A stretch of 64,000 nucleotides of DNA from Saprospira sp. CCB-QB6 (GTDB taxonomy: Bacteria > Bacteroidota > Bacteroidia > Chitinophagales > Saprospiraceae). A program made the position numbers and the translations under genes. This document shows, in pieces, positions 1 to 64,000 of this stretch. The stretch's first letter is position 1. Every line of letters begins with the position of its first letter. The notes under the pieces were generated by a model, which was given only the letters and a program-made list of their open reading frames with translations, ran no database searches and was not told the DNA's origin. The DNA is taken from positions 1,199,886 through 1,263,885 of the forward strand of contig NZ_CP116808.1 in the NCBI RefSeq assembly GCF_028464065.1, given 5' to 3'.

Positions 1-1252
1 TAAAATCATTGTCCCAAATTTGTTGGCCTGACAAATAGGCGTTCTGTTCTAAAAAGCTGGGGCGGAACTGCTGCATTTGTCCCCAAGCCGCTGCAGCTAG
101 TCCTTTAAACAAAGGACGTTCATACTGCAGTTGAAACTGATAGTCTAGGGCTTTATTGCCTCCTAAAATCTTGGCAGAAGCAGATAGGCCTTTAAGTTGG
201 TAATTGGCTCCAGCAAAAAGGCTATGGATATGTTCTAAGGCTAGTGGTTCTTGTTTTACCGCTTGGTATCTGTGTCCAAAATAAAGCTGCAGATTATTCA
301 TTCGATAAGTCAGCTGATTTTGGATCTTTTGCTGTTGCATGGCCATTCGCAAGCCGCGATTATTCACTTGAAGTGGGCCATAAAAGCTACTATCTGTAGC
401 CAGATTATTATCAAAAAACTTATAGCGCTCTTGTTGATAGCGTATTTGATGTTCCCAATTTTTCCAATTTTGGCGATAAAGCAATTCTAAAAAGCGATTT
501 TCCTGTCTGGGAGAGTCATTATCTCCTTCATTCAGTCCTATCTCTGCTGTTTCTAAAAAGTCATTGCTCAAGCCTTGCAAAGTCGTATCCTGAAGGCCTC
601 CATTTTCACTTTGATTCTGACTAGAGGAGACAAAAAACAGACTGCCTTTATAAGCTCCTTTTTTATAGTGAATTTGAGCGCCAAAATCTCGGTGTTGGCT
701 GGCCAAGCTATTAAAATAGCCTCTTTGGCTCAGCACACTATACTGTAGTCCATAATACAACTGATCATTATATTGCTGACTCAACTCGGCTTTGAGGGCA
801 ATATTTCTTAGGTTAATTTGACTATAATAGAGATTGGTTAGGGCCTTCTTATCTTCCACTTGATAAATCCGGAGCTGTTCGGGCCGAAGCCGGTAAGCTT
901 CCAGATGCTCTCCAGCGCCCAAGCGCGGCCCCAATTCTTTTTCTTCATATTGCCAAGTTTTGGCAAAAACGGGCGTTCCCCAATGGCCCAAATTCCCATA
1001 GTTTTCGGTCCAACTTTCGCCCCCCCAGCCCCAAGCAAAATCATGCATATAGCCTAAGCTAGTGTCTAACACTAGCCAGTCATTTTCTGAAAGCGCATAA
1101 CGCCATTCTATTTTTAAGCTATCGCCTAATTTCTGAAAGCGCTCGGCTTCTGTAGCCTTGGGCATACTATCCTGTTGCAGGCTATCTAAAGGGGTTTGGG
1201 CCCAACTGCTGTTTGCTAAAAAGAGGAAAACAGCCAAAAGAACAATTCGCAT
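1..1252 (-). CDS. Secreted / outer-membrane-like protein, C-terminus beyond window start (partial)
   Basis: ATG at 1252 on the minus strand. Reads MRIVLLAVFLFLANSSWAQ (signal peptide) and stays open to position 1. The product is Tyr/Gln/Trp-rich with alternating residues, like a beta-barrel. The ORF track omits it because there is no stop inside the window. Confidence 0.5.
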   Translation of the reverse strand, partial: MRIVLLAVFLFLANSSWAQTPLDSLQQDSMPKATEAERFQKLGDSLKIEWRYALSENDWLVLDTSLGYMHDFAWGWGGESWTENYGNLGHWGTPVFAKTWQYEEKELGPRLGAGEHLEAYRLRPEQLRIYQVEDKKALTNLYYSQINLRNIALKAELSQQYNDQLYYGLQYSVLSQRGYFNSLASQHRDFGAQIHYKKGAYKGSLFFVSSSQNQSENGGLQDTTLQGLSNDFLETAEIGLNEGDNDSPRQENRFLELLYRQNWKNWEHQIRYQQERYKFFDNNLATDSSFYGPLQVNNRGLRMAMQQQKIQNQLTYRMNNLQLYFGHRYQAVKQEPLALEHIHSLFAGANYQLKGLSASAKILGGNKALDYQFQLQYERPLFKGLAAAAWGQMQQFRPSFLEQNAYLSGQQIWDNDF

Positions 1253-1261
1253 AGAGCTTTA

Positions 1262-1312
1262 TTTTTTGCGCAAAAAAAAGCCATAGACACTTGGGGTCCA
1301 TGGCTTTTTATT
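1262..1312 (-). terminator. Rho-independent terminator downstream of hup
   Basis: Imperfect hairpin gccatagac..gtccatggc flanked by an A-run and a T-run, immediately 3' of the HU stop. Confidence 0.45.
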
Positions 1313-1335
1313 AAAACTTCGAAAGAAAAAGCAAC

Positions 1336-1659
1336 TTACTTTTTCTTCTTGTCAGCAGCAGCTTTAAGGCTAGTGCGTAGATCCTTGTTATCTACAGTAC
1401 CAGCAAGCTCTTTACCTGCCTTAAATTTTACAGTTACCTTATCGCTAATTTGGATTTCCTTCTGTGTAGAAGGGTTGATTCCTTTGCGAGCAGCACGATA
1501 GTTCACATCAAAAGTACCAAAACCAACCAAAGTGATTTTTTGGCCTGCTTTCAAAGTGTCTGCAATAGTTTCTAGGGTAGCGTTCAAGGCTGCAGCAGCA
1601 TCAGCTTTTTTCAAACCAGCAGCTTCTGCAATTTTGTCGATCAAATCTCCTTTGTTCAT
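1336..1659 (-). CDS. hup: DNA-binding protein HU (histone-like) with a short Lys-rich C-terminal tail
   Basis: MNKGDLIDKIAE...GFGTF...RAARKGINPSTQKEIQI matches the HU/IHF fold signature and ends in KKKK. Confidence 0.92.
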   Translation of the reverse strand: MNKGDLIDKIAEAAGLKKADAAAALNATLETIADTLKAGQKITLVGFGTFDVNYRAARKGINPSTQKEIQISDKVTVKFKAGKELAGTVDNKDLRTSLKAAADKKKK

Positions 1660-1894
1660 AGTTAAATTCTAGATTATCCAAATGATACAGTAATTCTTGC
1701 GCCCTGAAAAGCTAGCTTGGGGTAGTTTGAATAGAGCAGGGGGGCTCTCTGTCTAAGGCTTCTTACTGTTCTTCAAACCAATGGTCGAAGGTCTAGCTTT
1801 TGGCGCTTACAAATTTATGTCCTTTTGCAGCATTTCCAAACATTTCCCAAAAAAAAGCAGACAAAGGCCCTAAAAAAGGCCATTTTAGTACTGT

Positions 1895-2050
1895 TTCGGG
1901 GCCTCCGCAGCAAAGCTGCGGCGCTGCGTTTCAGGGCTCGCAGGTCTGCTCGGCCCTTCGCCAGCAAGCTGGCTCGGTCTGGCCTAGCGGCCACCCTTTC
2001 ACATCGCTAGGCCAGTTGGCCTTCGGCCAAGGCGGCTGCGCCGCCAAAAG
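1895..2050 (+). repeat. GC-rich interspersed element, variant B (GGGGCCTCCGC...GGGCTCGCAGG...CACATCGCTAGGCC)
   Basis: Shares conserved arms with more than 20 other copies in the window. The six-frame ORFs at 1800-2066 lie inside it and are artefacts. Confidence 0.85.
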
Positions 2051-2098
2051 GACCCGTCTAAAATAGCAACAGCCAGTCAGAAATCTGACTGGCTGTTG

Positions 2099-2170
2099 TT
2101 GGCCTACTAGGACTCGAACCTAGAATGACAGAACCAAAATCTGCTGTGTTACCAATTACACCATAGGCCA
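2099..2170 (-). tRNA. tRNA-Gln (anticodon UUG)
   Basis: The reverse complement folds as a cloverleaf: acceptor TGGCCTA/TAGGCCA, anticodon loop TTTTGGT, T-arm GGTTCGAGTCC. Confidence 0.85.
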
Positions 2171-2217
2171 ATAAAATCTTTGCTACGTAAAGGAGCCAAA
2201 CTCTCGTTTGAAAGTTG

Positions 2218-2289
2218 TTGGCCCACTAGGACTCGAACCTAGAATGACAGAACCAAAATCTGCTGTGTTACCAATTACACCATGGGCCA
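2218..2289 (-). tRNA. tRNA-Gln (anticodon UUG), second tandem copy
   Basis: Near-identical to the first copy with acceptor TGGCCCA/TGGGCCA, located 120 bp away. Confidence 0.85.
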
Positions 2290-2339
2290 ATTCCGTAGCG
2301 GCACAAATATAAGAAGGAAAATTAAACCTCCAAAACTTT

Positions 2340-2771
2340 TTACATTTTTTCTAGTAAAATTTGTCGTTTTCCTTCTTCTTGGACCAAGATCCGCAAATGC
2401 AGCGCATTTTCGGGCAACAAAGGTAACAAAATTTCTGGCCACTCCACAAAGAAATAATGCTCATCTTCTAGATAGTCCTCAATGCCAATTTCAAGGGCTT
2501 CTTCTAGGTTTTCTAGGCGGTAGAGGTCCGCATGCCGGACCAACAAAGGGCTATCCCTTAAGCCATACTCATTGATGAGGCTATAGCTAGGGCTACTGCT
2601 TTCTTCTTGGCCGCCTAGGGCCCTCACTAAATAATGGACCAAAGTGGTTTTTCCCGCCCCCATAGGCGCATCTAAAAAAACTTTGCGGTAAGTTTGCAGC
2701 GGTCCAGCAACTAGCTCTTGGGCCAGCGCCGCCAATTCGGCCAAATTATTTACCGTATAATCTGTTTGCAT
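2340..2771 (-). CDS. tsaE: tRNA threonylcarbamoyladenosine biosynthesis ATPase TsaE
   Basis: P-loop LDAPMGAGKTTLVHYLVRALG, about 144 aa. The start was trimmed to MQTDYTV at 2771. The longer ORF-track start at 2873 runs over the neighbouring gene. Confidence 0.8.
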   Translation of the reverse strand: MQTDYTVNNLAELAALAQELVAGPLQTYRKVFLDAPMGAGKTTLVHYLVRALGGQEESSSPSYSLINEYGLRDSPLLVRHADLYRLENLEEALEIGIEDYLEDEHYFFVEWPEILLPLLPENALHLRILVQEEGKRQILLEKM

Positions 2772-2772
2772 A

Positions 2773-3615
2773 ATGAATCTAATTTCTGCAAAGTTAGTCC
2801 AACTTAGCCTTGAAGCCAAAAAAATTGCGCTTCCCCTCTCCTTCTTTAGTCTTCTTTTTTTAGGCGCCTGCAAAAGTAGCAGCCCCCTCGCCTACTTACA
2901 AGCAGCCCCAACAAAGCAAATGCAAATTGATGGACAAAGTGAGGATTGGCCCAAAGGACTACAACGCCTAAGCGAAAGAATCAATATTCAATATGCAGCC
3001 AAAGAAGATGAGCAGTTTCTCTACCTATATATACGTATAGATGAGGCCAGCTACCAAAACTATATTTTGGCCAATGGTGCCCAAATCTGGATCGATAGCC
3101 TGGGCAAAGACAAAAAGAGCCTCGGCCTTAATTATCCCCTCCCCCTGGCCACTAACCGCCTAGAAGAATTGGCCCAAAAGGCTGGAGCAGATGAAGCTAA
3201 ATTTTTAACCCTCTATACTCAGGAATTACAAGAGTTTGAACTGCTCAATTTTGTCTCAGAAAATATTCGCGTGAGCAATTTGGCCTCTAAAGATTTTAAA
3301 ACAGCCGCCCATTTTGATGAAGGCAAACGCCTTTGCCTAGAATTTCAACTCCCTAAAAATCGCTTTGGCCTGAAAAAGAAAAGTAGTACTGCCTTTTCTT
3401 TTGGCTTTTTTGTCCGTGAAACGCCAAGTTCCCCCTTCGATCAAGCAGAACAGGCCGGAGGCAGCCTCTTTGATGAACAAGACCCCCAAAATGGAGTAAC
3501 CAGCAGTAACCCCATGCTAGGCGGCAGCAGCCAACAAATGGGCAGCCAAGGCATGTCTATGCCTACAAAAAATAATTTGCCCAAAGTTTGGATTCGCCTA
3601 GGCCAACAGCCCTAA
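2773..3615 (+). CDS. Lipoprotein, hypothetical
   Basis: Signal peptide with lipobox LFLGAC, 280-aa ORF. The exact start is uncertain because it abuts the tsaE start codon. Confidence 0.6.
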   Translation: MNLISAKLVQLSLEAKKIALPLSFFSLLFLGACKSSSPLAYLQAAPTKQMQIDGQSEDWPKGLQRLSERINIQYAAKEDEQFLYLYIRIDEASYQNYILANGAQIWIDSLGKDKKSLGLNYPLPLATNRLEELAQKAGADEAKFLTLYTQELQEFELLNFVSENIRVSNLASKDFKTAAHFDEGKRLCLEFQLPKNRFGLKKKSSTAFSFGFFVRETPSSPFDQAEQAGGSLFDEQDPQNGVTSSNPMLGGSSQQMGSQGMSMPTKNNLPKVWIRLGQQP

Positions 3616-3935
3616 AGCAAAAGCTTATTTAAATGTTTATTCAATTTTAGTGACAAAAGATTTCATCCAACTACTTTAGTCGAAAAATAGAGTCGCTTCT
3701 ATTTTTCTATTTCCTTAACACTTTTACAGGGGCTAAAAAAAGCCACCCCCCACAAAAATCACTGCAAATCAGCAATAAACATATAAAATAACTACAAGCC
3801 AAACCTATAGGTAAAACACCTAAAAAAGGAATTATAGGCCTTTTCCCGAAGTTAAAACAATCATAATACCCCATATTTGTAACACAACAAATAGTTACTG
3901 CTAAAGCAGAAAACTATTTGGGGTAAATAATGGGG

Positions 3936-3975
3936 ATTTTTATAAGCATCAAACTTGGGGGAGTTTGATGCTTTT
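3936..3975 (+). terminator. Terminator-like hairpin in an AT-rich spacer
   Basis: Perfect 12-bp stem aagcatcaaact/agtttgatgctt followed by TTTTGTTTGG. Confidence 0.35.
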
Positions 3976-3984
3976 GTTTGGTCC

Positions 3985-4150
3985 ATTTTGCGGTGGACAG
4001 GCGGCGAAGCCGCCGCAGGCTGAGGGATGGAAAAGGGTGGCCCGAAGGGCCAGACCCAGCAAAAATGCGAAGCATTTTTTGCGCAGGGCCGAGCGAGTAG
4101 CGAGCCCTGACACAGCCCGACCCGACCAAAGGGCGGGGCAGCCCCAAAAT
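3985..4150 (-). repeat. GC-rich interspersed element, variant A, reverse orientation
   Basis: Reverse complement of the 6664-6895 copy, including the gcaaaaaatgc..gcatttttgc hairpin. ORFs at 3914-4177 are artefacts. Confidence 0.85.
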
Positions 4151-4153
4151 ATC

Positions 4154-4840
4154 CTATTCTGGAATAGGATGATCTAGCATCTTGAAAGTAAAGAATTCGA
4201 GCATTTTAACGACTGCATCCAGCTGGCCTTTTTCTACAGAAACATCGGTAATAGAGGGGAAATGCTCGGCAAAATAGATATGATCGCTAGCCATTTCAAT
4301 TAGGGTAGAAGCTAGCGTATTGGGGTAGGGAAAATCGGGTTTTACAGCCTGAATGGCATCGGCAATGACCTTAGAAAGGGTTTTGTAGTTGAGAAAAAGC
4401 CCCTCCTTATTTTCATGATCGACCTCTTTGGTGTGGTAGGCCTTGATGCCCTCGGCCACGACAATGCGATGTAGGCGGTTTTCGTCTACATATTCTACAG
4501 CAGGGTTGGTTTGTGAAGAAGTGACCAAAGTGGTCAAGATTATTTTTAATCGCTTGGCGGGACAATCGATATTCATGCTATTATAATCAATTTGGAACAT
4601 GGTCCACTCCCAATACCAACAGACCAAATAGAGCAGCAATTTGTGCTTATTTTCAAAATAGCGATAAACAGAAGCCTCCGTTGATTGAATTTTGCTTGCC
4701 AGTTTTTTGAAGGTAAACTTCTCAAAACCGAGTTCCTCAATCAGGATAATGGCGTACTCAATGATTTTTCGGCCCAATTTGGTTTGCTGGGGGTCTCGTA
4801 GGTAAAGGTTCTCGTTGAGTTGAATATGAATAGCAACCAT
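4154..4840 (-). CDS. TetR/AcrR-family transcriptional regulator
   Basis: HTH KLASKIQSTEASVYRYFENKHKLL near the N-terminus. Start trimmed to M at 4840. Confidence 0.8.
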   Translation of the reverse strand: MVAIHIQLNENLYLRDPQQTKLGRKIIEYAIILIEELGFEKFTFKKLASKIQSTEASVYRYFENKHKLLLYLVCWYWEWTMFQIDYNSMNIDCPAKRLKIILTTLVTSSQTNPAVEYVDENRLHRIVVAEGIKAYHTKEVDHENKEGLFLNYKTLSKVIADAIQAVKPDFPYPNTLASTLIEMASDHIYFAEHFPSITDVSVEKGQLDAVVKMLEFFTFKMLDHPIPE

Positions 4841-4958
4841 GAAAGTGATTGTTAAGCGGTGGTTGATGAGCTGTTGGCAGCGCAAAGATAGACTTTAAAA
4901 AAGAAAAAACCCTTTTGCAACTACGCAAAAGGGCCTTATCCAAATCGCTAAGGGAAAA

Positions 4959-6581
4959 TTAGTCGGCTTCTAGCTCTAGCGGTTGTATCTGCTTGAGCTC
5001 TGCCAAGCTCTCCCCTTCCCTATCGAGGCCAAACCATTCCCAACGAATTTCTTTGAATTTGGCATAGGCCTTAAAATCCTCAAAAATATCAAGAATATCG
5101 GGATCAATATGAGCGGTTCGGCTAGCGTCAATAAGCAAATGACTTTGAGCAGGAACCTTTGATAGGTATTCCTTTAATGCACTTTTATTCAAAAAAGAAA
5201 GATCTTCTGATAGCTGAAGATGAATCCTATCGCCCTCCTTAATTTCCGTAAAAGGCAAACGATAATTATTGCGTAAAATATAGAAAATAGCCACAGCCAT
5301 CCCGATCGTAATCCCGACTAACAAATCGCTAAGCAAAATGGCGACAATCGTAACCACAAAAGGAATAAATTGCTTATACCCCTGCCTCCACATCTGTTTA
5401 AAGACGGTTGGATTAGCCAATTTGTAGCCCACCATAACCAAAATGGCCGCTAAACTGGCCAAGGGGATGAGGTTGAGCAAAAAAGGAATTGTCAAAACGG
5501 CCAAAAGCAAAAAGACCCCATGCAAAAAAGCCGCTGTCTTAGAACGTCCCCCTGACTGAATATTGGCCGAAGAGCGCACAATCACCTGAGTAACAGGCAA
5601 ACCACCCAACAAACCCGCTGCAATATTTCCCATTCCCTGGGCCTTGAGCTCTTGGTTGAGGTTGGTGGTCCGTTTATGCGGATCCAATTTATCGGTAGCT
5701 TCTGCACAAAGCAGAGACTCCATACTCCCCACAATCGCCAACGTTATGGCCGTACTATAAACGGCTGGATTAAAGAGCTCTGCAAAGTTTGGAAACTTCA
5801 TTTCATTAGAAAAGGCTGCCCAAGAATCAAAAATAGGCAAACTCACCAAATGCTCTGGGGCAATTTCCAGTTGTGGAATCCCCTTAAAGCCCAAATTCAG
5901 CAAAATGCCAGAAATAACCGCCACCAAAGGCCCCTGAATCCACAAGGCCCAAGGCTGCTTTTTAATCAGGTCCTGCTGCCAAATAATAAGAATGGTAAAA
6001 GCCACCAAAGCCGCTACCGCTGGCCCCCAATTGACATTCAAGCCCTCAAAAACATCTGTAAATGCCTTAAAAATTTCACTAAAAGTCGTCTCCCCATCTG
6101 GCTGCTGATAGGCCATCTCCCCCTCTGGGTCCTTGTCATCGCCCAAAGCATGCGGAATCTGCTTGAGGATGATAATCAAACCAATGCCCGACAACATCCC
6201 CTTAATGACCGAAGATGGAAAAAAATACCCAATGCTTCCCGCCTTCAAAAAACCGAGCAAAAGCTGAAAGATACCCGAAATCACTACCGCCAACAAAAAG
6301 GTTTCAAAACTACCCAATTGCTCAATAGCCGCAATGACAATGGCCACCAATCCAGCCGCTGGACCACTGACCCCCAAAGAGGAATTTGAAAAAAGCGTGA
6401 CCACCGTGCCCCCCACTATGCCCGCAATAATGCCCGACAAAAGAGAGGTGCCCGAAGCTAAAGCAATACCCAAACAAAGCGGTACCGCAACCAAAAAAAC
6501 GACGATAGCCGCAGGCAAATCGTTGCTTAAATACTTAAATGACAGAGGAGACTTCATAGCTATAATTGTATGTTTAGACAA
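4959..6581 (-). CDS. SulP-family anion (sulfate/bicarbonate) permease with C-terminal STAS domain
   Basis: 540 aa, multiple TM helices, C-terminal STAS-like region (LIDASRTAHIDPD...). Confidence 0.9.
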   Translation of the reverse strand: MSKHTIIAMKSPLSFKYLSNDLPAAIVVFLVAVPLCLGIALASGTSLLSGIIAGIVGGTVVTLFSNSSLGVSGPAAGLVAIVIAAIEQLGSFETFLLAVVISGIFQLLLGFLKAGSIGYFFPSSVIKGMLSGIGLIIILKQIPHALGDDKDPEGEMAYQQPDGETTFSEIFKAFTDVFEGLNVNWGPAVAALVAFTILIIWQQDLIKKQPWALWIQGPLVAVISGILLNLGFKGIPQLEIAPEHLVSLPIFDSWAAFSNEMKFPNFAELFNPAVYSTAITLAIVGSMESLLCAEATDKLDPHKRTTNLNQELKAQGMGNIAAGLLGGLPVTQVIVRSSANIQSGGRSKTAAFLHGVFLLLAVLTIPFLLNLIPLASLAAILVMVGYKLANPTVFKQMWRQGYKQFIPFVVTIVAILLSDLLVGITIGMAVAIFYILRNNYRLPFTEIKEGDRIHLQLSEDLSFLNKSALKEYLSKVPAQSHLLIDASRTAHIDPDILDIFEDFKAYAKFKEIRWEWFGLDREGESLAELKQIQPLELEAD

Positions 6582-6663
6582 TTAGATGATAGTAAAGCTA
6601 TCAAGTACAAAGGTAATTAACTTATTCTAGTTAGTTTCACTTTATTTTATCTTTTTCTCTTCT

Positions 6664-6895
6664 TTTTTGGGGCTGCCCCTCCCGCCGAGTTGAAACCGAT
6701 CGCAAAGCGGTATCGCTTTGCGAAGCGATACAAAATGAGGGTGGAAACCCTCATGAGTTATTGGTCGGGTCGGGCTGTGTCAGGGCTCGCTGCTCGCTCG
6801 GCCCTGCGCAAAAAATGCTTTGCATTTTTGCTGGGTCTGGCCCTTTGGGCCACCCTTTTCCATCCCTCAGCCGTTTGGCCTTCGGCCATTTTGAG
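6664..6895 (+). repeat. GC-rich interspersed element, variant A, with an extra hairpin insert
   Basis: TTTTGGGGCTGCCCC...GGGTCGGGCTGTG...CTCGCTCGGCCC...GGTCTGGCC..GGGCCACCC. The ORF at 6690-6932 is an artefact. Confidence 0.85.
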
Positions 6896-7084
6896 ACTGT
6901 TTGAAATTTTTTGTGCCCTTTTCTGTGCCTAGGGACAAGCCCCTAGGCGATTATTGGCTGAATCCTGCTTTTTACATAGCCAGTTATGTTTTTTACATAG
7001 CTAGTTAGCTCCCAGACATAACTTTTGCCCTTTTTGATTTTGTTACATTATTTCCATTTTTAACAGATCGATAATATATAGACA

Positions 7085-7122
7085 TAAAAAAAGGCCCAAA
7101 ACCTAGGTTTTGGGCCTTTTGC
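7085..7122 (-). terminator. Rho-independent terminator
   Basis: Perfect 24-bp palindrome ggcccaaaacctaggttttgggcc flanked by an A-run and a T-run, 3' of the 7133-7606 gene. Confidence 0.6.
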
Positions 7123-7132
7123 GGGGCATATT

Positions 7133-7606
7133 TTATTTGAGGTTAAAGCTGCCCATAAAATCTTGGATTTCTTCAGCTTTAACGGCTTGAGGTTGGCGGT
7201 TAACGATAAGGAGCTGATAGACCTTATTTTCTTTGCGGTAGAGGTCATAGACAGCGGCGGCATCGAAGCCCATAAGGGTATATCGTTTAGAATTTTTGCC
7301 CCAGGGGCCTTCTTCTCTTTGGACACTCATGGGTTGGAGGCGCATAGCGGCGCCCAGCAAGAGAATTTCGAAAAGGCTATCGGGGGCTAGGGCGAGTTGA
7401 GTTTCGCCTAACTTCATGCAGGCGGCTTGATACTCCCAGATAGAGTCTGGACTTTTGTAGAAATAGGCTTCTACTCCATTTTGTTCTAGGCTATCGAAGG
7501 GGGCGGGAAATTGGAGGCTATACTGGCCAAATTCGGAATGGGCCATTGTTTTTTGTTGGCAGGCGTAGAGGCTAAGGAGCAGGCAGAGGAGGCTAAGAAT
7601 TCGCAT
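7133..7606 (-). CDS. Small lipoprotein, hypothetical
   Basis: Start trimmed to MRILSLLCLLLSLYAC (lipobox). The longer ORF-track N-terminus lies inside the GC-rich repeat. Confidence 0.6.
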   Translation of the reverse strand: MRILSLLCLLLSLYACQQKTMAHSEFGQYSLQFPAPFDSLEQNGVEAYFYKSPDSIWEYQAACMKLGETQLALAPDSLFEILLLGAAMRLQPMSVQREEGPWGKNSKRYTLMGFDAAAVYDLYRKENKVYQLLIVNRQPQAVKAEEIQDFMGSFNLK

Positions 7607-7640
7607 AATTGATTTTGGGCCAAAAATAAGCTTTTTTTGG

Positions 7641-7812
7641 GAGGATTGGAGGCGGCGCAGCCGCCTTGGCCGCAGGCCAGTTGGCCCAGCGCTGCGGAGG
7701 GGTGGCCCGAAGGGCCAGACCAAAGCCGCCGCAGGCGGCTGCAGGGCCGAACAGCCCTGTGAGCCCCGCAGCATAGCGGCGGCCGCCCCTCATAAAAGGG
7801 CGGCCGCGGGCT
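7641..7812 (-). repeat. GC-rich interspersed element, variant B reverse, plus a GCGGCCGC hairpin module
   Basis: ccacc..gggtggcccgaagggccagacc..., then gcggcggccgcccc..ggggcggccgcgggc. ORF 7593-7793 is an artefact. Confidence 0.8.
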
Positions 7813-7813
7813 C

Positions 7814-8686
7814 CTAAAAAATACTTTGATTAGTTAGGCGGAGAGCAGCACGGAGGGCATTGAGCATATTTCCGTGAGTTTGAATTTCTTGGATATCGAG
7901 ACCAATATCGACAATAGTTTGGGCTACATTTCCGGAAATGCCAGAGAGCATAGCTTGGCAGCCCATGAGTTTGGCGGCTTTGCTCATTTTGATCAGGGCA
8001 TTGGCCACCTCGCTATCCATCACGGCGATGCCTCGGATATCGAGAATAAAGACCTTAGCATTTTTCTCGGCGATAGCTTCCAGCATAGCGTTAAGGACTT
8101 GTCGGGCTCGTTCGCTATCGAGGAAACCGACCAGAGGCAGGAGCAGGATACCTTCCCAGAGGGGGGTAATGGGGGTAGACATAGCCGAGAGGGTTTCCTC
8201 TTTTTCTTGGAGGAGTTCTTCTTGGGCTTTACTGTAGCCATCGGTCAGGGTGGAGATAGCGATTCCGGTCAGTTTTCGATAAGTTTTGAGCAGACTAAGC
8301 GTAAGCAGGCCTTCTCTTTCGAATAGGTCTTGGACCTCTTGGTGGTAATAATTTTGGAAAGCTAAATAGGCATCGAAGGGGATGCCTACACTGGCGAAGA
8401 CTTGGCCAAAAAACCGTTGGCGTTCGATATATTCGTCATCGGCTTGGCCAGCGAGCAGATCGTCCCAGAAAATATCTTCGCTATCTCGGATGGCTTGCAG
8501 GACATCCTCTGTATAATACTGTTGGAAGAAGGGGTGATTTTCTAGCCAGCTGTAGAAGCGCGAGTAGAGTTCATCTTTTTGATCATAAATTTTTTGGCCG
8601 GCTTGGGCAAGTTCTGCTAGGTCTTCATCGGTGAGAAAAAAGAGGGCTTGGTAATAGGGCCAATTTTTAGTGTTAGGATCAATCAT
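7814..8686 (-). CDS. RsbR-like protein with N-terminal globin-like sensor and C-terminal STAS domain
   Basis: C-terminal LLPLVGFLDSERARQVLNAMLEAI...FILDIRGIAVMDSEVANALIKM is a STAS/anti-sigma-antagonist fold. No RsbS or RsbT gene is adjacent. Confidence 0.75.
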   Translation of the reverse strand: MIDPNTKNWPYYQALFFLTDEDLAELAQAGQKIYDQKDELYSRFYSWLENHPFFQQYYTEDVLQAIRDSEDIFWDDLLAGQADDEYIERQRFFGQVFASVGIPFDAYLAFQNYYHQEVQDLFEREGLLTLSLLKTYRKLTGIAISTLTDGYSKAQEELLQEKEETLSAMSTPITPLWEGILLLPLVGFLDSERARQVLNAMLEAIAEKNAKVFILDIRGIAVMDSEVANALIKMSKAAKLMGCQAMLSGISGNVAQTIVDIGLDIQEIQTHGNMLNALRAALRLTNQSIF

Positions 8687-8692
8687 CTGTAC

Positions 8693-9712
8693 TTAATAGT
8701 TTTGGATATGCAGGAGGACGAGGGTTTGGTTGAGTAGCATGTAGCCCACTTCGCCAAAGGTAAAGGGGCCTTCATAATCGCCTACTTTCTGGCCATCTAG
8801 CTTAAAGTTTAGGTAATTTACGATACAGTTACAGGCAGTAACGGCATTAGTAATAGGCATTTCGTTAAGAAAGGCTTCTGGGCTATAATCAACTTTTTTG
8901 GCTAGATAATACAGTTGATCGGCCGAAACGGGGGCATAAAAATAGACAGCCTCCTCCTCTATGCGTTGGATAGTGGTATTGATTAGTGCGCCAGAGTAAT
9001 CGGCGATTAGGGGAAGGCTACCATCTATGCCATTGGCTTTGCAGTAGCTAGGAAAATCTTGTTTTTCGCCATTGATCAGGGCTTCGGAGGCGGAAAAGTC
9101 AGTTTTTAGAAACTGGATTTTATCGCCTTGGCCTTCTTCGTAGGGGTTATAAATTTCGATTTCGGCATATTGGGTATCGGCCAGTTCGACATGCATTAAG
9201 ACTGCTTTATTCGTTAACTTTTGGGCTGTTGGGCCATAATAAGTTGCTGGCAAATGAGTTTCAGGAGCCTCTAGTTGTCGGCCTGTGATCCAGCCTAGAA
9301 TGGGTTGATCATAGAGTGTTTCATATTGGCCAATTTCTAGGGCATAAGCTTTATGGACTTCAGAGAAAGCGGGCAATGCGATATAGCTAAAGCCATTTTG
9401 GGGGCGGTCGGCTAGTAACTGTTCGAGTTCTTGGGCCGAATAGCTTTTAATTTGGGCAGAAACGGCTAGCTGTGTTAGTTTAGTAACAAATAGTCGATTC
9501 AGTTCTTTTTTGGCCCCTTCTTTACTCATAAAGTAGGGGGTACTCCCGCCCAGCCATTGGCCTGCGGGCAGTTGGTCGAGTAATTTTTGGCTAGCGGCGA
9601 TTAGCAGTAGTTCGCCAGCTTTAATTAGCGCTTGCGTCTCTTCTAGAGTAAGTAATTCGTTTTGAAGCTTAGCCATATCGTTAGAAATTATAGGGTTATA
9701 AAATGAACTCAC
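8693..9712 (-). CDS. Hypothetical protein, tandem paralog 1 (possibly a FIST-like sensory domain)
   Basis: 339 aa, about 80% identical to the 9787-10770 product (LLIAxxQxLLDQLPAGQWLGGxxPYFMS). It ends 6 bp from the RsbR-like gene. Confidence 0.8.
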   Translation of the reverse strand: MSSFYNPIISNDMAKLQNELLTLEETQALIKAGELLLIAASQKLLDQLPAGQWLGGSTPYFMSKEGAKKELNRLFVTKLTQLAVSAQIKSYSAQELEQLLADRPQNGFSYIALPAFSEVHKAYALEIGQYETLYDQPILGWITGRQLEAPETHLPATYYGPTAQKLTNKAVLMHVELADTQYAEIEIYNPYEEGQGDKIQFLKTDFSASEALINGEKQDFPSYCKANGIDGSLPLIADYSGALINTTIQRIEEEAVYFYAPVSADQLYYLAKKVDYSPEAFLNEMPITNAVTACNCIVNYLNFKLDGQKVGDYEGPFTFGEVGYMLLNQTLVLLHIQNY

Positions 9713-9786
9713 AAAAAAGGAGGTCTAAAATGAGTTTTACAAAACGCTAAAATTCTTCAAAATCAGGAGGTTAGTTTAAAACTCAT

Positions 9787-10770
9787 TTACTTATTCTGAA
9801 TGTGCAAGAGGACGAGGGTTTGGTTGAGTAAAATATAAGCAATTTCTCCGAAGGTAAAGGGGCCGCCGTAGTTTCCGATTTGTTCTCCTTCTAATTGAAA
9901 ATTAGAATAAATAGAAATACAGTTAAAGGCCGTAATTGCTTCTTCTTTGGGCATAGCCTTTAGAAAAGCTTGGGGGCTGTAGTGAATATCTTTGGCCCAA
10001 TGATAAACTTGGTCGCGAGATACTGGGCCATAGAAATGGACTCTATCTTCGTCAATGCGTTCAATATCAATATTAATTAGGGCACCAGAGTAATTGGCGA
10101 CAACGGGTAGTTGGCCTTTAATCTTCTTTGCTCGGCAGTAGTGGGCAAAGTTTTGTTTTTCGTTATTGATTAGGACCTCGCCGGCGGAGAAATCATCTTC
10201 TAGAAACTGGATGCTATCGCCATTGGCTTGTTCGTAGGGATTATAGATTTCGATTTCGGCATATTGGGTTTCGGGCAATTCGATATGCATGAGTACTGCC
10301 TTATTAGCGAGGCAAGTTGCTGTTGGTCCATGATAGACTGCGGGGAACTGGTCATCCTGTTCACTAGCGTCCAAATCTTTTCCAGTTATCCATCCGAGGA
10401 TAGGTGAATCGTAGAGGGTTTCGTATTGATTTATTTCTACGGCATAGGCTTTATGAACCTCAGAAAAAACGGGTAGTGCGATATAGCTAAAGCCATTTTT
10501 GGGGCGGTCGGCTAAGAGTTCTTCAAACTCTTGAGTGGAATAACTTTTAATGCTGGCAGAGGCTGCCACTTGAGTGAGGTTACTAACAAAAAGGCGGTTA
10601 AGATCTTTTTTGGCCCCTTCTCCACTCATAAAGTAGGGAATGGTTCCGCCCAACCATTGGCCTGCGGGTAATTGGTCCAATAAATCTTGGTTGCCAGCAA
10701 TTAAAAGTAAATCCCCTTGCTCAATCAGTGCAGTGGTTTCCCTTAAGGTTAGGATTTGGTTATTGGGCAT
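9787..10770 (-). CDS. Hypothetical protein, tandem paralog 2
   Basis: 327 aa, closely related to paralog 1. Confidence 0.8.
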   Translation of the reverse strand: MPNNQILTLRETTALIEQGDLLLIAGNQDLLDQLPAGQWLGGTIPYFMSGEGAKKDLNRLFVSNLTQVAASASIKSYSTQEFEELLADRPKNGFSYIALPVFSEVHKAYAVEINQYETLYDSPILGWITGKDLDASEQDDQFPAVYHGPTATCLANKAVLMHIELPETQYAEIEIYNPYEQANGDSIQFLEDDFSAGEVLINNEKQNFAHYCRAKKIKGQLPVVANYSGALINIDIERIDEDRVHFYGPVSRDQVYHWAKDIHYSPQAFLKAMPKEEAITAFNCISIYSNFQLEGEQIGNYGGPFTFGEIAYILLNQTLVLLHIQNK

Positions 10771-10808
10771 AAGCTATATGGTTAAGCAGTAAGTTATCGT
10801 ATGGCCAA

Positions 10809-11792
10809 CTATAGTTGTTTAATATCTAGGATGACCATTGTTTGGTTAAGGACCAGATAGGCAATTTCGCCAAAGGTGAAGGGGTAAGTATAGTCTTTTG
10901 TATAATTTTCGTTCTGGCTCAATTGTAAAAAATTGGCTACACAATTATAGGCAAGCAAAGTACTTTCTGTTTTTGGGGGTAATTTAGATCGGAAACTAGC
11001 TTGTCGGTCAGCTATATTTTTGGCAAAGCGGTAAGTTTGGCTTTGGAAGACAGGAGAAGCAAAGTTTACAGCTTGGGCTCCTTCTTCGGCCTGATAAATA
11101 GAGGTATTGAGTTCGGCTCCAGCAAAATCGCCGACTAATGGGTAGTCTAGGTCTATCTGATGGGTTTGGAGATAGCTTAAAAAGTTTTGTCTCTCGCCAT
11201 CAATTAAACAATATTCAGCCTGATAACCATCTTGAAGAAACTGGATATCGGGGCCTTCATTTTGTTCATAGATATTGACAATAGACAGCTCGGCATACTT
11301 CTCGGCTGGCAAATGAGCATGTAAGGCAACCAACTGATCCAAATAAACAGTTCCATCTTGACCATTGACGACTATAGGAGCAGTGGCTTCTCCCCAAGCA
11401 ACTCCTGTTACCCAGCCTAAGGTAGGCACATCAAAAAGAGAAATATTTTGGCTAATCTCTAAGGCATAAGTTGCTTGCACATCCTGAAAAGCAGGCATGA
11501 GCAGATAGCAAAACCCATTTACTGGCCGATCGGCTAACATTTGTTCTAAGTCTTCGGCTCGATAAGCTTTAATACTAAAGTTTTCTATTTCTGTTGTTAG
11601 ATCTGTCACAAAAACCTGATCTCGGAGGAGAGCACCACCTTCTTCACTCATAAAGTAAGGGATGCTTCCTCCAATCCAGTTTCCCTTAGGCAACTGTTGT
11701 AAAAGAGCGGCATCTGCAGCGACAATTAAAGTTCGGCCCTCGCTAATCCATTGGGCACAACGTTCGGGGGAAATCAGTTGGTTTTTTTTCAT
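10809..11792 (-). CDS. Hypothetical protein, tandem paralog 3 (diverged)
   Basis: 327 aa, same length and motif positions as paralogs 1 and 2 (GxWIGGSIPYFMSEEGG...FTFGEIAY). Confidence 0.8.
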   Translation of the reverse strand: MKKNQLISPERCAQWISEGRTLIVAADAALLQQLPKGNWIGGSIPYFMSEEGGALLRDQVFVTDLTTEIENFSIKAYRAEDLEQMLADRPVNGFCYLLMPAFQDVQATYALEISQNISLFDVPTLGWVTGVAWGEATAPIVVNGQDGTVYLDQLVALHAHLPAEKYAELSIVNIYEQNEGPDIQFLQDGYQAEYCLIDGERQNFLSYLQTHQIDLDYPLVGDFAGAELNTSIYQAEEGAQAVNFASPVFQSQTYRFAKNIADRQASFRSKLPPKTESTLLAYNCVANFLQLSQNENYTKDYTYPFTFGEIAYLVLNQTMVILDIKQL

Positions 11793-11807
11793 GGGGAAGA
11801 ATGGGAA

Positions 11808-12029
11808 TTAGTGTTTAAAAATGGCTTTAAGATCGGCGGCATACATCTTTTCATTTTTGGCACAATAGGCCCAAAGCTGCTGCCTAGCGTCTTTTAAGCT
11901 TAAATTTCCTTTACGGATCTGTACCTTCAGGCTATTCAGTTTTAACTGAAGCGAGAGGCTTTTTAACTTGGGCTTGATTCGCTCTTCTAAGAGGGCAGCC
12001 CATTCTTCTTCTTGAGGATCTGCTAGCAT
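11808..12029 (-). CDS. Small hypothetical protein (73 aa)
   Basis: Co-oriented ORF 15 bp upstream of the paralog array. No similarity recognised. Confidence 0.35.
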   Translation of the reverse strand: MLADPQEEEWAALLEERIKPKLKSLSLQLKLNSLKVQIRKGNLSLKDARQQLWAYCAKNEKMYAADLKAIFKH

Positions 12030-12067
12030 GTTGTTAGTGATTTAGTGGTTTCTCCCTACAATTTAAT

Positions 12068-12098
12068 AAAAAAAGGCTTCAGATGGAAGCCTTTTTTT
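12068..12098 (-). terminator. Rho-independent terminator
   Basis: Hairpin ggcttc-agatg-gaagcc between an A-run and a T-run, 3' of the MORN lipoprotein gene. Confidence 0.55.
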
Positions 12099-12102
12099 AT
12101 TC

Positions 12103-12816
12103 TTATTTTAACGGTTCGCATTGCGGCCGCATTTTTTCAATTGTGCTTTTAGCAAAATCATTAACTCCTTCTACAGGGCCCTCCTTGGCTTTCCAAAAGG
12201 TTGCACAAGTCTTTAATTGACTGTCACAAAGCATTTTAGATTCTAAACTTCCTGTACTATCTTGATCGTAAATCCAGAGCTCACAATGCTCAATATTATC
12301 CACATACAAGCCTTTTGCTTTGAGTTGACCATTTTGATAAAACTCTTCAAAAGGACCATTGGCCATATTTTCCACCATAAAGACCCGCTCTTTGAGGCGG
12401 CCATTGGGGTAATAGGTTTTTAAGCTGTCTGCTAAAGCATCTGCCTGATAGTGTCCTTCCTGTTTAAGCTTACCATCAGGAAAATAGTACTTTACGGGGC
12501 CTTCTAATTGCCCTTTTTCATTGTATTGAAAGCTAGCAGCTAGTTGTCCGTTGGGGTAATATTGTTTCTCCTCTCCGCGACTCAAGCCATCTTTGATTGT
12601 TTTTTCTAGGAACAAAATTTTTTTCCCATCCACTAAATTATACTCCTTGTAATAACCATCTTTTTTTTGCTTGAGTGTATCAAATTCGTACTCAATCCAT
12701 AAATTTTCTTGCTGCTCCGTTTTTAGCACCTTCGTGCTTTTGCTTTTTTCTACCTCTGCGGTCTGACAGGCCAACATCAATAGCAATAGCCCTCCGAATA
12801 TTAATTTTTTCATCAT
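12103..12816 (-). CDS. Lipoprotein with MORN-variant repeats (YwqK-like)
   Basis: Signal peptide with lipobox LLMLAC and repeated YYPNGQLK / YYFPDGKLK / FYQNGQLK units. Confidence 0.75.
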   Translation of the reverse strand: MMKKLIFGGLLLLMLACQTAEVEKSKSTKVLKTEQQENLWIEYEFDTLKQKKDGYYKEYNLVDGKKILFLEKTIKDGLSRGEEKQYYPNGQLAASFQYNEKGQLEGPVKYYFPDGKLKQEGHYQADALADSLKTYYPNGRLKERVFMVENMANGPFEEFYQNGQLKAKGLYVDNIEHCELWIYDQDSTGSLESKMLCDSQLKTCATFWKAKEGPVEGVNDFAKSTIEKMRPQCEPLK

Positions 12817-12839
12817 TATTATAGTGTTTAGTTTTTATT

Positions 12840-12967
12840 TTTTTTGGGCCTCCGCCTCGCTGCGCTCGTCGGCGCTACGTTGCGGGGCTCGCAGGTCTGC
12901 TCGGCCCTTCGGCGGCTTTGCCGCCTCGGTCTAGCCTGCGGCCACCCCTCCACATCGCTAGGCCAAG
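12840..12967 (+). repeat. GC-rich interspersed element, variant B
   Basis: TTTTTGGGCCTCCGC...GGGGCTCGCAGG...CACATCGCTAGGCC. Confidence 0.85.
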
Positions 12968-13172
12968 TGCTCAATCATGAATTCAGCTGCTTAGCAAGAT
13001 AAAAATTTACCTTTTGCAAATCCCTCCTCTTTATATAGAAAAGTACAATCCCTTAAAAAGTTACGTTCTTTAAAAATCGGGGGCTTTACAAAATAGTTGT
13101 ATCTTTATATAGGCCCCGTTAAATCGACTCATTCAATTCCGCAAATCCATTTCTCCCCAACCTCAAGTTACT

Positions 13173-13688
13173 ATGAAATTTCACTTACTTCTTATTGCTT
13201 TATTTGCTTTCAGTCTCTTTTCTTGTCAATCTGGACAGCCTGGACAAATTTCCATAGAGGTGGCCCAAAAAGGGCCTTTTCCCGAAAAAGAGTTTGCAAA
13301 AATTGTCGCCTATGACTATGAGAGTATGCAAGGCGATTATATACTCAATCGAAAAGGAGAATTACATCCTTCAGTAAAGGCTCAAAAAGTGCTAAGCAAA
13401 GAGCAGGCAGCACTCTTAGTAGAGACTTTGAATAGTGAGAGTACTTATGGCGGTTCGGTAACCCGTTGTTTTTATCCTCGTTTGGGTTTTGTTTTTTATA
13501 ATGGCAGTGATGAGCCAGTAGGGCAAGTGAGTGTATGTTTTCAGTGTAACCAGCAAGTAGCTGGCCCTGAGATTCCTGTACAAGAAGCGCTGCTTACGGC
13601 TGGTAAACCAGCGGGTTATAGTTCTTTAGGACGGGAAAAGCTCAGTGCGCTTTGTCAAAGTTTAGGCTTTAGTAATTGTGCTGAATAA
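13173..13688 (+). CDS. Lipoprotein, hypothetical
   Basis: MKFHLLLIALFAFSLFSC lipobox, 171 aa, followed by a strong terminator. Confidence 0.65.
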   Translation: MKFHLLLIALFAFSLFSCQSGQPGQISIEVAQKGPFPEKEFAKIVAYDYESMQGDYILNRKGELHPSVKAQKVLSKEQAALLVETLNSESTYGGSVTRCFYPRLGFVFYNGSDEPVGQVSVCFQCNQQVAGPEIPVQEALLTAGKPAGYSSLGREKLSALCQSLGFSNCAE

Positions 13689-13703
13689 GTGATTATGTTA
13701 TAT

Positions 13704-13748
13704 AAAAATGGCCGTTTTCCCAAGCTGGAAAACGGCCATTTTATTTTG
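13704..13748 (+). terminator. Rho-independent terminator
   Basis: Perfect 16-bp stem aaaatggccgttttcc/ggaaaacggccatttt followed by a T-run. Confidence 0.65.
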
Positions 13749-13754
13749 CGTACT

Positions 13755-13850
13755 ACAGGGTCGCCGAAGGCGAAAGACCTAACGGGCGCAGCCTGCACAG
13801 GGCCAATCGAGCAGCAAGCTGCGACAACCCGCCCCAAAAAAGAGGCTATC
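13755..13850 (-). repeat. GC-rich interspersed element, degenerate or truncated copy
   Basis: gtcgccgaaggcgaaagacc..gggcgcagcc..gagcagcaagctgcgac..gccccaaaaaa resembles the reverse-orientation arm. Confidence 0.6.
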
Positions 13851-13855
13851 CCATT

Positions 13856-15304
13856 TTAATTTTCGGGGGTTAGCAAACCTTCTGTATTGGTTTTAATTAG
13901 TGTAACCATGGGGTTTGTGGCCAAGTTCATGGTCCCGGTCATGAGGTACCCCTTAAGTTCTCGGCGGGTAGTTCCAGGAACTAGCTCGCGGATGGGCATA
14001 ACTGTTCCTGCTTGGTTTCCAGCCAATGCTTGGCTACTATTATTTACAGAAGCGCGTCCAAATTCTCGAATTTGACCATCCCATTCAGGGGTTAAATCTG
14101 CGCTAATTTTGGCCATCACTAATTCATCTCCGAAATTGGCTTCATCATATTCTTTAACTGCGCTAATCACAAAGCTGGGGTCATTTCCCACAACATCTGA
14201 GGGGACCAATGCGATACTACCAGAGAGGAGGTCTTCTGTGGCATTGCTAAATCCTCCATTTGTTTTGCCTAGGTAGCGCCGCTGAATTTCTCCGAGGTCT
14301 TCACCGATTTGCAAGAGCATAAGGTCGCCTTCATTAACCTCATTTCGTGTGGGGTCACGATTTTCGACATGGCCTAAGATAGTAATTCGAGCATTGAGAG
14401 AATCGTAGCAAGATCCACCGGCTACAACAAACATATCTTGTCCGCCAAAGCCTTCTTGGCTAACTTCACCTCCAGAAGAGGCGCGAAATCGGATGGTAAG
14501 AATTTCAGTAGTAAAATTGGGATTGGCAGGAGTACTGTTCTCTTCATCTAGAGATTGAGAAGTTCCGATAACGATATAGGCGCCATTAATGACTTCTACA
14601 GAGACAGCACGATCTTCACCGACAAATCCTCTTTTTACTCTCCAGAGTACCTGGCCTTCAGTACTGAGTCGTACAGTAAGCATATCGGTTTTATCATACT
14701 CTGCATATTCTATGTATTCTGCTTTTACATTTAAATCTGTAGTTTCTCCAACTAGAACAAAGCCGCCATAGGGTAATTCTTTAATATCGTAAACAAAATC
14801 TTTATAGGTTTCTGAAGAAGCAAGCGTATTGCCATCAAAGAGCACTTTTTCCCAAACTATATTTCCATCTAGGTCTAGCTTATACAAAACGATATAAGTT
14901 GCATCTAGTGTAGATTGGCCACCGACTGTAACGACAGTTGTTCTGTTTCCGGCTACGAGGTAGCCAGATTCGTCAGAGAGGACCAGAACGCGATGTCCTG
15001 TTTCTTCGTAGCCATTTCCTCCATCACCAAAAGTTTTGCTCCATTCTTCATTCCCTAAAGAATCAGTTTTGATTAGGTAAAAGTCATTATAGCTAGAAGC
15101 ATTAACGAAAGAATTGGAAGAGCCTGCAATTATAAATCCTTTATCAGCTGTTTGTTTAACATCCTTTCCAATTTGGTCATTGACGTATCCGTAATATTTG
15201 ACAAAGGCATCTCCTTGGTTGGCTGGAGAGATATTCTCCTTTTTGCAGGAGGCTAGGCCAAGCAAGAGTAGGGCTGAGGCTGCCAGTAAATAGTGTTTTA
15301 ACAT
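13856..15304 (-). CDS. Lipoprotein, hypothetical (482 aa)
   Basis: MLKHYLLAASALLLLGLASC lipobox, long ORF with coding-like composition. Confidence 0.75.
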   Translation of the reverse strand: MLKHYLLAASALLLLGLASCKKENISPANQGDAFVKYYGYVNDQIGKDVKQTADKGFIIAGSSNSFVNASSYNDFYLIKTDSLGNEEWSKTFGDGGNGYEETGHRVLVLSDESGYLVAGNRTTVVTVGGQSTLDATYIVLYKLDLDGNIVWEKVLFDGNTLASSETYKDFVYDIKELPYGGFVLVGETTDLNVKAEYIEYAEYDKTDMLTVRLSTEGQVLWRVKRGFVGEDRAVSVEVINGAYIVIGTSQSLDEENSTPANPNFTTEILTIRFRASSGGEVSQEGFGGQDMFVVAGGSCYDSLNARITILGHVENRDPTRNEVNEGDLMLLQIGEDLGEIQRRYLGKTNGGFSNATEDLLSGSIALVPSDVVGNDPSFVISAVKEYDEANFGDELVMAKISADLTPEWDGQIREFGRASVNNSSQALAGNQAGTVMPIRELVPGTTRRELKGYLMTGTMNLATNPMVTLIKTNTEGLLTPEN

Positions 15305-15325
15305 AGGTGTAAATTTTAGGTAGAT

Positions 15326-16726
15326 TTATTTCTTCTTAATCTCAGAGGCTTTGTCTTTGATTTCATCAATCACCTTTGAGCTAGCGCGGCCACGGCGCAC
15401 ATCTTCAATGATACCAGGTTGGTCTCTTTCGAGTTCACGGACAAAGCTATTGAGTTCTTGTTTTAGTTCAGAGTCTGTAGTCCGTTTAGCGTTCCGTTTT
15501 TCTTTACTAATAATCTTATTCAGGCGACGATTGATAAAGACTTCATTGTACTGTCTTTTTTTTCTGGGTTTATAGAAAGATTTTTCAAAGCCGATTGTGA
15601 GAGAATAATTATCCATGCGAAAATCATTATCTACATGTCCGTATTCATAGAGTAGTTCTGGATTGCTATAGCGATTTTCTCTATTGACGGAATTCATTAG
15701 AAAGCGGTTGTACCGGGCTTCAATAATAACAAAATCGTGGCCCACTCGAATTTTGGCTCCAGCTCCAGCCAAAAGAGAGATATTAAATGATTCCCGTAGC
15801 GACAAGCGATCATTATTGGTTTCGCCAGTTTGTACTTCACCCTTCAGGCCAGAACCAGCAATAACAAAGCTACGTTCGCCACCTACCACGGCTCCACCTC
15901 CGTCAGATTCTCGGGTAGTACTTCTTTGAATATTTACCATACTTGCTGAGAGCAAGAAATTGGGGGCGCCTCCGATATAGGCATAAGGAATTACCTTTTT
16001 ATAGCGCTTAAAATAGTGTTCGTATCGGAGCATTAGGGGAATATCAATCCAGTATTGGCGTTCATCGAACTGTAGGTTAGAGTACAGTTGCTCAAACTGA
16101 GTTGGTGTTTGGCTGCTTGGAGACAAAAACATGCTATCTATTCCTCTGTAGCTTCTAAGTGCAAAATTTCCTTCTAAGGCAAGGGTAAAATCTCGCCAGA
16201 TTGGCATTTCCACGCCAATAGCTCCTGAAACACCCAACATAAACGTATTGTAGTTTTCTGAACGGCGGTTATTATTATCTACATTATAAGTTTCTAAGAT
16301 TTGCAATCGGCTATTATTCGCTCCAATATTTGCATAGATAGAAATGAGGGGTTTATGTCTGTAGGTTCTAGACAAATAAATTAGGTCATAAGAATTATTG
16401 GGGTTTAAAGAGTCTGCCTCATAGAGAGGGTTAATTTTGAGGAGTTCTTCAAAAGATCGAGTAGCATCGTCGAGGTCATTGCGGAACAAGTAACTTTCGG
16501 TAAGTAGTTTATAGCCTTCTTCTCTTTTTGCTTTTACAGGAAAGGCTTTTTTATTTGCTAGGCAGTCGCGGATTAGGTCGCCTACCTCTTCCAGTTGGCC
16601 TTCTTCATAAGATCTTTTGGCCTCATCTAGGTTATCGTTACAGAGATCTTCATCTAGTGATTGTGCAGATAAGATTTGAGGGCTGAGGGCTAGGGCAACA
16701 GCGGCCCAAAGCAATTTTAGTTTCAT
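15326..16726 (-). CDS. Secreted protein with an N-terminal TPR-like region and a putative beta-barrel
   Basis: Start trimmed to MKLKLLWAAVALALS (signal peptide). Co-oriented with, and 22 bp from, the upstream lipoprotein gene. Confidence 0.7.
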   Translation of the reverse strand: MKLKLLWAAVALALSPQILSAQSLDEDLCNDNLDEAKRSYEEGQLEEVGDLIRDCLANKKAFPVKAKREEGYKLLTESYLFRNDLDDATRSFEELLKINPLYEADSLNPNNSYDLIYLSRTYRHKPLISIYANIGANNSRLQILETYNVDNNNRRSENYNTFMLGVSGAIGVEMPIWRDFTLALEGNFALRSYRGIDSMFLSPSSQTPTQFEQLYSNLQFDERQYWIDIPLMLRYEHYFKRYKKVIPYAYIGGAPNFLLSASMVNIQRSTTRESDGGGAVVGGERSFVIAGSGLKGEVQTGETNNDRLSLRESFNISLLAGAGAKIRVGHDFVIIEARYNRFLMNSVNRENRYSNPELLYEYGHVDNDFRMDNYSLTIGFEKSFYKPRKKRQYNEVFINRRLNKIISKEKRNAKRTTDSELKQELNSFVRELERDQPGIIEDVRRGRASSKVIDEIKDKASEIKKK

Positions 16727-16804
16727 AATAAAAAGCGAATTAGTAATTATTAAACTCGAACTCATTTTGTGAGACGGCAGGCGTCTACATTGGCTTAGGG
16801 ATAG

Positions 16805-16925
16805 GTAGCAGGGCCACCGGAGGTGGCAGACCGAAGCCCGGAGGGCTGAAGGGCCGAGCGAACAGCGAGCTGCGATATAGCCCGACCCTAGCGCCTTTAG
16901 GCGCCTAGGGGAAGCCCCTAAATAA
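16805..16925 (-). repeat. GC-rich interspersed element, variant A reverse (degenerate)
   Basis: gggccaccgg..ggcagaccgaagcccg..gggccgagcgaacagcgagc..cccgaccc. Confidence 0.7.
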
Positions 16926-17005
16926 TAACGATAGCACCTAAAAAAGGGGAAAGCTAGCCCGGCTAGCCCTCCCCTGGCACTATCTTTTAGAGGTATATGC
17001 TAATA

Positions 17006-20000
17006 TTAGTCCCCTTGTTGGTATTCATTTCCACAGGTTGATAGAGGAACGCGTTCTCCCTCTGCGGTAATGATATAAAGGCGTTGATTACGTGGATCTC
17101 TTTCGGGATCATCTGTACCGATATATTTTCTCCATTCTTTATTAGAGAGATTTCGACGAACCATAGCACAAAGTTGGCTCGCATAGCGGAACATATCCAC
17201 TTCATAGATTTTAACTTCTCCATTAGCGCAGCCTGTGAGGACTTTTTGTCCGTCATGGGTAAAGGCAACAGAGAGCACCCAATCTTCATGGTCTTCTAAA
17301 CGGACGGGTTGGAATTTAGGATCTTTGAAGGGAAACTCCTCTTCATTATCATAATTTTCATAAGCTTGATTCCAGATTTGCCAGAGCGTTGCTCTTTTAT
17401 CTAGGCTACCTACGACTAGCATTGTTCCATCATCAGAAAAGCTAAGGTCACTAATTTTTGCACTATGATAAATTAGGCGTTCGGGGACATAACGATTTCC
17501 TTGGTGATCTAGGCCATTTTTGTAGTGATAAATGTCAAAGATTAGCAAAGATCCGTCTTGATAGCCTACAGCTACGAATCGGCCTGTGGGGCTAATAGCT
17601 ACAGCTGTCGCATTGCGTTTGTTATATGGGTTTTCGAGTTTAAAATCCTCTTGGCCAGACTTAATATTCCAAATAGAGACATCAGGAGAGCCCCCTGCAC
17701 CAGCGACATGTTGTCCGTCAGCAGAAATAGCGATTGAAGTTACACGATAAGGAGTACGTTCCACGATAGGCGTTACTTCTCCCTTCATATTCGTATACTT
17801 AATACTGCGATCATCTCCTGTTGAAATCACGGCATTGCCACTGGGTAAAAACCCAAGATCCCAGACACGGCGACCGCGGTGTACATCGACCTTAAGCATA
17901 CGTTCTTCTTTGGCTACATCCCAAATTTCCATATAATCTTCATCGCCGGCACGGACCAGGAACTTTCCTTGAGCATTCATATCCATGCAACGGTATACTC
18001 TATTATTACGGTTACGCGTCAATACCTGAGGAGCGCCAACAGTTCTTTGATCTTCTTTATTATCAAAAACCTCCAAGGGCCATTTAAATAACCAACCATC
18101 AGAACCTGTAGTATAGACTTTTTGATCCCATTCTCCTTCTGCGGTAGAGACAACGATAGAGCGCATAGCTCCTAAGTGCGAAAGGCCTTCGGGGGGAACA
18201 TTAAGGCTATTAAAGTCAGGGTTATCTCTAACCCCTTGCATTTTATCTATAGCTTTATAAAGTGCCTCATAAATATAGGCATCATGCTTTTTTCCTCCAT
18301 TTACACGATTGAGTTCAAAAGCTTCTTTAGCTAAGAGTGCTTCTAAATCTGGCTCTTCTACTTTCCAAGATTTTACAGCGACCGACTGGGCCAAAGAAAG
18401 GCCTTTTGTCATAATTGCGTTGCGGCGTTCTTCTTGAGCGCGTTTTTCAGAGGCTATTGCATCACGGCGTGCTTGCTCTGCCTTTAGTCTGGCAATTTCC
18501 GCTCTTTGACGCTCTAGCTCTGCTGTATCTAAAGCAATTAGGGCCTTAGAACGAGCTTGATTTGCAGCTCTTGACTTTAGTTCAGCAATATCTGAAGAGC
18601 GAATAGCTTTTTCAGTTGCCTGACGAGCCAAAAAGCTTTCTCTTTGTGCGCGGTTAGCATTAACCTTAGCCATATATCGGCTTTCGTTAGCTCTTTGTTT
18701 CGCTATTTCTGCCTGATAAGCGGCTAAACGAGCTTCTTTTTCTTTGCGCCCAGCAATTTGCGCTGATCGGCGAGCACTATCTAGTGCGACTCCAGCGAGG
18801 AGCAAAAGAATTAAACAAATAGCACCAAAGCCCAAAGAAAGATATGTGATAAGCATACGCGTTTTACGTTTGCGGTCATCATCCTCCTTTTTATCTCGAA
18901 GTTTTTTATCCGAGGCTTCATGACTTTTATGTAAAAAGTCAATCGTTTCATCATAAGTAGTATTGTAACGAGAAGCCCAAGCTTTAGTTGGTGCCAAGCG
19001 TTCAGGATGCTCCTCATCATAAGTATGTGGCTCATACCATTTCAGCCCTAAACTCAGTTCAGGCTCTACCCAAAGAGCCCCTTTCCCCTCAAAATAGAGA
19101 GCAGCAGCAGTAGACAAGCGCATATAGGTCTCAGCAGCTTCATGCTCCTCTTCTGCCCAATGCGCCAAACGATCCCAATAAGAAATAAGACTTTCATGTG
19201 TAATACTTATAACTGTATCTAGCTCTAAGTCATCTCTATTGGGGGGGGCCTGTAAAAAACGACGATCAGCCCGAGAAAAAGCAACAATAACAGGGGCTAA
19301 AGCTTCTATATTTTTATCTGTAAGCTTACAAAGTTCTCCAACTGTAGCTACTCTACGGCTGGCCGACCCATCGGCATTGCGCTCTGAAAGCGCCCGAAAC
19401 ATCCGTTGGCAAGTTACTTTTTGTTCCTCTGTTTTGAGCTTATTATAAGCTTCCTCTGCATGCACAGAAAGTGCCTCCTTAATTGTACCTACATTCTCAT
19501 AATGCTTAATACCTAAGGGCAAACTGGGGTCTGAATCTACCTCTACCCAATTATCCCAAACGCGCATCATCAAATGCTGTAAACGAGGTAAGTCATCAAA
19601 ATCCTCCCCAATATCGGCAATCATTCGACTCACAAGATCAGGTGCAATTGCTGCTCCTACAGCCTTAACTGGCATAATCATGACCTTTTTGAGTTCTTCT
19701 ACCTTCATCTTAGGAATTAAGAACTGCCCATCATTAATGGCCTCTGGTAAGCCCCTAAAATCTGTACAACGCCCAATATAATCCGAGCGCATTGTCAATA
19801 CAATATAAATGGGCGCCTCTCGCTGCCTAGATGCATTGAGCAATAAGTTGACAAAGGTGGCTGCATCTTCTTGTGCTGCTGAAGAAGTTTTTGCAAAAGC
19901 AAAAATCTCCTCAAACTGGTCAATGACTACCATCAAATTGGCCCGCTCTACATCCGCATCCTTATATGCGTCAACCAAACCCAAGCTTCCTCGGCGCAAG

Positions 20001-20365
20001 GTTTTCTCTACAATAGCAGGATAGTTGGGGTCCATTTTAGTATCAGGATGCAAAACCCCTCTAGAAGCCAACTGTCGACTTAAATTTCCAATAGGGTTAT
20101 TGCCAGGCTGACAAACTGCAACCCGCCAATTCTGCCCAGCCTGTCCAGCAAAACCATCATTTAGTTTAGGGACCAAGGCTGCCCGAACTAGCGAGGACTT
20201 ACCACTGCCTGCCCCCCCTACTAAAGCCAAAAAACGATTGCCACGAATCTTGCGTAACAATTCATCAAGCTGCTTATTTCTTCCAAAAAAAAGCTCTCTC
20301 TCTTTGGCCTCATAAGGACGCAAACCAGGATAAGGTTCCTTAGTTAAAATTTCAAAGGATGCCAT
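17006..20365 (-). CDS. STAND-type P-loop NTPase with one TM helix, a long coiled coil and a C-terminal WD40-like beta-propeller
   Basis: N-terminus PYPGLRPYE..FFGR..LALVGGAGSGKSSLVRAAL (Walker A), VVIDQFEE (Walker B), TM segment LITYLSLGFGAICLILLLLAGV, an Ala/Arg/Gln-rich coiled coil, then WD-like repeats. Confidence 0.85.
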   Translation of the reverse strand: MASFEILTKEPYPGLRPYEAKERELFFGRNKQLDELLRKIRGNRFLALVGGAGSGKSSLVRAALVPKLNDGFAGQAGQNWRVAVCQPGNNPIGNLSRQLASRGVLHPDTKMDPNYPAIVEKTLRRGSLGLVDAYKDADVERANLMVVIDQFEEIFAFAKTSSAAQEDAATFVNLLLNASRQREAPIYIVLTMRSDYIGRCTDFRGLPEAINDGQFLIPKMKVEELKKVMIMPVKAVGAAIAPDLVSRMIADIGEDFDDLPRLQHLMMRVWDNWVEVDSDPSLPLGIKHYENVGTIKEALSVHAEEAYNKLKTEEQKVTCQRMFRALSERNADGSASRRVATVGELCKLTDKNIEALAPVIVAFSRADRRFLQAPPNRDDLELDTVISITHESLISYWDRLAHWAEEEHEAAETYMRLSTAAALYFEGKGALWVEPELSLGLKWYEPHTYDEEHPERLAPTKAWASRYNTTYDETIDFLHKSHEASDKKLRDKKEDDDRKRKTRMLITYLSLGFGAICLILLLLAGVALDSARRSAQIAGRKEKEARLAAYQAEIAKQRANESRYMAKVNANRAQRESFLARQATEKAIRSSDIAELKSRAANQARSKALIALDTAELERQRAEIARLKAEQARRDAIASEKRAQEERRNAIMTKGLSLAQSVAVKSWKVEEPDLEALLAKEAFELNRVNGGKKHDAYIYEALYKAIDKMQGVRDNPDFNSLNVPPEGLSHLGAMRSIVVSTAEGEWDQKVYTTGSDGWLFKWPLEVFDNKEDQRTVGAPQVLTRNRNNRVYRCMDMNAQGKFLVRAGDEDYMEIWDVAKEERMLKVDVHRGRRVWDLGFLPSGNAVISTGDDRSIKYTNMKGEVTPIVERTPYRVTSIAISADGQHVAGAGGSPDVSIWNIKSGQEDFKLENPYNKRNATAVAISPTGRFVAVGYQDGSLLIFDIYHYKNGLDHQGNRYVPERLIYHSAKISDLSFSDDGTMLVVGSLDKRATLWQIWNQAYENYDNEEEFPFKDPKFQPVRLEDHEDWVLSVAFTHDGQKVLTGCANGEVKIYEVDMFRYASQLCAMVRRNLSNKEWRKYIGTDDPERDPRNQRLYIITAEGERVPLSTCGNEYQQGD

Positions 20366-20803
20366 ACTTTATATATAGTGTTAGTCTTGGGGAAGTTTTG
20401 GCAAAATAATGTTGCCTAGATGATTCTTCTCAGTGTAGTATGTTTTCAGCTTTAAGATAAGCGAATTATCCAGAATAATAAAACACCTCCTTAATTATTC
20501 CTTAAAATCAGAAGCGCCTTTTTTCTTTCTAACTTTACTTTTGCTTCTCCCCACTCGACACAAACCAACTACTGTATTAGTTCTAGCAAAAAGCTTGATG
20601 AAATACCAAAATTACCCATGAACAATAACTTAATATGCTTCAGAGACTAAACTATTCCCCAGAAAAAAATCTACTCTTTTGCACAAAATTTAATTTTGCC
20701 CTCCTACTTTAATTAGTATCTTAGCCCCGGAAAGCAGCATTTTCAGCATTCAATCCGCTTAAAATACTGCGACCCAATTCTTTAAGATCAAAACTTCAGG
20801 AAT

Positions 20804-21811
20804 ATGGCCAAGCGAAAAAAGAAGCCTGCTTTTTCAAAAGAACAGTACCTATCTTGGTACGAATTGATGTACCTCACACGCAAATTTGAAGAGCAGTGTA
20901 ATATTGTATATTATCAGAAAAAAATTCGTGGATTTCTCCACCTATGTATTGGCCAAGAAGCTATCTATGCCGCTATGCAGTCTGCCTGCCGCAAAGAAGA
21001 TTCTTGGATTACCGCCTACCGCGTTCACGGGATGGCACTAGCCGCTGGCATCTCCGCCAACGAAACTATGGCCGAACTCTATGGTAAGGCAACTGGCAAC
21101 GTTAAAGGCAAAGGAGGCTCTATGCACTTCTTTAATGCCGAACGCAATTTTTATGGCGGCCACGGTATCGTGGGCGGCCAAATCGGCCTCGGCGCAGGTA
21201 TCGCCTTTGCCGATAAATATAAAGGAAATGACAATGTAACCCTCGCCCTCTTCGGCGATGGCGCCTCTCGCCAAGGTATCCTACACGAGAGCTTTAATAT
21301 GGCCATGACCTGGAAACTTCCCGTGCTCTTTATTTGCGAAAATAATAAGTACGCTATGGGCACCTCTGTAGAACGTACCTCGAATGTGACCAACCTTCAC
21401 CTCCTAGGAGAAAGCTACAAAATGCCCAATAAAGCCATTAACGGCATGGACGTAGAAGTTCTTCACAACGAATTGAGCGAAGCTATCGACTATATCCGCC
21501 AAGGTAATGGCCCCATGCTGCTCGAAATCGAAACTTACCGCTACAAGGGCCACTCTATGTCTGACCCCGCTAAATACCGGACCAAAGACGAAGAGAAAGA
21601 ATATAAGGAGAAAGACCCCATCGGTCGCGTAGAACACATTCTCCTAGAAAACAACATGATTACGGAAGAAGAATTGAAGGAAATTCAAAACCGTCTCAAG
21701 GAAGAAGTGAAGGCCGCTGTAGATTTTGCAGAAAATTCACCCCTCCCCCAACCCGAGCAATTGTACGAAGATATGTATGTACAAGAAGATTACCCTTTTA
21801 TCAAGGATTAA
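20804..21811 (+). CDS. pdhA: Pyruvate dehydrogenase E1 component alpha subunit
   Basis: TPP-binding region GDGASRQG..ENNKYAMGT and a typical E1-alpha N-terminus. Confidence 0.92.
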   Translation: MAKRKKKPAFSKEQYLSWYELMYLTRKFEEQCNIVYYQKKIRGFLHLCIGQEAIYAAMQSACRKEDSWITAYRVHGMALAAGISANETMAELYGKATGNVKGKGGSMHFFNAERNFYGGHGIVGGQIGLGAGIAFADKYKGNDNVTLALFGDGASRQGILHESFNMAMTWKLPVLFICENNKYAMGTSVERTSNVTNLHLLGESYKMPNKAINGMDVEVLHNELSEAIDYIRQGNGPMLLEIETYRYKGHSMSDPAKYRTKDEEKEYKEKDPIGRVEHILLENNMITEEELKEIQNRLKEEVKAAVDFAENSPLPQPEQLYEDMYVQEDYPFIKD

Positions 21812-21882
21812 ATAAATCTAGCCCTCGGGACACAAAGAGCAATGGAAGCTAATTCTATTGCTCTTTGTTATGTTTTGGGGCC

Positions 21883-22130
21883 TCCCGCCACAGGCGGGCG
21901 GTTACTCCTTTTAGTCGTCGAACTGCGGCCTAAAGGCCTTGTTGTCGTTCCGCAGCTCGCTGCTGTTTTGGGGCCTCCCGCCTGCGGCGGGCGCTACGTT
22001 CCGCAGCTCGCTATTCGCTCGGCCCTGCGGCGGCTTTGCCGCCTGGGTCTGGCCCTTTGGGCCACTGCTGCACATCGCTAGGCCTGCGGCCCTTCGGGCC
22101 TGTAGATCGCAACTCCCAAAACTTTTGGCC
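21883..22130 (+). repeat. Composite GC-rich element: GTTACTCC...GTCGTCGAACTGCGG module followed by variant B
   Basis: Two abutting modules. ORFs 21842-22313 are artefacts. Confidence 0.85.
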
Positions 22131-22131
22131 C

Positions 22132-22169
22132 AAAAAAGAGCAACTGAAAATTTTCAGTTGCTCTTTTTT
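22132..22169. terminator. Bidirectional rho-independent terminator
   Basis: Perfect palindrome aaaaaagagcaactgaaaa/ttttcagttgctctttttt at the 3' end of the minus-strand injection-system cluster. Confidence 0.65.
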
Positions 22170-22183
22170 AATGATATATCTAA

Positions 22184-22975
22184 TTACTCATCCGAATCAT
22201 CATCTAAGTTCATCGCTGTAGATTGTCCCTTAGGCATCATACTCGTATCATCCCAAAGTTTAGACACCCAAAAGCGAAGAACCGCCTGTTTCTTTTCCTC
22301 TTTATCAAGATAACCATAATTTCCAGCTGTCTTGGCTTCTAATCGGAAATTGGTTTCTGTTCCCGTCCAACGGAAACTAATTTTTCGCCAAAGCAAACCA
22401 TAACTAGCTTTAACGTGCTTTACTACACCTTGACCATAAGTAGCCGTAGCAATGGCATAAGTCAAAGCATATTTAGCTCTTTTCTTTCGTCCCGCAGCAT
22501 GCGCAATAATTTCAAAGGCTTGTACGCCCTCCAAATCGGAAACGATTGGGTGCCAGCGACCATCGGCAGGGATTTCTCCTTGAACAAAGGTACCTACGCG
22601 GCCATTTGCCCCAAGCATTCCATTTACCTCTAGCTTAAAGTTGGGCAAAGTGGTCCCAATTCCAACATTACCTCCTTTGCGTAAGAAAAGGAGACTTTCA
22701 TTTTCGCCATCATTAAAGCTTAAGCCCTCGCTATGTGGAGTGGGATTCATAGAAACGCTAAACGAGGCTTGCGGGTCCCGAATGCTTTCATAGAAGCTCA
22801 TCAAGCGCTTATTTGGGCCTTGAGTGGCCAACATAAGGCCCTCCGTAGAACTTTGAGAAAAACCATCATCAACCTTATTGACGGTAGAGTCGATAAGGTC
22901 GGCAAAGTTTACTTCTGTGGGGACCATGCCCCTCTTGAATAGATTCTTGAGCGTGCTACGCGTGAGTAAAGCCAT
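22184..22975 (-). CDS. Putative baseplate-attached or tail-fibre-like protein (last gene of the cluster)
   Basis: 263 aa, co-oriented and downstream of the baseplate gene. The N-terminus (LKNLFKRGMVPTEVNFADLIDS) resembles phage fibre anchors only loosely. Confidence 0.6.
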   Translation of the reverse strand: MALLTRSTLKNLFKRGMVPTEVNFADLIDSTVNKVDDGFSQSSTEGLMLATQGPNKRLMSFYESIRDPQASFSVSMNPTPHSEGLSFNDGENESLLFLRKGGNVGIGTTLPNFKLEVNGMLGANGRVGTFVQGEIPADGRWHPIVSDLEGVQAFEIIAHAAGRKKRAKYALTYAIATATYGQGVVKHVKASYGLLWRKISFRWTGTETNFRLEAKTAGNYGYLDKEEKKQAVLRFWVSKLWDDTSMMPKGQSTAMNLDDDSDE

Positions 22976-23117
22976 TGGGTTAAATACTTTAACTTAGGTA
23001 AAGGCGGGTGAATGCCTCCAAATTTAAAAAATTGTTTGGAAAAGGCGCAGCCAAAACGATTTTATAATTTAGATTTTCTTAATAACGCCTTTATTTATTG
23101 TTTTTTGCTGCTTTTGA

Positions 23118-23285
23118 GGTGGCGGAGCCGCCTGTGAGCGAAGCGAGCCATGGCCCAGCGCTGCGCAGCAGTGGCCGCAGGCCAGACCTAGCGGGCGCAG
23201 CCCGCGCAGGGCCGAGCAGACTTGCGAGCTGCGAAGCATAGCGGCGGCCGCCCCACTATAAAGGGCGGCCGCGGGCCCCTAAAAA
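23118..23285 (-). repeat. GC-rich interspersed element, variant A reverse, plus a GCGGCCGC hairpin module
   Basis: gccagacc..gggccgagcag..., then agcggcggccgcccc..gggcggccgcgggc. Confidence 0.8.
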
Positions 23286-23307
23286 TGGTTATTCTAGGCC
23301 TAAAAAA

Positions 23308-23342
23308 GGCCCAAAAGTGCGGAAACTTCTGGGCCTAAGTTT
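23308..23342 (-). terminator. Terminator or attenuator after the baseplate gene
   Basis: On the minus strand, the hairpin ggcccagaag..cttttgggcc is followed by TTTTTT, immediately 3' of the stop at 23362. Confidence 0.45.
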
Positions 23343-23361
23343 TTATAATTTTCTAGCTCGT

Positions 23362-26300
23362 TTAATCGTCTAGTTCACGCTCTTCGGTCATTACAAAGTC
23401 TCCATCGAGCATCATATTGTCTAATCCAGCCTTGGCAGGTGATTGGAAAGCCACCTCGTCTAATAAGTAGAGTGGGTTTTTCTCGAAAGGAATGAGGACC
23501 GACCAAGGGGTAGTTGCCTTAAGTAAGGGAGAAGAAGAATTATCGATTGCGGTATCGCCTACATCAAAGCCTTCTCCGCTAGGGAATACCTGTACGGCAG
23601 AGAATTTCGTGACAAAATCGACATATTCTCTTTTTTCGATAAAGCTGAGGAGAACGTCTTTAGCTAGTGTTCCTCCTAGTTCTAATTCTCTTTGGCCGCC
23701 ATACATCCAGGGGCAGACAAAGTCCATAATATCCTTATTCAATTTTTTGAGAAAAGTACCGTTGTTCATGCCTTTTTGGAAGCGCAGACCGCCGGCTACT
23801 TTTACTCTTTCGTAAATAGGGTTACGGAGTTTAATATCGACAAAGGGGGAAGCTAAAGGAGTAAGATAATCTCGGATAGCCTCAAGAGTAGCGTTATTTA
23901 CCATAGGTAGGCGACCTTGATGAGCAGCCTTAATTCGAGGAACGACAACAAGGACCACTTGGCCTTTATCGACAAATTCTTCATGGCCAATATGGGTAAC
24001 GCATTTCACTTGAAAAATGTCGGGAAATTGATCGAGTACTAAGCGTTCATAATCCCAAGCAGACACTGCTCTTCCTTTATGGCGGAGGCGTTCGCTACTT
24101 CGGGTATAGAACTCTTTTTTATTTTCGCCAGGTCGTCCTTCAAAAGAGCCAAAAGGCTGTTGGACAGATCGAATTTGGACCAATGGATTGACCAAATTTT
24201 TGATCTTATTAGCGGCTAGTTTTTCTTCTAAGTGTTCTACTTCGTCTTCGGGTTCTCCAGCCCAGGTTGCAGAAATAGCTTGTGTTGATAGGTGAAGGAC
24301 AGTGGGCATTCGGCTTGCATCTCCGCGGAGAGAGGCTCGCAGCCAAAACTTACCTTTTTCGAAGATCGTGTTATTCTCAGAAATATCTCTGGGGATATCG
24401 AAGGTGATAATTCCAGAATTATTAAAGAAATTGGTGGTATCGTTTAGAATTTGTGTCTGAGAGAACTCCTTCCACTCATCATTTACGAGAAAGCTCCATA
24501 CAATTTCGGCTTGTTTGGCCTCACTGCTTCGGCCCTTCATCATAGAGAAATAGTCTTGATTCTCTTTGAGCTCGAAGTAGACAGAAAGAGTTGCTGGTGG
24601 GTTGAAGTCTTTGATTCCGAGGAAGAGATAAGCATCCTCGTCATAAGCGGGCAAAAGTGTGGGCTTAATTGGGCGGCCTTGAGAGAAGTTACGCATCACG
24701 CCAAAGGGGTGAATATGGAAGAGTTCTTCTACTACACCGCCAGAGCTATTCACTGTACCGATAGACATAATATTAACTTGAGCGGTTGCTGTATAGTCAA
24801 TACTCATGTTTCTGATTACAGGAGTAAAAGGTTGATTCGGAAGCTTTTTCTTCTCTTTAGTTTTGGGGTCTGCGTTATAAGCAGCCACATCAGCATAAAG
24901 ATTTGGAAACTCATCATGGGCGAATGCAGAGGGTGGATTTGTTAATTCCATACGGAAGTAGCCAGTCTGCGTTTCGCTGGTATAAGTGTCTAGTTGTTTA
25001 AGGTCTGCTTGAGGTTCGAGATCAAAAAGCTTAAGATCGATATTATCTAGGCAAGTGGCCGAGCTAATACCGTGAACGTTATCTTCATCCTGTTCAAAGA
25101 GGAAATATTCTTTGACATTATTCTTAGCTTCAGGGAAGAACTCTCCTTCTCGCAAAGCGGATAGTTTGATTCGGTAATCCTCATTTCGAACTCCTAGGCC
25201 ATACTCACGATAGTAGCCTCGGAGGCCTTTTGTATTATCGGGTAGATTATGCCAGTTAATATTGATTTTCAGATTGGTCAGTTCCTTTTTAAAGAGCTCT
25301 GTTTTTCCGATGAGAAGATAAGAACCAAGTTTTGGTGTAGGGCCAAAAGCTTGAAAAGGGATACTGCCTTCTAGTTGGCCATATTCATTGCTGAGGTTTA
25401 GGCGTTTAATTCCTTTAACCTCTACGTCGATGTTAATTCTTTCTAGGCTTAGCTCTTTAAGGAAAGAGTAAGAGTAGGTCACATTTTCATTTTGGTGAAG
25501 GACCTTCATCACAGGAAGAGTCGTGTCGAAGTCGGGGCCTAAAACGGCAGCATCGTAGCCTACAATAGCAGGAGCATTGGCTGAAACGGTAGCGAGCAGA
25601 CTAAACTCAGGGATGTTCCAATTTTCTGGAGGGAGTAGTTCGCAGCTTTTTGCTTCAATCCATCCTTCTTCTCCAGAGAGGAGTAGTTTCAGGCTATTTT
25701 TAAAAATTTTAGAGAAGGCATCTTCTTTAGAGAGCCCTTGATTACGGCTAATATCCTTAATTAAGAGATTAAGGGTATACATAGAAGACTTGTCAAATCG
25801 CATGCGCAATTTAATGCTTCTGTGTCCTTCTTCCATTTCTAAGATAGGAGCGGCCATAGCCCAACCTACTTCGGCATAGACCATTTGGCGTTCATCGGCT
25901 GCTTTCTCGAGTAGTTCTTCTCCGAAAGCGGGCCATTCCTCTTCATTATTGATAAAGCGTTTGCCTAAGCCATCTCTAGAGTTGGCAATAGGTGCGGCAT
26001 ACATATTAGTAATTAGGCGGTAAGAGCTACCGATACCAATTTTTGGATTTTTGCTTACAAAAAGCGTCTTCACCGAATCAACTTTAGCTTGATTCAATTC
26101 GATACCATAATCAGTTTTATAGCGAATAGGCTTGCCATTTTCGTCTACTCCAGCATCGAGTAGTGTACCTGCAGGCAAGAAAAAGCTATCAATATGTTTA
26201 GCTAAATTGAAATAGACATTCACCTGATCGGGTTGTAAGCCTCTTTCTTGCATTTTAAGCACATCGTAATAGTAAAAATCGAGATGCTTTTCGGTTAGGG

Positions 26301-27132
26301 TATTTAGGTGGTCCTGATTATGTTTAAAGAGTTTAACAAAAGCGATAAATAATGCTAAATCAGGGCGGTGATCATCTTTTTCTTTAAGTGATTTCTCTAG
26401 GTATTTTGGTGCTTCTTGTACGATATAGGAAAGCACACTATAAAAGGTCCGGAATTGCAGGCGGATCTTTTTGGTATAATCTTGAATTTTAAAATTGGCT
26501 CTAGGATCTTCTACTTCAATAGCGCGAGCAGAGAGCAACTTTTTAGAGGGGAACCAAATGCTATGAAAGTTCTCTTCAATTTCGTTGGGGCTATAAATCC
26601 CTGTTTGGTGAAACTCTAGATAGCGATCTTGTTCTAAGAGTTCGAGTAGGTTAGAAGAAAGCTGTTGTTTAATTGCGTTTTCCAATTCATTTTCCAGTTC
26701 ATCGGTATCGCCTGGTTGCAAGGTATTCATTTTGAGTGCATGCTCATACCAATCATTGAACTGTTTGGCCATATCGAAGACCTGGGTATACAGAGCCTTA
26801 AGCGCTTCTAGGCGACCAGCTGTGCGGGCTGCATTTTCTAGCTCAGTAATATATTTGGCGTGTTCCTGCTCAATTTTTTTAAGGTCGGTTGCAATAATTG
26901 AGGCCAAAAATACAGAAAGGTCATTGCGCAAAAAGCGCGACCAATCTCCTGCGGGGGAGTTAGTTTGGTCATAGAACTGGACCATTTCGGCATATTTGGC
27001 AGAAAAGGCAAGGAGGTCACTAGTAGAGCGTTCATCTACCTTAATATATTCTGGGATGAGGGCTTTGAGCAATCGTTGGCTCTGCGTTACGCCATTCCAG
27101 GATAGGCTAGATTTATTCTTTTTGGTACTCAT
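23362..27132 (-). CDS. Large baseplate protein (Afp11/gp6 baseplate-J-like, possibly fused with a gp7-like part)
   Basis: 1256 aa, directly downstream of the gp25-like and PAAR genes. Size and position match eCIS baseplate wedge proteins. No motif confirmed by eye. Confidence 0.7.
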   Translation of the reverse strand: MSTKKNKSSLSWNGVTQSQRLLKALIPEYIKVDERSTSDLLAFSAKYAEMVQFYDQTNSPAGDWSRFLRNDLSVFLASIIATDLKKIEQEHAKYITELENAARTAGRLEALKALYTQVFDMAKQFNDWYEHALKMNTLQPGDTDELENELENAIKQQLSSNLLELLEQDRYLEFHQTGIYSPNEIEENFHSIWFPSKKLLSARAIEVEDPRANFKIQDYTKKIRLQFRTFYSVLSYIVQEAPKYLEKSLKEKDDHRPDLALFIAFVKLFKHNQDHLNTLTEKHLDFYYYDVLKMQERGLQPDQVNVYFNLAKHIDSFFLPAGTLLDAGVDENGKPIRYKTDYGIELNQAKVDSVKTLFVSKNPKIGIGSSYRLITNMYAAPIANSRDGLGKRFINNEEEWPAFGEELLEKAADERQMVYAEVGWAMAAPILEMEEGHRSIKLRMRFDKSSMYTLNLLIKDISRNQGLSKEDAFSKIFKNSLKLLLSGEEGWIEAKSCELLPPENWNIPEFSLLATVSANAPAIVGYDAAVLGPDFDTTLPVMKVLHQNENVTYSYSFLKELSLERINIDVEVKGIKRLNLSNEYGQLEGSIPFQAFGPTPKLGSYLLIGKTELFKKELTNLKININWHNLPDNTKGLRGYYREYGLGVRNEDYRIKLSALREGEFFPEAKNNVKEYFLFEQDEDNVHGISSATCLDNIDLKLFDLEPQADLKQLDTYTSETQTGYFRMELTNPPSAFAHDEFPNLYADVAAYNADPKTKEKKKLPNQPFTPVIRNMSIDYTATAQVNIMSIGTVNSSGGVVEELFHIHPFGVMRNFSQGRPIKPTLLPAYDEDAYLFLGIKDFNPPATLSVYFELKENQDYFSMMKGRSSEAKQAEIVWSFLVNDEWKEFSQTQILNDTTNFFNNSGIITFDIPRDISENNTIFEKGKFWLRASLRGDASRMPTVLHLSTQAISATWAGEPEDEVEHLEEKLAANKIKNLVNPLVQIRSVQQPFGSFEGRPGENKKEFYTRSSERLRHKGRAVSAWDYERLVLDQFPDIFQVKCVTHIGHEEFVDKGQVVLVVVPRIKAAHQGRLPMVNNATLEAIRDYLTPLASPFVDIKLRNPIYERVKVAGGLRFQKGMNNGTFLKKLNKDIMDFVCPWMYGGQRELELGGTLAKDVLLSFIEKREYVDFVTKFSAVQVFPSGEGFDVGDTAIDNSSSPLLKATTPWSVLIPFEKNPLYLLDEVAFQSPAKAGLDNMMLDGDFVMTEERELDD

Positions 27133-27196
27133 GCTAAGGTGCGCTTAAGAGGATGGTTATTGTTGTTCTGATAGTGATAGTTGGGGCTATAGTGAT

Positions 27197-27613
27197 TTAG
27201 AGCTCGGTACCTTCTGCAAGGTAGAAAGGATAGACCATGTTATTACGAGCATTCACCCCCTTAATTTCATAAACTACATTTACATTTACACGGCCACGGA
27301 GTTGTTCGCTTTCATCTACATCGACAGAGATGAGGCGAATACGGGGCTCATGATACAGGATGGCTGTAGTAATGAGATCTTGAATCCGAATTCGGGTAGC
27401 ATTGTTAATGCTTTGAAAAGCTTGGCTATGGATATCGCAACCATAGCTAGGGTTCATGATTCGTTCGCCGGGGAGTGTAGATAATAAGATATTAAGAGAC
27501 TCCTTAATATCTTCTTCGTCTTGAGACATAACAATTCCGCGGGTAGAGTCGCTAAAACGTGGAGGGAAGCTCCAGCCTGAGCCTAAAAATGATTTTTGGA
27601 TATCGTCTGACAT
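27197..27613 (-). CDS. gp25-like baseplate wedge protein (GPW/gp25 family, Afp9-like)
   Basis: 138 aa with LSTLPGERIMNPSYGCDIH, matching the GPW_gp25 core motif. Confidence 0.85.
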   Translation of the reverse strand: MSDDIQKSFLGSGWSFPPRFSDSTRGIVMSQDEEDIKESLNILLSTLPGERIMNPSYGCDIHSQAFQSINNATRIRIQDLITTAILYHEPRIRLISVDVDESEQLRGRVNVNVVYEIKGVNARNNMVYPFYLAEGTEL

Positions 27614-27679
27614 GCTTAGAAATTTCTTATCGTCTAAAAAATTGGGATCAACTATTTATTTTAGGAGCAAAGCAGGCGC

Positions 27680-27808
27680 TGAATTGGCCTAGCGCTGTGG
27701 AAGGGTGGCCCTCAGGCCAGACCGAGGCGGCAAAGCCGCGGCCGAAGGGCCGAGCAGTCCTGCGAGCCCTGAAACCTAGCGCCGCAGCAAAGCTGCGGAG
27801 GCCCCTAA
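27680..27808 (-). repeat. GC-rich interspersed element, variant B reverse, inside the cluster
   Basis: cctagcgctgtgg..gccagaccgaggcggcaaagccgc..cctgcgagccc..gcagctttgctgcggaggcccc. Confidence 0.85.
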
Positions 27809-27812
27809 ACTA

Positions 27813-28103
27813 CTAACCAATAAGCACCGTAGGGGCTCCAGCTACCACTGCTCCGCCATGGCCACAAGAATCACCAATACGGGCAGCGGGTTTACCTTCA
27901 ATCATGACTGTTCCTGAGCCAGAAGCAATAGAGTCGCCAGCGCAGGCACAGACGGCAGAATCGCCAAGGCGGGCCGCGGGGATTCCAGTCACCATAACAG
28001 TTCCGGCACCGCTAACAATAGGTCCTCCAACATGAGGAGCTGGACCGGGGCAAACGGCGGGGCAAACGTGCATATCGCCAATTCGGGCAGAGGGCATTCC
28101 CAT
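27813..28103 (-). CDS. PAAR-domain spike tip protein
   Basis: 96 aa, Gly/Ala-rich, with two PAAR motifs (GIPAARLGD, GKPAARIGD). Confidence 0.85.
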   Translation of the reverse strand: MGMPSARIGDMHVCPAVCPGPAPHVGGPIVSGAGTVMVTGIPAARLGDSAVCACAGDSIASGSGTVMIEGKPAARIGDSCGHGGAVVAGAPTVLIG

Positions 28104-28124
28104 AGTATATTGATTTTAAACGTA

Positions 28125-29969
28125 CTAGTTAATTTTCACTAAACCACCTTTCACTTCACATAGTCCGCCGCCTTCTAGCTTAGCAGAGGCAGAACCTTTG
28201 AGTTCCATAGTGGTTGAGCCTTCTCCTTTTACAGCCAAGGCCTTAATAGAGAAATTGGCTGTGGCTTCCATTTTTGTATCGGAACCTGATTTGGTCTCGA
28301 TGTTAATGTCTGCCTCCATTTTAATATTTTTCTTGGCTTTAACGACAAAGTCTCCATCCGTTTCGAAGAGAATTCCATTTTTGTCCATCAACATTTTGTT
28401 GACATTCACGGGGTCTTCGATCAAGATCGTATCTTCATCGTCATTAAGCTCCACGATCATTTTATCCTCTGTAATAATCTTGACGATATTTTTGCCAGGA
28501 TCATCTTGAAGTTCGATACGTGTTTTTCCTTTATTGATAGAGATAGCTTTAAAGATATTGGGATCGGCAGGAATATGCGTTTCCTCGGTGGTAATACCTC
28601 TTCCGCTACTATACATAGAGCCCAAAATGACGGGATAAGTGGGATCAGCATTAAAAAAGCCAACAACCACTTCATCGCCTACTTCGGGATAAAATACAAA
28701 TCCGCAATCTTCGGTGGCATAATAATGCGCCATACGCGCCCAAACGCCTTCACCAGCTTGATCATCAATAATTGGGATATTGATTAAAACGCGAAACTCA
28801 CCATCTGGATCTGAGTCAATTTGCTTAACTACACCATGTTGTAGGCCATGAATAGCCGGTAAAGTTCCTCCTGCTGGGCGAGAGCTGGCCGTAAGGTTGG
28901 CCTCCATATAAGGTTGAGGATCCATACCTAAGCCCACCTCTGTTAACCATTGTCCTTTAAGGATAGTGTGGCGAACTTTGCTTACATAAGCATCGCCGAC
29001 AAAGCGGGTTCCAAAACCAAAAAGCTCAATTGTTTTACCCAATTCTGCTTTGGCCGAACCATAAAACTTCAGACTACCTCGAATTCGAGAGAGATGTCCT
29101 CTTTGATAAACGGAGTCTGCCCAAGACTGGATCACATCTTTAGTTACAGGAGGAGTGGTTTTGACCGTATTTTTGGGTTCAATAACGGCCCCCAACTTAG
29201 CAGAGTCCAAGTCTCCCTGTGCATTAACCTTTGGTTTAGCGCCATCAGCTGTTACAATAGCCAAATCTGTATGACTCCAACTGGTTGCACCAACCTCTTT
29301 ATATTGATAGGTTGAGTCAATATTCATATCCATCTCTACCAAGTCATTTCCATAAGAAATAACGAGTTCAGACTTCTCACTAACCGTAGGTTTCTTAATA
29401 CTAATTTCACCATCATCAATGATAGTCACCAAGCTATTCACATCAGCCCGAGAGTGTATAAAATCCCAATCAGTGCTCCAATATTGAATTAACTTCTTGT
29501 GCTTTCCTTTCGTTGCTTCCACATCCGCAGAAAGTCCAGCCTCACTCACAACTGCCGAAATAATATCCGAATCAAGCTGATCATAAAAAACCTTGTTTTT
29601 CCGGCCAACAGTTAGTTTAAGCGCTTTATCCTTACACTTGAGCACTAGAGCTGCTCCACTATAATTAGACTGCTTAATACCATGCTCTACTAAGATACCT
29701 TTATAAAGGGTTTGCTCTTTACCAGGACCATAACCTGCTTTTACCTCCACTTCTTTTCCCGGCTCAAACATGGCATCCTCAGAGGTCGGAAACTTCTGTT
29801 CCCGAGTATCTCCGTCCTTAAGCGTAATAAGAGCATAAGGAATCTTATTCAATTCCTTTACAATATCTACGCTCTCCACGACCATTGTTTTAGGCACCTC
29901 GGTTCCATCTATCAGTACAAGTACCGACAGATAGCCTTCGCCCATGCCTTTTACTGGAGAATCTGCCAT
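28125..29969 (-). CDS. VgrG / phage late-control-D-like spike protein (gp27-gp5-like, Afp8-like)
   Basis: 614 aa, with beta-rich repeats at the C-terminus and the expected position between the tube genes and PAAR. Confidence 0.75.
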   Translation of the reverse strand: MADSPVKGMGEGYLSVLVLIDGTEVPKTMVVESVDIVKELNKIPYALITLKDGDTREQKFPTSEDAMFEPGKEVEVKAGYGPGKEQTLYKGILVEHGIKQSNYSGAALVLKCKDKALKLTVGRKNKVFYDQLDSDIISAVVSEAGLSADVEATKGKHKKLIQYWSTDWDFIHSRADVNSLVTIIDDGEISIKKPTVSEKSELVISYGNDLVEMDMNIDSTYQYKEVGATSWSHTDLAIVTADGAKPKVNAQGDLDSAKLGAVIEPKNTVKTTPPVTKDVIQSWADSVYQRGHLSRIRGSLKFYGSAKAELGKTIELFGFGTRFVGDAYVSKVRHTILKGQWLTEVGLGMDPQPYMEANLTASSRPAGGTLPAIHGLQHGVVKQIDSDPDGEFRVLINIPIIDDQAGEGVWARMAHYYATEDCGFVFYPEVGDEVVVGFFNADPTYPVILGSMYSSGRGITTEETHIPADPNIFKAISINKGKTRIELQDDPGKNIVKIITEDKMIVELNDDEDTILIEDPVNVNKMLMDKNGILFETDGDFVVKAKKNIKMEADINIETKSGSDTKMEATANFSIKALAVKGEGSTTMELKGSASAKLEGGGLCEVKGGLVKIN

Positions 29970-30005
29970 TTTTCTTTATTTATCTTCTAGTTAATTGAGT
30001 CAATT

Positions 30006-30194
30006 CTATCGATTCATTTTGTACTCCCAAGCTTCCATTGCCCGTCGTACTGCTTCCTGAATCAAAATTTCTTTATCTTTTTCGGTCATTCCCTTTCCCT
30101 GATCCTTCCCATCTTTTTTCCCTTGACCTTTGCCTCCACCATTTTCTGCATTCACATTGGTGTTGACATTCATCTCTTTTACTGTTACTGCCAT
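30006..30194 (-). CDS. Small Lys/Gly-rich protein (62 aa), Afp6-like position
   Basis: Co-oriented small ORF between the Afp5-like tube and the spike genes. Confidence 0.45.
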   Translation of the reverse strand: MAVTVKEMNVNTNVNAENGGGKGQGKKDGKDQGKGMTEKDKEILIQEAVRRAMEAWEYKMNR

Positions 30195-30228
30195 AAGGTT
30201 AGTGTTTTATCTTTGAGCAGATTATTTA

Positions 30229-30346
30229 GGGGCCTGCGGGCTACGCCCGCCGCTATGTTTCAGGGCTCGCAAGCCTGCTCGGCCCTTCAGCCGCCTTTGG
30301 CGGCTTCGGTCTGGCCCTGCGGGCCACCCTTCCACAGCGCTAGGCC
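30229..30346 (+). repeat. GC-rich interspersed element, variant B, inside the cluster
   Basis: GGGGCCTGCGGG...GGGCTCGCAAG...CACAGCGCTAGGCC. Confidence 0.85.
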
Positions 30347-30360
30347 ATAAACGGCTTCGC

Positions 30361-31050
30361 TTAATGTGCTACTACCTTAGAGAATGCATAAGAAAGTTCA
30401 ATCTCCTGAACCAACAAATCCTCTGAAGTAGAATTCAATGAGCTCAAACTCATTTTAGACGGATACGCAAAATTAAATTCCATAGAAATCAAAATCTGCG
30501 GCTTTCCCGATTGTGTAAGGTTAGGATGCATAACATTAACCTGAACTCCCTTCAACTTAAGCTGCTTATTCCAAGAAGCCATAGCATCAAAACTCTCCTC
30601 ACACCACTGTGTCCAAGGGTCAGAACTTTTAATCACATCTGGCCGAACTAGACGCTTAAGCGTAATTGCAGAGTTTTTCATCTTATCAGGTAAGTCAATA
30701 GGATAATTGTATCCCCCCTCATTATAAGTCTTCTTCCCCTCTAGTCCAATCTCTAATCCACTCACCTCTATAAATGAGTTGTGAATATTGGTGTCGCCTG
30801 GCGTAGGCAAGCCATTCGCACCACCACCATCAAGTTTGTTAATCCCCTGTTTAAGCAATCCTCCGGCCATGCCCCCAACAAAAGTATCGACAGCTCCTTT
30901 GGCTACTCCTGCCAAAAAGCTATTTCCCTCATGCTTTTGATCATACATCTGCACATCAAAGTAAAAAGCGGGAATGGGCGAGGTTGTTTTCTCGTCCTCT
31001 TTCATTACTTCATCTAAAAAGCGCTCAAATGGGCTAATGGTATTATTCAT
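30361..31050 (-). CDS. Tube-family protein with insertion (Afp5/Pvc5-like)
   Basis: PAFYFDVQM...FIEVSGLEIGLE echoes the tube-protein core of the two neighbouring tube genes. Confidence 0.65.
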   Translation of the reverse strand: MNNTISPFERFLDEVMKEDEKTTSPIPAFYFDVQMYDQKHEGNSFLAGVAKGAVDTFVGGMAGGLLKQGINKLDGGGANGLPTPGDTNIHNSFIEVSGLEIGLEGKKTYNEGGYNYPIDLPDKMKNSAITLKRLVRPDVIKSSDPWTQWCEESFDAMASWNKQLKLKGVQVNVMHPNLTQSGKPQILISMEFNFAYPSKMSLSSLNSTSEDLLVQEIELSYAFSKVVAH

Positions 31051-31110
31051 ATCTTATTGGGATTATCTATAGCTATTGGTCTAAAAGTTAATTTGCTAAG
31101 CAGTTTCAAT

Positions 31111-31569
31111 TTAACCGCCTACCTGCGTTTCAAAATGACGGAAGGCAAATTCCATCTCCTCTACCGCTACTTCATTTTCAGATTCAGCATCAAAATTAGA
31201 GGGAATGTACTTTGTAATAAAAGCCTTTTCAAGCCGCCAAATAAACTGCGTCTCCATATTGTGATCCAAGAGATGAATTTCAATTGTCCGACGAGAAGTA
31301 TACTCCCGACTCACCGCTACCTGATCAAACAAACGACTCATTTGATCATCCTGAGAGAAAGAGCCTTTCTTAAGTGTAATCCGACTATATTGCAACATGC
31401 CAGGCATGCGCTCCTTTCCAAAAAAGGGAGAATTACCATCTCGGTACTCAATCACCCCAATCTCCGCTTCCAAACCATCTACAGTCTGAAAAGACATTTC
31501 AATTGGACCAATAAACACCCGAAAGCTAAAGCGCGTTAGGGGCCATGTCATTGTGGAATCTGAACTCAT
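31111..31569 (-). CDS. Phage-tail tube protein (T4 gp19 / Hcp-like fold), copy 2
   Basis: WPLTRFSFRV...FQTVDGLEAEIGVIEYRDGN, paralogous to the 31818-32273 product. Confidence 0.85.
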   Translation of the reverse strand: MSSDSTMTWPLTRFSFRVFIGPIEMSFQTVDGLEAEIGVIEYRDGNSPFFGKERMPGMLQYSRITLKKGSFSQDDQMSRLFDQVAVSREYTSRRTIEIHLLDHNMETQFIWRLEKAFITKYIPSNFDAESENEVAVEEMEFAFRHFETQVGG

Positions 31570-31757
31570 AACATCTATTTTTAAGAAAGCAGCTGCCCAA
31601 GTTAACTAGCTAAATACTAGCGTCAAGGCATGGATTTTTTGGGCCTATGCCCTGAAAATAGCGCTTAGCGATATCACCTTTAATAATCAGGCAGTTAAGA
31701 CTCGCTATAAGTTAAGCGCTTTAGGCTACTAAATTAAAGAAAAAATCTTAATAGCAC

Positions 31758-31792
31758 AAAAAAAACCTAGCAGGTTTTTACCTGCCAGGTTT
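31758..31792 (-). terminator. Hairpin plus T-run (attenuator) after the major tube gene
   Basis: On the minus strand, the hairpin cctggcagg..cctgctagg is followed by T8, directly 3' of the stop at 31818. Confidence 0.45.
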
Positions 31793-31817
31793 AATTTATT
31801 GCTAAGCTAAATTAAGC

Positions 31818-32273
31818 TTATGCAGTTTCCATAGTCCACTCTTCGCAGCAGAACTCAAGTTCTTCGATAGCGACTTCAGAGTCAGCTTCTGCGTCAAAAG
31901 GAGTAGGAGTAAACTTAGTAACGAAAGCGTTGAGAAGAGTCCAAGTGAAAACGATCTCATCAGCTTCATTCATCAAGTGAATGATTACAGTACGACGCTC
32001 AGTGTGCTGGTGGTCAACTGAAAGCTCTTTGTACCACTGATATAGGTAGTCATCGCTCTGGAAAGTACCCTTCTTCAAGGTGATGTTGCTATAAGACATC
32101 AAACCAGGACGCTTAGTCTTGTAGAAGTTGGTAGAGTTACCTGCGCGGTACTCCATTACAGAAATCTCAGTCTCAAGACCTTCGATTGTCTGGAAGCCCA
32201 AAGTGTTGGGGATATTGTCAATCTCGATAGAGAAGTAAAACTTAGGCAGTGGCCATTCTGTTGTTGCAGACAT
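31818..32273 (-). CDS. Phage-tail tube protein (T4 gp19-like, Afp1/Pvc1-like), major copy
   Basis: WPLPKFYFSIEI...FQTIEGLETEISVMEYRAGN. Codon usage is strongly biased, consistent with high expression. Confidence 0.9.
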   Translation of the reverse strand: MSATTEWPLPKFYFSIEIDNIPNTLGFQTIEGLETEISVMEYRAGNSTNFYKTKRPGLMSYSNITLKKGTFQSDDYLYQWYKELSVDHQHTERRTVIIHLMNEADEIVFTWTLLNAFVTKFTPTPFDAEADSEVAIEELEFCCEEWTMETA

Positions 32274-32385
32274 GATATATGGCGTTTAAAAGTATGATCT
32301 AAATTTAAATTGTTGATGCTCTCTTGTTTAAGCCCAAGAGAAAGGCTCAATGCTTTAGATGTCATCTCTAAGTTAAGCGCAAAGC

Positions 32386-33879
32386 TTACTCAGCACCACC
32401 GGGCATTTTTTGCTGGAAGGTGATAACGATGAATTCAGCAGGACGAGAGATAGCTACTTTCACAGAAACTTTCATGTAACCATCTAGGATATCCTGAGGA
32501 GTCATAGTTGTACCCAAACCAACTTCTACTTGGAAAGCTTGGTCTTCAGTAGCACCTACCAAAGCACCTGCTTGCCACTGGCTACGCAAGAATGAACCAA
32601 TCATTGATTTAACTGCGATCCAAGTGTTAGCGTCATTGGGACGGAATACGAAAGGCTCACAAGCGAACTTCACAGACTGCTCCAACATGATCATAGTACG
32701 ACGTACGTTGATGTAGCGCCAGTCTTGGCTGTTACCGTCTAGAGTACGAGCACCCCATACCAAAGTACCTTTTCCAACGAAAGGACGGATAGCGTTGATT
32801 GCTTTACCACTCAAAGGCAAGTTCAAGTCTTCTTGCTCAGTAGCAGAAATGTTAACAGTAGGTCCAGTTACAGAAGAAACTGATACGTTAGCAGGAGCTT
32901 TGAATACACCTACAGTGCTGTCTACCAAAGAGTAAAGACCAGCGATAGCACCAGAAGGAGGCAATACGTTCAACATATCGCGCATTTGACCCAATACATC
33001 GTTGTATACAGGGCTTACAGCCTTCATGATGTTGTGTACAGCAGTTACGTTAGCATCAGCGTCAGCCATCTTAGCGATCTCAGCTTTGATCAACTCACCT
33101 TTTTCAGCTTTAACGAAACCAGCAGCTACGTTGTCATCAACTTCTTTGTTAAGCAATTCAACGAAACCTTCTAGGTTAGCAACGTTAGTGTAGTCAAACT
33201 CATCAGCTTGAACAACAGTAGCTTTCAACCAAGGGTAGTAAGCAGCACCAAAGTCTAGGAAGTTGTTGCCATAAGCCTCACGAGCGCGAGTTACAACATC
33301 ATCATCTAGCATGCTGCGAGATTCGTTACCGTTCCATACATCTAGGATAGCGAAGCGGCTGCGAGTATCAGCACCACAGTGCTTCAACATAGCTTGCTGT
33401 ACAGTAGCACAGTCACCTTCTTCCAAAGAGATAGCATCGGGAACTACAACCAAAGTAGGCTCTTGCTCCTTCAACAAAGCAGTGATACCACCGCCGTTCT
33501 CAGTACCAACTAGTGTTTTGGGAGAAACGTCATCGCCGTATCCACCAACAGAAACGATGTAGCAAGTTCCACCACCGTTAGCGTAGAACATTTGAAGGCT
33601 ACGGAACAACATGTAGTTACCGCCATCAACAGAAACGGTGTAGTTGTCACCTTCAGCATCAACGTTGAAAGTAGTTTTGGGAGCACCACCGAAGTAAGAT
33701 AGGTACTCAACCAAAGAAGTAATGCGCATTGGCGTGTTAGTCAAGTCGCGCTTACCAGCAGCGGCTTTCTCAGTGTGGCCAATGAAAGCAGGGATAGCAG
33801 TTCCTACTGCTACAACAGAATTCGAGAAGGCGCTTTTTTCTTCGATATAAACGCCTGGTGTTGCATACTGTTTTGCCAT
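32386..33879 (-). CDS. Contractile tail sheath protein
   Basis: N-terminus MAKQYATPGVYIEEKS is the phage/eCIS sheath signature. 497 aa with strongly biased codon usage (gct/ggt/gtt/aac/gaa). Confidence 0.9.
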   Translation of the reverse strand: MAKQYATPGVYIEEKSAFSNSVVAVGTAIPAFIGHTEKAAAGKRDLTNTPMRITSLVEYLSYFGGAPKTTFNVDAEGDNYTVSVDGGNYMLFRSLQMFYANGGGTCYIVSVGGYGDDVSPKTLVGTENGGGITALLKEQEPTLVVVPDAISLEEGDCATVQQAMLKHCGADTRSRFAILDVWNGNESRSMLDDDVVTRAREAYGNNFLDFGAAYYPWLKATVVQADEFDYTNVANLEGFVELLNKEVDDNVAAGFVKAEKGELIKAEIAKMADADANVTAVHNIMKAVSPVYNDVLGQMRDMLNVLPPSGAIAGLYSLVDSTVGVFKAPANVSVSSVTGPTVNISATEQEDLNLPLSGKAINAIRPFVGKGTLVWGARTLDGNSQDWRYINVRRTMIMLEQSVKFACEPFVFRPNDANTWIAVKSMIGSFLRSQWQAGALVGATEDQAFQVEVGLGTTMTPQDILDGYMKVSVKVAISRPAEFIVITFQQKMPGGAE

Positions 33880-33935
33880 GATTTAATTTATTTTGAAAAG
33901 TTTAATTGATTTACAAATTTATTTCTATCAACTGA

Positions 33936-35063
33936 TTACAAATATACAATTATTTCGGAAAACACAGCATCCTCAACGTTAAAATCTGTTTTTAATATTG
34001 ATTTTGCTGAATGATTAGGTAAATCTGTAATCCATTCAATTCCATTTTTGCCTCTTTTGGTCCTGAGTTTAAAGCGACTAAGTTGTTTCTCCTTAAAGGG
34101 AACAGGCTCTGAAGTTTTGACCAATATAGCCATTTCGCCAGAAGGCATTTCCACCTCTTCCGCTTCTTCAAAGTCTACTGTTTCGCCAGCTCGACCATTA
34201 TCGTAAGCTTCATGTCCTTTGTGCTGCTTATCCTCTGACATTTCCACTATATAGTAGTGCCAAGGCAGTGAACGAGCGGGAAAATGAATATTATAATCTC
34301 TTTTGGGCAACAACTTCCCTTCTGCATCAAAAAAGCGGTAAGGGCTGTCATCCTCCTTGTCAATATAAATATCCACTACGCCCCAAATACCTGCGGTTCC
34401 TTCTGGAGCCATATAAAAAGTATATTCTTCCAAACCATCTAGCTGCAAAATATACTTTCCGGCAGGTGCATCAGGCATGACCACATCTACATGTGCATTT
34501 TCGCCCTCCTGTTCCAAAAAGAAATAAGATTGACCCAATTCATCAACGACCTCAATTTCCGCATCTTCCTCTTCATCATCAAATTCGTAGCGAAAAACGG
34601 GGCCTTCAATTGGTAAGCGATCCATTTCAGAAACTAACTCATCATTAGAGAGATTGCCAGCTTCATCTTCAATCTTATCTTCAGCCCGGTTAGTGAAGTG
34701 ATAAAGATAGTCACCAAACTCATAAGGAAGACCTGTATAGTTAAGGAAGAAAGCATCTTCTACCTTCATCCAAAAACTAAGCTTTAGGGGCTTTTCCAAA
34801 CTTTCTAAAGCAGGGCCTCCTGAAACTGTTTCCCCATAACCAATCAGCAAATTATTGCCTTCAAAGGCAGTTTTAAGCTGAGTTTGTTTTAGGCGAAAAA
34901 CCGTGTCGGAAGTAGGGCTAAGAACTACATCTTGACAGATCTGCTCATCAAAGTAATCGTGCAATATAGCTATGTTCAATAGCTGATTATAGCGAGTTTG
35001 GATGTTCAGCAGCATATGATGCTCCATCGGATTCCGTCGCCTGCTAATTTTACGTCTCTTCAT
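33936..35063 (-). CDS. Acidic hypothetical protein (375 aa) between the cap and sheath genes
   Basis: Long co-oriented ORF. The N-terminus may start later (MEHHMLL). No recognisable domain. Confidence 0.6.
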   Translation of the reverse strand: MKRRKISRRRNPMEHHMLLNIQTRYNQLLNIAILHDYFDEQICQDVVLSPTSDTVFRLKQTQLKTAFEGNNLLIGYGETVSGGPALESLEKPLKLSFWMKVEDAFFLNYTGLPYEFGDYLYHFTNRAEDKIEDEAGNLSNDELVSEMDRLPIEGPVFRYEFDDEEEDAEIEVVDELGQSYFFLEQEGENAHVDVVMPDAPAGKYILQLDGLEEYTFYMAPEGTAGIWGVVDIYIDKEDDSPYRFFDAEGKLLPKRDYNIHFPARSLPWHYYIVEMSEDKQHKGHEAYDNGRAGETVDFEEAEEVEMPSGEMAILVKTSEPVPFKEKQLSRFKLRTKRGKNGIEWITDLPNHSAKSILKTDFNVEDAVFSEIIVYL

Positions 35064-35251
35064 TAAGCTCTTCTGCTTTAAGTCCCTTAAAATTAGAGAA
35101 TTTAATTTTGGTCTGCAAAGTTTATATGCAGTTTTTTTTCATTTTTTTTAACAAAAGCTAAAATTTAGCTGAAGTTAAGTCTAGAAGCCCGATGAGCAGG
35201 GCTTTTCGCCTCATTAGTTAACTGTCTGAGGCTTTAGCGCTAGCTCATTTT

Positions 35252-35370
35252 GGCCTAGCGATGTGTAGGGGTGGCCGAAGGCCAGACCGAAGCGCGCAGC
35301 GCTGAAGGGCCGAGCGAACAGCGAGCCCCGAAACGTAGCGCCGACGAGCGTAGCGAGACGGAGGCCCCAA
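35252..35370 (-). repeat. GC-rich interspersed element, variant B reverse, inside the cluster
   Basis: ggcctagcgatgtg..gccagaccgaagcg..gggccgagcgaacagcgagcccc..ggaggcccc. Confidence 0.85.
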
Positions 35371-35376
35371 ATTCTT

Positions 35377-35937
35377 CTAAATCTTGCGAATAGATGGAAT
35401 TTCTAGCTCTGGTTTCTTATGCTCAATCGGAATCGTTTTGAAACGATAAAGGACCGAAGGCAAATACTTGGCCCCTACCCCATTCCAAACATTAGATACA
35501 TCCCTAAAATCAGGAGAAACCATTTCGGCCACCAAACGCGTAAGGCTACCCGAAAGCGCTGGCGTATTTTGCTCATTAAAGACGCCTTGGCGACTCTGGA
35601 AAAAAGCAATCACCGAGCTCACAAACTTAAGGCCCTCCAAATAATTTTCATTGGTAAAATAGGCCGAAAACAACATATATATATTGACTTCAACCGGCGG
35701 AATAACCTTAGTAAAATTCCCTCGCTTGTTGGGCTGATAGGTAGCCGTCGTGCTCTTATTTCGCTCTGCCTCAATATTGATGATCGTCATCACGATCTTA
35801 TCGGCCTCTTGCACCGCCATCGATCCATCGGCATTTACTAGATGCGAAATGATGACCTTATCCTCTAAAATATTGTGTTTAGACTGCAAAAAGCGATTGA
35901 GCTCGCCCACCACAGCCGTGACAACTTTATCAATCAT
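35377..35937 (-). CDS. Tail terminator / cap protein, DUF4255-like (Afp16-like)
   Basis: 186 aa. It is the first gene upstream of the sheath module, as in many eCIS loci. The assignment rests on size and position only. Confidence 0.55.
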   Translation of the reverse strand: MIDKVVTAVVGELNRFLQSKHNILEDKVIISHLVNADGSMAVQEADKIVMTIINIEAERNKSTTATYQPNKRGNFTKVIPPVEVNIYMLFSAYFTNENYLEGLKFVSSVIAFFQSRQGVFNEQNTPALSGSLTRLVAEMVSPDFRDVSNVWNGVGAKYLPSVLYRFKTIPIEHKKPELEIPSIRKI

Positions 35938-35942
35938 AATCC

Positions 35943-36200
35943 TTATTCTTCTTCCTCCTCAGGCTCTGGCTGAGTCAGTGTTTTGATAGAAAGCGCAATA
36001 AAACGCATAATATAAATGCCCAAAAAAGAGGTAAAATACCCTATCAAGTACATCCAGAATACCCAGTTGCGCTCAATTTCACTCATATTTACCACCTCTC
36101 TGGTATAACCAAAGAACCAAAGGAACACCACCGCCATGGGCAGCGAGACGATCAGGGCCACAATCAGCCAAATGAACTCTCTTGCGATTATTTTAAACAT
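35943..36200 (-). CDS. Small membrane protein (2 TM helices, poly-Glu C-terminus)
   Basis: 85 aa ending 6 bp before the cap gene, with hydrophobic segments LIVALIVSLPMAVVFLWFF and MYLIGYFTSFLGIYIM. Confidence 0.5.
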   Translation of the reverse strand: MFKIIAREFIWLIVALIVSLPMAVVFLWFFGYTREVVNMSEIERNWVFWMYLIGYFTSFLGIYIMRFIALSIKTLTQPEPEEEEE

Positions 36201-36252
36201 GCTCTATTTTTGTTAGCCTCGATATCGCACAAGGTTGTTTTTGATTTTTATG

Positions 36253-36405
36253 TTTTGGGGCTGCCCCTCCTTTCAGTCGGGTCGGGCTGTGCCGTGGCTC
36301 GCTAATCGCTCGGCCCTGCGCCAGCAAGCTGGCTGGGTCTGCGGCTTCGCCGCACCACTTTCCATCCCTCAGCCTGCGGCGGCTTTGCCGCCTGCTCACC
36401 GCAAA
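36253..36405 (+). repeat. GC-rich interspersed element, variant A
   Basis: TTTTGGGGCTGCCCC..GGGTCGGGCTGTG..CTCGCT..CGGCCC. ORF 36193-36507 is an artefact. Confidence 0.85.
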
Positions 36406-36410
36406 AGGAC

Positions 36411-38588
36411 CTAAGGCAATCGTTTTTGCTGGCGCTTGAGCAACATACTGGCTACCCAAGTCAGAATCCCCCCCAAAATGGTTCCTACCAAAAAGGTAGC
36501 TACCCAATTATTAAACAAGCCCAAATTATTGCCGATGAACAAAACGATTGTGGCAAAAAGGACCAAGTAGAAAATTCGAAAAGCACCACTATAAAACATT
36601 ACATCTCGCACCTTCCAATCTAATAAAGAGAAGGCAAAACCCACAGCCATAAAAAATAACATGGCCAAAAGGGTCGAGAACACCACCCCATTTGCCTTTT
36701 TGATTTGATAAGCTATGGTGTAATGAATTTTATTGCTCTTTGCTACTTTATAGCGTTCAATTTTCTCCAACTTGGTATTCCAAACCTCTCTGGCCGCAAA
36801 CTTTTCTTCCAAGGTGCGCCACAATTCGGTATACCCATGATCATAACTAAGGGCCCAAACAGCAACTCCCCCCATTTTCTTCTCTAGGGCCAAGTCCATC
36901 TTCAAGCCCAAACTCGTCGAGTTATCAAAGTAAATCTCTTTGAGCGGATTGCCCAAAGTATCTACCAAAACGCCAATCATGCTATTGTGCATTTTGTCAT
37001 AACGCACTTTTAATCGGTTGGCCCGAGCCAGATTTCGAATTTCTGAATAAGCCATATAGCCCTCAAAACTTACCCCTGCATCACCTTCCAAGGCCCAAAC
37101 TGCCCCATGATAAGGCAGGGCAAGGACAAGACTAGTACTATGTTTGGCTCCAATTGCTTGAATGTAGCGATCAATAGTTTCCTCCAGACTTTCTTCCAAG
37201 CTATCCGATTCCGAAATAATCCCCTCTAAACCAGAGAAAAGATCAAATTCATGAATCTGAATAGTATCCTGTTCAGGTTCGAACAAGAACATATTGATTG
37301 GATTTCGGGCCGCATAATATTTAGCCAACTCAGCCTGGCAAGCAGTTGCTTTTAATGCTCTGCGGAGATACGGATTATCACGAAGCTCTTTGGTCGCTCG
37401 GATAATGCCCAAAACAGTCCCCAAATCATAGGTATTATACTCCAAATTTGTAATCCCCGCTCTGAGGATGTACATGTTTAAGGTATCCAGCAACTGTCGT
37501 TGATAACCTTCTGTATGTAGCAGTTCAATATTCTTAATTGCAGAAGAAGTCCGAAGCACAGAGTCTAAGCTAATCTTCTCTGAGTAACTCATATAGCTAC
37601 GCTTCCATTTTGCTTCGGGCTTGAGCAAAGGCGTCAAAGGTCCTTTGCTTACGCCTGTTGGTCGCAAATGAAAATTGTAGGCAGAAACAATAAAAATATC
37701 TACCCAATTTTGCAAAAAGCCTAGATCATAGACCTTTTCAGGATCGCGTAAAGGCAAGCTCATCGCAATAGTAAAGTTGGGATTTTCTTCGCGTAGTGCA
37801 AAAGAGAGCTCACGAACAAAATCCTCAAAATCTGCTTTATACTCGATAGGTAATTCTTCAAAGTTAATTTCTACTCCATCTCCCCCAGCATAATTGAGCA
37901 CAGCAATCAAGCTATCAATAAGGTTGCGTTGAACTACCTTTGCTGAAGTAAAAAAGATTTCACTACGCTCCCCTCTATGGCAAGAAAGCGTAAGCATAGC
38001 TTTACAACTATCTTTATGCGCTGTTTTTACAAAATCCCCATTCTTAAACTGATCAATGGCTTCAAAATCTTCATAGCCACCAGTAAAGGGATTCAATTTA
38101 TAGGCATAAAAAGAGGCATGGGTCAATAAACCAAAATTATAGTTGTGGTATTTTTCGCCGGCCCAAGAGGGATGCCAACCCCAAACCACCAAGTTTTGCT
38201 TACTATTGATTTCGGTAGACTGAACATAGAGTGCTGGCTCTTGCTCATACATCTCCTCTGCGCCCAATGGTTTTTCATAACGCGAATAGCGTCCCTTGGC
38301 CATTACTTTAAGGTCCGTTTCTGTCGGCATGCCCCACCAATGGCGAGCTAGCGTTCTAAAACGAGTTTGGCTTAGTTCTAAGACCACCTTATTTTCAATA
38401 ATAGTATCCTTCTCCCGAAGCTTTTCGAGTCGTTGCAAACGCAACTCTGAAGAATCCTCTGCCGTAGGGGTTAGGATTTGGGTGCCATTCAATTCTTTAC
38501 CGTCTAGCTGTGCCAAAAGACCAGAAGTTGCCCAGGCAAAACAAAAGAGTAAGAGTAAAATGGTCCGTATATGTGTCCACATCAACAT
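36411..38588 (-). CDS. Membrane-anchored protein with a GH18 (chitinase-like) domain carrying a degenerate catalytic motif, copy 1
   Basis: Signal peptide, then GGDGVEINFEEL in place of DGxDxDWE, then three C-terminal TM helices. 725 aa. Confidence 0.8.
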   Translation of the reverse strand: MLMWTHIRTILLLLFCFAWATSGLLAQLDGKELNGTQILTPTAEDSSELRLQRLEKLREKDTIIENKVVLELSQTRFRTLARHWWGMPTETDLKVMAKGRYSRYEKPLGAEEMYEQEPALYVQSTEINSKQNLVVWGWHPSWAGEKYHNYNFGLLTHASFYAYKLNPFTGGYEDFEAIDQFKNGDFVKTAHKDSCKAMLTLSCHRGERSEIFFTSAKVVQRNLIDSLIAVLNYAGGDGVEINFEELPIEYKADFEDFVRELSFALREENPNFTIAMSLPLRDPEKVYDLGFLQNWVDIFIVSAYNFHLRPTGVSKGPLTPLLKPEAKWKRSYMSYSEKISLDSVLRTSSAIKNIELLHTEGYQRQLLDTLNMYILRAGITNLEYNTYDLGTVLGIIRATKELRDNPYLRRALKATACQAELAKYYAARNPINMFLFEPEQDTIQIHEFDLFSGLEGIISESDSLEESLEETIDRYIQAIGAKHSTSLVLALPYHGAVWALEGDAGVSFEGYMAYSEIRNLARANRLKVRYDKMHNSMIGVLVDTLGNPLKEIYFDNSTSLGLKMDLALEKKMGGVAVWALSYDHGYTELWRTLEEKFAAREVWNTKLEKIERYKVAKSNKIHYTIAYQIKKANGVVFSTLLAMLFFMAVGFAFSLLDWKVRDVMFYSGAFRIFYLVLFATIVLFIGNNLGLFNNWVATFLVGTILGGILTWVASMLLKRQQKRLP

Positions 38589-38630
38589 AAGTCTTGGGAA
38601 TAAAATCGTCTGAATAAGAAATTGGGAGAA

Positions 38631-40517
38631 TTAAGGGGCTTTGGCTTGTTGCTTATCTACTAAATAGATGATACCATAAGTAAAGAATCCCCCAATAACC
38701 AGCCCCAACAATAAAATAGATGCTCCACCACGGAAAAGTCCATAGTAAGACCCCACCATAAGCAAGAGAGCCGAAAACCAGCCCAGATAAAGCATTCTAA
38801 AACGTCCATTATTAAAGAGGGTTCTGCGCACCTGCTTATTAAAGAGGGCCATGCAAAAACCAGCAGAAGCAAAAATGGCCCAGAAAAGGAGTACTGCTAA
38901 AAGCGTAGCCCCCCAACTTCTAGCCGCCTTACTTGCTGCCCCTAATTTTTCATATGCTTCTAATTGAGGCATCTCTATGGTTGTAAACTCCGAAGAAAGC
39001 GTATTCCATACATTATAATAGCCCAAATCATACCCCAAAGGCCAAACACCTACACCAGCCAAGCCCATATCATTGATAAATTGATACTTGAGCTGTAAAG
39101 TCCGCACATCATCATAATAAAGCTCCGTCCGTACGATATCATCAATTTGTAAGGCTCCTCCTACTTTCTTGAACAAAGTATCTTCTTTGGACCAAACATA
39201 AGAGTAGTAGTTCGAGTCAATTCCCACGGCCTTACTATCACGCATTACAAAATCATTTTGGATTTTGCTATAGGGTACATATCCCTCTAAATCAAAGCCC
39301 CGATTACTACTCTTCCAAAGTGTTCCATAATTGGGCAAAGCCAAAATGAGACGATTCGCTGCATCTCTACCAATAGATGCAATATAATGCTCTACCGATG
39401 AGCGAATATCTTCTTCGCCTGAGGCTGCCGTAAAATTGAGTGGAGCAACAGGCTTCTTAATGATTTCTCCCGTCTTGGGATCATTGTGGTAATCAACCGC
39501 CTTAATAATAAAGAAATCGACATGTTCTTTTAATTTGCTCAAATTAAATACGCCCTCAATATCCACAGCTGGCACACTCATGCAAACTGCTAAATCTGGA
39601 GAGACCGCCCGCAAGGTGAATGAAAGCTGTCGTACAAATTTGAGGAATTCTATTTGAGCAAGAGCAGGTACATTTTCAAAGTTAATTTCTACTCCATCGG
39701 CCTTAGAGGTATCCATCAAATAGACAATATTATCTATGAGGTTTTGCCGCTGCTTTGCATTTTCAGGCGCCAAGAAAAAAGCATTGTTATCATAACTATG
39801 ACTCGTAATACTCAACAAAACTTTACAGTCTTTGGCATGAGCCGTAGGCACAATCCCATTATCAGGATCATCCCCACCCAAAAAGTCATGTATCACTGTC
39901 GAATCTAAAGCTTCGCCTGTATAAGGATCAATATCATAACCATAATAAGCAATAGCCGAAAGCAACCCATAATCATAGGTCTTATATGCATTGCCATTAA
40001 AATGCGCATGCCAACCAAAGACAGTAACAAATTGGCTAGCTGTCCCTTTTACCAGTTTGGGCACCCGAAATTCCGAGCTATCAATTGCACTAATAGAATC
40101 TCTTTGACGCTCAAACTTCAATTTAGCTTCCAAATCAGCATCACTAGGCGTCATCCACCACTGCCCCAAAAGATCAATAAAACGCTTTTTGTTATTGGGG
40201 TTTTCTATTTCCCGCTTTGCATTTTCGTCCTCTATCAACTCTTCTAAAGTAGGATCGTTCTCTGGGATAAAATCTTCCTTCTTAAAAGAAGGCAATTGCT
40301 TATACTCATCAGATTTGGTCCGATAAGCATTCTTAACGGTAGTTTTTCGACTCTCAAACTCATCCCGTAAGGCCCTAGTCGCTTTTTTCTCTAGAGCATT
40401 TCCACCACCTTTTTTGGCAGTTTGGATGGCAATACGGCTCTGTCCCCAGCTATTTGTTGCCAATAATAAGCAACTTAACAAGAGTAGTTTGGCCGTTGTA
40501 TTGATGAAAATTCGCAT
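38631..40517 (-). CDS. Membrane-anchored GH18-like protein, copy 2 (paralog)
   Basis: 628 aa with ADGVEINFENV and the same C-terminal TM architecture. Confidence 0.8.
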   Translation of the reverse strand: MRIFINTTAKLLLLSCLLLATNSWGQSRIAIQTAKKGGGNALEKKATRALRDEFESRKTTVKNAYRTKSDEYKQLPSFKKEDFIPENDPTLEELIEDENAKREIENPNNKKRFIDLLGQWWMTPSDADLEAKLKFERQRDSISAIDSSEFRVPKLVKGTASQFVTVFGWHAHFNGNAYKTYDYGLLSAIAYYGYDIDPYTGEALDSTVIHDFLGGDDPDNGIVPTAHAKDCKVLLSITSHSYDNNAFFLAPENAKQRQNLIDNIVYLMDTSKADGVEINFENVPALAQIEFLKFVRQLSFTLRAVSPDLAVCMSVPAVDIEGVFNLSKLKEHVDFFIIKAVDYHNDPKTGEIIKKPVAPLNFTAASGEEDIRSSVEHYIASIGRDAANRLILALPNYGTLWKSSNRGFDLEGYVPYSKIQNDFVMRDSKAVGIDSNYYSYVWSKEDTLFKKVGGALQIDDIVRTELYYDDVRTLQLKYQFINDMGLAGVGVWPLGYDLGYYNVWNTLSSEFTTIEMPQLEAYEKLGAASKAARSWGATLLAVLLFWAIFASAGFCMALFNKQVRRTLFNNGRFRMLYLGWFSALLLMVGSYYGLFRGGASILLLGLVIGGFFTYGIIYLVDKQQAKAP

Positions 40518-40554
40518 TTCTTTCTGCTTTTCAAATTCTCAATGGGGTGTCTGA

Positions 40555-41595
40555 CTAGCCTTCTTCGGCCTTGAATACTGGAATCTTCTTTTGCAAAAAG
40601 ATCTCTTGGACTCGCTCCCGCTTGATAATCTCCAAGATTTCGGCTCGCTTGAGTTGAAATTTGGCCACCTTAATATAAACCCGCACTCCTGTCACCGTAT
40701 TGAGGTTCCTAAAACACATTTTCAACTGCTTGTAGGTACCCGCCTTATAAGCAGGGATTACCCCAAATGGAGGAGGATTCAAGCCCTGCGTCCCCACATA
40801 ATTATCATTGGCCCTAGGATCCTTAAAATCATAGCGAAGGTTTCGAGCCAAAGAATTATTTGCCATCGGCAAAGTTTCTGTCAAACCTAAACCATACGCC
40901 ATAAGCGGTTCCGTCACCTCTGCCGCAATCCAACTAAGCTTAGGGTTGCTCTTGAGATTTTGATACTCTTGATGGGCCTTATCCCCAATGCCAATCCAAT
41001 AGACAGCATATTGATAATCCCCCTCCAATAAAGCTTCCGTAATGCAACTATCGGCCAAAGACTGATAGTCTAGGGCCGGCTGTAGATCCAACTGAATTTC
41101 TGTAATATCTGGATAGGGAATCGTATCGGGATAAGCCGTGCGCATGGTATCTATTGAGGTCGTTACCATCACATCATCCAATACCAAAGAGTCTTGAAAA
41201 GACATGGCCGGAAACTTATAAATCTGCATACGAAAAGCACGACCAAACAACCCCCGATTTTTCATCACAAAATTATGCACTCCATCCTTAGACGCAATAA
41301 ATGACTCCCGCTCTAAACTACGCACCTTCTTCATGCGCATCTTAAACTGAGTGCCTGGCAATTCCACAATGAGACGGCCCAATTTACGGGCGCCAATGGT
41401 TTGCATATCAATAACAACCTGCTCGCCTTGCTTGAGGTCATAGGAAAGTAGCTTCTTTTTCCAAGCGCCTAATTCTACCAACTCATCAAAGAGAACAATG
41501 CGTTCATCATAAGATTGTTGGGCCTGCATGGGGCTATACAGTAGGCATAACAATAGGGCAAACCACTGCCAATGCAGCTTTTTGGGTATTCTCAT
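40555..41595 (-). CDS. Secreted hypothetical protein
   Basis: Start trimmed to MRIPKKLHWQWFALLLCLLYSPMQAQQ (signal peptide). First gene of the co-oriented block. Confidence 0.65.
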   Translation of the reverse strand: MRIPKKLHWQWFALLLCLLYSPMQAQQSYDERIVLFDELVELGAWKKKLLSYDLKQGEQVVIDMQTIGARKLGRLIVELPGTQFKMRMKKVRSLERESFIASKDGVHNFVMKNRGLFGRAFRMQIYKFPAMSFQDSLVLDDVMVTTSIDTMRTAYPDTIPYPDITEIQLDLQPALDYQSLADSCITEALLEGDYQYAVYWIGIGDKAHQEYQNLKSNPKLSWIAAEVTEPLMAYGLGLTETLPMANNSLARNLRYDFKDPRANDNYVGTQGLNPPPFGVIPAYKAGTYKQLKMCFRNLNTVTGVRVYIKVAKFQLKRAEILEIIKRERVQEIFLQKKIPVFKAEEG

Positions 41596-41790
41596 ATATC
41601 CGTAGCATCTAAGGTTCTGGGGCAAAATTGGCAATTAAAAGTATAGTGTGTGGGCCAAAATCTGCTAGTACAAGCCCAAATTAAAGCTTTTTTCAAAATT
41701 AACCTTAAAATTCTAGGGCCTTTTCTAAACAAAACCTTAAAGGTCCATCAATCGTCTAGCTGTCAAAGTTTTAACAGAGATTAGTTTTTT

Positions 41791-41923
41791 GTGAACTGTT
41801 TTTTTGGGGCCTCCGCTGCGGCTTCGCCTTGCGGCGCTACGTTCCGCAGCTCGCTCTTCGCTCGGCCCTGCGGCGCAAGCGCCTTGGTCTGGCCTGACGG
41901 CCACTGCTGCACATCGCTAGGCC
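41791..41923 (+). repeat. GC-rich interspersed element, variant B
   Basis: TTTTTGGGGCCTCCGC..CGCAGCTCGCT..CACATCGCTAGGCC. Confidence 0.85.
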
Positions 41924-41964
41924 AAATGGATACCCTCCGCTTCAAATATCCTTTCTAATCTTTT

Positions 41965-42258
41965 GGATGGCATATATCTGCGCAAAAAATAGTGGTCCAA
42001 GCTTTCAGATGGTATGTATCTGCGCAAAAAATAGTGGTCCAAGCTTTCGGATGGCATGTATCTGCACAAAAAATAGCCGTCTAAGCTTTTGGACGGCATA
42101 TATCTGTGCAAAAAATAGCTGTCTAGGCTTTTAGACGACACATATCTCCACAAAAAATAACCGTCTAGGCTTTTGGACGACACATATCTCCACAAAAAAT
42201 AACCGTCTAGGCTTTTGGACGATACATATCTCCACAAAAAATAGCGGTCAACTCTTGG
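41965..42258. repeat. Tandem direct repeat, 42-bp unit x 7
   Basis: Units ggatggcatatatctgcgcaaaaaatagtggtccaagctttc diverge progressively. Copies 5 and 6 are identical. No spacers, so it is not a CRISPR array. Confidence 0.9.
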
Positions 42259-42304
42259 GGAGGGGGTATAAGTTGCCTAGAGACAATAAAAGCAGGGACA
42301 ACGC

Positions 42305-42452
42305 CCTAGCTGCGGCTTGGCAGCCGCAGCATCGGCCTAGCGATGTGGAGGGGGGGCCGCAGGCCAGACCGAGGCGGCAAAGCCGCCGAAGGGCCGAGCG
42401 AATAGCGAGCCCCGCAACGTAGCGCCGCAGCTTTGCTGCGGAGGCCCCAAAA
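42305..42452 (-). repeat. GC-rich interspersed element, variant B reverse
   Basis: ggcctagcgatgtgg..gccagaccgaggcggcaaagccgcc..gcagctttgctgcggaggcccc. Confidence 0.85.
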
Positions 42453-42524
42453 ACAAAAAAGCCTAACCCTAATAGAGTTAGACCTTTTTGATTACATCAA
42501 ACGTGAATAATGGGGAAAATTAGC

Positions 42525-45200
42525 TTAGTGTTGGATGACCAACTTTTGGCTCTTAATGAGTTTTCCGGCTTTGTTGCGGAGTAAAACCACATAATGGCCA
42601 TTAGTCCAAGACTGAATATTAAGTTCTAGGCTACCTTCAGCGGCTAAGCCTTGGCGTTGGAAGACCGATTTACCATCTAGGTTAATGATGCCAATTTGCA
42701 AACCTGCTTCTTCGGCAGCAAAGCGCAGTTGGAGCATTGTTGCGGCTGGATTAGGATTAACCAAGAGATAGTTACCCGCAGTCAAACTAATTCCTCCATT
42801 ATTGGGCAAAGTTCCTGCATTTAGGCTATCGCAATCTTGAAATAGCTGAACATGGCCGAGGCATTCTTGTTGGCAGCCGTTAAGATCGATAAGTTGGTAA
42901 GTATATTGGCCAGCGGCTAGGCCTGTAAACTGACCATTGTTGTTATTCTGTACCGTTTGAGTACTCAAGTTAGCTAGGCTAATTTGGAAGGGGGGAGTTC
43001 CGCCGCTAACGGCTAGTTGTAATGCGCCATCATTATTTGCACAGCTAGGCTCTTGGCTACTTAGCACAGCTAAGTTAATGGGAGCGGGTTCAACTATGAT
43101 TACTTGAGTTTGTTCTGTACAGCCGCTAGAGTCTGTTACTTCTACGGTATAGGTTCCAGCGCAGAGTTGGTTAATTTGATTAGTTGTTGCACCGTTGCTC
43201 CAGTTATAGGTATATCCAGAGCTACCTGAGGCGACTACCGTTGCGCTACCATTGCAATCACCAGCACAGCTAAGGCTAGTCACTTTAGTTCTTAAACCAA
43301 AGTTGGGGGTACTACTTAGCGTAACGGTTGTATCATAAGAACAGCCGTTGACATCCATTAGAGCAATTTGGTAGGTACCTTCGGCTAGGCCTGTGATTGT
43401 GTTGCCTACGGATTGTCCGTTAGCAGTTAGGATATAGGGGGCTGTTCCGCCTGATACATTTAGGCTAATGCTTCCGTTGGCTTGGCCACAATTAGGTGCA
43501 GTAAGGCCTGTAAAATAGAGATCCAAGGGGGCGGGGATCGTTACTGTTACTGAATCGACAAAAGCACAGCCGTTGGCATCTAGGACCACCACTTGATAAT
43601 TTCCTGCGGCCAATTGATTAAACTGCGGGTCAGACGAGAAGCCAGCACCGATAGAATAGAGATAGGGAGCGGTACCGCCAAAGGCCGCAATTCCGATACT
43701 TCCGCCATCTCCGCTTGTGGCGCAACTTGGATTTATCACATCAATTTGGGCATTTAGGGGGCGGACTTGGCCATCAATTTCGAAAGAGAGACTAGAGCAA
43801 TTGGGTTCGCAGCCGTTGGCATCTTCTACCCAGATTCCATATTGGCCAGCAGTAAGGTTAGTGAAGACACCTGAGCTATTTTGGAAAATCTCTCCTGTGG
43901 TCCAGTTAATCACTGAATATTGGTAGGGGGCCGCTCCGCCTGTAGCGTTAATCATAGCTTGGCCATCATTGGTTGTGCAAGCTAGGTCTTGGATGGTATC
44001 CAGATTGACGATTAAGCCAGCGCAGTTGGAGCTATCATTATTTCCACCGACTACATTGATAGAGTAGGTATAAGTATTTTGGCCCACCAAGGGACAGGCA
44101 TCATCTTGCACATTGAGGGTAAAGCTATGAAATCCTAGGTCTGCGGCGCTGGGGGTCCAGCAGAACAATCCGTTTTGGAAAGGGTTGCCAGAGGTTGTAA
44201 ATACTGCGTTAGGAATAGCGTTATTGCCGTAAATAAAAGTCTGTTGTCCGGAGTCTACATCATAGGAAAGCACCTCAAAGCAAAGTTGTTGCCCCACGGC
44301 AATTGTGGTGTCGAAAACGGCTCCGCCATTCATACCCGTTAGTGTGGGGGCTTGGTTTTGGCAGTTGACCACGGTAAATTGGATATCGCGAACAATTTCT
44401 CCGATTTTCTGGCCATTTCTAAATTCTTCGACCAATACACAAAGAACCCCCACCTGTGGAGATGAGGGAGTAAAACTGATTGCCCCAGTAGCGGGATTGA
44501 TACTCACGCCATTGTTCGTTATTAGCGGTGAGCTAGCAGAGATCCCTTGAGTAGCATCATAGGTTACGGGAGTATTGGCTGCGCTATAGCAATCTGTGAG
44601 TGAATAATATAGCGAATCGCCGTCTGTGTCTACTGCTCCATGATTATAGAAGACCGATTGGCCGACGCAAGCAAAGGGCGTAGGGTTATTGAGAAAAGTG
44701 GGCGAGTTGTTGCAGGCTGCTAGTCCAGTATTTAGTTCTGTCTCTACATACATTGTATTAGAGCCTGGATTAGTTAGAGTAGTAATGGCATTATTTCTAC
44801 AACAGAGGCTCCAGCTTGCCGTCCAATCTGTACAAGTAGTGGGAATGGTTACAGTTGCTTCGTAGGTATATTTTTCGATACCATAAATACCGTTACCGCC
44901 ATTGCAGGCTGTACCTACAATACCAGGACAAGAGGGGGTAATTTCTACAATAGAAGTTCTTACCATAGTAGTTGTAAATGCGCTACAATTGGGGGAGCTT
45001 AACCTTAGGTTTGTAGTAGTTCCCATATACACGCCATTACAATCTCTATAAGCTTGTAGGCTAAACTTATATTGATTGTTGCCTAGGCAGACATAGGTTA
45101 AATCGACTCCCATAACGTGGGTAGCCTTGGCTTCTTGGGAGGAGAATCCTAGCAAGAAGAGCATAAAGAACAGCATTGTTCTTAGCATAGATGTTTGCAT
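42525..45200 (-). CDS. SprB-repeat cell-surface adhesin with a T9SS (Por) C-terminal sorting domain
   Basis: Signal peptide, repeated GGxAPYxYS motifs, and a C-terminal roughly 80-aa CTD ending KLIKSQKLVIQH. Confidence 0.85.
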   Translation of the reverse strand: MQTSMLRTMLFFMLFLLGFSSQEAKATHVMGVDLTYVCLGNNQYKFSLQAYRDCNGVYMGTTTNLRLSSPNCSAFTTTMVRTSIVEITPSCPGIVGTACNGGNGIYGIEKYTYEATVTIPTTCTDWTASWSLCCRNNAITTLTNPGSNTMYVETELNTGLAACNNSPTFLNNPTPFACVGQSVFYNHGAVDTDGDSLYYSLTDCYSAANTPVTYDATQGISASSPLITNNGVSINPATGAISFTPSSPQVGVLCVLVEEFRNGQKIGEIVRDIQFTVVNCQNQAPTLTGMNGGAVFDTTIAVGQQLCFEVLSYDVDSGQQTFIYGNNAIPNAVFTTSGNPFQNGLFCWTPSAADLGFHSFTLNVQDDACPLVGQNTYTYSINVVGGNNDSSNCAGLIVNLDTIQDLACTTNDGQAMINATGGAAPYQYSVINWTTGEIFQNSSGVFTNLTAGQYGIWVEDANGCEPNCSSLSFEIDGQVRPLNAQIDVINPSCATSGDGGSIGIAAFGGTAPYLYSIGAGFSSDPQFNQLAAGNYQVVVLDANGCAFVDSVTVTIPAPLDLYFTGLTAPNCGQANGSISLNVSGGTAPYILTANGQSVGNTITGLAEGTYQIALMDVNGCSYDTTVTLSSTPNFGLRTKVTSLSCAGDCNGSATVVASGSSGYTYNWSNGATTNQINQLCAGTYTVEVTDSSGCTEQTQVIIVEPAPINLAVLSSQEPSCANNDGALQLAVSGGTPPFQISLANLSTQTVQNNNNGQFTGLAAGQYTYQLIDLNGCQQECLGHVQLFQDCDSLNAGTLPNNGGISLTAGNYLLVNPNPAATMLQLRFAAEEAGLQIGIINLDGKSVFQRQGLAAEGSLELNIQSWTNGHYVVLLRNKAGKLIKSQKLVIQH

Positions 45201-45370
45201 AATAATTTAGTTTTAACACGTTTGATGATGTATTAAGGTAACGATTTGTTAAGATATTTGGCTGCTTTAGGGGAATATAATTCCTTATTCGTGAAATGTT
45301 TAGTGGGTTTAATTTAACAATTGTTAAAGTTGATAATTCTATATAACAATGTTGAAAAAGCTACTACATT

Positions 45371-45847
45371 GTGCGCCTAATAGCTACAATACCACTCATT
45401 AGATTGATGAAACAATTAGATCACATACAGCCAAAATGCTCTACATTCTCCTATTTGGGACGAATGCTTTTGCTGTTTTTGTTTCTCTTTAATGCGGGAG
45501 CTGGTTTTGCTGCTCATCCTATTCAGCAGCAGGATCATCATTTGAGTTTTAGCAAGAAGCCAGCATCAGACTGGCAGCAACATCTTTATGATTTTGATGG
45601 CGAGGAGAAAGACACCAATGAGGAAGAAATAGAGGGAGAAGAAGCTGAAGAACTAAAACAGCTCTTGTTTTGGTCTATAGATGTTCTTCCTTCTTTTTCT
45701 AGATGGTCTCCTCCCCTTCCTTCCTTTCACAGTTTTTTTATTCCTAAGCCGCATCCTTCTGCTTGTCGCTTTTTGCCTAATACAGAGGCTCAAAAGCAGC
45801 AGAAGCTCTATTTGCGCTTACATTCCTTGAAATTAGATTTGGCTTAA
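45371..45847 (+). CDS. Hypothetical low-complexity protein
   Basis: ORF only. Contains an acidic low-complexity stretch. The start is uncertain. Confidence 0.25.
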   Translation: MRLIATIPLIRLMKQLDHIQPKCSTFSYLGRMLLLFLFLFNAGAGFAAHPIQQQDHHLSFSKKPASDWQQHLYDFDGEEKDTNEEEIEGEEAEELKQLLFWSIDVLPSFSRWSPPLPSFHSFFIPKPHPSACRFLPNTEAQKQQKLYLRLHSLKLDLA

Positions 45848-45983
45848 GTCTATCTGCATTTAGGCAGATACACACACCTATTGATTTACAACAGTTTGTA
45901 AATCCAATAACCTATTTCCTTTATTCAACTAGGTATTGGGCAACTTCTTTCTGTCCAATATGTAGACTTAAGCCTTCTGAATC

Positions 45984-46967
45984 ATGAATTTTCTTTTTGA
46001 TATGTCTATGGTGACTGGTAACATCCTTTCACCTCCCGTTCTCTTCTTCTTTTTGGGCCTTATTGCCGTTGCCCTCAAATCTGATCTCGAAATTCCGCAG
46101 CCGCTGCCCAAACTCTTTTCGCTATATCTCTTGATGGATATTGGCTTGCATGGTGGGCATGAGCTTTATCATAGTGGTTTTTCTTGGGAATTGGTTACTG
46201 TATTAGGCGCTTGTTTCCTTATGGCTTCTGCTATACCTATTTATAGTTTCTTTATTCTCAAAGCTCGATTTGGAACAGCCGATGCTGCTGCTATTGCGGC
46301 CACCTTTGGTTCTATTAGTGCCGTTACCTTTATTACAGGGATATCTTTCCTCGAAAGCCAGCAAGTAGCCTATAAAGGATATATGGTTGCGGGCATGGCG
46401 CTTATGGAGTCTCCTGCGATTATTATTGGGGTACTTCTCTATAATATCTATGGCAAAAAGGAACAAAACAGTAACAAGAAAACCAATTGGGGACATATTC
46501 TCCGAGATGCCTTTTTCAATGGCTCTATTTTGCTTCTAGTTGGCGCGCTGCTCATTGGTATCCTTTCTGGAGATAAGGGCTGGCACGACTTCCAACCCTT
46601 TGATAGTATCTTTAAAGGTATGCTTTGCTTCTACCTACTTGATAATGGTATTGTAGCGGCTCGTCGTCTAAAAGCTTTGCGTGGAAACCTTGGTTTCTTG
46701 CTTTCTTTTAGTGTGCTTATGCCTCTATTCAACGCTGCCTTAGGAATCGGTATCGCCTACCTGATTGGCCTAAGCAAAGGGAACGCCCTTTTGTTCTGTC
46801 TACTTACGGCTAGTGCCTCTTATATTGCCGTTCCTGCGGCTATGCGCTTGGCCATTCCAAAATCTAATCCCGCCTTTACGGTCCCTGTGGCCTTAGGTAT
46901 TGTTTTCCCCTTTAACGTAATTGTAGGGATTCCTCTCTACTATTATATCATCCAACAAATTCTCTAA
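45984..46967 (+). CDS. sbtA: SbtA-like sodium-dependent bicarbonate transporter (DUF897 family permease)
   Basis: About 10 TM helices and an internal repeat. Followed within 3 bp by a PII-like gene. Confidence 0.75.
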   Translation: MNFLFDMSMVTGNILSPPVLFFFLGLIAVALKSDLEIPQPLPKLFSLYLLMDIGLHGGHELYHSGFSWELVTVLGACFLMASAIPIYSFFILKARFGTADAAAIAATFGSISAVTFITGISFLESQQVAYKGYMVAGMALMESPAIIIGVLLYNIYGKKEQNSNKKTNWGHILRDAFFNGSILLLVGALLIGILSGDKGWHDFQPFDSIFKGMLCFYLLDNGIVAARRLKALRGNLGFLLSFSVLMPLFNAALGIGIAYLIGLSKGNALLFCLLTASASYIAVPAAMRLAIPKSNPAFTVPVALGIVFPFNVIVGIPLYYYIIQQIL

Positions 46968-46969
46968 TT

Positions 46970-47269
46970 ATGAATATTGTAAAATCGGTCAAAATAGAGG
47001 TCATCCTTGAAAGTATTCAGGTGGAGCGCTTTATTGAAATGCTTGAAGAAGCAGGCGCTCATGGCTATACGCTTTTTGGCAATATTTCGGGTAAGGGCCA
47101 AAATGGCATGCTCGACCATAACTGCCGAGCCAAAATTTTCTCTAATAGCTACCTCTTTACGATCTGCTCTGAAGAGCTGGCCCAAGAAATCCTCCCTCAG
47201 ATTGCCCTCTTTTTAGAGGATTGTTCGGGGACCTGTTTCACCTCTGAGGTGAATCATCTAAAGGCGTAA
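46970..47269 (+). CDS. sbtB: PII-like signalling protein SbtB
   Basis: 99 aa. KIEVILESIQVERFIEMLEEAGAHGYTLFGNISGKG fits the GlnB-like fold. Confidence 0.7.
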   Translation: MNIVKSVKIEVILESIQVERFIEMLEEAGAHGYTLFGNISGKGQNGMLDHNCRAKIFSNSYLFTICSEELAQEILPQIALFLEDCSGTCFTSEVNHLKA

Positions 47270-47342
47270 AAGGGCGTTTTTATCCCTTTTCTTTTTTGTA
47301 GCTTGGGACCGTCAGTTTTCTGATGGTCCCTTTTTTTATTCT

Positions 47343-47610
47343 TTTTTGGGGCCTCCGCAGCAAAGCTGCGGCGCTATGTGTACTCCCGTTGGTCATCGAA
47401 CTGGCGCCCCTATAGGGGCTGGTTGTCGCAGCTCGCAAGGCTGCTCGGCCCTTCGTATTTCGCTATGCTCAATACTCGGTCTGGCCTACGGCCACCCCTG
47501 CACAGCGCTAGGCCCTTGCAGCGGCAAAGCCGCTGCAAAATCGCATTTTGTTTAGACAGCCCTGCGGGCTGAATGGACCCGGCCGGCGGTAGGCGGCTGG
47601 TCCGTTTTTT
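47343..47610 (+). repeat. Composite GC-rich element (variant B plus a GTCATCGAACTG module and extras)
   Basis: TTTTTGGGGCCTCCGCAGCAAAGCTGCGG ... CACAGCGCTAGGCC ... ORFs 47346-47572 are artefacts. Confidence 0.8.
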
Positions 47611-47664
47611 CTTCGCTCCAATTTAATTTTGGTCCTCAATATATTTCATTTCAGGCTAAGAGTG

Positions 47665-47908
47665 TAGCAAAGCCGCCTCCGCCTGGGGGCAGCTAGATTT
47701 TGGCCTTGGGGGCCAAAACTAGCTGCATAGCCTTCGGCCCTTCGGGCCTCAGCTCTTGGATATTGCAGGCGGCAAAGCCGCCGCAGGCTGAGGGGCTGGA
47801 GCAGGGCCGCCGAAGGCGGCAGACCAAGGTGCTGCAAGCGCCGCAGGGCCGAGCGAGCAGCGAGCTGCGCAATGGCCCGACCCGACCGAAGGGAGGGGCA
47901 GCCCCAAA
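47665..47908 (-). repeat. GC-rich interspersed element, variant A reverse (extended)
   Basis: ...gggccgagcgagcagcgagc..cccgacccgac..gggaggggcagccccaaaac. ORFs 47646-48014 are artefacts. Confidence 0.8.
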
Positions 47909-47970
47909 ACAAAAACATCCAGCCCCTCAAAAGAGACTGGATGTTTTGCTTATCGAAAAAGAGAGATCAA

Positions 47971-49998
47971 TTACTCTTTTTCTTCTGTATCCTCTTCGCC
48001 TAATTCAGGCTTAGGATCTTGTAAGGTATCTACGCCATGATTTTCGCTAACGGCCTCGCCATCTTCGCCAGGCAGCTCATCAAAAGGACGTTTACCGATC
48101 AATTGTTCTACGGCATCCTTGTTAAGGACCTCCTTATTGAGGAGTTCATTGGCCAATAATTCTAGTTCTTGGCGTTTTTCTCTCAACAAGTTTTTGGCGC
48201 GTTCATATTGGGCTTCAATTAGCTTGCGGGTTTCCTGATCGATTAGGTCGGCTGTAGCCTCAGAATAAGGCTTACTAAAGCCGCCGCTTTCGTTCATCAT
48301 GCCATAATAAGAGACATTACCGACCTTTTCATTCATACCATAAACCGTAATCATAGAATAAGCCATGCGGGTAACATGATCAAGGTCAGATTGTGCGCCA
48401 GTAGAAATCTTTCCGAAAATAATTTCTTCTGCAGCGCGGCCCCCCATAGTCATACACATTCGGTCCAGTAGCTGCTCTACGGTAGTAATGTGTTGTTCTT
48501 TGGGCAAATATTGGGCATAACCGAGGGCAGCGATACCGCGGGGGACAATCGTCACCTTAACTAGCGGCATGGCATTTTCCAAAAACCAGCCACAGAGGGT
48601 ATGTCCAGCCTCATGATAAGCAATCACGCGTTTTTCTTCTGGAGAGATCAATTTGTTCTTTTTCTCCAAACCGCCGATTACTCTGTCAATAGCGTCATTA
48701 AAGTCATTCATTTCTACAAACTGCTTGCCTCGGCGGGCAGCAATAAGGGCAGCCTCATTACAAACATTGGCAATTTCGGCACCAGCAAAACCGGGAGTTT
48801 GGGTGGCCAAATTCTTGGCATCCACATCTCCAGAGATTTTGATATTTTTGAGGTGAACGGCAAAGATTTGCTCACGTCCAACCAAGTCAGGTTTATCGAT
48901 AGAAATTTGGCGATCGAAGCGGCCTGGGCGCAAAAGCGCTTGGTCCAAAATATCGGGGCGGTTAGTGGCCGCCATCATAATCACGCCTTTTTCGGTGCTA
49001 AAGCCATCCATTTCGACCAACAACTGGTTGAGGGTATTTTCTCTTTCGTCATTGCCACCTTGCATGGCTCCTCGTCCGCGAGCGCGACCGATAGCATCGA
49101 TTTCATCAATAAAGATAATACAGGGGGCTTTTTCGCGAGCTTGGCGGAAGAGGTCACGAACTCTAGATGCACCAACTCCGACAAACATTTCTACGAAATC
49201 GGAACCAGAGATGCTGAAGAAAGGCACGCCAGCCTCGCCGGCAACGGCTTTGGCCAAAAGCGTTTTACCCGTACCGGGAGGGCCTACCAAAAGTACACCT
49301 TTGGGGATTTTACCGCCTAGAGAGGTGTATTTTTTAGGTTTTTTCAGGAAGTCGACCACTTCCATAACTTCTTCCTTAGCCTCATCAAGGCCAGCAACAT
49401 CTTTAAAGCTAGCATTTACTTTACCATCTTTATCAAATAAAGTGGCTTTAGAGCGGCCAATATTAAAGATTTGCGAGCCTGGTCCAGCACCACCACCGCC
49501 AACGCGGCGCATGATAAAGATCCAGATAATGATTAGAATAGCGAAAGGCAGAATCCAGCTTAGCAAGCCGCCGACATAATCGTAGCGGATTTCATTTTTT
49601 AGGTTAATGCCAAAGTTAGGATCATCTTGAGCAATTTTTTGCTCCAAATTGTCCAACTTATTGAGGAAGTACTCCATATCGCCCACGGTATAGCTATAAT
49701 TGGGCGCATTGTTATTGAAGGAAGAGCGGGGTAATTTGCTGTACTCCTCTTTTTTTAGGGCATCTTCGGTCAAGTAAATTTCTGCTTGACTTTTATTGAC
49801 GATGATAATTTTATCAACATCTTTTTGAGCGATAATTGGCTCTAACTCATTCCAACTTAGTTCTGTGGTTTTGGGACCTACCCAAATCAGGTTGACACTA
49901 ATGAGCAACAGGGCAAGAAGACCATAAATCCAATAATAATTGAATTTTGGGCCGTTATTCTTATCTCCCTGTGGTTGGTTATTGGGATTGTTTTGCAT
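47971..49998 (-). CDS. ftsH: ATP-dependent zinc metalloprotease FtsH
   Basis: Walker [12 protein letters not shown] region and the HEAGH zinc site. 675 aa. Confidence 0.95.
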
Positions 49999-50113
49999 AA
50001 TAAAATATCAGAAAATGTATAATAATGGGCCGATGGAAAAGATAGGCCCAAACTATGAGAAAGACAAGATTGCCTTTGTGTTCGTTCTTACTGAATGCTA
50101 ATCTATATCAAGT

Positions 50114-50470
50114 CTAGACTGCAGGATATTCCTTGCGTTTAGCATCGCTCCACAAACCTTCTAGGTTATAAAACTCTCTTTTCTCTTTACCGAAAACATG
50201 GATAACTAATGTGAAGTAATCCAATAGCCGCCAATGTCCACCTTGTTTACCTTCGATATGATTTGGGCGCTCGCCCAATTCTTCCCAAAGTGTTTTTTCT
50301 ATATTTTTGGCAATGCCGTTGATATGTGTAGAGGAATTACCATGACAAATCAAGAAAATGTTTGTGCTAGCCTCATCTACTGCAGAGAGGTCCAAAGAGA
50401 CGATATCTATAGCCTTACGGTCTTGCATAGCTTCTACAGCAACAGCTAGTAGGTCCTGTAATTGAGGCAT
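50114..50470 (-). CDS. rsfS: Ribosomal silencing factor RsfS (Iojap)
   Basis: IDIVSLDL..IFLICHGNS..DYFTLVIHVFGKEKREFYNLEGLW. Start trimmed to M at 50470. Confidence 0.8.
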   Translation of the reverse strand: MPQLQDLLAVAVEAMQDRKAIDIVSLDLSAVDEASTNIFLICHGNSSTHINGIAKNIEKTLWEELGERPNHIEGKQGGHWRLLDYFTLVIHVFGKEKREFYNLEGLWSDAKRKEYPAV

Positions 50471-50599
50471 TTTTTCTTCTTTTTGCGAAAGCTCTTGTTT
50501 ATTCAAATCGACTTATATTAAATTGTGGTCCTATTAAAAGACCAAGGAAAAATGAAAAGCCCTAAAGTTAGGGTTTAAATTCAAAAAAGCAGCTATGTT

Positions 50600-51373
50600 A
50601 TGCCCAAGCAATCAGATAACAGTCTTTTTGTCGGAAAGGTTGCCATCCGTCATAAACGCCTAGATTCGACCAACCGCTATGCGCTTGACTTCTTGTCAAA
50701 AAGTTTACCAACGGAAGGAACTGCCATTATTGCAGACGAACAGTGGGCTGGTCGTGGCCAAAAAGGCAATGCTTGGCTATCCGAAGCGGGGCAAAACATA
50801 GCTTTAAGCCTAATATTGCGTCCAAAGTTCCTTTTAGTCAAAGAGCAATTCCTTTGGAACATAGTGATTTCCTTAGCGGTGCATGAGGTACTGACAAATT
50901 GCCAGCTTAAACTGCCGCACTACATTAAGTGGCCCAATGATATTTATGTGGGTGACTTCAAAGTTGGAGGTATTCTGATTGAGAACCAATTGCGGAGCAG
51001 TTATCTTGACTGGTCTGTGGTGGGTATCGGGCTCAATATTTTCCAAAAAAGCTTTCACCCTAACTTACCTAACCCCAATGCTTTAGCCTCTCTTACAGAT
51101 AAAAAGTTGAACATTGATTCAATTCTTTCACAACTATATGTAGCGATAGAGCGTCTATACCTCAAACTGCGGCAGGGAGACCAAAACCAAGCGCTTTGGG
51201 CCCAATACGAAAGCAAGCTTTGGCGCTATAAGGAATGGGCAAAATTTCGCTGGCAGGGCCAAGAGCGAGAAGGTCGTATTTGGGGCGTAGCGCCTACGGG
51301 CCAGCTCAAAATTATTGACCGCCAAGGCCAATTACAGTTATTCAACTTTAAAGAAGTAGAATATATACTATAA
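50600..51373 (+). CDS. birA: Biotin--[acetyl-CoA-carboxylase] ligase
   Basis: GRGQKGNAWLSEAG matches the BPL motif GRGRRGRxWxS. 257 aa with no N-terminal HTH. Confidence 0.85.
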   Translation: MPKQSDNSLFVGKVAIRHKRLDSTNRYALDFLSKSLPTEGTAIIADEQWAGRGQKGNAWLSEAGQNIALSLILRPKFLLVKEQFLWNIVISLAVHEVLTNCQLKLPHYIKWPNDIYVGDFKVGGILIENQLRSSYLDWSVVGIGLNIFQKSFHPNLPNPNALASLTDKKLNIDSILSQLYVAIERLYLKLRQGDQNQALWAQYESKLWRYKEWAKFRWQGQEREGRIWGVAPTGQLKIIDRQGQLQLFNFKEVEYIL

Positions 51374-51489
51374 TTTCCTTTTTATGGGGCATATTATTTG
51401 ATATTAGATTTTTTACAATACTGACGATGTTGTAAGTTAGAGAATTCGAGGGACGAGCTTGGATTCTCTTTTTTCATGCCCTTGAGACA

Positions 51490-51921
51490 CTACTGCAGTA
51501 ATGGCGGTTCTTCTTTATCTTTGCCCTCCTCCTTAATTTCTTCTATATCTGAAAAGGGGATGTCTAAAGGTTTTTTTTCCTTTTTGGCAGACAATAAGGT
51601 CGAGCTACCAAAATCCCAAAGTGTTTTTAAGTATAAAAAGCCCAAGAATGGGCTAAAGGCTGCGATGGCCAATAAAGTTGCGCCTAGTCCCAACCAGATA
51701 TTTTTGGTATATAGTCCTTTAATGTAGTTATAAATTCTACGCAATAGCTGCCGATTGATGAGCAGAACCCCAACCGACAAAGCCGCAACGATCCACCAAA
51801 CAAACTGTTTGAGGAAACCAATTACCAAATAAATGACTATGGCCACAACAATCAGGGCTAATAGTAATTGTATAAAACGAGCCAAGGGGCTGCTCTTTTC
51901 TTTTTCTTCTAAGTTCAACAT
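51490..51921 (-). CDS. Hypothetical membrane protein
   Basis: 143 aa with three predicted TM helices. Confidence 0.5.
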   Translation of the reverse strand: MLNLEEKEKSSPLARFIQLLLALIVVAIVIYLVIGFLKQFVWWIVAALSVGVLLINRQLLRRIYNYIKGLYTKNIWLGLGATLLAIAAFSPFLGFLYLKTLWDFGSSTLLSAKKEKKPLDIPFSDIEEIKEEGKDKEEPPLLQ

Positions 51922-51994
51922 AGATCCTTATCTTTAGTCTGCTTTAAATATAGACACTTTTTGAAGGAGCTGCCTTATATTGCCTCCCTTTTTA

Positions 51995-52145
51995 GCTGCT
52001 ACAGAGGCGCGAAGCGCCTTGGCTGAGGGATGGAAAGTGGTGCGGCGCAGCCGCAGACCCAGCGGGCGTAGCCCGCGCAGGGCCGAGCGAACAGCGAGCC
52101 ACGACACAGCCCGACCCGCCCGCAGGGTGGGGCAGCCCCAAAATA
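51995..52145 (-). repeat. GC-rich interspersed element, variant A reverse
   Basis: ...gggccgagcgaacagcgagcc..cacagcccgacccg..ggggcagccccaaaat. Confidence 0.85.
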
Positions 52146-52179
52146 AAATGCCAAACAAGCCGCCAATTTTTAGTCTATT

Positions 52180-53991
52180 ATGAATAAAGAGGATTACCAA
52201 AAGCTTTTGCCCAGCTTGCCTACAGATCCGGGTGTTTATCGATTTATTGGGGCTGATGAGGAGATTTTATACATTGGAAAAGCCAAAAATCTCAAGAAGC
52301 GGATTGCCTCCTATTTTACGAGTCGCAAAGATATGCGCCGTAAAACGAAGCGGATGGTTATGGCTGCCAAAAAGCTCAATTATACGCTGGTAGAAACGGA
52401 GCAAGATGCGCTTTTGCTAGAGGCCACGTTAATCAAAAAGCATCAGCCGCGTTATAATGTGGCGCTCAAACACAGCCGCCCCTACCCTTATATTTGCATC
52501 AAAAAAGAGCGTTTTCCGAGGATTATGATTAGCCGAAAAGTGGTACAGGATGGCTCTAAATATTATGGCCCATATGTCTCTAAAAAGCGGATGTACACGC
52601 TCTTAGAGCTAATCAAAGAGTTGTTCCAACTGCGCAGTTGTGCCCTCAATTTATCAGAGGAAAGCATTGCGGCGGGCAAGCATAAAGTTTGCCTTGAGTA
52701 CCATATTAAAAACTGCAAAGCGCCCTGTGTGGGTTTTGAATCTGAGGCCAATTATATGGACAAAATGGAGCAGGTCCAAAATATGCTAAAAGGCCAGTTG
52801 GGAGCGGTGCGCAAATACCTCAAATCGGAAATGGGTCGCTATGCCGAGGAGCTCAATTTTGAGCAGGCGCAGCGGACTAAGGTTCAATTAGCTTTGCTTG
52901 AAAATTATCAGGGAAAATCGACGGTGGTCAATGCCAATATCCGAGATTTGGATGTATTTACCTTGGCCCAAGATGAAAAAGGCGAGATGGCGTACATCAA
53001 TTACCTCAAGGTAGTGGAAGGGGCGATTATTAACACCTTTATGCTGGAGCTCAAGCAGAATTTGGATACCGAAGCTGAGGATTTACTGCTTTTTGGGATT
53101 CGAGAATTACGGGAGAAATTCCAAAGTATTGCTCCTGAAATTGTTGCGCCCTTCGAGGTTCAGCTCCCTTGGTCCGAGATCCAGCTGACGGTCCCAAAAA
53201 TTGGCGATAAGAAAAAACTGCTGGAGCTTTCTGAGAAAAATGCCAAATATTTCATCCTCCAAAAGCAAAAACAAGCCTTGGCCAAGGCCAACAAAATGGG
53301 CAAGGCCGAGCAGCTCTTAGAGATCATGAAAAAAGACCTACAAATTGATGATTTGCCCATTCATATTGAGTGTTTTGACAACTCCAATTTGCAGGGAAAC
53401 CAGCCTGTTTCGGCTATGGTGGTCTTCAAAAATGGGCGACCAGCCAAAAAAGAATATCGGCATTATCATGTCAAAACGGTAGTTGGTCCAGATGATTTTG
53501 CCTCTATGGAAGAGGTCGTTTTTCGCCGATACAAGCGCCTTTTGGAAGAGAAAAAGCCCCTCCCCCAACTGATTGTAATTGATGGGGGCAAGGGACAGCT
53601 TTCTGCGGCTGTCAAAAGCCTCAAAGCACTAGGCATTTTTGAGCGTTTGGCCATTATTGGCATTGCCAAGCGACTAGAGGAAATCTTCTTTCCCAATGAT
53701 CCCGTTCCGCTTTTGCTCTCTAAAAAATCGCCTACGCTCAAGGTCATTCAGCAAGCTCGAGATGAGGCTCACCGCTTCGCGATTAGCTTCCACCGAGATG
53801 TTCGCTCTAAGCAATTTTTGCAAAATGAGCTGCGGCAAATTCCGGGCGTTGGCGAAAAAAACCAAGAGAAATTGCTCTTGGCCTTGGGCTCTGTCAAAGA
53901 GGTCAAAAAGGCCAATTTAAGCCAATTAGAAGCCATTGTTGGGCTCAATTTGGCCCAAAAAATCCGTACTTACTTCGATGAACAAAGCTGA
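52180..53991 (+). CDS. uvrC: Excinuclease ABC subunit C
   Basis: GIY-YIG N-terminus GVYRFIGADEEILYIGKAKNLKKR, a UvrBC-like region and a C-terminal HhH. 603 aa. Confidence 0.95.
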   Translation: MNKEDYQKLLPSLPTDPGVYRFIGADEEILYIGKAKNLKKRIASYFTSRKDMRRKTKRMVMAAKKLNYTLVETEQDALLLEATLIKKHQPRYNVALKHSRPYPYICIKKERFPRIMISRKVVQDGSKYYGPYVSKKRMYTLLELIKELFQLRSCALNLSEESIAAGKHKVCLEYHIKNCKAPCVGFESEANYMDKMEQVQNMLKGQLGAVRKYLKSEMGRYAEELNFEQAQRTKVQLALLENYQGKSTVVNANIRDLDVFTLAQDEKGEMAYINYLKVVEGAIINTFMLELKQNLDTEAEDLLLFGIRELREKFQSIAPEIVAPFEVQLPWSEIQLTVPKIGDKKKLLELSEKNAKYFILQKQKQALAKANKMGKAEQLLEIMKKDLQIDDLPIHIECFDNSNLQGNQPVSAMVVFKNGRPAKKEYRHYHVKTVVGPDDFASMEEVVFRRYKRLLEEKKPLPQLIVIDGGKGQLSAAVKSLKALGIFERLAIIGIAKRLEEIFFPNDPVPLLLSKKSPTLKVIQQARDEAHRFAISFHRDVRSKQFLQNELRQIPGVGEKNQEKLLLALGSVKEVKKANLSQLEAIVGLNLAQKIRTYFDEQS

Positions 53992-54470
53992 GTAATGGCC
54001 GTCTGCATCAAAATGCCAAAACTGACGGCTACATTCAAACAAGAGGTTTGTCCATGCCCTTCAATATAAATTTTCTGATCGATCAAGGGCGCAATTTCTT
54101 CAGGCAAACCCGTTTTTTCATTGCCCACAATTAGCAAATCCTGGGCTTCAAACTGGACCTCATGCAGCATTTTGGCGCTAGGATCTACCCAAGTGGCCAT
54201 TTTTCGGCCTGAATAATTGGCGAGAAAATCGGCTACATTCAGAACGGGAATCACTTCAATGTGCTCAATGGCGCCAGCCGTCCAAACCCTAGCCATTTTC
54301 TCCATTTCGGCTCTGGCAAATTTGCTCTTGCCTGGCGGTAGCAACAAATCGTTTTGGTCGTAAATATAGATTTTCTTCAAGCCATAAAATTCTGCGGTCC
54401 GAATCATCGAGGATAAGTTCGGGCGATATTGAGGCGCATGTAATAAGGCGGCAAGTTGAGGTACTGACAT
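53970..54470 (-). CDS. SpoU/TrmH-family RNA 2'-O-methyltransferase
   Basis: LLIVGNEKTGLPEEI...SLNVAVSFGI, the SPOUT motifs. 166 aa. Confidence 0.8.
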   Translation of the reverse strand: MSVPQLAALLHAPQYRPNLSSMIRTAEFYGLKKIYIYDQNDLLLPPGKSKFARAEMEKMARVWTAGAIEHIEVIPVLNVADFLANYSGRKMATWVDPSAKMLHEVQFEAQDLLIVGNEKTGLPEEIAPLIDQKIYIEGHGQTSCLNVAVSFGILMQTAITQLCSSK

Positions 54471-54483
54471 ATTTATTTTTGTT

Positions 54484-54745
54484 TTTTTGGGGCGTTACTC
54501 CTTACAGTCGTCGAACTGCGGCTTGTAGCCTTGTTGTCTGCCTGCGGCAGGCGGTTACTCCCTTCGGTCGTCGAACTGCGCCCTAAAGGGCTTGTTGTCG
54601 TTTCGCAGCTCGCTATTACTTGCTTCGCTGCGTCGGCTCCCGTTGGTCGGGTCGCTCGGCCCTGCGCGGGCTTCGCCCGCTGGGTCTGCGGCTAAGCCGC
54701 CCCCCTCCACATCGGTTATTCCCTTCGGTCATCGAACTGCGGACT
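54484..54745 (+). repeat. Composite GC-rich element (three GTTACTCC..GTCGTCGAACTGCGG modules plus variant A core)
   Basis: Triplicated module with different hairpin stems (gcggcttgtagcc / gcgccctaaagggc / gcggactaaagtcc). Confidence 0.8.
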
Positions 54746-54823
54746 AAAGTCCTTGTTGTGGCCAAAAAAGAGAGCCCCCAGCTAGCTGCGCTGGCTGGGG
54801 GCTCTTGCGTAATAGAGCAAAGT

Positions 54824-55765
54824 CTAGAGCTTCACTTCCATCAAGTTTTGGAAAGCTTTCTTACGAGCATTCAAAGCAGCCTCATCAATTTCTTTGAGGC
54901 GGTTAGGACCAAAAGCTTCAACACAGAAAGAAGCGACTACAGAACCATAAACCAAAGCACGCTTCATGCTTTCCAAAGAGTGGTCATCTTCCTGAGCCAA
55001 ATAGCCCATGAATCCACCAGCAAAGCTATCACCAGCTCCAGTAGGATCAAATACTTCTTCCAAAGGCAAAGCAGGAACAAAGAAAGTAGATTCGCCATGG
55101 AACAATAAGGCGCCATGCTCTCCTTTCTTAATTACCAAATATTTGGGCCCCATTTCACGGATTACACGAGCAGCTTTTACCAAAGAGTACTCCCCAGACA
55201 ACTGACGAGCTTCCTCATCATTGATAATTAAAATATCTACCTGCTTTAGAGCCTCTTTGAGCTCCTCCATGGCAATATCCATCCAGAAGTTCATCGTATC
55301 CATAGCGACCAATTTAGGGCGCTTTTCTAGCTGGTTCAAGACCTGCATTTGTACAGCTGGGGCAAAGTTACCCAACAAAAGATATTCTGGGCTTTTATAG
55401 CTTTCGGGCAATTGAGGGCTATAATTCTCCAATACATTGAGCTCTGTGGCCAAGGTATCCCGAGCATTCATATTCATGTGATAACGCCCTGCCCAAAAGA
55501 AAGACTTTTCGCCTTCGCGTTTCTCCAATCCATCCAAATTAACGCCTCTGGCTTCCAAAGCCGCCAACTCCTCAGCAGGAAAATCCTCACCAATTACAGA
55601 TAGCAATTGTAAATCTTTGTGAAAATGAGAAGCTGCCCAAGCAATATAAGTACCAGCACCACCAATGATGCGGTCTGCCTTGCCAAAAGGAGTTTCAATG
55701 GTATCAAAGGCAACAGTGCCCAATGTCAATAAGCTCATAGTAAAATTGATTTTTTTTCTGGGCAC
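54824..55765 (-). CDS. PfkB-family carbohydrate kinase (ribokinase-like)
   Basis: DPTGAGDSFAGGFMGYL is the PfkB signature 2. 313 aa. Confidence 0.85.
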   Translation of the reverse strand: MPRKKINFTMSLLTLGTVAFDTIETPFGKADRIIGGAGTYIAWAASHFHKDLQLLSVIGEDFPAEELAALEARGVNLDGLEKREGEKSFFWAGRYHMNMNARDTLATELNVLENYSPQLPESYKSPEYLLLGNFAPAVQMQVLNQLEKRPKLVAMDTMNFWMDIAMEELKEALKQVDILIINDEEARQLSGEYSLVKAARVIREMGPKYLVIKKGEHGALLFHGESTFFVPALPLEEVFDPTGAGDSFAGGFMGYLAQEDDHSLESMKRALVYGSVVASFCVEAFGPNRLKEIDEAALNARKKAFQNLMEVKL

Positions 55766-55936
55766 AAAAAAACAGAAAAAGGCCGAAAAAACGGCAGCCT
55801 AGCCTCCTTTTTTTGCCCTAGTCCAAAGAAACTCCATTTTTTTTATGTCTTTTTTTGCAAAAAGTTTGGCAAAACCAAAAAGGGCTCCTATATTTGCATA
55901 CGCAAAGAGGGAACAGCCCTCTAAATGCAAATATAC

Positions 55937-56010
55937 GCTTCCATAGCTCAGTTGGTTAGAGCATCTGACTGTTAATCAGAGGGTCCCTGGTTCGAGCCCA
56001 GGTGGGAGCG
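55937..56010 (+). tRNA. tRNA-Asn (anticodon GUU)
   Basis: Cloverleaf: acceptor GCTTCCA/TGGGAGC, anticodon loop CTGTTAA, T-arm GGTTCGAGCCC. Confidence 0.9.
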
Positions 56011-56035
56011 CTACTCATACACAACAATATATTTT

Positions 56036-56109
56036 GCTTCCATAGCTCAGTTGGTTAGAGCATCTGACTGTTAATCAGAGGGTCCCTGGTTCGAGCCCAG
56101 GTGGGAGCG
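56036..56109 (+). tRNA. tRNA-Asn (anticodon GUU), identical tandem copy
   Basis: Same sequence as the first copy, 26 bp downstream. Confidence 0.9.
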
Positions 56110-56112
56110 CAA

Positions 56113-56148
56113 AAGCCTGACTTCATTTGAAGTTGGGCTTTTTTATTC
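56113..56148 (+). terminator. Terminator-like hairpin after the tRNA pair
   Basis: agcctgacttca..tgaagttgggct followed by TTTTTT. Confidence 0.4.
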
Positions 56149-56991
56149 CTGCAAGCGCTTTAAGGCCTTAGGCCGCAAGCGCCACAACTTGGCCCCCGAT
56201 AAAATTGAGCGCTCTGTAGTTAAATATAATTCCGCATCTGGCCCAAAACAAAGGGCCTCTTGCTGCCGCAAAGGCAGAGCTATGCGCTGCTCTAATGGAC
56301 CAAAACGGCCCCGCTCAAAAGAAAAGCGGTACAAATGCCGCATACTTAATAAATAAAGACTTTGCTCTTCTTCTCGATAAGCTGCGGCCGTAACCGATTG
56401 CCATAAACCGCCTCTTTTTAGCTGTACACTATCGCAGAGGCGGGCCGCTTGCGGCCCCGCCTCTTTGCCCAAGGCATAGAGATAATGCCAGCCATCATGC
56501 GGGCGATGGCGGTTTTTGGTCACTATATACAAGCTATCGCCTTGGGCAAAAAGGGCCTCGGCATCAAAGTGGCGCTGCCAAGGGGCGGCGGGAAAAGCAA
56601 TTTGCTCTGGATAATAAAAGCTAATTTTTTGAGGCTGAATTTCTTTTTGGTCCAAAGCCGATTTGGGGAAAAAATAGATGCAAAGATCTTTGCGCTGATT
56701 TAAATTATTGCCCATATCGGCCAAATAGATAAATGCGCTATCAGTAGAAAGCGCCTCCCAATCTACATTAGGTGCTAAAATGTTTATACTGCGCTGCAAA
56801 TGCCCTTTTTGGTCCAATACATAAAGTAAAGCGGGATTTCCACCATCATTATGGGTATAAAAACTGCCACTGCTGTCAATCCAAAGACCAGAACTTTCCG
56901 AAATAGGCAGGCGGCCCAAAGAGCTCAAGCGGCAAGCCGATAAACTTAGGCAAAGAAGCAAAATGCCAATACAACTTTTCATAGACAGCAA
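56143..56991 (-). CDS. Lipoprotein, hypothetical (possibly a beta-propeller fold)
   Basis: MLSMKSCIGILLLCLSLSAC lipobox, 282 aa. Confidence 0.65.
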   Translation of the reverse strand: MLSMKSCIGILLLCLSLSACRLSSLGRLPISESSGLWIDSSGSFYTHNDGGNPALLYVLDQKGHLQRSINILAPNVDWEALSTDSAFIYLADMGNNLNQRKDLCIYFFPKSALDQKEIQPQKISFYYPEQIAFPAAPWQRHFDAEALFAQGDSLYIVTKNRHRPHDGWHYLYALGKEAGPQAARLCDSVQLKRGGLWQSVTAAAYREEEQSLYLLSMRHLYRFSFERGRFGPLEQRIALPLRQQEALCFGPDAELYLTTERSILSGAKLWRLRPKALKRLQE

Positions 56992-56994
56992 TTT

Positions 56995-57232
56995 TTGCGG
57001 TGGACAGGCGGCGAAGCCGCCGCAGGCTGAGGGATGGGCAGCAGTGGCCGCAGGCCAGACCGAAGCCCGCAGGGCTGAAGGGCCGAGCGAATAGCGAGCT
57101 GCGAAACGTAGCGCCCGCCGAAGGCGGGAGGCCCCAAAACAGCAGCGAGCTGCGAAACGACAACAAGGCCTTTAGACCGCAGTTCGACGACCAAAGGGAG
57201 TAACCGCCGACGAGCAAAGCGAGACGGAGGCC
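56995..57232 (-). repeat. Composite GC-rich element (variant reverse core plus GTTACTCC module reverse)
   Basis: gcggtggacaggcggcgaagccgcc..., then cgcagttcgacgaccaaagggagtaacc. ORFs 56876-57247 are artefacts. Confidence 0.8.
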
Positions 57233-57274
57233 CAAATAAAAAGGCATCTAGCCTAAGCCAAATGCCTTTATCTC

Positions 57275-58417
57275 TTAATCGACAATCATGGTATTTTTAT
57301 CCAGTTCTTGTTGACGAATATTTTCGGGTAGTTCTAAATACTCATATTCCTGATTGCGCAATTGCGGGCGGAAACCTGCCTCGCGGATGGCGTCTTGAAT
57401 CCCTTGGGCCGTAAATCGGAAGGCAGCACCAGCGGCAGAAACCACATTTTCCTCAATCATAATGCTTCCAAAATCGTTGGCGCCAGCATGTAGACAAGCT
57501 TGGGCCACCTGTTTCCCTACGGTCAGCCAAGAAGCCTGAATATTGGTCACATTGGGCAACATAATGCGGCTGAGGGCAATCATGCGGATATATTCATCGC
57601 CGCTCACATCTCGGCGTTTGATTTTCAGGCGAGACAAAATCGTGTCTTCATCCATAAACGGCCAGGGAATAAAGGCCAAAAAGCCCTTGGCGTCCTTGGG
57701 TTTTTCGTTTTGCACCTCTCTCAACCAAACCAAATGCTCCATGCGCTCATAATTGGTCTCGATATGGCCAAACATCATGGTTCCGCTGGTCGTCAGATGC
57801 AGTTGATGAGCAGCCCGCATCACATCTAGCCACTCTTGGCCCCCGCATTTTCCTCGAGAAATACGGCGACGCACCCGATCATTGAGAATTTCGGCTCCAG
57901 CCCCAGGCAAAGAATCTAGGCCCGCTTCTTTGAGGCGGCTGAGCACCTCGGTATGCGAAAGCTGATCAATTTTGGCGATATGCGCGATTTCGGGCGGGCC
58001 CAAAGCATGCAATTTGAGGTTCGGATAAAGCGATTTAAGCTCCTTAAACAAGTCGCAATAGTAATCAATGCCCAAATCGGGATGGTGTCCACCTTGCAAA
58101 AGCAACTGCTGGCCGCCATACTCCATCAACTCATCAATTTTGCGCTTATAAGTATCTATAGAAGTAATATATGACTCCTCATGGCCAGGGCGGCGGAAGA
58201 AATTACAAAACTTACAGTTGGCAATACAGACATTGGTGGTATTCGAGTTGCGGTCGATAATCCAGGTCACCACATCATTAGGGACATGATGCTGCCGCAG
58301 GCGGTTGCCCACATACATCAACTCGGCGGTGCTTGCCTCTTCCAGCAAAAAAACACCCTCCTCAATACTGAGCTCTTCTAGTTGCAGGGCTCTATGCAAT
58401 AAATCGCTTACATTCAT
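57275..58417 (-). CDS. Radical SAM enzyme of the MqnC/MqnE (CofH-like, futalosine pathway) family
   Basis: CIANCKFC (CxxxCxxC). About 380 aa. Start trimmed to MNVSDLL. The longer N-terminus is possible but approaches the repeat. Confidence 0.75.
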   Translation of the reverse strand: MNVSDLLHRALQLEELSIEEGVFLLEEASTAELMYVGNRLRQHHVPNDVVTWIIDRNSNTTNVCIANCKFCNFFRRPGHEESYITSIDTYKRKIDELMEYGGQQLLLQGGHHPDLGIDYYCDLFKELKSLYPNLKLHALGPPEIAHIAKIDQLSHTEVLSRLKEAGLDSLPGAGAEILNDRVRRRISRGKCGGQEWLDVMRAAHQLHLTTSGTMMFGHIETNYERMEHLVWLREVQNEKPKDAKGFLAFIPWPFMDEDTILSRLKIKRRDVSGDEYIRMIALSRIMLPNVTNIQASWLTVGKQVAQACLHAGANDFGSIMIEENVVSAAGAAFRFTAQGIQDAIREAGFRPQLRNQEYEYLELPENIRQQELDKNTMIVD

Positions 58418-58513
58418 AGCTTTTTGTTTCCAGATTCTCTCTTTTAACAGCCCTTTGGGCCTATGGTTGCCGCAAAGATACAACTTTTTTCATCTGTTAT
58501 TGAAAGTAGGAAT

Positions 58514-58660
58514 ATTTTGGGGCTGCCCCTGCGGCCGTTGGCCTTGGGTCGGGCTGTCTCGCAGCTCGCTGTTCGCTCGGCCCTTCGCCGCCTATGGCGG
58601 CTCGGTCTGGCCTTCGGCCACTGCTGCCCATCCCTCAGCCAAGGCGCTGCGCGCCTTTCT
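58514..58660 (+). repeat. GC-rich interspersed element, variant A
   Basis: TTTTGGGGCTGCCCC..GGGTCGGGCTGTCTCGCAGCTCGCT..CGGCCC.. ORFs 58305-58836 are artefacts. Confidence 0.85.
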
Positions 58661-58865
58661 ATAGCTTGGAGCAAAGGGGTAGGGACAAAAAAATGAGCAG
58701 CTACTTTCCCCAAAGTAACTGCTCTGTAATCCCCATGATTTACCCCAAACTTAATTGAAGTTAGAGCAAGTATTTCCTTTTGCTCTATTGCAAATCTACG
58801 ATAAGCAATAATCAGTTTTCTAGGCCATTTAGGCAAAACTAGAAATTAGGTATTTCTCTTATAAT

Positions 58866-61800
58866 TTAATTTTGTGCTTCTAGCTTTTGTAGATAAGCCA
58901 CCACCTCCATGGCCATATTGTCCAACTCAGGTTGTACGGCCTCTACGGCATTGCGCTCTTCTAACCAAGCAAAATACTTCTGCTCAAACTCTCTCATCTC
59001 GTTAATATCCAGATAATAGAAGTTGATGTTAATATGCGCAGGCGCATTCACACTAAATACAGCATGCATAAGGTCTTGAAAGTCCTCATTTTGGAAACGA
59101 GAGGGCCAAGAGGGCAAAATGATACTCATATCTAATGAATAGAAGTCGTGGCGAACATCCAAATTGGGACGTTCTTCCAAAAAGAACTGAATGTTACTTT
59201 GCAAAGGAATAGCTCCAGACTTAAAGCTATACACATAGGCTACAATATCATCAATCTGTTCTTTGGCACCTTCTAGGGTATAGAAAATCTCTGGACAGCG
59301 AGCAATTTTATGATCATACTCCTTCAATACCACCTGATAACTTTCGCCATCTTCCAAGGTTTCTACAATGAAGTTCTCTTTTTTGCTGGCCAACAAATCT
59401 AGTTGATTACTCAAGTTGCGCTGCTCATCAAAAGCTCCAAATTCATAGCTTTCGAGCAAGGGGCGATCCTGATCATTAACCAAGCGGAAAGCGTGACGAT
59501 CTTGGGCCTGTGGACGAAGCAAAATATGCTCGACCACATGCATCCCCTCCGTTTGGTGGTTGATGCGAGCAAAGAATTTAATCAGCTTTTCCAACTCGAC
59601 CTGAGCCGCCAAAATGCTACTATATTCTCTAATCTTTACACAACCTAAATCGGGATTTCCCTTATAGTATACACTATACATTTCCTCCCCATCGCGATCT
59701 TCCAATAGGGCCAAATAATTATAGCTAAAAATACCATTGGCCAAAAGATCTTGCATGAGCTCATCCATGTCCTGCGCTCTAAAGATAAATTTAGAGCGGT
59801 AGTCTAGGGTTTCGGGCAATCGCTCAGGAGCGGGACCAGGATCTTCTCCTTTTTCAATTTTTTCCAAACGCTCTAGCTCTACATCTAAGTCCACATAGCC
59901 TTCAGGCAACATAGGTGATTCAATCTGTATCAAATCATGGAAGCTATCGATGCCATCTTCCAAAGGAATGTTTTCATCCTCCTCAAAAATGCGAACCAAT
60001 GACTCATTCCCCCCCTGATTGAGGTTGAGCAACAAACAAACCCGACGCTCTAAGCCAGCTACTTCCGTCTCTAGCAATTCCAACATCTTCTGGGTATATT
60101 TCAAATTGGTCTCTGAAATAGCCGCTGTCAAGGTTTCGGGCAAATCGAGATCTTTGAGCATTTTTTTCGTCTGCTCTTTGGCTACATCCTCTGGTTTGCG
60201 ATAGTTAATCGCCATAGAAAAAGCATCTTTCTGATGCTGACGAAGCGGATAGTTCTCCCGTAGCTGTTGATACTGCTTGCGAATCAAATCTCTTTCCGCC
60301 TCTTCTTTATATTGCTTAATGAGCGGCTCAAAAAGCTCTGCCCACTCTAACTCTTGCTCATAAATGACATTGTACAAGGCCATGTAATTAAAGCCACGAC
60401 TACGGTTGCGACTAATGTCTACATAGTTACGCAAAAACTCCAACTTGGCATTGACCAACTCATGCTCTGGACTCTTGGCCTCCCCTTCCGACATATCATA
60501 ACCCACATACTGACTCACCTTCAATAGAAAGTCCGTAGTGAAACGCTCCCCAAAACGAGCCAATAAATGGTCCAGCAAACGGTTGCGACGCTCCACAAAA
60601 GGATCAAATTCCTCTACCGTTTCCTCTAGCTTCTTTAACCTCGCCTCATTGTCTTTCCCCTTCAAGATGTATTGCATCTCAGGCATATTCTCTGGCAATT
60701 GCGAGAAATAACTGCGATCCAAATCGCTATCCAAAGAGAAAAACTTCTTCACATTGCCCAATTGGGCCAAGTAATTCGCCATCAACTGCTCAAAAAAGGA
60801 CAAATACCCTCTGAGCTGCTTAATCATGCCCAAACGCTCCCGAGTAGGACGCACACTATTGGGCAAGCCAAAAGGACTCAAACCATAAGTCGCCGGAAAA
60901 GTATTCTGTACCGAATAGTAACGCTTGATGTCCTCCTCTTTCAATACCGAGGGATAATCCTTCTCATTATAGAGCATCTTCATCTGATAGCCCTTCTTAT
61001 AACGAGCATAAAGCGAATACAACAACTGACTGGCCGTATTCAAATCCAAATCATAATTCAAGCTCCCTCGCTGAAAACGAATCGGATAAGCATCAGTTTT
61101 CCAACGTGCATCAATCGTGTCCATATCCAAAACGGGATAAGTCTTTTCGGCAATCCGAATGACATCTCCCTCCACAGGAAAACCATCTTTCTCTACCCGA
61201 AAATAATTGATGCGACGAACGCCCTCAATATCCGAGATGATTTCAATAATCTTCGAAATATAAACCTCCCGCTTCATGGCTTTGAGGTCCTCTTTTTTAA
61301 TGATACCATGCACCGGCACAGGACCATCAAAAATATCTTCGATCGCATAGCCCTCTTCCAAAAGCTCATCAATCGTATGATACTGAATGGAGGGCGTGAG
61401 ATGCTCCTCTAACTTAAAGAGAATTTCGGCCAACACTTCCTCCGCCACCACATCCGAACTAATGTCCAAATCAGTATAGATGATAATCTTGTCTACATCC
61501 AAGATCTCTATGGCCTCCAAATCCTCACAAAGATTGCGATGCGCCGCAAACAAAGCATATACTTCTCTCTTGATCTCTTTCATCCGCTGCGGATGACGAG
61601 CACTGTCGCTCACCTGCAACAAAATCCGATACAAGCCCTTAATCCCTTGCAAATGATCCCGTACAGGCTCTACCCAGGCATTTTTCACCCCATTCACCCG
61701 ATCAATAATCAAGCGGCGATAATCCTCTATCGTTACCGGATTGGTCGGCAATATCTCCGAAGCATCGTAAAAGGTGTTGTTCAAAGCCTTACGACGGCCC

Positions 61801-62036
61801 TTCCCTCTCGCATTCAATAAATCCTGAATGCTAAAATCCGTGCGAAAGCCCAAATCGGCCAATGCATAACAAAGTTGCTCCAAAATGGTCACCCCAGGGT
61901 CATGGGTGTTGTAATCGGTCCAAACTTTACCCGATAGTTCTTGCACCATCTGCAATCCCTCTTCCTTCAAAAAGAAGAAGTCCATACTCTTGTGCGGCGG
62001 GGTTTCGCGGAAAATCTGAATTGGTTTCTGCGCCAT
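58866..62036 (-). CDS. Large hypothetical protein (1056 aa), no recognisable domain
   Basis: Long ORF with uniform coding composition. Acidic, no TM helix or signal peptide. Confidence 0.8.
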   Translation of the reverse strand: MAQKPIQIFRETPPHKSMDFFFLKEEGLQMVQELSGKVWTDYNTHDPGVTILEQLCYALADLGFRTDFSIQDLLNARGKGRRKALNNTFYDASEILPTNPVTIEDYRRLIIDRVNGVKNAWVEPVRDHLQGIKGLYRILLQVSDSARHPQRMKEIKREVYALFAAHRNLCEDLEAIEILDVDKIIIYTDLDISSDVVAEEVLAEILFKLEEHLTPSIQYHTIDELLEEGYAIEDIFDGPVPVHGIIKKEDLKAMKREVYISKIIEIISDIEGVRRINYFRVEKDGFPVEGDVIRIAEKTYPVLDMDTIDARWKTDAYPIRFQRGSLNYDLDLNTASQLLYSLYARYKKGYQMKMLYNEKDYPSVLKEEDIKRYYSVQNTFPATYGLSPFGLPNSVRPTRERLGMIKQLRGYLSFFEQLMANYLAQLGNVKKFFSLDSDLDRSYFSQLPENMPEMQYILKGKDNEARLKKLEETVEEFDPFVERRNRLLDHLLARFGERFTTDFLLKVSQYVGYDMSEGEAKSPEHELVNAKLEFLRNYVDISRNRSRGFNYMALYNVIYEQELEWAELFEPLIKQYKEEAERDLIRKQYQQLRENYPLRQHQKDAFSMAINYRKPEDVAKEQTKKMLKDLDLPETLTAAISETNLKYTQKMLELLETEVAGLERRVCLLLNLNQGGNESLVRIFEEDENIPLEDGIDSFHDLIQIESPMLPEGYVDLDVELERLEKIEKGEDPGPAPERLPETLDYRSKFIFRAQDMDELMQDLLANGIFSYNYLALLEDRDGEEMYSVYYKGNPDLGCVKIREYSSILAAQVELEKLIKFFARINHQTEGMHVVEHILLRPQAQDRHAFRLVNDQDRPLLESYEFGAFDEQRNLSNQLDLLASKKENFIVETLEDGESYQVVLKEYDHKIARCPEIFYTLEGAKEQIDDIVAYVYSFKSGAIPLQSNIQFFLEERPNLDVRHDFYSLDMSIILPSWPSRFQNEDFQDLMHAVFSVNAPAHININFYYLDINEMREFEQKYFAWLEERNAVEAVQPELDNMAMEVVAYLQKLEAQN

Positions 62037-62116
62037 AGGTCTTATAAATCTGATAGGGCCTTGCCCTTGGGGTTCTGTTCCGTTCTAAAATATCTTGCGG
62101 TAGTGTGTGCTTGTCC

Positions 62117-62299
62117 TTATTTGTCCAATTGCTTGGGGGGCTCTTCTGCATGCATCTGGGCATTCGCCTGCTCATGAATCTTTCCGATCAACTCATAAAC
62201 TTCATTAAAGGGACGCTGCCCCAATGCCTGCAAAATCTTATTGATTTCTTGCATATCCAACTGCAAAAGCAAAGGTTTTTCTTCTTTTGTCTTGCCCAT
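62117..62299 (-). CDS. Small hypothetical protein (60 aa)
   Basis: Co-oriented ORF 80 bp upstream of the 1056-aa gene. Weak support. Confidence 0.3.
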   Translation of the reverse strand: MGKTKEEKPLLLQLDMQEINKILQALGQRPFNEVYELIGKIHEQANAQMHAEEPPKQLDK

Positions 62300-62402
62300 C
62301 GATCTTGTTTTTGTAAAAGCCTAGCGAATTTAAGAAAAAAAGCGCTTTGTGCCAATTTATACAAATTTGATTATAGAATTATAGAAGTACGGATTCTTTT
62401 TA

Positions 62403-62555
62403 TTTTGGGGCTGCCCCACCCTTCGGGCGGGTCGGGCTGTGTCGCAGCTCGCTACTCGCTCGGCCCTTCGGCGCTTGCAGCGCCTCGGTCTGGCCTACGC
62501 GCCCCCCCTGCCCATCCCTCAGCCAAGAAAAGCTGGCTGCGCCAGCCCCCAAAAC
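62403..62555 (+). repeat. GC-rich interspersed element, variant A
   Basis: TTTTGGGGCTGCCCCACCC..GGGTCGGGCTGTGTCGCAGCTCGCTACTCGCTCGGCCC.. ORF 62105-62698 is an artefact. Confidence 0.85.
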
Positions 62556-62609
62556 AAAAAAAAGCTCCAGTTGAATTAACTGGAGCTTTTGCGCAAATTA
62601 AGGCCTCGC

Positions 62610-63977
62610 CTATTCTGCATTGTTTATTTCCATGGCCCATTTGTCCCGATCATCAGGAGAAAAAGCCCAAGGCGCACCATTGTTTTCAATGGTGTTGAAC
62701 ATCCCGTTCCACTCTTCTGGAGAATCAGATTGCTCCAAAATTAAGTTGCGACGCAACTCTATAATAATATCTAATGGATTGATCAATACAGGACAAGCCT
62801 CTACACAAGCATTACAAGAGGTACAAGCCCGCAATTCTTCCGCACTGATGTAGTCAAATAGCGTTTTGCCATCATCATAATTGGCCGCCGTTAACTTAGA
62901 GGTTTCTGCCTTCTGCTCCTCATTGATGAACTCGGTCTTGTTGAGGTCCAAATTCTGCCCAACTTCATCAGCACGATCCCGAACGTCCATCATGATTTTA
63001 CGAGGCGATAATTTCTTGCCCGTCAAGTTAGCGGGACACATAGAAGTACAACGACCACATTCCGTACAAGTATAAGCACTCATGATCTGCTGACGCTTGA
63101 GATCAAAGACATCGCTTACCCCAAACTTGGGAATCTCCTCCGATACAGGCGCATCAAAGGCAGCGTTGGGATCCATCATAGAAGCTACTTCTTCTTGGAC
63201 CTCTTTCATGTTGGCCATTTCGCCCTTTTTGTTCAATCTGGCCCAAAAGGTATTCGGAAAAGCAAAGATGATGTGCAAATGCTTAGAATAAGGCAAATAA
63301 CCCAAAAAGACAAAGACCATCAAAATGTGCCCCCACCAGCCAATGCGCTCCAAAATGTGCAAGCTCTCATTGCTGATGCCCTCCCAAATGGGAGAAATCA
63401 ACCCACTGACCAAAAAGCCATACTCATTGCGATGAATCGCCATGTCTGTACTGTTCATCAAAAAGATGCAACAAACCAAAATGATCTCCGCAAAGAGGAT
63501 GAGGTTTGCATCTAGCTTGGGCCAACCGTTCATCTCCGATTTGACAAAACGAGGCAGCTTGAGCAAATTGCGTCTAGACAAAAAGGCAAAAGTAGCCACT
63601 AAAGCCATGACCGACAAAACCTCTATGAAACTGACCAAAAAGGTATAAAAGCCACGGAGGAAGTCGCTGCCTTCCCACCAAGCCCAAAACAAACGATGCT
63701 GGCCCGTTAAACCATCAATTACGATCTCAATCAACTCGATTTGCGTAACTAGAAAGGCAGCATACACACAAAGGTGTAGAAAAGCCGCCAAGGGCCGCTT
63801 GAACATTTTTTGCTGGCCCAAAGCCACCATGATGGTATTGCGCCAACGCTCTGGACTAGGCTGCGCTTCCTCATCTACTTTTCCCAGCTGTATGTTACGA
63901 ATAACAAAGCTGTACTTTTTGTAGGAAAAGGCCGCCGTCCCTAGCAATACTAGCGCAAAAAGGATAGGTCCTATCAT
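62610..63977 (-). CDS. Membrane-bound (Fe-S)-binding protein with two 4Fe-4S ferredoxin-type motifs (HdrD/GlpC-like)
   Basis: N-terminal roughly 250-aa multi-TM domain, then CTECGRCTSMCP and CTSCNACVEACP cluster motifs. Confidence 0.8.
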   Translation of the reverse strand: MIGPILFALVLLGTAAFSYKKYSFVIRNIQLGKVDEEAQPSPERWRNTIMVALGQQKMFKRPLAAFLHLCVYAAFLVTQIELIEIVIDGLTGQHRLFWAWWEGSDFLRGFYTFLVSFIEVLSVMALVATFAFLSRRNLLKLPRFVKSEMNGWPKLDANLILFAEIILVCCIFLMNSTDMAIHRNEYGFLVSGLISPIWEGISNESLHILERIGWWGHILMVFVFLGYLPYSKHLHIIFAFPNTFWARLNKKGEMANMKEVQEEVASMMDPNAAFDAPVSEEIPKFGVSDVFDLKRQQIMSAYTCTECGRCTSMCPANLTGKKLSPRKIMMDVRDRADEVGQNLDLNKTEFINEEQKAETSKLTAANYDDGKTLFDYISAEELRACTSCNACVEACPVLINPLDIIIELRRNLILEQSDSPEEWNGMFNTIENNGAPWAFSPDDRDKWAMEINNAE

Positions 63978-64000
63978 AATTAAATTGTATTTGAATTGAT

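Follow-up and report, generated by a model that had tools for sequence, protein, structure and literature searches.

The locus raises the question of what kind of element a short module is when the stem of its hairpin changes from copy to copy with its pairing kept, and how such a module comes to lie in several intergenic regions of one Saprospira genome. We favour, with somewhat better than even confidence, a model in which it is a plug-in cassette that passes by recombination between copies of a Saprospira-specific mosaic repeat, a repeat most likely selfish or near-neutral, in the manner of REP/BIME sequences.

In the window, by which we mean the whole 64-kb stretch analysed, a search with the pattern TAYTCCNNNNNGTCRTCGAACTG gives six matches where 100 shuffles, used as a control, give a chance expectation of 0, and a covariance model run over the whole window with filters off returns the same six copies and no other above E=0.07 (Table 1). 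The locations claimed in the preliminary description are in essence right, and the four central hairpins quoted there are all correct; two more, GGCT/TGT/AGCC and GGTC/TAAA/GGCC, can be added. The copy at 47385, taken there to be partial, is complete: it is of a 51-nt subtype (...GAACTGGC-GCCCC-TATA-GGGGC-TGGTTGT) with about 25 further occurrences in Saprospira grandis DSM 2844. Among genome contigs, at least 120 stretches of 8 kb match the pattern, 78 of those listed being S. grandis DSM 2844, and in the window together with 78 blocks of that genome the covariance model gives 135 hits. Among the matches listed the family is restricted to Saprospira. Isolated pattern matches do turn up in unrelated taxa and viral contigs, as would be expected if the module were a chance similarity, low-complexity GC-rich sequence or an assembly artefact; these outside matches, however, are coding sequence with neither the hairpin nor the 3′ box, whereas Saprospira copies reach 81 bits and occur in three independent assemblies, in two plasmids and at orthologous sites. 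Pattern shuffles, covariance-model scores and the nature of the outside matches together rule this reading out for practical purposes. The repeat that carries the module is about 65% GC, against 43% for the genome, and occupies 21 intergenic regions in 64 kb; by extrapolation its copy number exceeds 1000. Its elements also break assemblies, the runs of N in DSM 2844 falling inside them, and give spurious ORFs in annotation.

Table 1. Module copies and host elements in the window, with scores from covariance model (CM) R1
Feature	Positions	Strand	CM R1 score	Description
Truncated host unit around copy 1	head 21874-21886; hairpin 1 21887-21899	+		module 3′ of hairpin 1
Module copy 1	21900-21947	+	79.4 bits, E 2e-18	subtype 1, 48 nt
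Copy 1 central hairpin	21927-21938	+		GGCC/TAAA/GGCC
Full type-A host element	21967-22105	+		directly after the truncated unit
Module copy 2	47378-47428	+	37.1 bits, E 1e-7	subtype 2, 51 nt; after GGCGCTATGTG of type-A host 47342-47514
Copy 2 central hairpin	47406-47419	+		GCCCC/TATA/GGGGC
Single host element	54482-54763	+		modules in all three slots and a third kind of cassette
Head of this element	54482-54493	+		T-run and GGGGC
Module copy 3	54493-54539	+	53.1 bits	head slot; 47-nt variant with CTCCTTACAG
Copy 3 central hairpin	54520-54530	+		GGCT/TGT/AGCC
Module copy 4	54553-54600	+	79.4 bits	3′ of hairpin 1
Copy 4 central hairpin	54580-54591	+		GCCC/TAAA/GGGC
Third-kind cassette	54615-54653	+
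Module copy 5	54714-54761	+	72.1 bits	tail slot; CACATCG/module/GGCC
Copy 5 central hairpin	54741-54752	+		GGAC/TAAA/GTCC
Tail of this element	54760-54763	+		GGCC
Composite host	56998-57240	-		truncated unit and full element
Module copy 6	57158-57205	-	78.5 bits	3′ of hairpin 1 in the truncated unit
Copy 6 central hairpin	57167-57178	-		GGTC/TAAA/GGCC, one G·T pair

About 45-50 nt long, the module is a cassette that folds on its own and may be present or absent. Besides a 2-bp mini-hairpin it contains two invariant boxes, GTCGTCGAACTG and TTGTTGT, and between them a hairpin of 4-5 bp that is free to vary in stem sequence. For this hairpin 97% of cells are paired in alignment A2, with two-sided changes in 50 cells against 13.8 in shuffles and a score that 0 of 500 shuffles reach, although such shuffles, here and in the host, overstate significance because the copies within one genome are relatives. 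In alignment A3, built from 97 distinct copies, 95.6% of central-helix cells are paired and all four pairs have changed on both sides (GC45/CG41/AU4/UA1; CG63/AU19/UA5; GC85/AU6; CG88/UA8), whereas sliding the structure by 1-3 columns leaves a pairing of only 25-52%. The small hairpin likewise has a compensating T10/A14 pair in the head-slot variant of copy 3. The compensating stem substitutions of the preliminary description are thus statistically supported on all available genomic copies.

The host is a directional, intergenic, multi-hairpin repeat of 120-180 nt in which hairpins of unconstrained sequence are separated by conserved linkers. A closing helix joins its head and tail (GGGGC-NN with NN-GCC), the head and tail dinucleotides being complementary in 170 of 182 elements and of four types, and a long-range helix pairs the 4 nt before CTCGC with the 4 nt after hairpin 4. 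Across 150 host elements (alignment A4) 88% of cells are paired against 73% when shuffled, and 373 cells are changed on both sides against 150 (0 of 500 shuffles), with slid structures at 33-57% pairing; P1 contains the pairs 6-52 (CG85/UA54) and 7-51 (UA86/GC46/CG8), and the inner helix P2 is 91% paired with three covarying pairs. The host, if single-stranded, would form a three-way junction, a fold that we read solely from covariation because single-sequence folding energies are no better than those of shuffles (z -0.2 and -1.6). As both the closing and the long-range helices covary, the module slots would therefore be the linkers of this junction; neither the long-range helices nor this placing of the slots is in the preliminary description. 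The full element at 21967-22105 runs from head TTTTGGGGCCTCC through hairpin 1, GGCGCTACGTT, CTCGC..GCTCGGCCC and hairpins 3 and 4 to tail CGCTAGGCC, which ends at 22084 with one extra 3′ hairpin beyond; in metagenome contig L139 the orthologous element differs by compensatory changes in its stems. The composite at 56998-57240 shares the architecture of 21874-22105, the two forming 135-nt arms that are 94% complementary, and its full unit combines a type-A head with a type-B tail.

Three alternative sites in the host accept the module, in any combination: one 3′ of the head, one 3′ of hairpin 1 and one in the tail. All 115 parsed copies sit inside a host element in one of these contexts and none stands alone, which bears out the earlier claim that the module is always fused to a core. 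What had been described as a tandem triplication at 54484-54745 is no such thing, being one host element with its three slots filled: copies 3 and 4 are 60 nt apart with the first hairpin of the host between them, and copy 5 lies 161 nt beyond copy 4 at the tail of the same element. The tail context of copy 5 is found in 24 DSM 2844 copies, and the orthologous contig L137 has different cassettes in the matching slots.

Orthologs of the window at about 90% identity come from one DSM 2844 block (L118) and three metagenome contigs (L139, L137 and L151). Host elements occupy the same sites in 20 of 20 cases over about 55 kb of alignments between lineages about 11% apart, and at these sites modules and hairpins are swapped or missing, within larger rewritten tracts. 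Clean presence and absence of the module is seen as ATCG-CTA-GGCC vs ATCG-module-GGCC, GGCG-CTA-CGTT vs GGCG-module-CGTT, and GGGCTG/TGTC vs GGGCTG-module-TGTC; an 88-nt unit of head, hairpin and module, and the 24-nt hairpin 1, are also gained or lost between orthologs. Copy 1 is 100% identical to its ortholog in L139. Orthologs of copy 6 in L118 and L151 have GCCC/GGGC as the central stem instead, and that in L151 is without the 24-nt hairpin 1. Of 16 orthologous pairs, 10 have different hairpin 3 stems, and in nine of these 10 a perfect stem of 5-10 bp is kept in both lineages; other hairpins are replaced wholesale with the linkers constant, and elements with module indels differ in their flanking hairpins too. 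Divergence is at most 4.8% in the module core and 24% in its variable parts, against 11.3% overall. Modules are thus swapped or missing at fixed host sites, and therefore the combinatorial build from sub-modules suggested in the preliminary description is supported, by this presence and absence as by the use of three slots and the wholesale replacement of hairpins.

The most likely route of this assembly is ectopic recombination between copies. Cassettes would pass from one resident copy to another through gene conversion or ectopic recombination, for which the conserved linkers would supply the homology, and the module would not transpose on its own. It would be taken up only in junction linkers, where an extra arm breaks no helix. 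Complementarity may be kept since single-stranded fold-back matters, or may be restored by template switching, and the process would be strand-symmetric, in line with the even orientation and mismatch counts given below. Gene conversion is something we infer, since the replaced tracts were not traced to donor copies. Counting against recombination, the conserved linkers measure about 9-13 nt, which is little for RecA-dependent exchange, and a tail-slot module has little homology 3′ of it. The exact, recurring swap of CTA for the module (GCG-CTA-CG, TCG-CTA-GG) could instead be the work of a site- or structure-specific enzyme, and the strong conservation of linkers and position could reflect a real cellular function. 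We hold it improbable that the host is a functional single-stranded three-way junction, kept at more than 1000 fixed intergenic sites across Saprospira lineages, with its helices and plug-in arms, the module among them, continually rewritten by a dedicated structure-specific mechanism at a symmetric GCTA/GCTA junction and not by ordinary recombination. As to cellular role, the family most likely consists of structured DNA that is selfish or nearly neutral and would behave between cistrons as REP/BIME sequences do.

A multi-copy structured RNA, cis-acting or small, would account for much of the same architecture, with the three-way junction formed in a transcript, for instance as a 3′-end or intercistronic stabiliser or terminator, and the module as a variable extra arm. 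Functional RNAs typically have long-range helices that covary and junction linkers that are conserved, many of the hairpin loops are UUCG-like or triloops, and the elements, conserved in position across lineages, sit between cistrons or after genes, often just 3′ of an AT-rich terminator-like hairpin, with divergent intergenic regions somewhat depleted (34 of 210). Orientation relative to flanking co-directional genes is random, however (63 co-oriented and 60 antisense), and yet the linkers are directional; G·U shows no excess over A·C on the transcribed strand (18 vs 15), and on the element strand G·T and A·C mismatches number 194 vs 169. No U-run lies 3′ of the structure in either orientation, and the extrapolated copy number would be unusual for an RNA gene. 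Rfam 15 at gathering thresholds finds only four tRNAs in the whole window, and at E up to 5 has no hit overlapping the module or host core in 54300-58800 and 21700-23400. We consider an RNA quite unlikely on this balance. A tRNA- or tmRNA-derived element was also rejected, ARAGORN and Rfam finding only the four genuine tRNA genes.

It is unlikely, too, that the host is a non-autonomous single-stranded DNA transposon moved by a hairpin-recognising HUH/Y1 transposase, with the module a smaller relative inserting at the GCTA motifs that flank the long-range helix. Such an origin would suit the 5-bp host ends, complementary and covarying, the T-runs that elements adjoin, and the exact module junctions recurring at CG/CTA/. 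GTAG-type REPs are short palindromes tagged by an unpaired GTAG at one end (PMC3733652). Nearly all of the 113 type-A elements have GGCG-CTAC just 3′ of hairpin 1, which reads as GTAG on the opposite strand; in type-B elements GGGCTG stands there, and GTAG is absent from the module. REPs of the CGTC type, described in Bacteroidetes, have an unpaired CGTC tag, a continuous 8-9-bp stem opening with two A·T pairs, a 4-5-nt loop and a CCA-like tail, and are mostly head-to-head dimers (PMC3733652). The module resembles them in its CGTC, the AA..TT at the start of its outer helix and its 4-nt loop; its stem, however, is split into 3 bp and 4 bp by a 3x2 internal loop, its tail is GTC/GTG and it forms no dimers, and we rejected this assignment. 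The host was rejected as a REPIN, its elements being directional singletons or head-to-tail arrays, never inverted dimers, and present in 20 of 20 cases across lineages, unlike active REPINs or MITEs; it was rejected as a MITE, with no target-site duplication or other flanking direct repeats visible and no related IS in the Saprospira sequence examined. Module indels fall inside the larger rewritten tracts, and the elements that differ by a module also differ elsewhere, unlike the products of clean insertion. REPs of the GTAG type go with a RAYT, a Y1 HUH transposase whose gene the repeats flank; a tblastn search of about 1.1 Mb of Saprospira sequence with RayT and IS608 TnpA queries, a weak test, found no Y1 transposase, its hits to a DHFR and a peptidoglycan-binding protein being spurious.

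Among known systems, BOX of Streptococcus pneumoniae and the NIMEs of Neisseria are modular intergenic repeats, BOX with a linear A-Bn-C order and NIME units bracketed by dRS3. The Saprospira family is like them in its few sub-modules of variable number and combination, between genes and within one genus, with predicted stable stem-loops; unlike theirs, its optional module has three specific places in a folded scaffold, all of them junction linkers, and stands where a CTA trinucleotide otherwise would. Fungal and algal organelle GC clusters and double-hairpin elements are GC-rich palindromic cassettes, nested or combinatorial, in AT-richer intergenic space; their likeness to the Saprospira family would lie in these scattered cassettes, and hosts and sequences differ. 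The family is a fresh variant of REP/BIME-like mosaic repeats, with high-copy extragenic conserved motifs and palindromic units in variable combinations, and its cassette content varies between copies and between orthologs. As with the BIMEs (REP or PU mosaics) of enterobacteria and with REP families at large (PMC3733652, PMC2817692), the elements are high-copy, extragenic, GC-rich relative to the genome and placed between cistrons or after genes, as mosaics of conserved motifs whose hairpin stems have alternative complementary residues; the CTAC/GTAG and CGTC tags recall REP families, and mosaic regions of Neisseria are mentioned in PMC3733652. Unlike those systems, the unit is a directional 120-180-nt scaffold in which long-range helices go together with four to six different hairpins; it has no alternating inverted REP copies or head-to-head dimers, keeps its position in all 20 orthologous comparisons, has its hairpin sequences replaced wholesale, and comes with no RAYT identified in the 1.1 Mb searched, itself a weak test. 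MITEs and REPINs (PMC3116915, PMC3184786) are similarly small, non-coding and abundant, with complementary ends and hairpin-preserving compensatory changes; in contrast, the Saprospira host has no target-site duplication and no related autonomous element in the sequence examined, and in the 20 orthologous comparisons no whole element is gained or lost, the variation being internal cassette exchange.

If this description is right, one repeat family fills most Saprospira intergenic regions, as extrapolated from the window, and unites an uncommon trio of properties: a conserved fold with long-range covariation, positions fixed over about 11% divergence, and rapid exchange of hairpins and 45-nt arms. 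The family would then offer a natural system for the concerted evolution of dispersed short repeats, for base-pairing upheld without sequence conservation, and for telling action at the DNA level from action at the RNA level. Should the host instead be a functional fold whose arms are rewritten by a dedicated mechanism, the family would stand as a novel type of structured element, present genome-wide and with arms that can be exchanged.

The module is an optional cassette of 48 nt (subtype 1) or 51 nt (subtype 2) carried by a directional intergenic repeat, the host element, which consists of a head, hairpin 1, hairpins 3 and 4 and a tail, and exists in types A and B. Subtype 1, flanks included, reads GGTTACTCC-CTTYG-GTCGTCGAACTG-C-[G N N C]-TAAA-[G N N C]-TTGTTGT-CG, and subtype 2 reads ...GAACTGGC-[GCCCC]-TATA-[GGGGC]-TGGTTGT. 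The window has a GC content of 43% and about 21 GC-rich (~65%) intergenic regions bearing the repeat. The TAYTCCNNNNNGTCRTCGAACTG motif has six matches in it, with none expected by chance, and a covariance model based on 52 distinct genomic copies, applied to the entire window with filters off, recovered these six and nothing else that is credible. The positions assigned in the preliminary description are thus essentially right, as are the central hairpins it quoted, and two corrections are needed. The copy near 47385, taken there as partial, is a complete 51-nt subtype and no fragment, and the three copies near 54.5 kb, taken as a tandem triplication at 54484-54745, are not tandem.

Module copies recovered by the covariance model in the window
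Feature	Position	Strand	Remark
Module copy	21900-21947	+	Model match
Module copy	47378-47428	+	Model match; complete 51-nt subtype 2
Module copy	54493-54539	+	Model match
Module copy	54553-54600	+	Model match
Module copy	54714-54761	+	Model match
Module copy	57158-57205	-	Model match

The proposed covariation of the central hairpin is borne out in two alignments. Among 52 distinct 48-nt copies aligned at fixed length, the mini-hairpin, the AAC/GTT pairing and the central hairpin are together 97% paired, and both sides have changed in 50 cells as against 13.8 in shuffles (0/500). When 135 covariance model matches (97 distinct) are aligned, pairing in the central helix reaches 95.6%, and each of its four pairs has undergone changes on both sides (GC45/CG41/AU4/UA1, CG63/AU19/UA5, GC85/AU6 and CG88/UA8). 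A mini-hairpin pair covaries as well (CG78/UA15), and the module structure slid along the alignment finds pairing of only 25-52%.

Each of the 115 parsed copies is part of a host element, in which the module occupies only three places; in this set it never occurs alone, in line with the earlier claim. In the post-head slot TTTTGGGGC is followed by the module and then by hairpin 1. In the post-hairpin 1 slot the order is GGCG, module, CGTT.., the module standing in place of the CTA of GGCGCTACGTT, and subtype 2 comes after CTACGTT or GGGCTG. In the tail slot the order is CACATCG, module, GGCC, the module replacing the CTA of CGCTAGGCC. The single host element at 54482-54763 has modules in all three slots, which explains the apparent triplication. 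The regions 21874-22105 and 56998-57240 are built alike: a full element comes after a truncated unit made up of head, hairpin 1, module and ..GCTCGCTGCTG. Many 8-kb blocks of S. grandis DSM 2844 show this architecture again, in some cases with tandem copies 91-99 nt long.

Other sequences of the host element deserve mention. A third optional cassette, ATTACTTGCTTCGCTGCGTCGGCTCCCGTTGGTCGGGTC, is found at 54615-54653 and in six further blocks (L003, L009, L017, L019, L085 and L114), placed between GCTCGCT and GCTCGGCCC where it replaces the usual linker of 4-6 nt; it resembles the module 5' half in its first bases, TTACTT, and in a CTCCCGTTGGTCGG stretch. That 5' half (CTCCCTTYGGTCGTCG) also lies inside a common hairpin 1 variant, GCC-TCCCTTYGGTCGTC-GGC (e.g. 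L002, L020 and L069; related forms at 12856-12880 and 57206-57229 of the window), and module and host therefore have a sub-motif in common. Directly upstream of element heads, at 21833-21873 and 47305-47341, are structures similar to intrinsic terminators, AT-rich hairpins with a T-run behind them that abuts the TTTTGGGGC head or is shared with it. Runs of N, either assembly gaps or masked stretches, begin within host elements in three DSM 2844 blocks (L009, L027 and L078), which suggests that the repeats break or confuse assemblies. Mechanically listed ORFs of more than 100 aa cross the GC-rich repeats at 21939-22313, 54620-55108 and 56876-57247; they are unlikely to be real, and annotation could mistake them for genes.

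The host element has a covarying fold of its own. In 170 of 182 module-free elements, the dinucleotide following GGGGC and the one preceding the tail GCC are complementary (CT/AG 93, TG/CA 54, TT/AA 12 and CC/GG 11). In an anchor-registered pseudo-alignment of 150 elements, assembled from anchored segments, this head:tail helix, P1, is 97.5% paired, and a long-range helix, P2, in which the four bases before CTCGC face the four after hairpin 4, has 91% of its cells paired, in numerous pair types (GCAG/CTGC, GGGG/CCCC, AGGG/CCCT, GTGG/CCAC, GCCG/CGGC and others) and is extended by further pairs (15-48, CG81/GC67; 19-44, GC117/CG12/AU6). Over the whole fold 88% of cells are paired vs 73% in shuffles, with 373 vs 150 both-side changes (0/500), and the slid structure is 33-57% paired. 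Single-sequence folding energies of the elements are no better than those of shuffles, with unremarkable z-scores. Given the covarying P1 and P2, we infer that a single strand would fold into a three-way junction of P1, hairpin 1 and P2, the last with hairpins 3 and 4 inside it. The linkers of this predicted junction would be very short and would coincide exactly with the three slots of the module. At 57025-57049 the window has a type-B tail (CCATCCCTCAGCC) and its DSM 2844 ortholog (L118) a type-A tail (CATCGCTAGGCC), both with a type-A head; the window element is thus a chimera in which head:tail pairing is disrupted.

Orthologous sites were compared over ~55 kb of pairwise alignments, of the window with L139, L137, L151 and L118 and of nine further metagenome contig/DSM 2844 block pairs, at a divergence of 11.3%. 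Host elements are in both members at 20 of 20 sites, and we found neither presence/absence of a whole element among these 20 comparisons nor a target-site duplication at elements. What varies is their cassette content, which supports the suggestion that the elements are built combinatorially from sub-modules. L014 has a tail-slot module where L154 has CTA; L072 has a subtype-2 module that is missing from L186, which in turn has a subtype-1 module where L072 reads GGCG-CTA-CGTT; and an 88-nt head, hairpin and module unit is found in L067 only. The window has a 24-nt hairpin 1 missing from L151, so that the post-hairpin slot becomes a head slot, and the 54.5-kb element has an ortholog (L137) with different module subtypes. 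Elements with module indels differ in neighbouring hairpins as well. Of 16 orthologous pairs, 10 have unlike hairpin 3 stems, and the difference is often complete (in three lineages, for example, GCCGCC/GGCGGC, AGCCC/GGGCT and AGCGCT/AGCGCT), and in nine of the ten both lineages keep a perfect stem of 5-10 bp. Location is fixed, linkers are conserved and cassettes are fluid. Within orthologous modules, the pattern not being required in both sequences, divergence is 24% at loop and stem positions and does not exceed 4.8% in the invariant boxes.

Stepwise compensatory change would produce one pattern that we observe in ~5-10% of copies, a single mismatch bridging two paired states (e.g. GGCC/GTCC between GGCC/GGCC and GGAC/GTCC). 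The replacement of whole stems is beyond what point mutation can do at 11% divergence. The simplest mechanism would be the exchange of cassettes with other copies by ectopic conversion or recombination. Orientation relative to genes is random, as 63 of 123 elements between co-directional ORFs are co-oriented and 60 antisense, with 53 more between convergent and 34 between divergent genes. Single non-Watson-Crick stem pairs are G·T 18 vs A·C 15 on the transcribed strand and 194 vs 169 on the element strand, without asymmetry by element orientation or transcription direction. Nothing therefore marks one strand as a functional RNA, and the constraint, or a mechanism restoring pairing, seems to be the same for both strands. 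No Rfam family matched the elements at gathering thresholds or permissive E-values, and a tRNA-like origin was rejected.

Other features of the window are a 42-nt tandem repeat of ~8 copies (66-100% identity) at 41909-42270, between two host elements and overlapping a 106-aa minus-strand ORF; three adjacent minus-strand paralogous genes of ~327-339 aa at 8693-11792, 67-83% identical in stretches; and tandem pairs of tRNA-Gln(ttg) and tRNA-Asn(gtt) at 2098-2289 and 55937-56110.

With one genome scanned per species, at least 120 stretches of 8 kb matched, 78 of those listed being in S. grandis DSM 2844 and the others listed being single matches in unrelated taxa. These, with four viral matches, are coding-sequence coincidences without hairpin or 3' box (Larkinella, viral contigs and assorted MAGs). 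Metagenomes gave 68 matching stretches, 63 from sample Ga0193958, which contains a third Saprospira lineage (~90% identity to the window and ~88% to DSM 2844), and among 72,556 plasmids the host repeat is found only in two of S. grandis, at ~20 places each. The window, with ~90% identity to DSM 2844 across 8 kb, thus comes from a related Saprospira.

In its behaviour the Saprospira repeat resembles mosaic repeats of the REP/BIME, BOX and NIME families. On the strand opposite type-A hairpin 1 there is a GTAG like the one that tags REPs (PMC3733652). In CGTC-type REPs a CGTC tag is followed by a stem whose first pairs are A·T and by a loop of 4 nt (PMC3733652), and the module has CGTC, such a stem opening and a loop of this length. 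Unlike REPs, the Saprospira elements form no inverted dimers, and the module lacks the continuous 8-9-bp stem of the CGTC type. A weak test for RAYT/Y1 transposases in 1.1 Mb of Saprospira sequence gave two spurious matches only. Both the function of the repeat and the mechanism of exchange are things we infer. We found no description of these repeats in the literature searched. The module is real, and it is an optional arm of a Saprospira repeat family with a covarying multi-helix fold, undescribed as far as we searched, which we file with the bacterial mosaic intergenic repeats.

What the first reader, a model, noticed from the sequence alone, without database searches (positions are those of the whole stretch)
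22184..35937. Phage-tail-like contractile injection system (eCIS / T6SS subtype iv-like) gene cluster
Fourteen co-directional minus-strand genes encode, in order: a DUF4255-like cap, a 375-aa unknown protein, sheath (MAKQYATPGVYIEE), two T4-gp19-like tube proteins, an Afp5-like tube variant, a 62-aa protein, a VgrG-like spike, PAAR, a gp25-like wedge (LPGERIMNPSYG), a 1256-aa baseplate protein and a 263-aa terminal protein. The single phage-type sheath, gp19-type tubes and the cap place it with Afp/PVC/MAC/T6SSiv systems, not with T6SSi-iii (no TssB/C split, no Hcp, no TssJLM/TssN-R). If the host really is Saprospiraceae-like, this may be the locus for rhapidosome or ixotrophy-type contractile structures. 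That link is speculative.
Basis: partly seen in the sequence, partly recalled or inferred. Interest (0 to 1): 0.9.

Follow-up and report, generated by a model that had tools for sequence, protein, structure and literature searches.

The report
Saprospira's prey-killing contractile injection system
This is the real, intact gene cluster for the phage-tail-like "spear gun" (type VI secretion system subtype iv) of an ixotrophic Saprospira strain; a closely related system in the sister genus Aureispira has already been shown to kill prey, so the finding is correct but not new.

Summary
Window 22184-35937 (minus strand) carries 12 co-directional genes, not 14. They encode cap, cap adaptor, sheath, two tubes, a Cis5-like tube adaptor, the Cis6 plug, VgrG, PAAR, gp25, Cis11 and a Cis13-like fibre or anchor.

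All ten proteins I looked up match Saprospira sp. CCB-QB6 exactly. Lien et al. list that strain as ixotrophy-positive. The sheath is 77% identical to the Aureispira sheath and to the Saprospira "cytoplasmic fibril protein", and gene order matches Aureispira anguillae.

- **The system is larger than reported.** Four conserved envelope genes lie just upstream (35943-41595): a secreted 346-aa protein, two Cis20-type proteins and an 85-aa two-helix membrane protein. In metagenomes, every evaluable relative with the membrane module (38 of 38) sat beside a cap gene; none of 27 without it did.
- **Cis12 is an orphan gene** at 58866-62036.
- **Cis7, the tape measure (Cis14) and the ATPase (Cis15) are absent** from all 64 kb.
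- **There are no prophage genes.** dN/dS is 0.00-0.06 for the 12 cluster genes compared with S. grandis DSM 2844, so those genes are under purifying selection.

Interest is moderate to low. The open point is which proteins build the still-unassigned trans-envelope complex.

The parts
40555..41595 (-). Secreted ~346-aa protein of unknown fold, with an N-terminal signal-peptide-like segment. The ORF extends to a TTG at 41634; the ATG at 41595 is the likelier start.
   Evidence: No Pfam, NCBIfam or PDB hit. Homologues occupy the same position in Aureispira anguillae L001 (40%), L014, L016 and L017. A homologue lies directly upstream of the Cis20-like gene in 12 of 25 evaluable metagenomic CIS loci. 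The AF2 single-sequence model was unusable (pLDDT 34.6).
38631..40517 (-). Cis20-type membrane protein, paralogue A (628 aa): signal peptide, periplasmic GH18/SleL-like domain, C-terminal transmembrane module.
   Evidence: Glyco_hydro_18 2.3e-27. Hydrophobic N-terminus, and C-terminal hydrophobic segments that align with the family's 3-helix module. Motif DGVEINFE. Closest solved relatives are YdhD 7e-31, YaaH and SleL.
36411..38588 (-). Cis20-type membrane protein, paralogue B (725 aa), with an insertion of about 100 aa in the periplasmic domain.
   Evidence: Glyco_hydro_18 6.2e-24. Three C-terminal TM segments. 32% identical to paralogue A. 42% identical to the Aureispira orthologue at the same position.
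35943..36200 (-). Small 85-aa membrane protein with two TM helices and an acidic C-terminal tail (EPEEEEE). It ends 5 nt before the cap gene.
   Evidence: Hydrophobicity scan. 63% identical in Aureispira. Present between the Cis20-like gene and the cap gene in 33 of 35 metagenomic CIS loci. dN/dS 0.02.
35377..35937 (-). Cis16A, tube/sheath terminator cap.
   Evidence: Pvc16_N 4.6e-30.
33936..35063 (-).
   Evidence: A family profile (A1) hits All3326/Cis16B 2.7e-18, the AlgoCIS cap adaptor 6e-16 and SalCis16b 7e-10. Position between cap and sheath matches AlgoCIS.
32386..33879 (-). Cis2, contractile sheath.
   Evidence: Phage_sheath_1C 6e-14. PDB: SalCIS sheath 6.5e-155, AlgoCIS 6.8e-107, tCIS 8.7e-95. 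77% identical to the A. anguillae sheath and to the Saprospira SS98-5 'cytoplasmic fibril protein'.
31818..32273 (-). Cis1a, inner tube protein.
   Evidence: Phage_T4_gp19 3.5e-34. 100% aa identity to DSM 2844, dS 0.09.
31763..31792 (-). Terminator-like hairpin (13-bp stem plus T run) just after the sheath and first tube genes.
   Evidence: Consensus scan only; function not shown.
31111..31569 (-). Cis1b, second tube paralogue (47% identical to Cis1a).
   Evidence: Phage_T4_gp19 1.8e-27; pairwise comparison.
30361..31050 (-). Cis5-like tube adaptor (229 aa) with an 89-aa N-terminal extension.
   Evidence: gp19 domain at residues 90-221. Weak NCBIfam CIS5_fam hit (3.9e-07, below its cut-off). 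PDB: the 158-aa tube-family chain 9rce_I of the SalCIS baseplate (role not given in the record) 3.7e-12, Alg5 3e-4, and All3323, a 167-aa tube-family chain of the tCIS baseplate. It sits before Cis6, as Alg5 does.
30006..30194 (-). Cis6, spike plug.
   Evidence: DUF5908 4e-06, just above the cut-off. Alg6/Afp6 family role taken from PMC8894135.
28125..29969 (-). Cis8, VgrG-like spike.
   Evidence: Phage_base_V 5.6e-20, weak Phage_GPD. Named VgrG in the source record.
27813..28103 (-). Cis10, PAAR tip.
   Evidence: PAAR_motif 1.1e-24.
27197..27613 (-). Cis9, gp25-like wedge and sheath initiator.
   Evidence: GPW_gp25 8e-26.
23362..27132 (-). Cis11, gp6/Baseplate-J-like wedge protein with a long extra region (1256 aa, against 607 aa for Afp11).
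   Evidence: PDB: All3317 1.3e-121, Alg11 4.5e-118, SalCis11 1.2e-108, Pvc11, Afp11. The length is the same as the cage-forming Cis11 of tCIS.
23307..23336 (-). Terminator-like hairpin after cis11.
   Evidence: In S. grandis DSM 2844 an IS4/5 element is inserted just beyond it.
22184..22975 (-). Cis13-like short fibre or anchor protein (263 aa) with no TM helix.
   Evidence: A family profile (A2) matches the N-terminal 40 residues of All3316 (tCIS Cis13, the part that binds Cis11) at 1.5e-5. A GNVGIGT..KLEV repeat matches Bdellovibrio fibre proteins at 7e-6. It always follows cis11 in relatives. The AF2 model was unusable.
58866..62036 (-). Cis12, gp6/gp7-like wedge protein. It is encoded as an orphan gene 23 kb from the main cluster.
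   Evidence: PDB: Alg12 1.5e-86, All3315 8.3e-76, SalCis12, Pvc12, Afp12. Its neighbours are housekeeping genes. The arrangement is the same in S. grandis DSM 2844, and the gene is also an orphan in A. anguillae.

Best explanation
This is the main structural locus of the membrane-anchored contractile injection system (T6SS subtype iv, CIS clade Ib) of Saprospira sp. CCB-QB6. It is related by sequence and gene order to the Aureispira system that kills prey during ixotrophy.

**Assembly (inferred from solved homologues).**
- A VgrG trimer, tipped by PAAR and plugged by Cis6, nucleates a baseplate.
- The baseplate contains gp25 and six Cis11-Cis12 wedges. Cis12 comes from the orphan gene at 58866-62036.
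- Cis13-like trimers bind the Cis11 C-terminus.
- Tube (Cis1a/1b, on Cis5) and sheath polymerise in the cytoplasm and are closed by the cap and cap adaptor.

**Anchoring (inferred from the SalCIS model and from the gene linkage shown here).**
- Two Cis20-type proteins anchor the baseplate at the inner membrane. Each has a periplasmic domain related to peptidoglycan-acting GH18 enzymes and three TM helices.
- An 85-aa two-helix protein and a secreted 346-aa protein probably take part as well. Together these proteins would open or span the cell wall.

**Firing (shown in Aureispira only).** On prey contact the sheath contracts and drives the tube and spike through the predator's envelope into the prey. 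The prey lyses and is consumed.

The classical Saprospira 'rhapidosomes' and 'cytoplasmic fibrils' are these sheath-tube assemblies.
For: - **Family assignments:**
- **Source strain:** all ten proteins looked up match Saprospira sp. CCB-QB6 exactly. That strain is listed as ixotrophy-positive.
- **Relatedness to Aureispira:** sheath 77% identical, gene order shared from the secreted protein through gp25.
- **Experimental basis in Aureispira:** IM-anchored 420-nm T6SSiv, loss of killing in cis14/cis11 IS mutants, and rhapidosomes equated with T6SSiv.
- **Membrane module is part of the system:** 38 of 38 evaluable GH18 relatives with at least two C-terminal TM segments are directly followed by the small TM gene, cap, adaptor and sheath, or by a second copy and then those genes. 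None of 27 relatives without the TM module is (L030 was corrected by hand). The small TM gene is present in 33 of 35 such loci.
- **Same architecture as SalCis20,** which was shown to be an inner-membrane protein with a SleL-like periplasmic domain. The closest solved relatives here are YdhD, YaaH and SleL.
- **Purifying selection:** dN/dS is 0.00-0.06 for the 12 cluster genes compared with DSM 2844, like the neighbouring PDH E1-alpha gene at 0.036.
Against: - No experiment exists on this strain's locus. The mode of action is transferred from Aureispira.
- Cis7 (PF19266), the tape measure Cis14 (PF19268) and the AAA+ ATPase Cis15 are not found anywhere in the 64-kb window.
- A search with Aureispira Cis7 returned no named Saprospira protein, so completeness of the machine is assumed, not shown.
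- I could not establish a sequence link between these GH18-3TM proteins and SalCis20 (PDB 9R9A). It was not among the 60 listed hits of the full-length profile, and the TM-module profile hit nothing.
- The GH18 catalytic motif is non-canonical (D-x-x-E-x-N-x-E), so hydrolase activity is uncertain.
Confidence: 0.85

Rival explanations
1. It is an extracellular CIS (eCIS, like AlgoCIS, Afp or PVC). Particles are assembled in the cytoplasm and released by cell lysis, then bind targets through fibres. On this reading, rhapidosomes seen in lysates are the functional released form.
For: The core parts list and gene order are almost identical to AlgoCIS, an eCIS of the same clade Ib. There is no ClpV-type recycling ATPase in the window. 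From my own knowledge, rhapidosomes were historically seen in lysed Saprospira preparations.
Against: The cluster carries dedicated inner-membrane components: two Cis20-type proteins and a two-TM protein. These are strictly linked to this CIS lineage and are not listed among the 18 AlgoCIS ORFs. There is no long Ig-like tail fibre such as Alg19, only a short Cis13-like protein. The sister-genus system is IM-anchored in situ and contact-dependent.
Confidence: 0.08
2. It is a remnant of a myovirus prophage or an R-type tailocin locus.
For: All core proteins belong to phage-tail families (sheath, gp19, gp25, gp5/gp27, PAAR).
Against: No capsid, portal, terminase, integrase or lysis cassette occurs in 64 kb. 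The flanks are housekeeping genes. No phage record covers 80% or more of the sheath, and the best matches are at most 35% identical over 40% of it. The locus has CIS-specific parts (Pvc16_N cap, Cis16B, Cis6, extended Cis11). It is collinear in a second Saprospira genome at 88% nucleotide identity.
Confidence: 0.02
3. The locus is an incomplete, decaying system that no longer builds a machine, because the tube initiator Cis7, the tape measure and the ATPase are missing.
For: None of these three is in the window. IS elements and a split cis13 occur in other S. grandis genomes.
Against: All 12 genes are intact. dN/dS is 0.00-0.06, equal to a housekeeping neighbour. Sheath and tube show the very low dS expected of highly expressed genes. 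Cis12 shows that system genes are dispersed in this family, and it is also an orphan in Aureispira anguillae. The strain is reported as ixotrophy-positive.
Confidence: 0.05

Closest known systems
Aureispira sp. CCB-QB1 / A. anguillae T6SS subtype iv (ixotrophy weapon; Lien et al., bioRxiv 10.1101/2024.01.29.577165, Science 2024)
   Same: - Same family (Saprospiraceae).
- Sheath 77% identical; VgrG 58%, gp25 63%, cap 59%.
- Same gene order: secreted protein, two Cis20-type proteins, 85-aa TM protein, cap, adaptor, sheath, tubes, plug, VgrG, PAAR, gp25.
- Cis12 is an orphan gene in both.
   Different: - A. anguillae has a PF19266 Cis7 gene and three small ORFs between PAAR and gp25. They are absent here.
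- It has an SLT lytic transglycosylase upstream, which has no counterpart in the window.
- The gene after gp25 in A. anguillae is not similar to this Cis11.
- No experiments exist for the Saprospira locus.
SalCIS of Salmonella enterica subsp. salamae (PMC13266070; PDB 9R9H, 9RCE, 9R9N, 9R9A)
   Same: - It has the closest solved sheath (6.5e-155).
- It shares the cap adaptor, extended Cis11, Cis12 and a trimeric Cis13-type putative anchor.
- It shares a Cis20-type protein: Sec signal, SleL-like periplasmic domain and three TM helices.
   Different: - Cis20 is single there and, as far as I can infer from the 'SalCis16a-SalCis20' construct and the paired SalCis13/SalCis20 deletion, lies at the far end of the operon from the cap. 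Here it is duplicated and lies upstream of the cap.
- Sequence similarity between SalCis20 and the Saprospira proteins was not recovered.
- No secretion or killing was detected for SalCIS.
AlgoCIS of Algoriphagus machipongonensis (PMC8894135; PDB 7ADZ, 7AEB)
   Same: - Clade Ib.
- Identical core order: cap, adaptor, sheath, tube, Cis5, Cis6, then VgrG, PAAR, gp25, Cis11.
- Cap adaptor, plug and Cis11 extension are shared.
   Different: - AlgoCIS is an eCIS that lies free in the cytoplasm.
- It has Cis7, Cis12, an Alg19 fibre, a tape measure, DUF4157 cargo proteins and an ATPase in the cluster.
- No Cis20-type or small TM gene is listed among its 18 ORFs.
Thylakoid-anchored CIS of Anabaena PCC 7120 (PMC8894136; PDB 7B5H, 7B5I)
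   Same: - Cis11 is of the same length (1231 against 1256 aa) and matches at 1.3e-121.
- Cis16B matches.
- The Cis13 N-terminal baseplate-binding segment matches.
   Different: - Anabaena Cis13 has a C-terminal TM helix; the Saprospira protein has none.
- There is no Cis19 crown here.
- Anchoring there is to thylakoids.

Membership tests
Afp/PVC-like CIS superfamily (dbeCIS; eCIS/T6SSiv) | Single phage-type contractile sheath (Phage_sheath_1/1C), not a TssB/TssC pair | tested here: met
Afp/PVC-like CIS superfamily (dbeCIS; eCIS/T6SSiv) | gp19-type inner tube protein(s) | tested here: met
   two full-length gp19 proteins plus one Cis5-like protein.
Afp/PVC-like CIS superfamily (dbeCIS; eCIS/T6SSiv) | VgrG-like spike, PAAR tip and gp25 wedge | tested here: met
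Afp/PVC-like CIS superfamily (dbeCIS; eCIS/T6SSiv) | Cis11 and Cis12 (gp6/gp7-like) wedge pair | tested here: met
   Cis11. Cis12, but it is encoded 23 kb away at 58866-62036.
Afp/PVC-like CIS superfamily (dbeCIS; eCIS/T6SSiv) | Pvc16_N (DUF4255) cap | tested here: met
   E 4.6e-30.
Afp/PVC-like CIS superfamily (dbeCIS; eCIS/T6SSiv) | Tube initiator Cis7 (PF19266), tape measure Cis14 (PF19268), AAA+ ATPase Cis15 | tested here: not met
   None is in the 64-kb window: Pfam scans and tblastn with Aureispira, Fulvivirga and L016 proteins (the only AAA hit is FtsH). The rest of the genome could not be searched. A related Fulvivirga locus has all three in the cluster.
CIS clade Ib (AlgoCIS, tCIS, MAC, T6SSiv, SalCIS) | Cap adaptor Cis16B | tested here: met
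   2.7e-18, 6e-16 and 7e-10 to the three solved adaptors.
CIS clade Ib (AlgoCIS, tCIS, MAC, T6SSiv, SalCIS) | Cis6 plug | tested here: met
   DUF5908 at 28.0 bits against a cut-off of 27.7. The position before VgrG is as expected.
CIS clade Ib (AlgoCIS, tCIS, MAC, T6SSiv, SalCIS) | Cis11 extension forming a cage around the spike | tested here: inconclusive
   The protein is 1256 aa, against 607 aa for Afp11, and the same length as All3317. Homology of residues 1 to about 470 to a cage domain was not shown, and no usable structure model was obtained.
T6SS subtype iv / SalCIS-like membrane-associated CIS | Sheath groups with characterised T6SSiv sheaths | tested here: met
   77% identity to the Aureispira sheath. 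Lien et al. place S. grandis Cis2 with Aureispira. I did not compute a tree.
T6SS subtype iv / SalCIS-like membrane-associated CIS | Short Cis13-type anchor instead of a long tail fibre | tested here: met
   The N-terminal 40 aa match tCIS Cis13 at 1.5e-5. The gene always follows cis11. A direct comparison with Aasi_0556 or SalCis13 was not possible.
T6SS subtype iv / SalCIS-like membrane-associated CIS | Cis20: Sec signal, SleL-like periplasmic domain and three C-terminal TM helices, encoded in the CIS cluster | tested here: inconclusive
   The architecture and the SleL/YdhD affinity are met, and the linkage to CIS genes is strict. Sequence homology to SalCis20 (9R9A) was not recovered.
T6SS subtype iv / SalCIS-like membrane-associated CIS | Baseplate anchored to the inner membrane in situ; contact-dependent firing | not testable with these tools
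   This needs cryo-ET and killing assays. It has been shown only for Aureispira.
Canonical T6SS (subtypes i-iii) | TssB/TssC sheath, Hcp tube, TssJLM or TssN-R membrane complex, ClpV | tested here: not met
   No such Pfam family was hit in any window ORF of 120 aa or more that is not an antisense shadow.
Prophage / R-type tailocin | Head, portal, terminase, integrase or holin-endolysin genes adjoining the tail genes | tested here: not met

The most novel reading that the evidence does not exclude
Lien et al. saw a trans-envelope complex with inner-membrane, periplasmic and outer-membrane parts in the ixotrophy T6SSiv and left its proteins unassigned. The most novel reading is that the four conserved genes just upstream of the cap build that complex, at least its inner-membrane and periplasmic parts. 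These genes are the two diverged Cis20 paralogues, the near-universal 85-aa two-TM protein with an acidic tail, and the secreted ~346-aa protein. The 85-aa and 346-aa proteins would then be new, undescribed CIS components. The Cis20 duplication would be the Saprospiraceae-specific elaboration that turns a simple anchor into a six-fold conduit.
Probability: 0.3. Interest if true: 0.6.

Novelty: already known. Interest (0 to 1): 0.35.

Why it matters
The locus encodes the killing device of a classical bacterial predator and explains the sixty-year-old 'rhapidosome' puzzle. That link was made experimentally in Aureispira in 2024, and the Saprospira cluster is mentioned there, so the finding confirms rather than discovers.

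What this check adds is a corrected parts list for Saprospira:
- The cap adaptor, plug, Cis13-like protein, Cis20 (two copies), the small TM protein and the secreted protein are identified.
- cis12 is an orphan gene.
- cis7, cis14 and cis15 are not in the window.

It also adds a clean genomic rule: among the loci examined, the GH18-3TM protein and the 85-aa membrane protein were found only directly upstream of the cap gene of this CIS lineage. That gives concrete candidates for the unassigned trans-envelope complex and a sequence marker for membrane-anchored as opposed to released clade-Ib systems.

Tried and rejected
- **AF2 single-sequence models** of the secreted 346-aa protein and the Cis13-like protein gave pLDDT 34.6 and 33.0. 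They were unusable, so I ran no fold search.
- **I first thought the GH18-3TM module might be an undescribed CIS component.** The 2026 SalCIS paper already defines it as Cis20.
- **A profile of the C-terminal TM module against the PDB** found nothing, including 9R9A.
- **A search with Aureispira Cis7** returned no named Saprospira homologue.
- **An exact-sequence contig look-up of the window's Cis12** found nothing. The strain was identified through cluster membership instead.
- **The sigma-70 promoter scan** was no better than shuffles (37 sites against 33.7) and does not apply to Bacteroidota anyway.
- **I considered the GH18 proteins as secreted chitinase cargo and as a holin/endolysin-type lysis cassette, and set both aside.** A cleavable signal plus a C-terminal 3-TM anchor fits neither tube loading nor known endolysin types. 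Most family members also lack the canonical DxE aspartate.
- **The 56-aa ORF (23069-23239) and the 104-aa ORF (36193-36507)** were rejected as genes. They are low-complexity or overlapping, and the 56-aa ORF is not conserved.

Full report
**Observation.** The ORF map shows an uninterrupted run of minus-strand ORFs between 22184 and 35937. Pfam searches recover these families:

| Coordinates | Family | E-value |
|---|---|---|
| 35377-35937 | Pvc16_N cap | 4.6e-30 |
| 32386-33879 | Phage_sheath_1C / Phage_sheath_1 | 6.1e-14 / 6.9e-06 |
| 31818-32273 | Phage_T4_gp19 | 3.5e-34 |
| 31111-31569 | Phage_T4_gp19 | 1.8e-27 |
| 30361-31050 | gp19 domain in the C-terminal part of a 229-aa protein | 9e-13 |
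| 30006-30194 | DUF5908 | 4e-06 |
| 28125-29969 | Phage_base_V (VgrG) | 5.6e-20 |
| 27813-28103 | PAAR_motif | 1.1e-24 |
| 27197-27613 | GPW_gp25 | 8e-26 |

I also find twelve credible genes.

**The proteins Pfam could not name.**
- The 1256-aa protein matches solved Cis11 chains: tCIS All3317 1.3e-121, Alg11 4.5e-118, SalCis11 1.2e-108, Pvc11 and Afp11. It is the same length as the 1231-aa cage-forming Cis11 of Anabaena.
- A profile of the 375-aa family hits the three solved cap adaptors: All3326/Cis16B 2.7e-18, the AlgoCIS adaptor 6e-16 and SalCis16b 7e-10.
- A profile of the 263-aa family matches the first 40 residues of All3316, the tCIS Cis13, at 1.5e-5. In tCIS the N-terminus of Cis13 binds the baseplate, where it is contacted by the C-terminal extension of Cis11.
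- The same profile matches a repeat found in Bdellovibrio fibre proteins at 7e-6.
- The 263-aa protein has no TM helix.
- The 229-aa protein is best described as Cis5-like.
- The 62-aa protein is the Cis6 plug family.

**Source and relatives.**
- All ten window proteins I looked up are exact matches to Saprospira sp. CCB-QB6, a 4.19-Mb genome.
- S. grandis DSM 2844 is collinear with the window at about 88% nucleotide identity.
- The sheath cluster contains the S. grandis Lewin protein that UniProt names 'Cytoplasmic fibril protein'.
- The sheath is 77% identical to those of Aureispira anguillae and Saprospira SS98-5.
- The A. anguillae locus has the same order of genes.
- Lien et al. showed that the Aureispira T6SSiv is inner-membrane anchored, 420 nm long and required for killing prey in ixotrophy.
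- Lien et al. also say rhapidosomes are likely these structures and note that S. grandis harbours a CIS cluster. They use CCB-QB6 as an ixotrophy-positive strain.

**Surroundings.**
- Every ORF of 120 aa or more that is not an antisense shadow was scanned. There is no capsid, portal, terminase, integrase, TssB/C, Hcp or TssJLM.
- The flanks are housekeeping genes (PDH E1-alpha, FtsH, UvrC, MqnC, tRNAs).
- No phage record has a sheath covering 80% or more of this one.
- Between CCB-QB6 and DSM 2844, the 12 cluster genes compared have dN/dS of 0.00-0.06, like the adjacent PDH gene at 0.036.
- Sheath and first tube have much lower dS (0.16 and 0.09) than the rest (0.24-1.6). That pattern is expected for very highly expressed genes.
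- A strong terminator-like hairpin follows the first tube gene, and another follows cis11.

**The system extends beyond the reported coordinates.**

*Upstream module.* Four co-directional genes lie directly upstream of the cap:
- a signal-peptide protein (40555-41595);
- two GH18-domain proteins (38631-40517 and 36411-38588), each with an N-terminal signal and a C-terminal three-helix transmembrane module;
- an 85-aa protein with two TM helices and an acidic tail (35943-36200), ending 5 nt before the cap gene.

The same module precedes the cap gene in Aureispira, in three other genomic or metagenomic loci, and in Fulvivirga imtechensis, whose sheath is only 60% identical.

I scanned metagenomes with the GH18 alignment and obtained 80 loci, which gave these counts:
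- All 38 evaluable relatives with at least two C-terminal TM segments are directly followed by the small TM gene, cap, adaptor and sheath, or by a second copy and then those genes.
- None of the 27 relatives without the TM module is (L030 was corrected by hand).
- The small TM gene is present in 33 of 35 CIS-linked loci.
- The secreted protein is detectable in 12 of 25 loci.
- Two GH18-3TM copies occur only in the six closest relatives.

The closest solved relatives of the periplasmic domain are the peptidoglycan-acting GH18 proteins YdhD, YaaH and SleL. The catalytic motif is non-canonical (D-x-x-E-x-N-x-E). Only one of nine aligned members keeps the aspartate of the D-x-E catalytic pair.

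This architecture is the Cis20 described in 2026 for the Salmonella salamae CIS: Sec signal, SleL-like periplasmic domain, three TM helices, and a proposed link to the baseplate through Cis13. The family is therefore not new. I could not recover sequence similarity to the solved SalCis20. AlgoCIS, a bona fide eCIS, lists no such gene among its 18 ORFs.

*Orphan cis12.* A 1056-aa protein at 58866-62036 matches Alg12 (1.5e-86), All3315 (8.3e-76), SalCis12, Pvc12 and Afp12. It stands alone among housekeeping genes. The arrangement is the same in S. grandis DSM 2844, and the gene is also an orphan in A. anguillae.

*Missing parts.* The tube initiator Cis7, the tape measure Cis14 and the ATPase Cis15 are nowhere in the window. 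In Fulvivirga all three lie in one contiguous cluster. Saprospiraceae have therefore dispersed the system. The location of these three genes in CCB-QB6 could not be determined with the tools available.

**Mechanism.** By homology to solved CIS structures:
- The VgrG-PAAR spike, plugged by Cis6, seeds a baseplate of gp25 and Cis11-Cis12 wedges.
- Cis13-like trimers sit on the Cis11 C-terminus.
- Tube and sheath polymerise and are closed by the cap and adaptor.

By the linkage shown here and the SalCIS model, the Cis20 paralogues hold the baseplate at the inner membrane and deal with the peptidoglycan layer. The 85-aa and secreted proteins probably take part. Contact-triggered contraction that punctures prey has been shown only in Aureispira. 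For Saprospira it is an inference from sequence relatedness, shared gene order and the strain's reported phenotype.

**Rivals.**
- A released eCIS is disfavoured by the dedicated membrane components and by the lack of a long fibre.
- A prophage or tailocin remnant is effectively excluded.
- A decaying locus is disfavoured by intact genes under strong purifying selection.

**Verdict.** The finding is real, correctly interpreted and biologically important, but already known. The remaining open point worth testing is whether the duplicated Cis20, the 85-aa membrane protein and the secreted protein make up the unassigned trans-envelope complex of the ixotrophy machine.

Noticed in passing
window 42525-45200 (-): An 891-aa protein with SprB repeats and a T9SS C-terminal sorting domain lies directly upstream of the CIS accessory genes on the same strand. 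Related loci carry other envelope genes at this position: PorP/SprF-OmpA plus a very large HYR/Ig/CHU_C protein in L016, and an SLT lytic transglycosylase in L001 and L014. Whether any of these relates to the extracellular 'antenna' is unknown.
   Followed up: partly
L004 14148-15085 (S. grandis DSM 2844), equivalent to window ~22976-23000: DSM 2844 carries an IS4/5-family DDE transposase (271 aa) between cis11 and the cis13-like gene, just beyond the cis11 terminator hairpin. Another S. grandis genome has the cis13-like gene split into 113 and 172 aa. This recalls the IS-mediated on/off switching reported for Aureispira.
   Followed up: partly
L005 3844-6291; L014 12631-14025; L016 12711-15290; L015 3181-5352: Relatives replace the second tube gene with 'evolved' tube proteins. 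These are 815 aa with gp19 at the C-terminus, 464 aa, and 859 aa with gp19 plus seven SprB repeats and Ig domains. One locus has a 723-aa EndoU-nuclease-domain protein between cis20 and the small TM gene. These are likely effector fusions or cargo. The window has none.
   Followed up: partly
window 31818-33879 compared with the rest of the cluster: Between CCB-QB6 and DSM 2844, synonymous divergence of the sheath (0.16) and first tube (0.09) is several-fold lower than in most other cluster genes (mostly 0.5-1.6; the 85-aa gene is 0.24). This fits strong codon-usage constraint from very high expression, or a recent exchange of this segment.
   Followed up: no
window 17006-20365 (-): A 1119-aa nSTAND1 NTPase fused to WD40 repeats lies one gene away from the cluster end. 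It is conserved at the same place in DSM 2844. No link to the CIS has been shown.
   Followed up: no
window 8693-11792 (-) and 12103-12816 (-): There are three tandem paralogues of DUF6976 (327-339 aa each, E about 1e-112 to 1e-119), followed by a MORN-repeat protein. Their function is unknown.
   Followed up: no
window 2098-2289 (-) and 55937-56110 (+): There are tandem duplicate tRNA genes: two tRNA-Gln(TTG) and two tRNA-Asn(GTT).
   Followed up: no
window 7814-8686 (-): A protoglobin-STAS fusion protein (290 aa), a putative gas-sensing partner-switching component.
   Followed up: no

What the first reader, a model, noticed from the sequence alone, without database searches (positions are those of the whole stretch)
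22184..41634. Expected eCIS parts are missing: no AAA+ ATPase, no tape-measure, no LysM hub; an acidic 375-aa protein sits between cap and sheath
Afp/PVC-type systems normally encode an Afp15-like double-AAA+ ATPase, a tape-measure protein (Afp14) and a LysM-containing tube initiator (Afp7). None is recognisable in the roughly 20 kb co-oriented block. The only AAA+ gene in the window is housekeeping ftsH. The nearby 1119-aa NTPase is STAND-type, not a Cdc48-like ring ATPase. The 375-aa acidic ORF (33936-35063) and the 62-aa and 263-aa ORFs have no assignable role. They could be novel structural parts (length determinant, initiator) or cargo.
Basis: inference. Interest (0 to 1): 0.6.

Follow-up and report, generated by a model that had tools for sequence, protein, structure and literature searches.

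The report
Dispersed Saprospira contractile injection gene cluster
This block is the main gene cluster of the phage-tail-like, membrane-anchored injection system (T6SS subtype iv, the classical "rhapidosome") of the predatory bacterium Saprospira; its "mystery" genes are already-described parts, and the parts that look missing are absent from the window because this bacterial family scatters the genes around the chromosome.

Summary
The ORFs and the absences are real. No tape-measure (PF19268), CIS ATPase or LysM tube initiator (PF19266) lies anywhere in the 64 kb. FtsH is the only AAA+ protein, and the 1119-aa protein is nSTAND1+WD40. The "unassignable" ORFs are known parts of clade Ib contractile injection systems:
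- The acidic 375-aa protein is the cap adaptor Cis16B/Alg16B. Its family profile hits 7b5i_AB at 7.5e-15 and 7adz_1A at 8.5e-14, and the Foldseek top hit is 7b5i_AB.
- The 62-aa protein is the DUF5908/Afp6 spike plug.
- The 263-aa protein is Cis13-like.
- The 1256-aa protein is Cis11.

The organism is Saprospira (95% identity to S. grandis). The published homologue is the Aureispira T6SSiv used in ixotrophy.

Related Bacteroidota carry Cis11-Cis13-Cis12-TMP-ATPase in one run. Here the cluster stops after Cis13. I found Cis12 alone at 58866-62036, and it is equally solitary in five other Saprospiraceae loci. The likeliest reading is a dispersed gene set, not novel replacements. I could not locate Saprospira's TMP, ATPase or Cis7.

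Four conserved envelope proteins head the cluster, two of them GH18 proteins with transmembrane anchors. They are untested candidates for the trans-envelope complex.

This is a new member of a known kind, of modest interest.

The parts
40555..41634 (-). First gene of the cluster. The ORF is 359 aa; the likely true start is Met14 at 41595. It has an N-terminal signal peptide and belongs to no known family.
   Evidence: No Pfam, NCBIfam or PHROG hit. Signal-peptide-like N-terminus. Conserved at the head of the cluster in relatives L001 and L002 at 46% identity. A weak homologue lies next to the Lewinella cluster (L009).
38631..40517 (-). GH18-domain envelope protein, 628 aa: signal peptide, GH18 domain and C-terminal transmembrane helices.
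   Evidence: Pfam Glyco_hydro_18 2.3e-27. Hydrophobic N-terminus and TM windows at 534-621. The variant active-site motif DGVEINFE is conserved in relatives. 57-59% identical in L001 and L002.
36411..38588 (-). Second GH18-domain envelope protein, 725 aa, with the same architecture as the first (a paralogue).
   Evidence: Pfam Glyco_hydro_18 6.2e-24. TM windows at 631-718. DGVEINFE motif conserved.
35943..36200 (-). Membrane protein of 85 aa with two transmembrane helices and an acidic tail.
   Evidence: Two hydrophobic segments. 68-76% identical and in the same position in L001 and L002.
35377..35937 (-). Cap / tail terminator Cis16A (short form, 186 aa).
   Evidence: Pfam Pvc16_N 4.6e-30. 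PDB hits: 9r9n_B 3.4e-17, 7b5i_AA All3327 9.5e-15, 7adz_0A AlgoCIS cap 1.6e-10.
33936..35063 (-). Cap adaptor Cis16B/Alg16B. This is the 'acidic 375-aa protein'.
   Evidence: The profile of 24 family members hits 7b5i_AB All3326 at 7.5e-15, 7adz_1A 'cap adaptor protein' at 8.5e-14 and 9r9n_C SalCis16b at 1.3e-08. For the AlphaFold model (pLDDT 66.5, pTM 0.61) the top Foldseek hit is 7b5i_AB, E=1.2e-11, probability 1.00. The gene order cap-adaptor-sheath is the same as all3327-all3326-all3325.
32386..33879 (-). Sheath Cis2 (497 aa, single copy).
   Evidence: Pfam Phage_sheath_1C. PDB hits: SalCIS 6.5e-155, AlgoCIS 6.8e-107, tCIS All3325 8.7e-95, against about 1e-48 for Afp/PVC.
31818..32273 (-). 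Inner tube protein Cis1 (151 aa).
   Evidence: Pfam Phage_T4_gp19 3.5e-34. 80% identical to the relatives' tube gene.
31111..31569 (-). Second tube protein (152 aa), a Cis1 paralogue.
   Evidence: Pfam gp19 1.8e-27. hhalign against the Cis1 family gives E=1.3e-41. Orthologues in L001 and L002 carry a 330-410-aa N-terminal repeat extension that is absent here.
30361..31050 (-). Cis5-like tube adaptor (229 aa). It has a gp19 fold with an N-terminal extension and a glycine-rich insertion, and no LysM domain.
   Evidence: Pfam gp19 9e-13 over residues 90-221. hhalign gives E=3.4e-11 against Cis5 and no match to Cis7/CIS_tube (E=0.26). Weak NCBIfam CIS5_fam hit. PDB hits are tube and Cis5-type chains only.
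30006..30194 (-). Spike plug Cis6/Afp6 (62 aa).
   Evidence: Pfam DUF5908 at 28.0 bits, cut-off 27.7. The afp6 slot in Serratia entomophila is annotated as a DUF5908 family protein. It lies directly upstream of the VgrG gene. Its layout is strand, Gly/Lys loop, helix, as described for Alg6. No direct PDB sequence hit.
28125..29969 (-). Spike Cis8 (VgrG-like, 614 aa).
   Evidence: Pfam Phage_base_V 5.6e-20, weak Phage_GPD.
27813..28103 (-). PAAR tip protein Cis10 (96 aa).
   Evidence: Pfam PAAR_motif 1.1e-24.
27197..27613 (-). Sheath initiator Cis9 (gp25-like, 138 aa).
   Evidence: Pfam GPW_gp25 8e-26.
23362..27132 (-). Baseplate wedge protein Cis11 (1256 aa), the long clade Ib form.
   Evidence: PDB hits: 7b5h_AH All3317 1.3e-121, 7aeb_G Alg11 4.5e-118, SalCIS 1.2e-108, Pvc11 1.5e-43, Afp11 1.1e-27.
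22184..22975 (-). Cis13-like baseplate-attached fibre or anchor protein (263 aa). It is the last gene of the block.
   Evidence: The N-terminal 40 aa match All3316 (Cis13), E=0.009, and Afp13 residues 66-93. Homologues at 33-42% identity sit between Cis11 and Cis12 in L007, L010, L012, L017, L018 and L024. The family is large, with 155 representatives at E<1e-30. No TM helix.
58866..62036 (-). Baseplate wedge protein Cis12 (1056 aa). It is encoded alone, about 17 kb from the block, among housekeeping genes.
   Evidence: PDB hits: 7aeb_A Alg12 1.5e-86, All3315 8.3e-76, SalCis12 5.1e-41, Pvc12 and Afp12. 95% identical to S. grandis DSM 2844 SapgrDRAFT_0933. Solitary in the same way in L004, L006, L008, L025 and L026.
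62117..62299 (-). Conserved 60-aa ORF immediately upstream of Cis12. Its function is unknown.
   Evidence: 97% identical in S. grandis DSM 2844 and 48% identical in the more distant L008, in the same position.
17006..20365 (-). nSTAND1 NTPase + WD40 protein (1119 aa). It is a neighbour of the cluster, possibly an associated regulator, and not a CIS ATPase.
   Evidence: Pfam nSTAND1 2.4e-88 plus WD40. An nSTAND1-WD40 gene also flanks the contiguous Lewinella cluster.

Best explanation
**What the block is.** It is the main locus of a clade Ib contractile injection system in Saprospira. It is the counterpart of the Aureispira T6SS subtype iv that kills prey during ixotrophy, and of the historical 'rhapidosomes'.

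**What the block encodes.**
- A bipartite cap: Cis16A plus the 375-aa cap adaptor Cis16B, which links the cap to the last sheath ring.
- One sheath protein.
- Two Cis1-type tube proteins and a Cis5-like tube adaptor.
- The Cis6 plug, which sits in the spike cavity.
- The VgrG spike, the PAAR tip and the gp25-like sheath initiator.
- The long wedge protein Cis11.
- A Cis13-like baseplate fibre or anchor.
- Four conserved envelope proteins at the head of the cluster.

**Why parts look missing.** In related Bacteroidota the genes that follow Cis13 are Cis12, the tape measure Cis14 and the AAA ATPase Cis15. In Saprospiraceae this tail of the operon has been broken off and dispersed. Cis12 is shown to be solitary, 17 kb away.

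**Shown versus inferred.** Shown: the identities of the parts, the break point after Cis13, and the solitary Cis12. Inferred: Cis14, Cis15 and probably a Cis7-type LysM initiator are encoded at other chromosomal sites rather than replaced by the unassigned ORFs; and the system is membrane-anchored.
For: **Part identities.**
- Cap adaptor.
- Cap.
- Sheath, with clade Ib structures as best hits.
- Cis11.
- Cis12.
- Plug.
- Cis13.
- Cis5-like versus Cis7.

**Organism.** Cis12 is 95% identical to the S. grandis DSM 2844 protein.

**Literature.**
- Bipartite cap, plug and cage in AlgoCIS and tCIS.
- Aureispira T6SSiv, with a cis14 tape measure that is required for assembly and killing, a uniform 420-nm length, rhapidosomes interpreted as T6SSiv, and S. 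grandis noted to carry a CIS cluster.
- Split CIS loci are known, including the Amoebophilus T6SSiv.

**Canonical gene order.** Cis11-Cis13-Cis12-TMP-AAA is seen in six related loci.

**Dispersal.** Cis12 is solitary in six Saprospiraceae loci, counting the window.

**Conservation.** All ORFs are intact and conserved in relatives. The sheath is 84-87% identical and the adaptor about 50%.
Against: I could not find the Saprospira tape measure, ATPase or Cis7.
- They are not in the 64-kb window.
- No AAA or tape-measure domain is annotated among the roughly 8 kb of genes beyond the window's right end in the syntenic S. grandis DSM 2844 locus.
- Scans of genome and metagenome collections with the tape-measure C-terminal domain recovered only Lewinella-like loci.

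So 'encoded elsewhere' is an inference, drawn from Cis12 and from Aureispira cis14. The Aureispira gene table is an image that I could not read. I therefore do not know where cis14 lies there, or whether Aureispira has cis7 or cis15.

The plug assignment rests on a Pfam score just above the cut-off plus position; there is no direct PDB hit.
Confidence: 0.75

Rival explanations
1. The Saprospiraceae system is truly reduced. It has no LysM initiator (Cis7) and no dedicated AAA ATPase anywhere in the genome. The tube is seeded on the spike by the Cis5-like 229-aa protein together with the plug, and assembly or turnover needs no ATPase.
For: - Neither gene is in the 64-kb window.
- The slot between Cis6 and VgrG that holds Cis7 in Lewinella and Afp is only 37 bp here, and is also empty in relatives L001-L003.
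- The 229-aa protein has an extra N-terminal extension and a glycine-rich insertion.
- The preprint on Aureispira never mentions cis15 or cis7 in its text.
Against: - A survey using Cis7 as one of its screening proteins found it in 638 of 639 CIS clusters.
- More than 85% of eCIS-like loci have Afp7 and Afp15.
- The Amoebophilus T6SSiv is listed with gp48/gp54-type baseplate components.
- Cis12 shows that absence from the cluster does not mean absence from the genome.
- The Aureispira genes were named cis1 to cis16.
Confidence: 0.15
2. One reading: the 375-aa, 62-aa and 263-aa products are novel structural parts (length determinant, tube initiator) or cargo that stand in for the missing Afp14, Afp7 and Afp15.
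For: - None of the three has a named Pfam family apart from DUF5908.
- The 375-aa protein on its own gives only a weak PDB hit, E=0.019.
Against: - The family profile and the predicted fold place the 375-aa protein with three solved cap adaptors.
- The 62-aa protein is in the Afp6 family, whose AlgoCIS member Alg6 is the solved spike plug.
- The 263-aa protein is the Cis13 orthologue by position and by N-terminal motif.
- None is long enough or helical enough to measure a tube of several hundred nm. The Lewinella tape measure is 1855 aa.
Confidence: 0.03
3. The locus is a decaying remnant. Rearrangement removed Cis12, the tape measure and the ATPase, and the remaining genes no longer make a working machine.
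For: - The cluster ends abruptly after Cis13, next to an opposite-strand pdhA.
- GC-rich repeat elements have invaded almost every intergenic gap.
Against: - All 16 genes are intact and match relatives in length.
- Cis12 is intact and 95% conserved between Saprospira strains.
- The same dispersed layout is stable across several Saprospiraceae genera.
- Aureispira, a member of the same family, makes functional T6SSiv, and rhapidosomes were first described in ixotrophy-positive strains such as Saprospira.
Confidence: 0.05

Closest known systems
Aureispira sp. CCB-QB1 T6SS subtype iv (ixotrophy system; Lien et al., bioRxiv 10.1101/2024.01.29.577165)
   Same: - Same family (Saprospiraceae).
- The paper places the S. 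grandis sheath next to the Aureispira sheath in its tree and notes a CIS cluster in S. grandis.
- Clade Ib parts, including the Cis11 extension.
- Cis12 is solitary in Aureispira anguillae as it is here.
   Different: - I could not read the Aureispira gene table, so a gene-by-gene match was not tested.
- Aureispira has a cis14 tape measure, and none was found here.
- The Cis1 paralogue in the closest metagenomic relatives carries a long N-terminal repeat extension that Saprospira lacks.
AlgoCIS of Algoriphagus machipongonensis (PDB 7ADZ, 7AEB; PMC8894135)
   Same: - Bipartite cap (Alg16A + Alg16B), Alg6 plug, long Alg11, Alg12 and a single sheath.
- All have sequence matches here.
   Different: - AlgoCIS is an extracellular system encoded by one contiguous 18-gene cluster, with a LysM-bearing Alg7 and DUF4157 cargo genes.
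- Here the cluster is split, no LysM protein or DUF4157 gene is in the window, and four envelope proteins are attached to the cluster.
Thylakoid-anchored CIS of Anabaena PCC 7120 (PDB 7B5H, 7B5I; PMC8894136)
   Same: - Identical local gene order: cap, adaptor, sheath (all3327, all3326, all3325), and Cis11 followed by Cis13.
- Cis16B is the best structural match of the 375-aa protein.
- The Cis13 N-terminus matches.
   Different: - Anabaena Cis13 has a transmembrane helix, and Cis12 follows it directly.
- Here Cis13 has no TM helix and Cis12 is elsewhere.
Lewinella sp. W8 CIS cluster (locus L007/L009)
   Same: - Same order (Saprospirales).
- Orthologues of sheath, tube, VgrG, PAAR, gp25, Cis11, Cis13 and Cis12 at 33-69% identity.
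- An nSTAND1-WD40 gene lies nearby.
   Different: Lewinella is contiguous. It has Cis7 (CIS_tube + LysM/tail_X), a 1855-aa CIS_TMP and a 481-aa AAA ATPase directly after Cis12.
Afp / PVC (subtype Ia eCIS of Serratia and Photorhabdus)
   Same: It shares the core: tube, sheath, Afp6, VgrG, gp25, PAAR, Afp11, Afp12, the Afp13 N-terminal motif and the Afp16 N-domain.
   Different: - Afp/PVC have three sheath paralogues and a long single-protein cap with no adaptor.
- They carry Afp7, Afp14 and Afp15 in the cluster.
- They act extracellularly.
- Their matches here are much weaker than the clade Ib matches.
T6SSiv of Amoebophilus asiaticus
   Same: - Clade Ib.
- Genes are encoded at separate loci.
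- A Cis13 homologue is proposed as an inner-membrane anchor.
   Different: - Reported to lack a trans-envelope complex.
- Listed with a tape measure and gp48/gp54-like parts.
- I made no direct sequence comparison.

Membership tests
Clade Ib contractile injection systems (AlgoCIS / tCIS / MAC / T6SSiv / SalCIS) | The sheath is most similar to clade Ib sheaths. | tested here: met
   SalCIS 6.5e-155, AlgoCIS 6.8e-107 and tCIS 8.7e-95, against Afp/PVC at about 1e-48. This is a ranking of similarity; I built no tree.
Clade Ib contractile injection systems (AlgoCIS / tCIS / MAC / T6SSiv / SalCIS) | Bipartite cap: a short Cis16A plus a separate cap adaptor Cis16B. | tested here: met
   The cap is 186 aa and has only the Pvc16_N domain. 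The 375-aa family profile hits three solved adaptors, and the Foldseek top hit is 7b5i_AB.
Clade Ib contractile injection systems (AlgoCIS / tCIS / MAC / T6SSiv / SalCIS) | Long Cis11 carrying the extra (cage) domains. | tested here: met
   It is 1256 aa. Best hits are the 1231-aa All3317 and the 1050-aa Alg11, E about 1e-120. I did not model the cage domain itself.
Clade Ib contractile injection systems (AlgoCIS / tCIS / MAC / T6SSiv / SalCIS) | Cis6/Afp6 spike plug. | tested here: met
   DUF5908 at 28.0 bits against a cut-off of 27.7. Afp6 is annotated as DUF5908. It lies next to the VgrG gene. No PDB sequence hit, so support is moderate.
Clade Ib contractile injection systems (AlgoCIS / tCIS / MAC / T6SSiv / SalCIS) | Cis12 wedge partner of Cis11. 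| tested here: met
   Present, but 17 kb away at 58866-62036. Alg12 hit 1.5e-86.
Clade Ib contractile injection systems (AlgoCIS / tCIS / MAC / T6SSiv / SalCIS) | Cis7 tube initiator with a LysM domain. | tested here: not met
   No PF19266 or LysM hit anywhere in the window. hhalign shows that the 229- and 152-aa proteins are not Cis7. The rest of the genome was not searchable.
Clade Ib contractile injection systems (AlgoCIS / tCIS / MAC / T6SSiv / SalCIS) | Tape measure (CIS_TMP, PF19268) and Cis15 AAA ATPase. | tested here: not met
   Absent from the 64-kb window. Collection scans did not recover a Saprospira copy. The whole genome could not be tested with these tools.
T6SS subtype iv (membrane-anchored mode of action) | The baseplate is anchored to the inner membrane and fires on contact, rather than being released. 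| not testable with these tools
   The support is indirect. The close relative Aureispira is anchored. Four signal-peptide or TM proteins are conserved in the cluster. A Cis13 homologue is present, and it is proposed as an anchor in other systems.
Afp/PVC-type eCIS (subtype Ia) | Three sheath paralogues, a long (about 295 aa) single-protein cap, and Afp7, Afp14 and Afp15 within one contiguous cluster. | tested here: not met
   One sheath gene, a 186-aa cap plus adaptor, and none of Afp7, Afp14 or Afp15 in the window.
Cap adaptor family (Cis16B / Alg16B / SalCis16b) | Sequence and fold similarity to solved adaptors, and a gene position between cap and sheath. | tested here: met
   Profile E-values 7.5e-15, 8.5e-14 and 1.3e-08. 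Foldseek E=1.2e-11 with TM about 0.44 over 325 columns, using a medium-confidence model. Position.

The most novel reading that the evidence does not exclude
The four conserved envelope proteins at the head of the cluster may be the still-unidentified building blocks of the trans-envelope complex and/or antenna base seen by cryo-tomography in the Aureispira T6SSiv. They are a signal-peptide protein of about 350 aa, two paralogous GH18-domain proteins with a signal peptide, three C-terminal transmembrane helices and a fixed variant motif DG[VI]EINFE, and an 85-aa two-helix membrane protein.

In addition, Saprospiraceae may build the tube on the spike without a LysM-type Cis7, using the modified Cis5-like 229-aa protein instead.
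Probability: 0.3. Interest if true: 0.6.

Novelty: new member of a known kind. Interest (0 to 1): 0.3.

Why it matters
The main value here is in preventing a wrong call. A reader using the Afp/PVC checklist would label this locus an incomplete or exotic eCIS with novel parts. It is in fact the Saprospira version of a recently described predatory T6SSiv, and its odd ORFs are the cap adaptor, plug and Cis13 that cryo-EM work defined in 2022.

Two points are useful beyond that:
- The gene set of this family is stably dispersed. Cis12 sits alone in six loci from several genera. Cluster-based CIS finders and completeness checks will therefore under-call it.
- The cluster gives concrete, testable candidates for the trans-envelope complex, whose composition the Aureispira preprint does not name: two membrane-anchored GH18-like proteins, an exported protein and a small membrane protein.

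Tried and rejected
**Attempts that led nowhere:**
- Exact-sequence look-ups of two window proteins (455 aa and 1056 aa) found nothing, so the window's own strain is not in the contig collection.
- A homologue search with the Lewinella tape-measure C-terminal domain returned 47 distant proteins and no Saprospiraceae.
- The single-protein scan of genome contigs and the alignment scan of metagenome contigs recovered only Lewinella-like loci.
- tblastn of the tape-measure domain against plasmids gave no Saprospira record.
- The 62-aa protein has no PDB sequence hit.
- A single-sequence AlphaFold model of the 263-aa protein was unusable, at pLDDT 33. Homologues taken from fetched loci could not be submitted as an alignment.
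- The Aureispira gene table (Table S1) is held only as an image.

**Readings considered and rejected:**
- The 104-aa ORF at 36193-36507 and the 106-aa ORF at 41917-42237 are not genes. They are read-throughs of repeat DNA.
- The 229-aa protein is not a LysM-less Cis7, because hhalign places it with Cis5.
- The GH18 proteins are unlikely to be lumen cargo, because of their signal peptide and C-terminal TM helices.

Full report
**1. The observation.**

The window carries 17 co-oriented minus-strand ORFs from 41634 down to 22184. One of them, the 104-aa ORF at 36193-36507, is later rejected as repeat read-through (section 6).

Pfam assigns a Pvc16_N cap, a sheath, three gp19-fold tube proteins, DUF5908, a VgrG-type spike, PAAR, gp25 and, weakly, Baseplate_J.

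The 375-aa ORF at 33936-35063 lies between cap and sheath and is acidic: pI 4.61, 19.5% Asp+Glu.

No ORF of 110 aa or more that I scanned matches a tape measure, a LysM/CIS_tube initiator or a CIS ATPase. The scans covered the block and most of the rest of the window.

The only AAA+ protein is FtsH (47971-49998). The 1119-aa protein is nSTAND1 plus WD40.

tblastn of the Lewinella tape measure, Cis7 and ATPase, and of Serratia Afp7, Afp14 and Afp15, against all six frames of the window finds only the generic AAA domain of FtsH.

**2. The 'unassignable' ORFs.**

*The 375-aa protein.*
- On its own it gave only a weak PDB hit to All3326 of Anabaena (E=0.019).
- It has 25 homologues in the large protein collection, mostly 43-51% identical.
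- A profile of 24 family members hits three solved cap adaptors: All3326 (7b5i_AB) at 7.5e-15, the AlgoCIS 'cap adaptor protein' (7adz_1A) at 8.5e-14 and SalCis16b (9r9n_C) at 1.3e-08.
- An AlphaFold model built on the same alignment is of medium quality (pLDDT 66.5, pTM 0.61; the core at 90-345 is good). Its top Foldseek match is 7b5i_AB, E=1.2e-11, probability 1.00. All other hits are generic Ig folds at E>5e-4.
- The papers describe this protein as Cis16B/Alg16B. It forms a hexamer that links the short cap Cis16A to the last sheath ring, and its deletion gives incomplete particles.
- The gene order cap, adaptor, sheath equals all3327, all3326, all3325.

*The 62-aa protein.*
- It scores just above the Pfam cut-off for DUF5908.
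- RefSeq annotates the afp6 slot of the Serratia entomophila cluster as DUF5908.
- Alg6/Cis6, the Afp6 orthologue, is the trimeric plug in the spike cavity and is essential for assembly.
- The 62-aa sequence has the same layout as described for Alg6: a strand, a flexible Gly/Lys loop and a helix.
- There is no direct PDB sequence hit.

*The 263-aa protein.*
- Its first 40 residues match Cis13 of Anabaena (All3316) and residues 66-93 of Afp13.
- Homologues at 33-42% identity sit exactly between Cis11 and Cis12 in six related loci.
- The family is large: 155 representatives at E<1e-30, many of them 230-300 aa and matching end to end.
- Cis13 homologues are proposed as membrane anchors in T6SSiv-like systems.

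*The 1256-aa protein.* It is Cis11: All3317 at 1.3e-121 and Alg11 at 4.5e-118.

**3. Organism and family.**

A 1056-aa ORF with no Pfam hit at 58866-62036 is Cis12: Alg12 at 1.5e-86 and All3315 at 8.3e-76. It is 95% identical to a Saprospira grandis DSM 2844 protein.

The sheath matches clade Ib structures far better than Afp/PVC.

The literature places this as follows. Aureispira, in the same family, uses a clade Ib system as a membrane-anchored T6SSiv to kill prey. That system is 420 nm long and has a cis14 tape measure whose disruption abolishes assembly. The old 'rhapidosomes' are interpreted as these structures, and S. grandis is noted to carry a CIS cluster.

**4. Why parts look missing.**

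In Lewinella sp. W8 (same order) the cluster is contiguous. Its gene order is:
- sheath
- tube
- Cis5
- DUF5908
- Cis7 (CIS_tube + LysM/tail_X)
- VgrG
- PAAR
- gp25
- Cis11
- Cis13
- Cis12
- a 1855-aa CIS_TMP
- a 481-aa AAA ATPase

Five further loci repeat the run Cis11-Cis13-Cis12-TMP-ATPase.

In the window the operon ends right after Cis13 and abuts an opposite-strand pdhA. Cis12 lies alone about 17 kb upstream, among uvrC, ftsH, a radical-SAM gene and similar genes.

Cis12 is solitary in the same way in S. grandis DSM 2844, Aureispira anguillae and three other Saprospiraceae contigs. Dispersal is therefore a stable family trait. Split CIS loci are already on record, including the Amoebophilus T6SSiv.

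By extension, the tape measure and ATPase are most likely at other sites. I could not show this. The DSM 2844 locus extends about 8 kb beyond the window's right end, and no AAA or tape-measure domain is annotated among its genes. My scans with the tape-measure domain found only Lewinella-like loci.

**5. The tube initiator.**

The window has three gp19-fold genes. By hhalign:
- the 152-aa protein is a Cis1 paralogue (E=1.3e-41);
- the 229-aa protein is Cis5-like (E=3.4e-11; there is also a weak NCBIfam CIS5_fam hit);
- neither resembles Cis7.

The Cis7 slot between Cis6 and VgrG is 37 bp here, and it is also empty in relatives L001-L003.

A survey that used Cis7 as one of its screening proteins found it in 638 of 639 CIS clusters. 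A relocated gene is therefore more likely than a lost one, but loss is not excluded.

**6. Additional conserved genes.**

Four genes upstream of the cap are conserved in order and sequence in relatives:
- a signal-peptide protein of 346-359 aa;
- two GH18 paralogues, each with a signal peptide, a GH18 domain carrying the fixed motif DG[VI]EINFE (canonical DxDxDxE, with the Glu retained) and C-terminal transmembrane helices;
- an 85-aa protein with two transmembrane helices.

The Aureispira preprint describes a trans-envelope complex and antennae but names no components. These four proteins are candidates by inference only.

The 104-aa ORF is repeat read-through, not a gene.

**7. Verdict.**

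The absences are real for the window. The proposal of novel parts is not supported.

The locus is the Saprospira member of the known clade Ib / T6SSiv kind, with a dispersed gene set.

Novelty: a new member of a known kind. Interest: 0.3.

The most novel reading that remains open concerns the envelope quartet and a possible Cis7-less hub.

Noticed in passing
window 58866-62036 (-) and 62117-62299 (-): Cis12, the baseplate wedge partner of Cis11, is encoded alone among housekeeping genes about 17 kb from the main cluster. A 60-aa ORF sits just upstream of it. That ORF is conserved in S. grandis DSM 2844 (97% identity) and in a more distant relative, L008 (48%).
   Followed up: yes
window 17006-20365 (-); L007 23580-24146; L009 about 14400-18100: An nSTAND1 NTPase with WD40 repeats lies about 2 kb from the end of the cluster. 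A protein with the same architecture flanks the contiguous Lewinella cluster, so the association may be functional (a regulator or sensor?).
   Followed up: partly
window 36411-40517 (-): The two GH18 paralogues have a signal peptide and C-terminal transmembrane helices. Their active-site motif is the variant DG[VI]EINFE rather than the canonical DxDxDxE, and it is strictly conserved in relatives. Whether they are active is unknown.
   Followed up: partly
window, for example 22015-22106, 23152-23285, 27738-27810, 30248-30352, 35252-35371, 36243-36406, 41799-41929, 42329-42459, 47801-47915, 57025-57208, 62397-62530: A family of GC-rich interspersed repeat elements, about 50-135 nt long, occurs in either orientation in almost every intergenic gap, including six gaps inside the injection-system operon. 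The core is GGGCCGAGCGA[AG][CT]AGCGAGC with flanking stem-loop-like modules. The elements explain the long gaps relative to related loci and several spurious ORFs.
   Followed up: partly
window 41954-42289: A 42-bp tandem repeat of about 7 copies (88% matches) lies in the intergenic region upstream of the first gene of the cluster. Translated, it gives the spurious 106-aa ORF at 41917-42237.
   Followed up: no
L001 13382-14803; L002 13386-15059 (orthologues of window 31111-31569): In the closest metagenomic relatives the second tube protein is 473-557 aa. Its N-terminal extension consists of tandem repeats of about 47 aa (...NPVLNSHTHALH...) in front of the gp19 domain. Saprospira has only the 152-aa tube domain. 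The extension could point into the tube lumen.
   Followed up: no
L016, L019, L020, L021, L023: Some metagenomic loci carry a shorter gene arrangement, in which a gene with the CIS tape-measure C-terminal domain directly follows the tube gene or PAAR. Examples are adaptor-sheath-tube-VgrG-PAAR-TMP domain (L019) and cap-sheath-tube-TMP domain (L020). This looks like a different cluster layout in the same bacterial group.
   Followed up: no
window 8693-11792 (-): Three tandem paralogues of DUF6976 (327-339 aa each, E about 1e-112 to 1e-119), followed by a MORN-repeat protein at 12103-12816.
   Followed up: no
window 42525-45200 (-): An 891-aa protein with SprB repeats and a T9SS C-terminal sorting domain lies directly upstream of the cluster. 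In Aureispira, T9SS substrates (the grappling hooks and SprB) act together with the T6SSiv in ixotrophy.
   Followed up: no
window 2098-2289 (-) and 55937-56110 (+): Two tandem pairs of tRNA genes: two tRNA-Gln(ttg) and two identical tRNA-Asn(gtt).
   Followed up: yes
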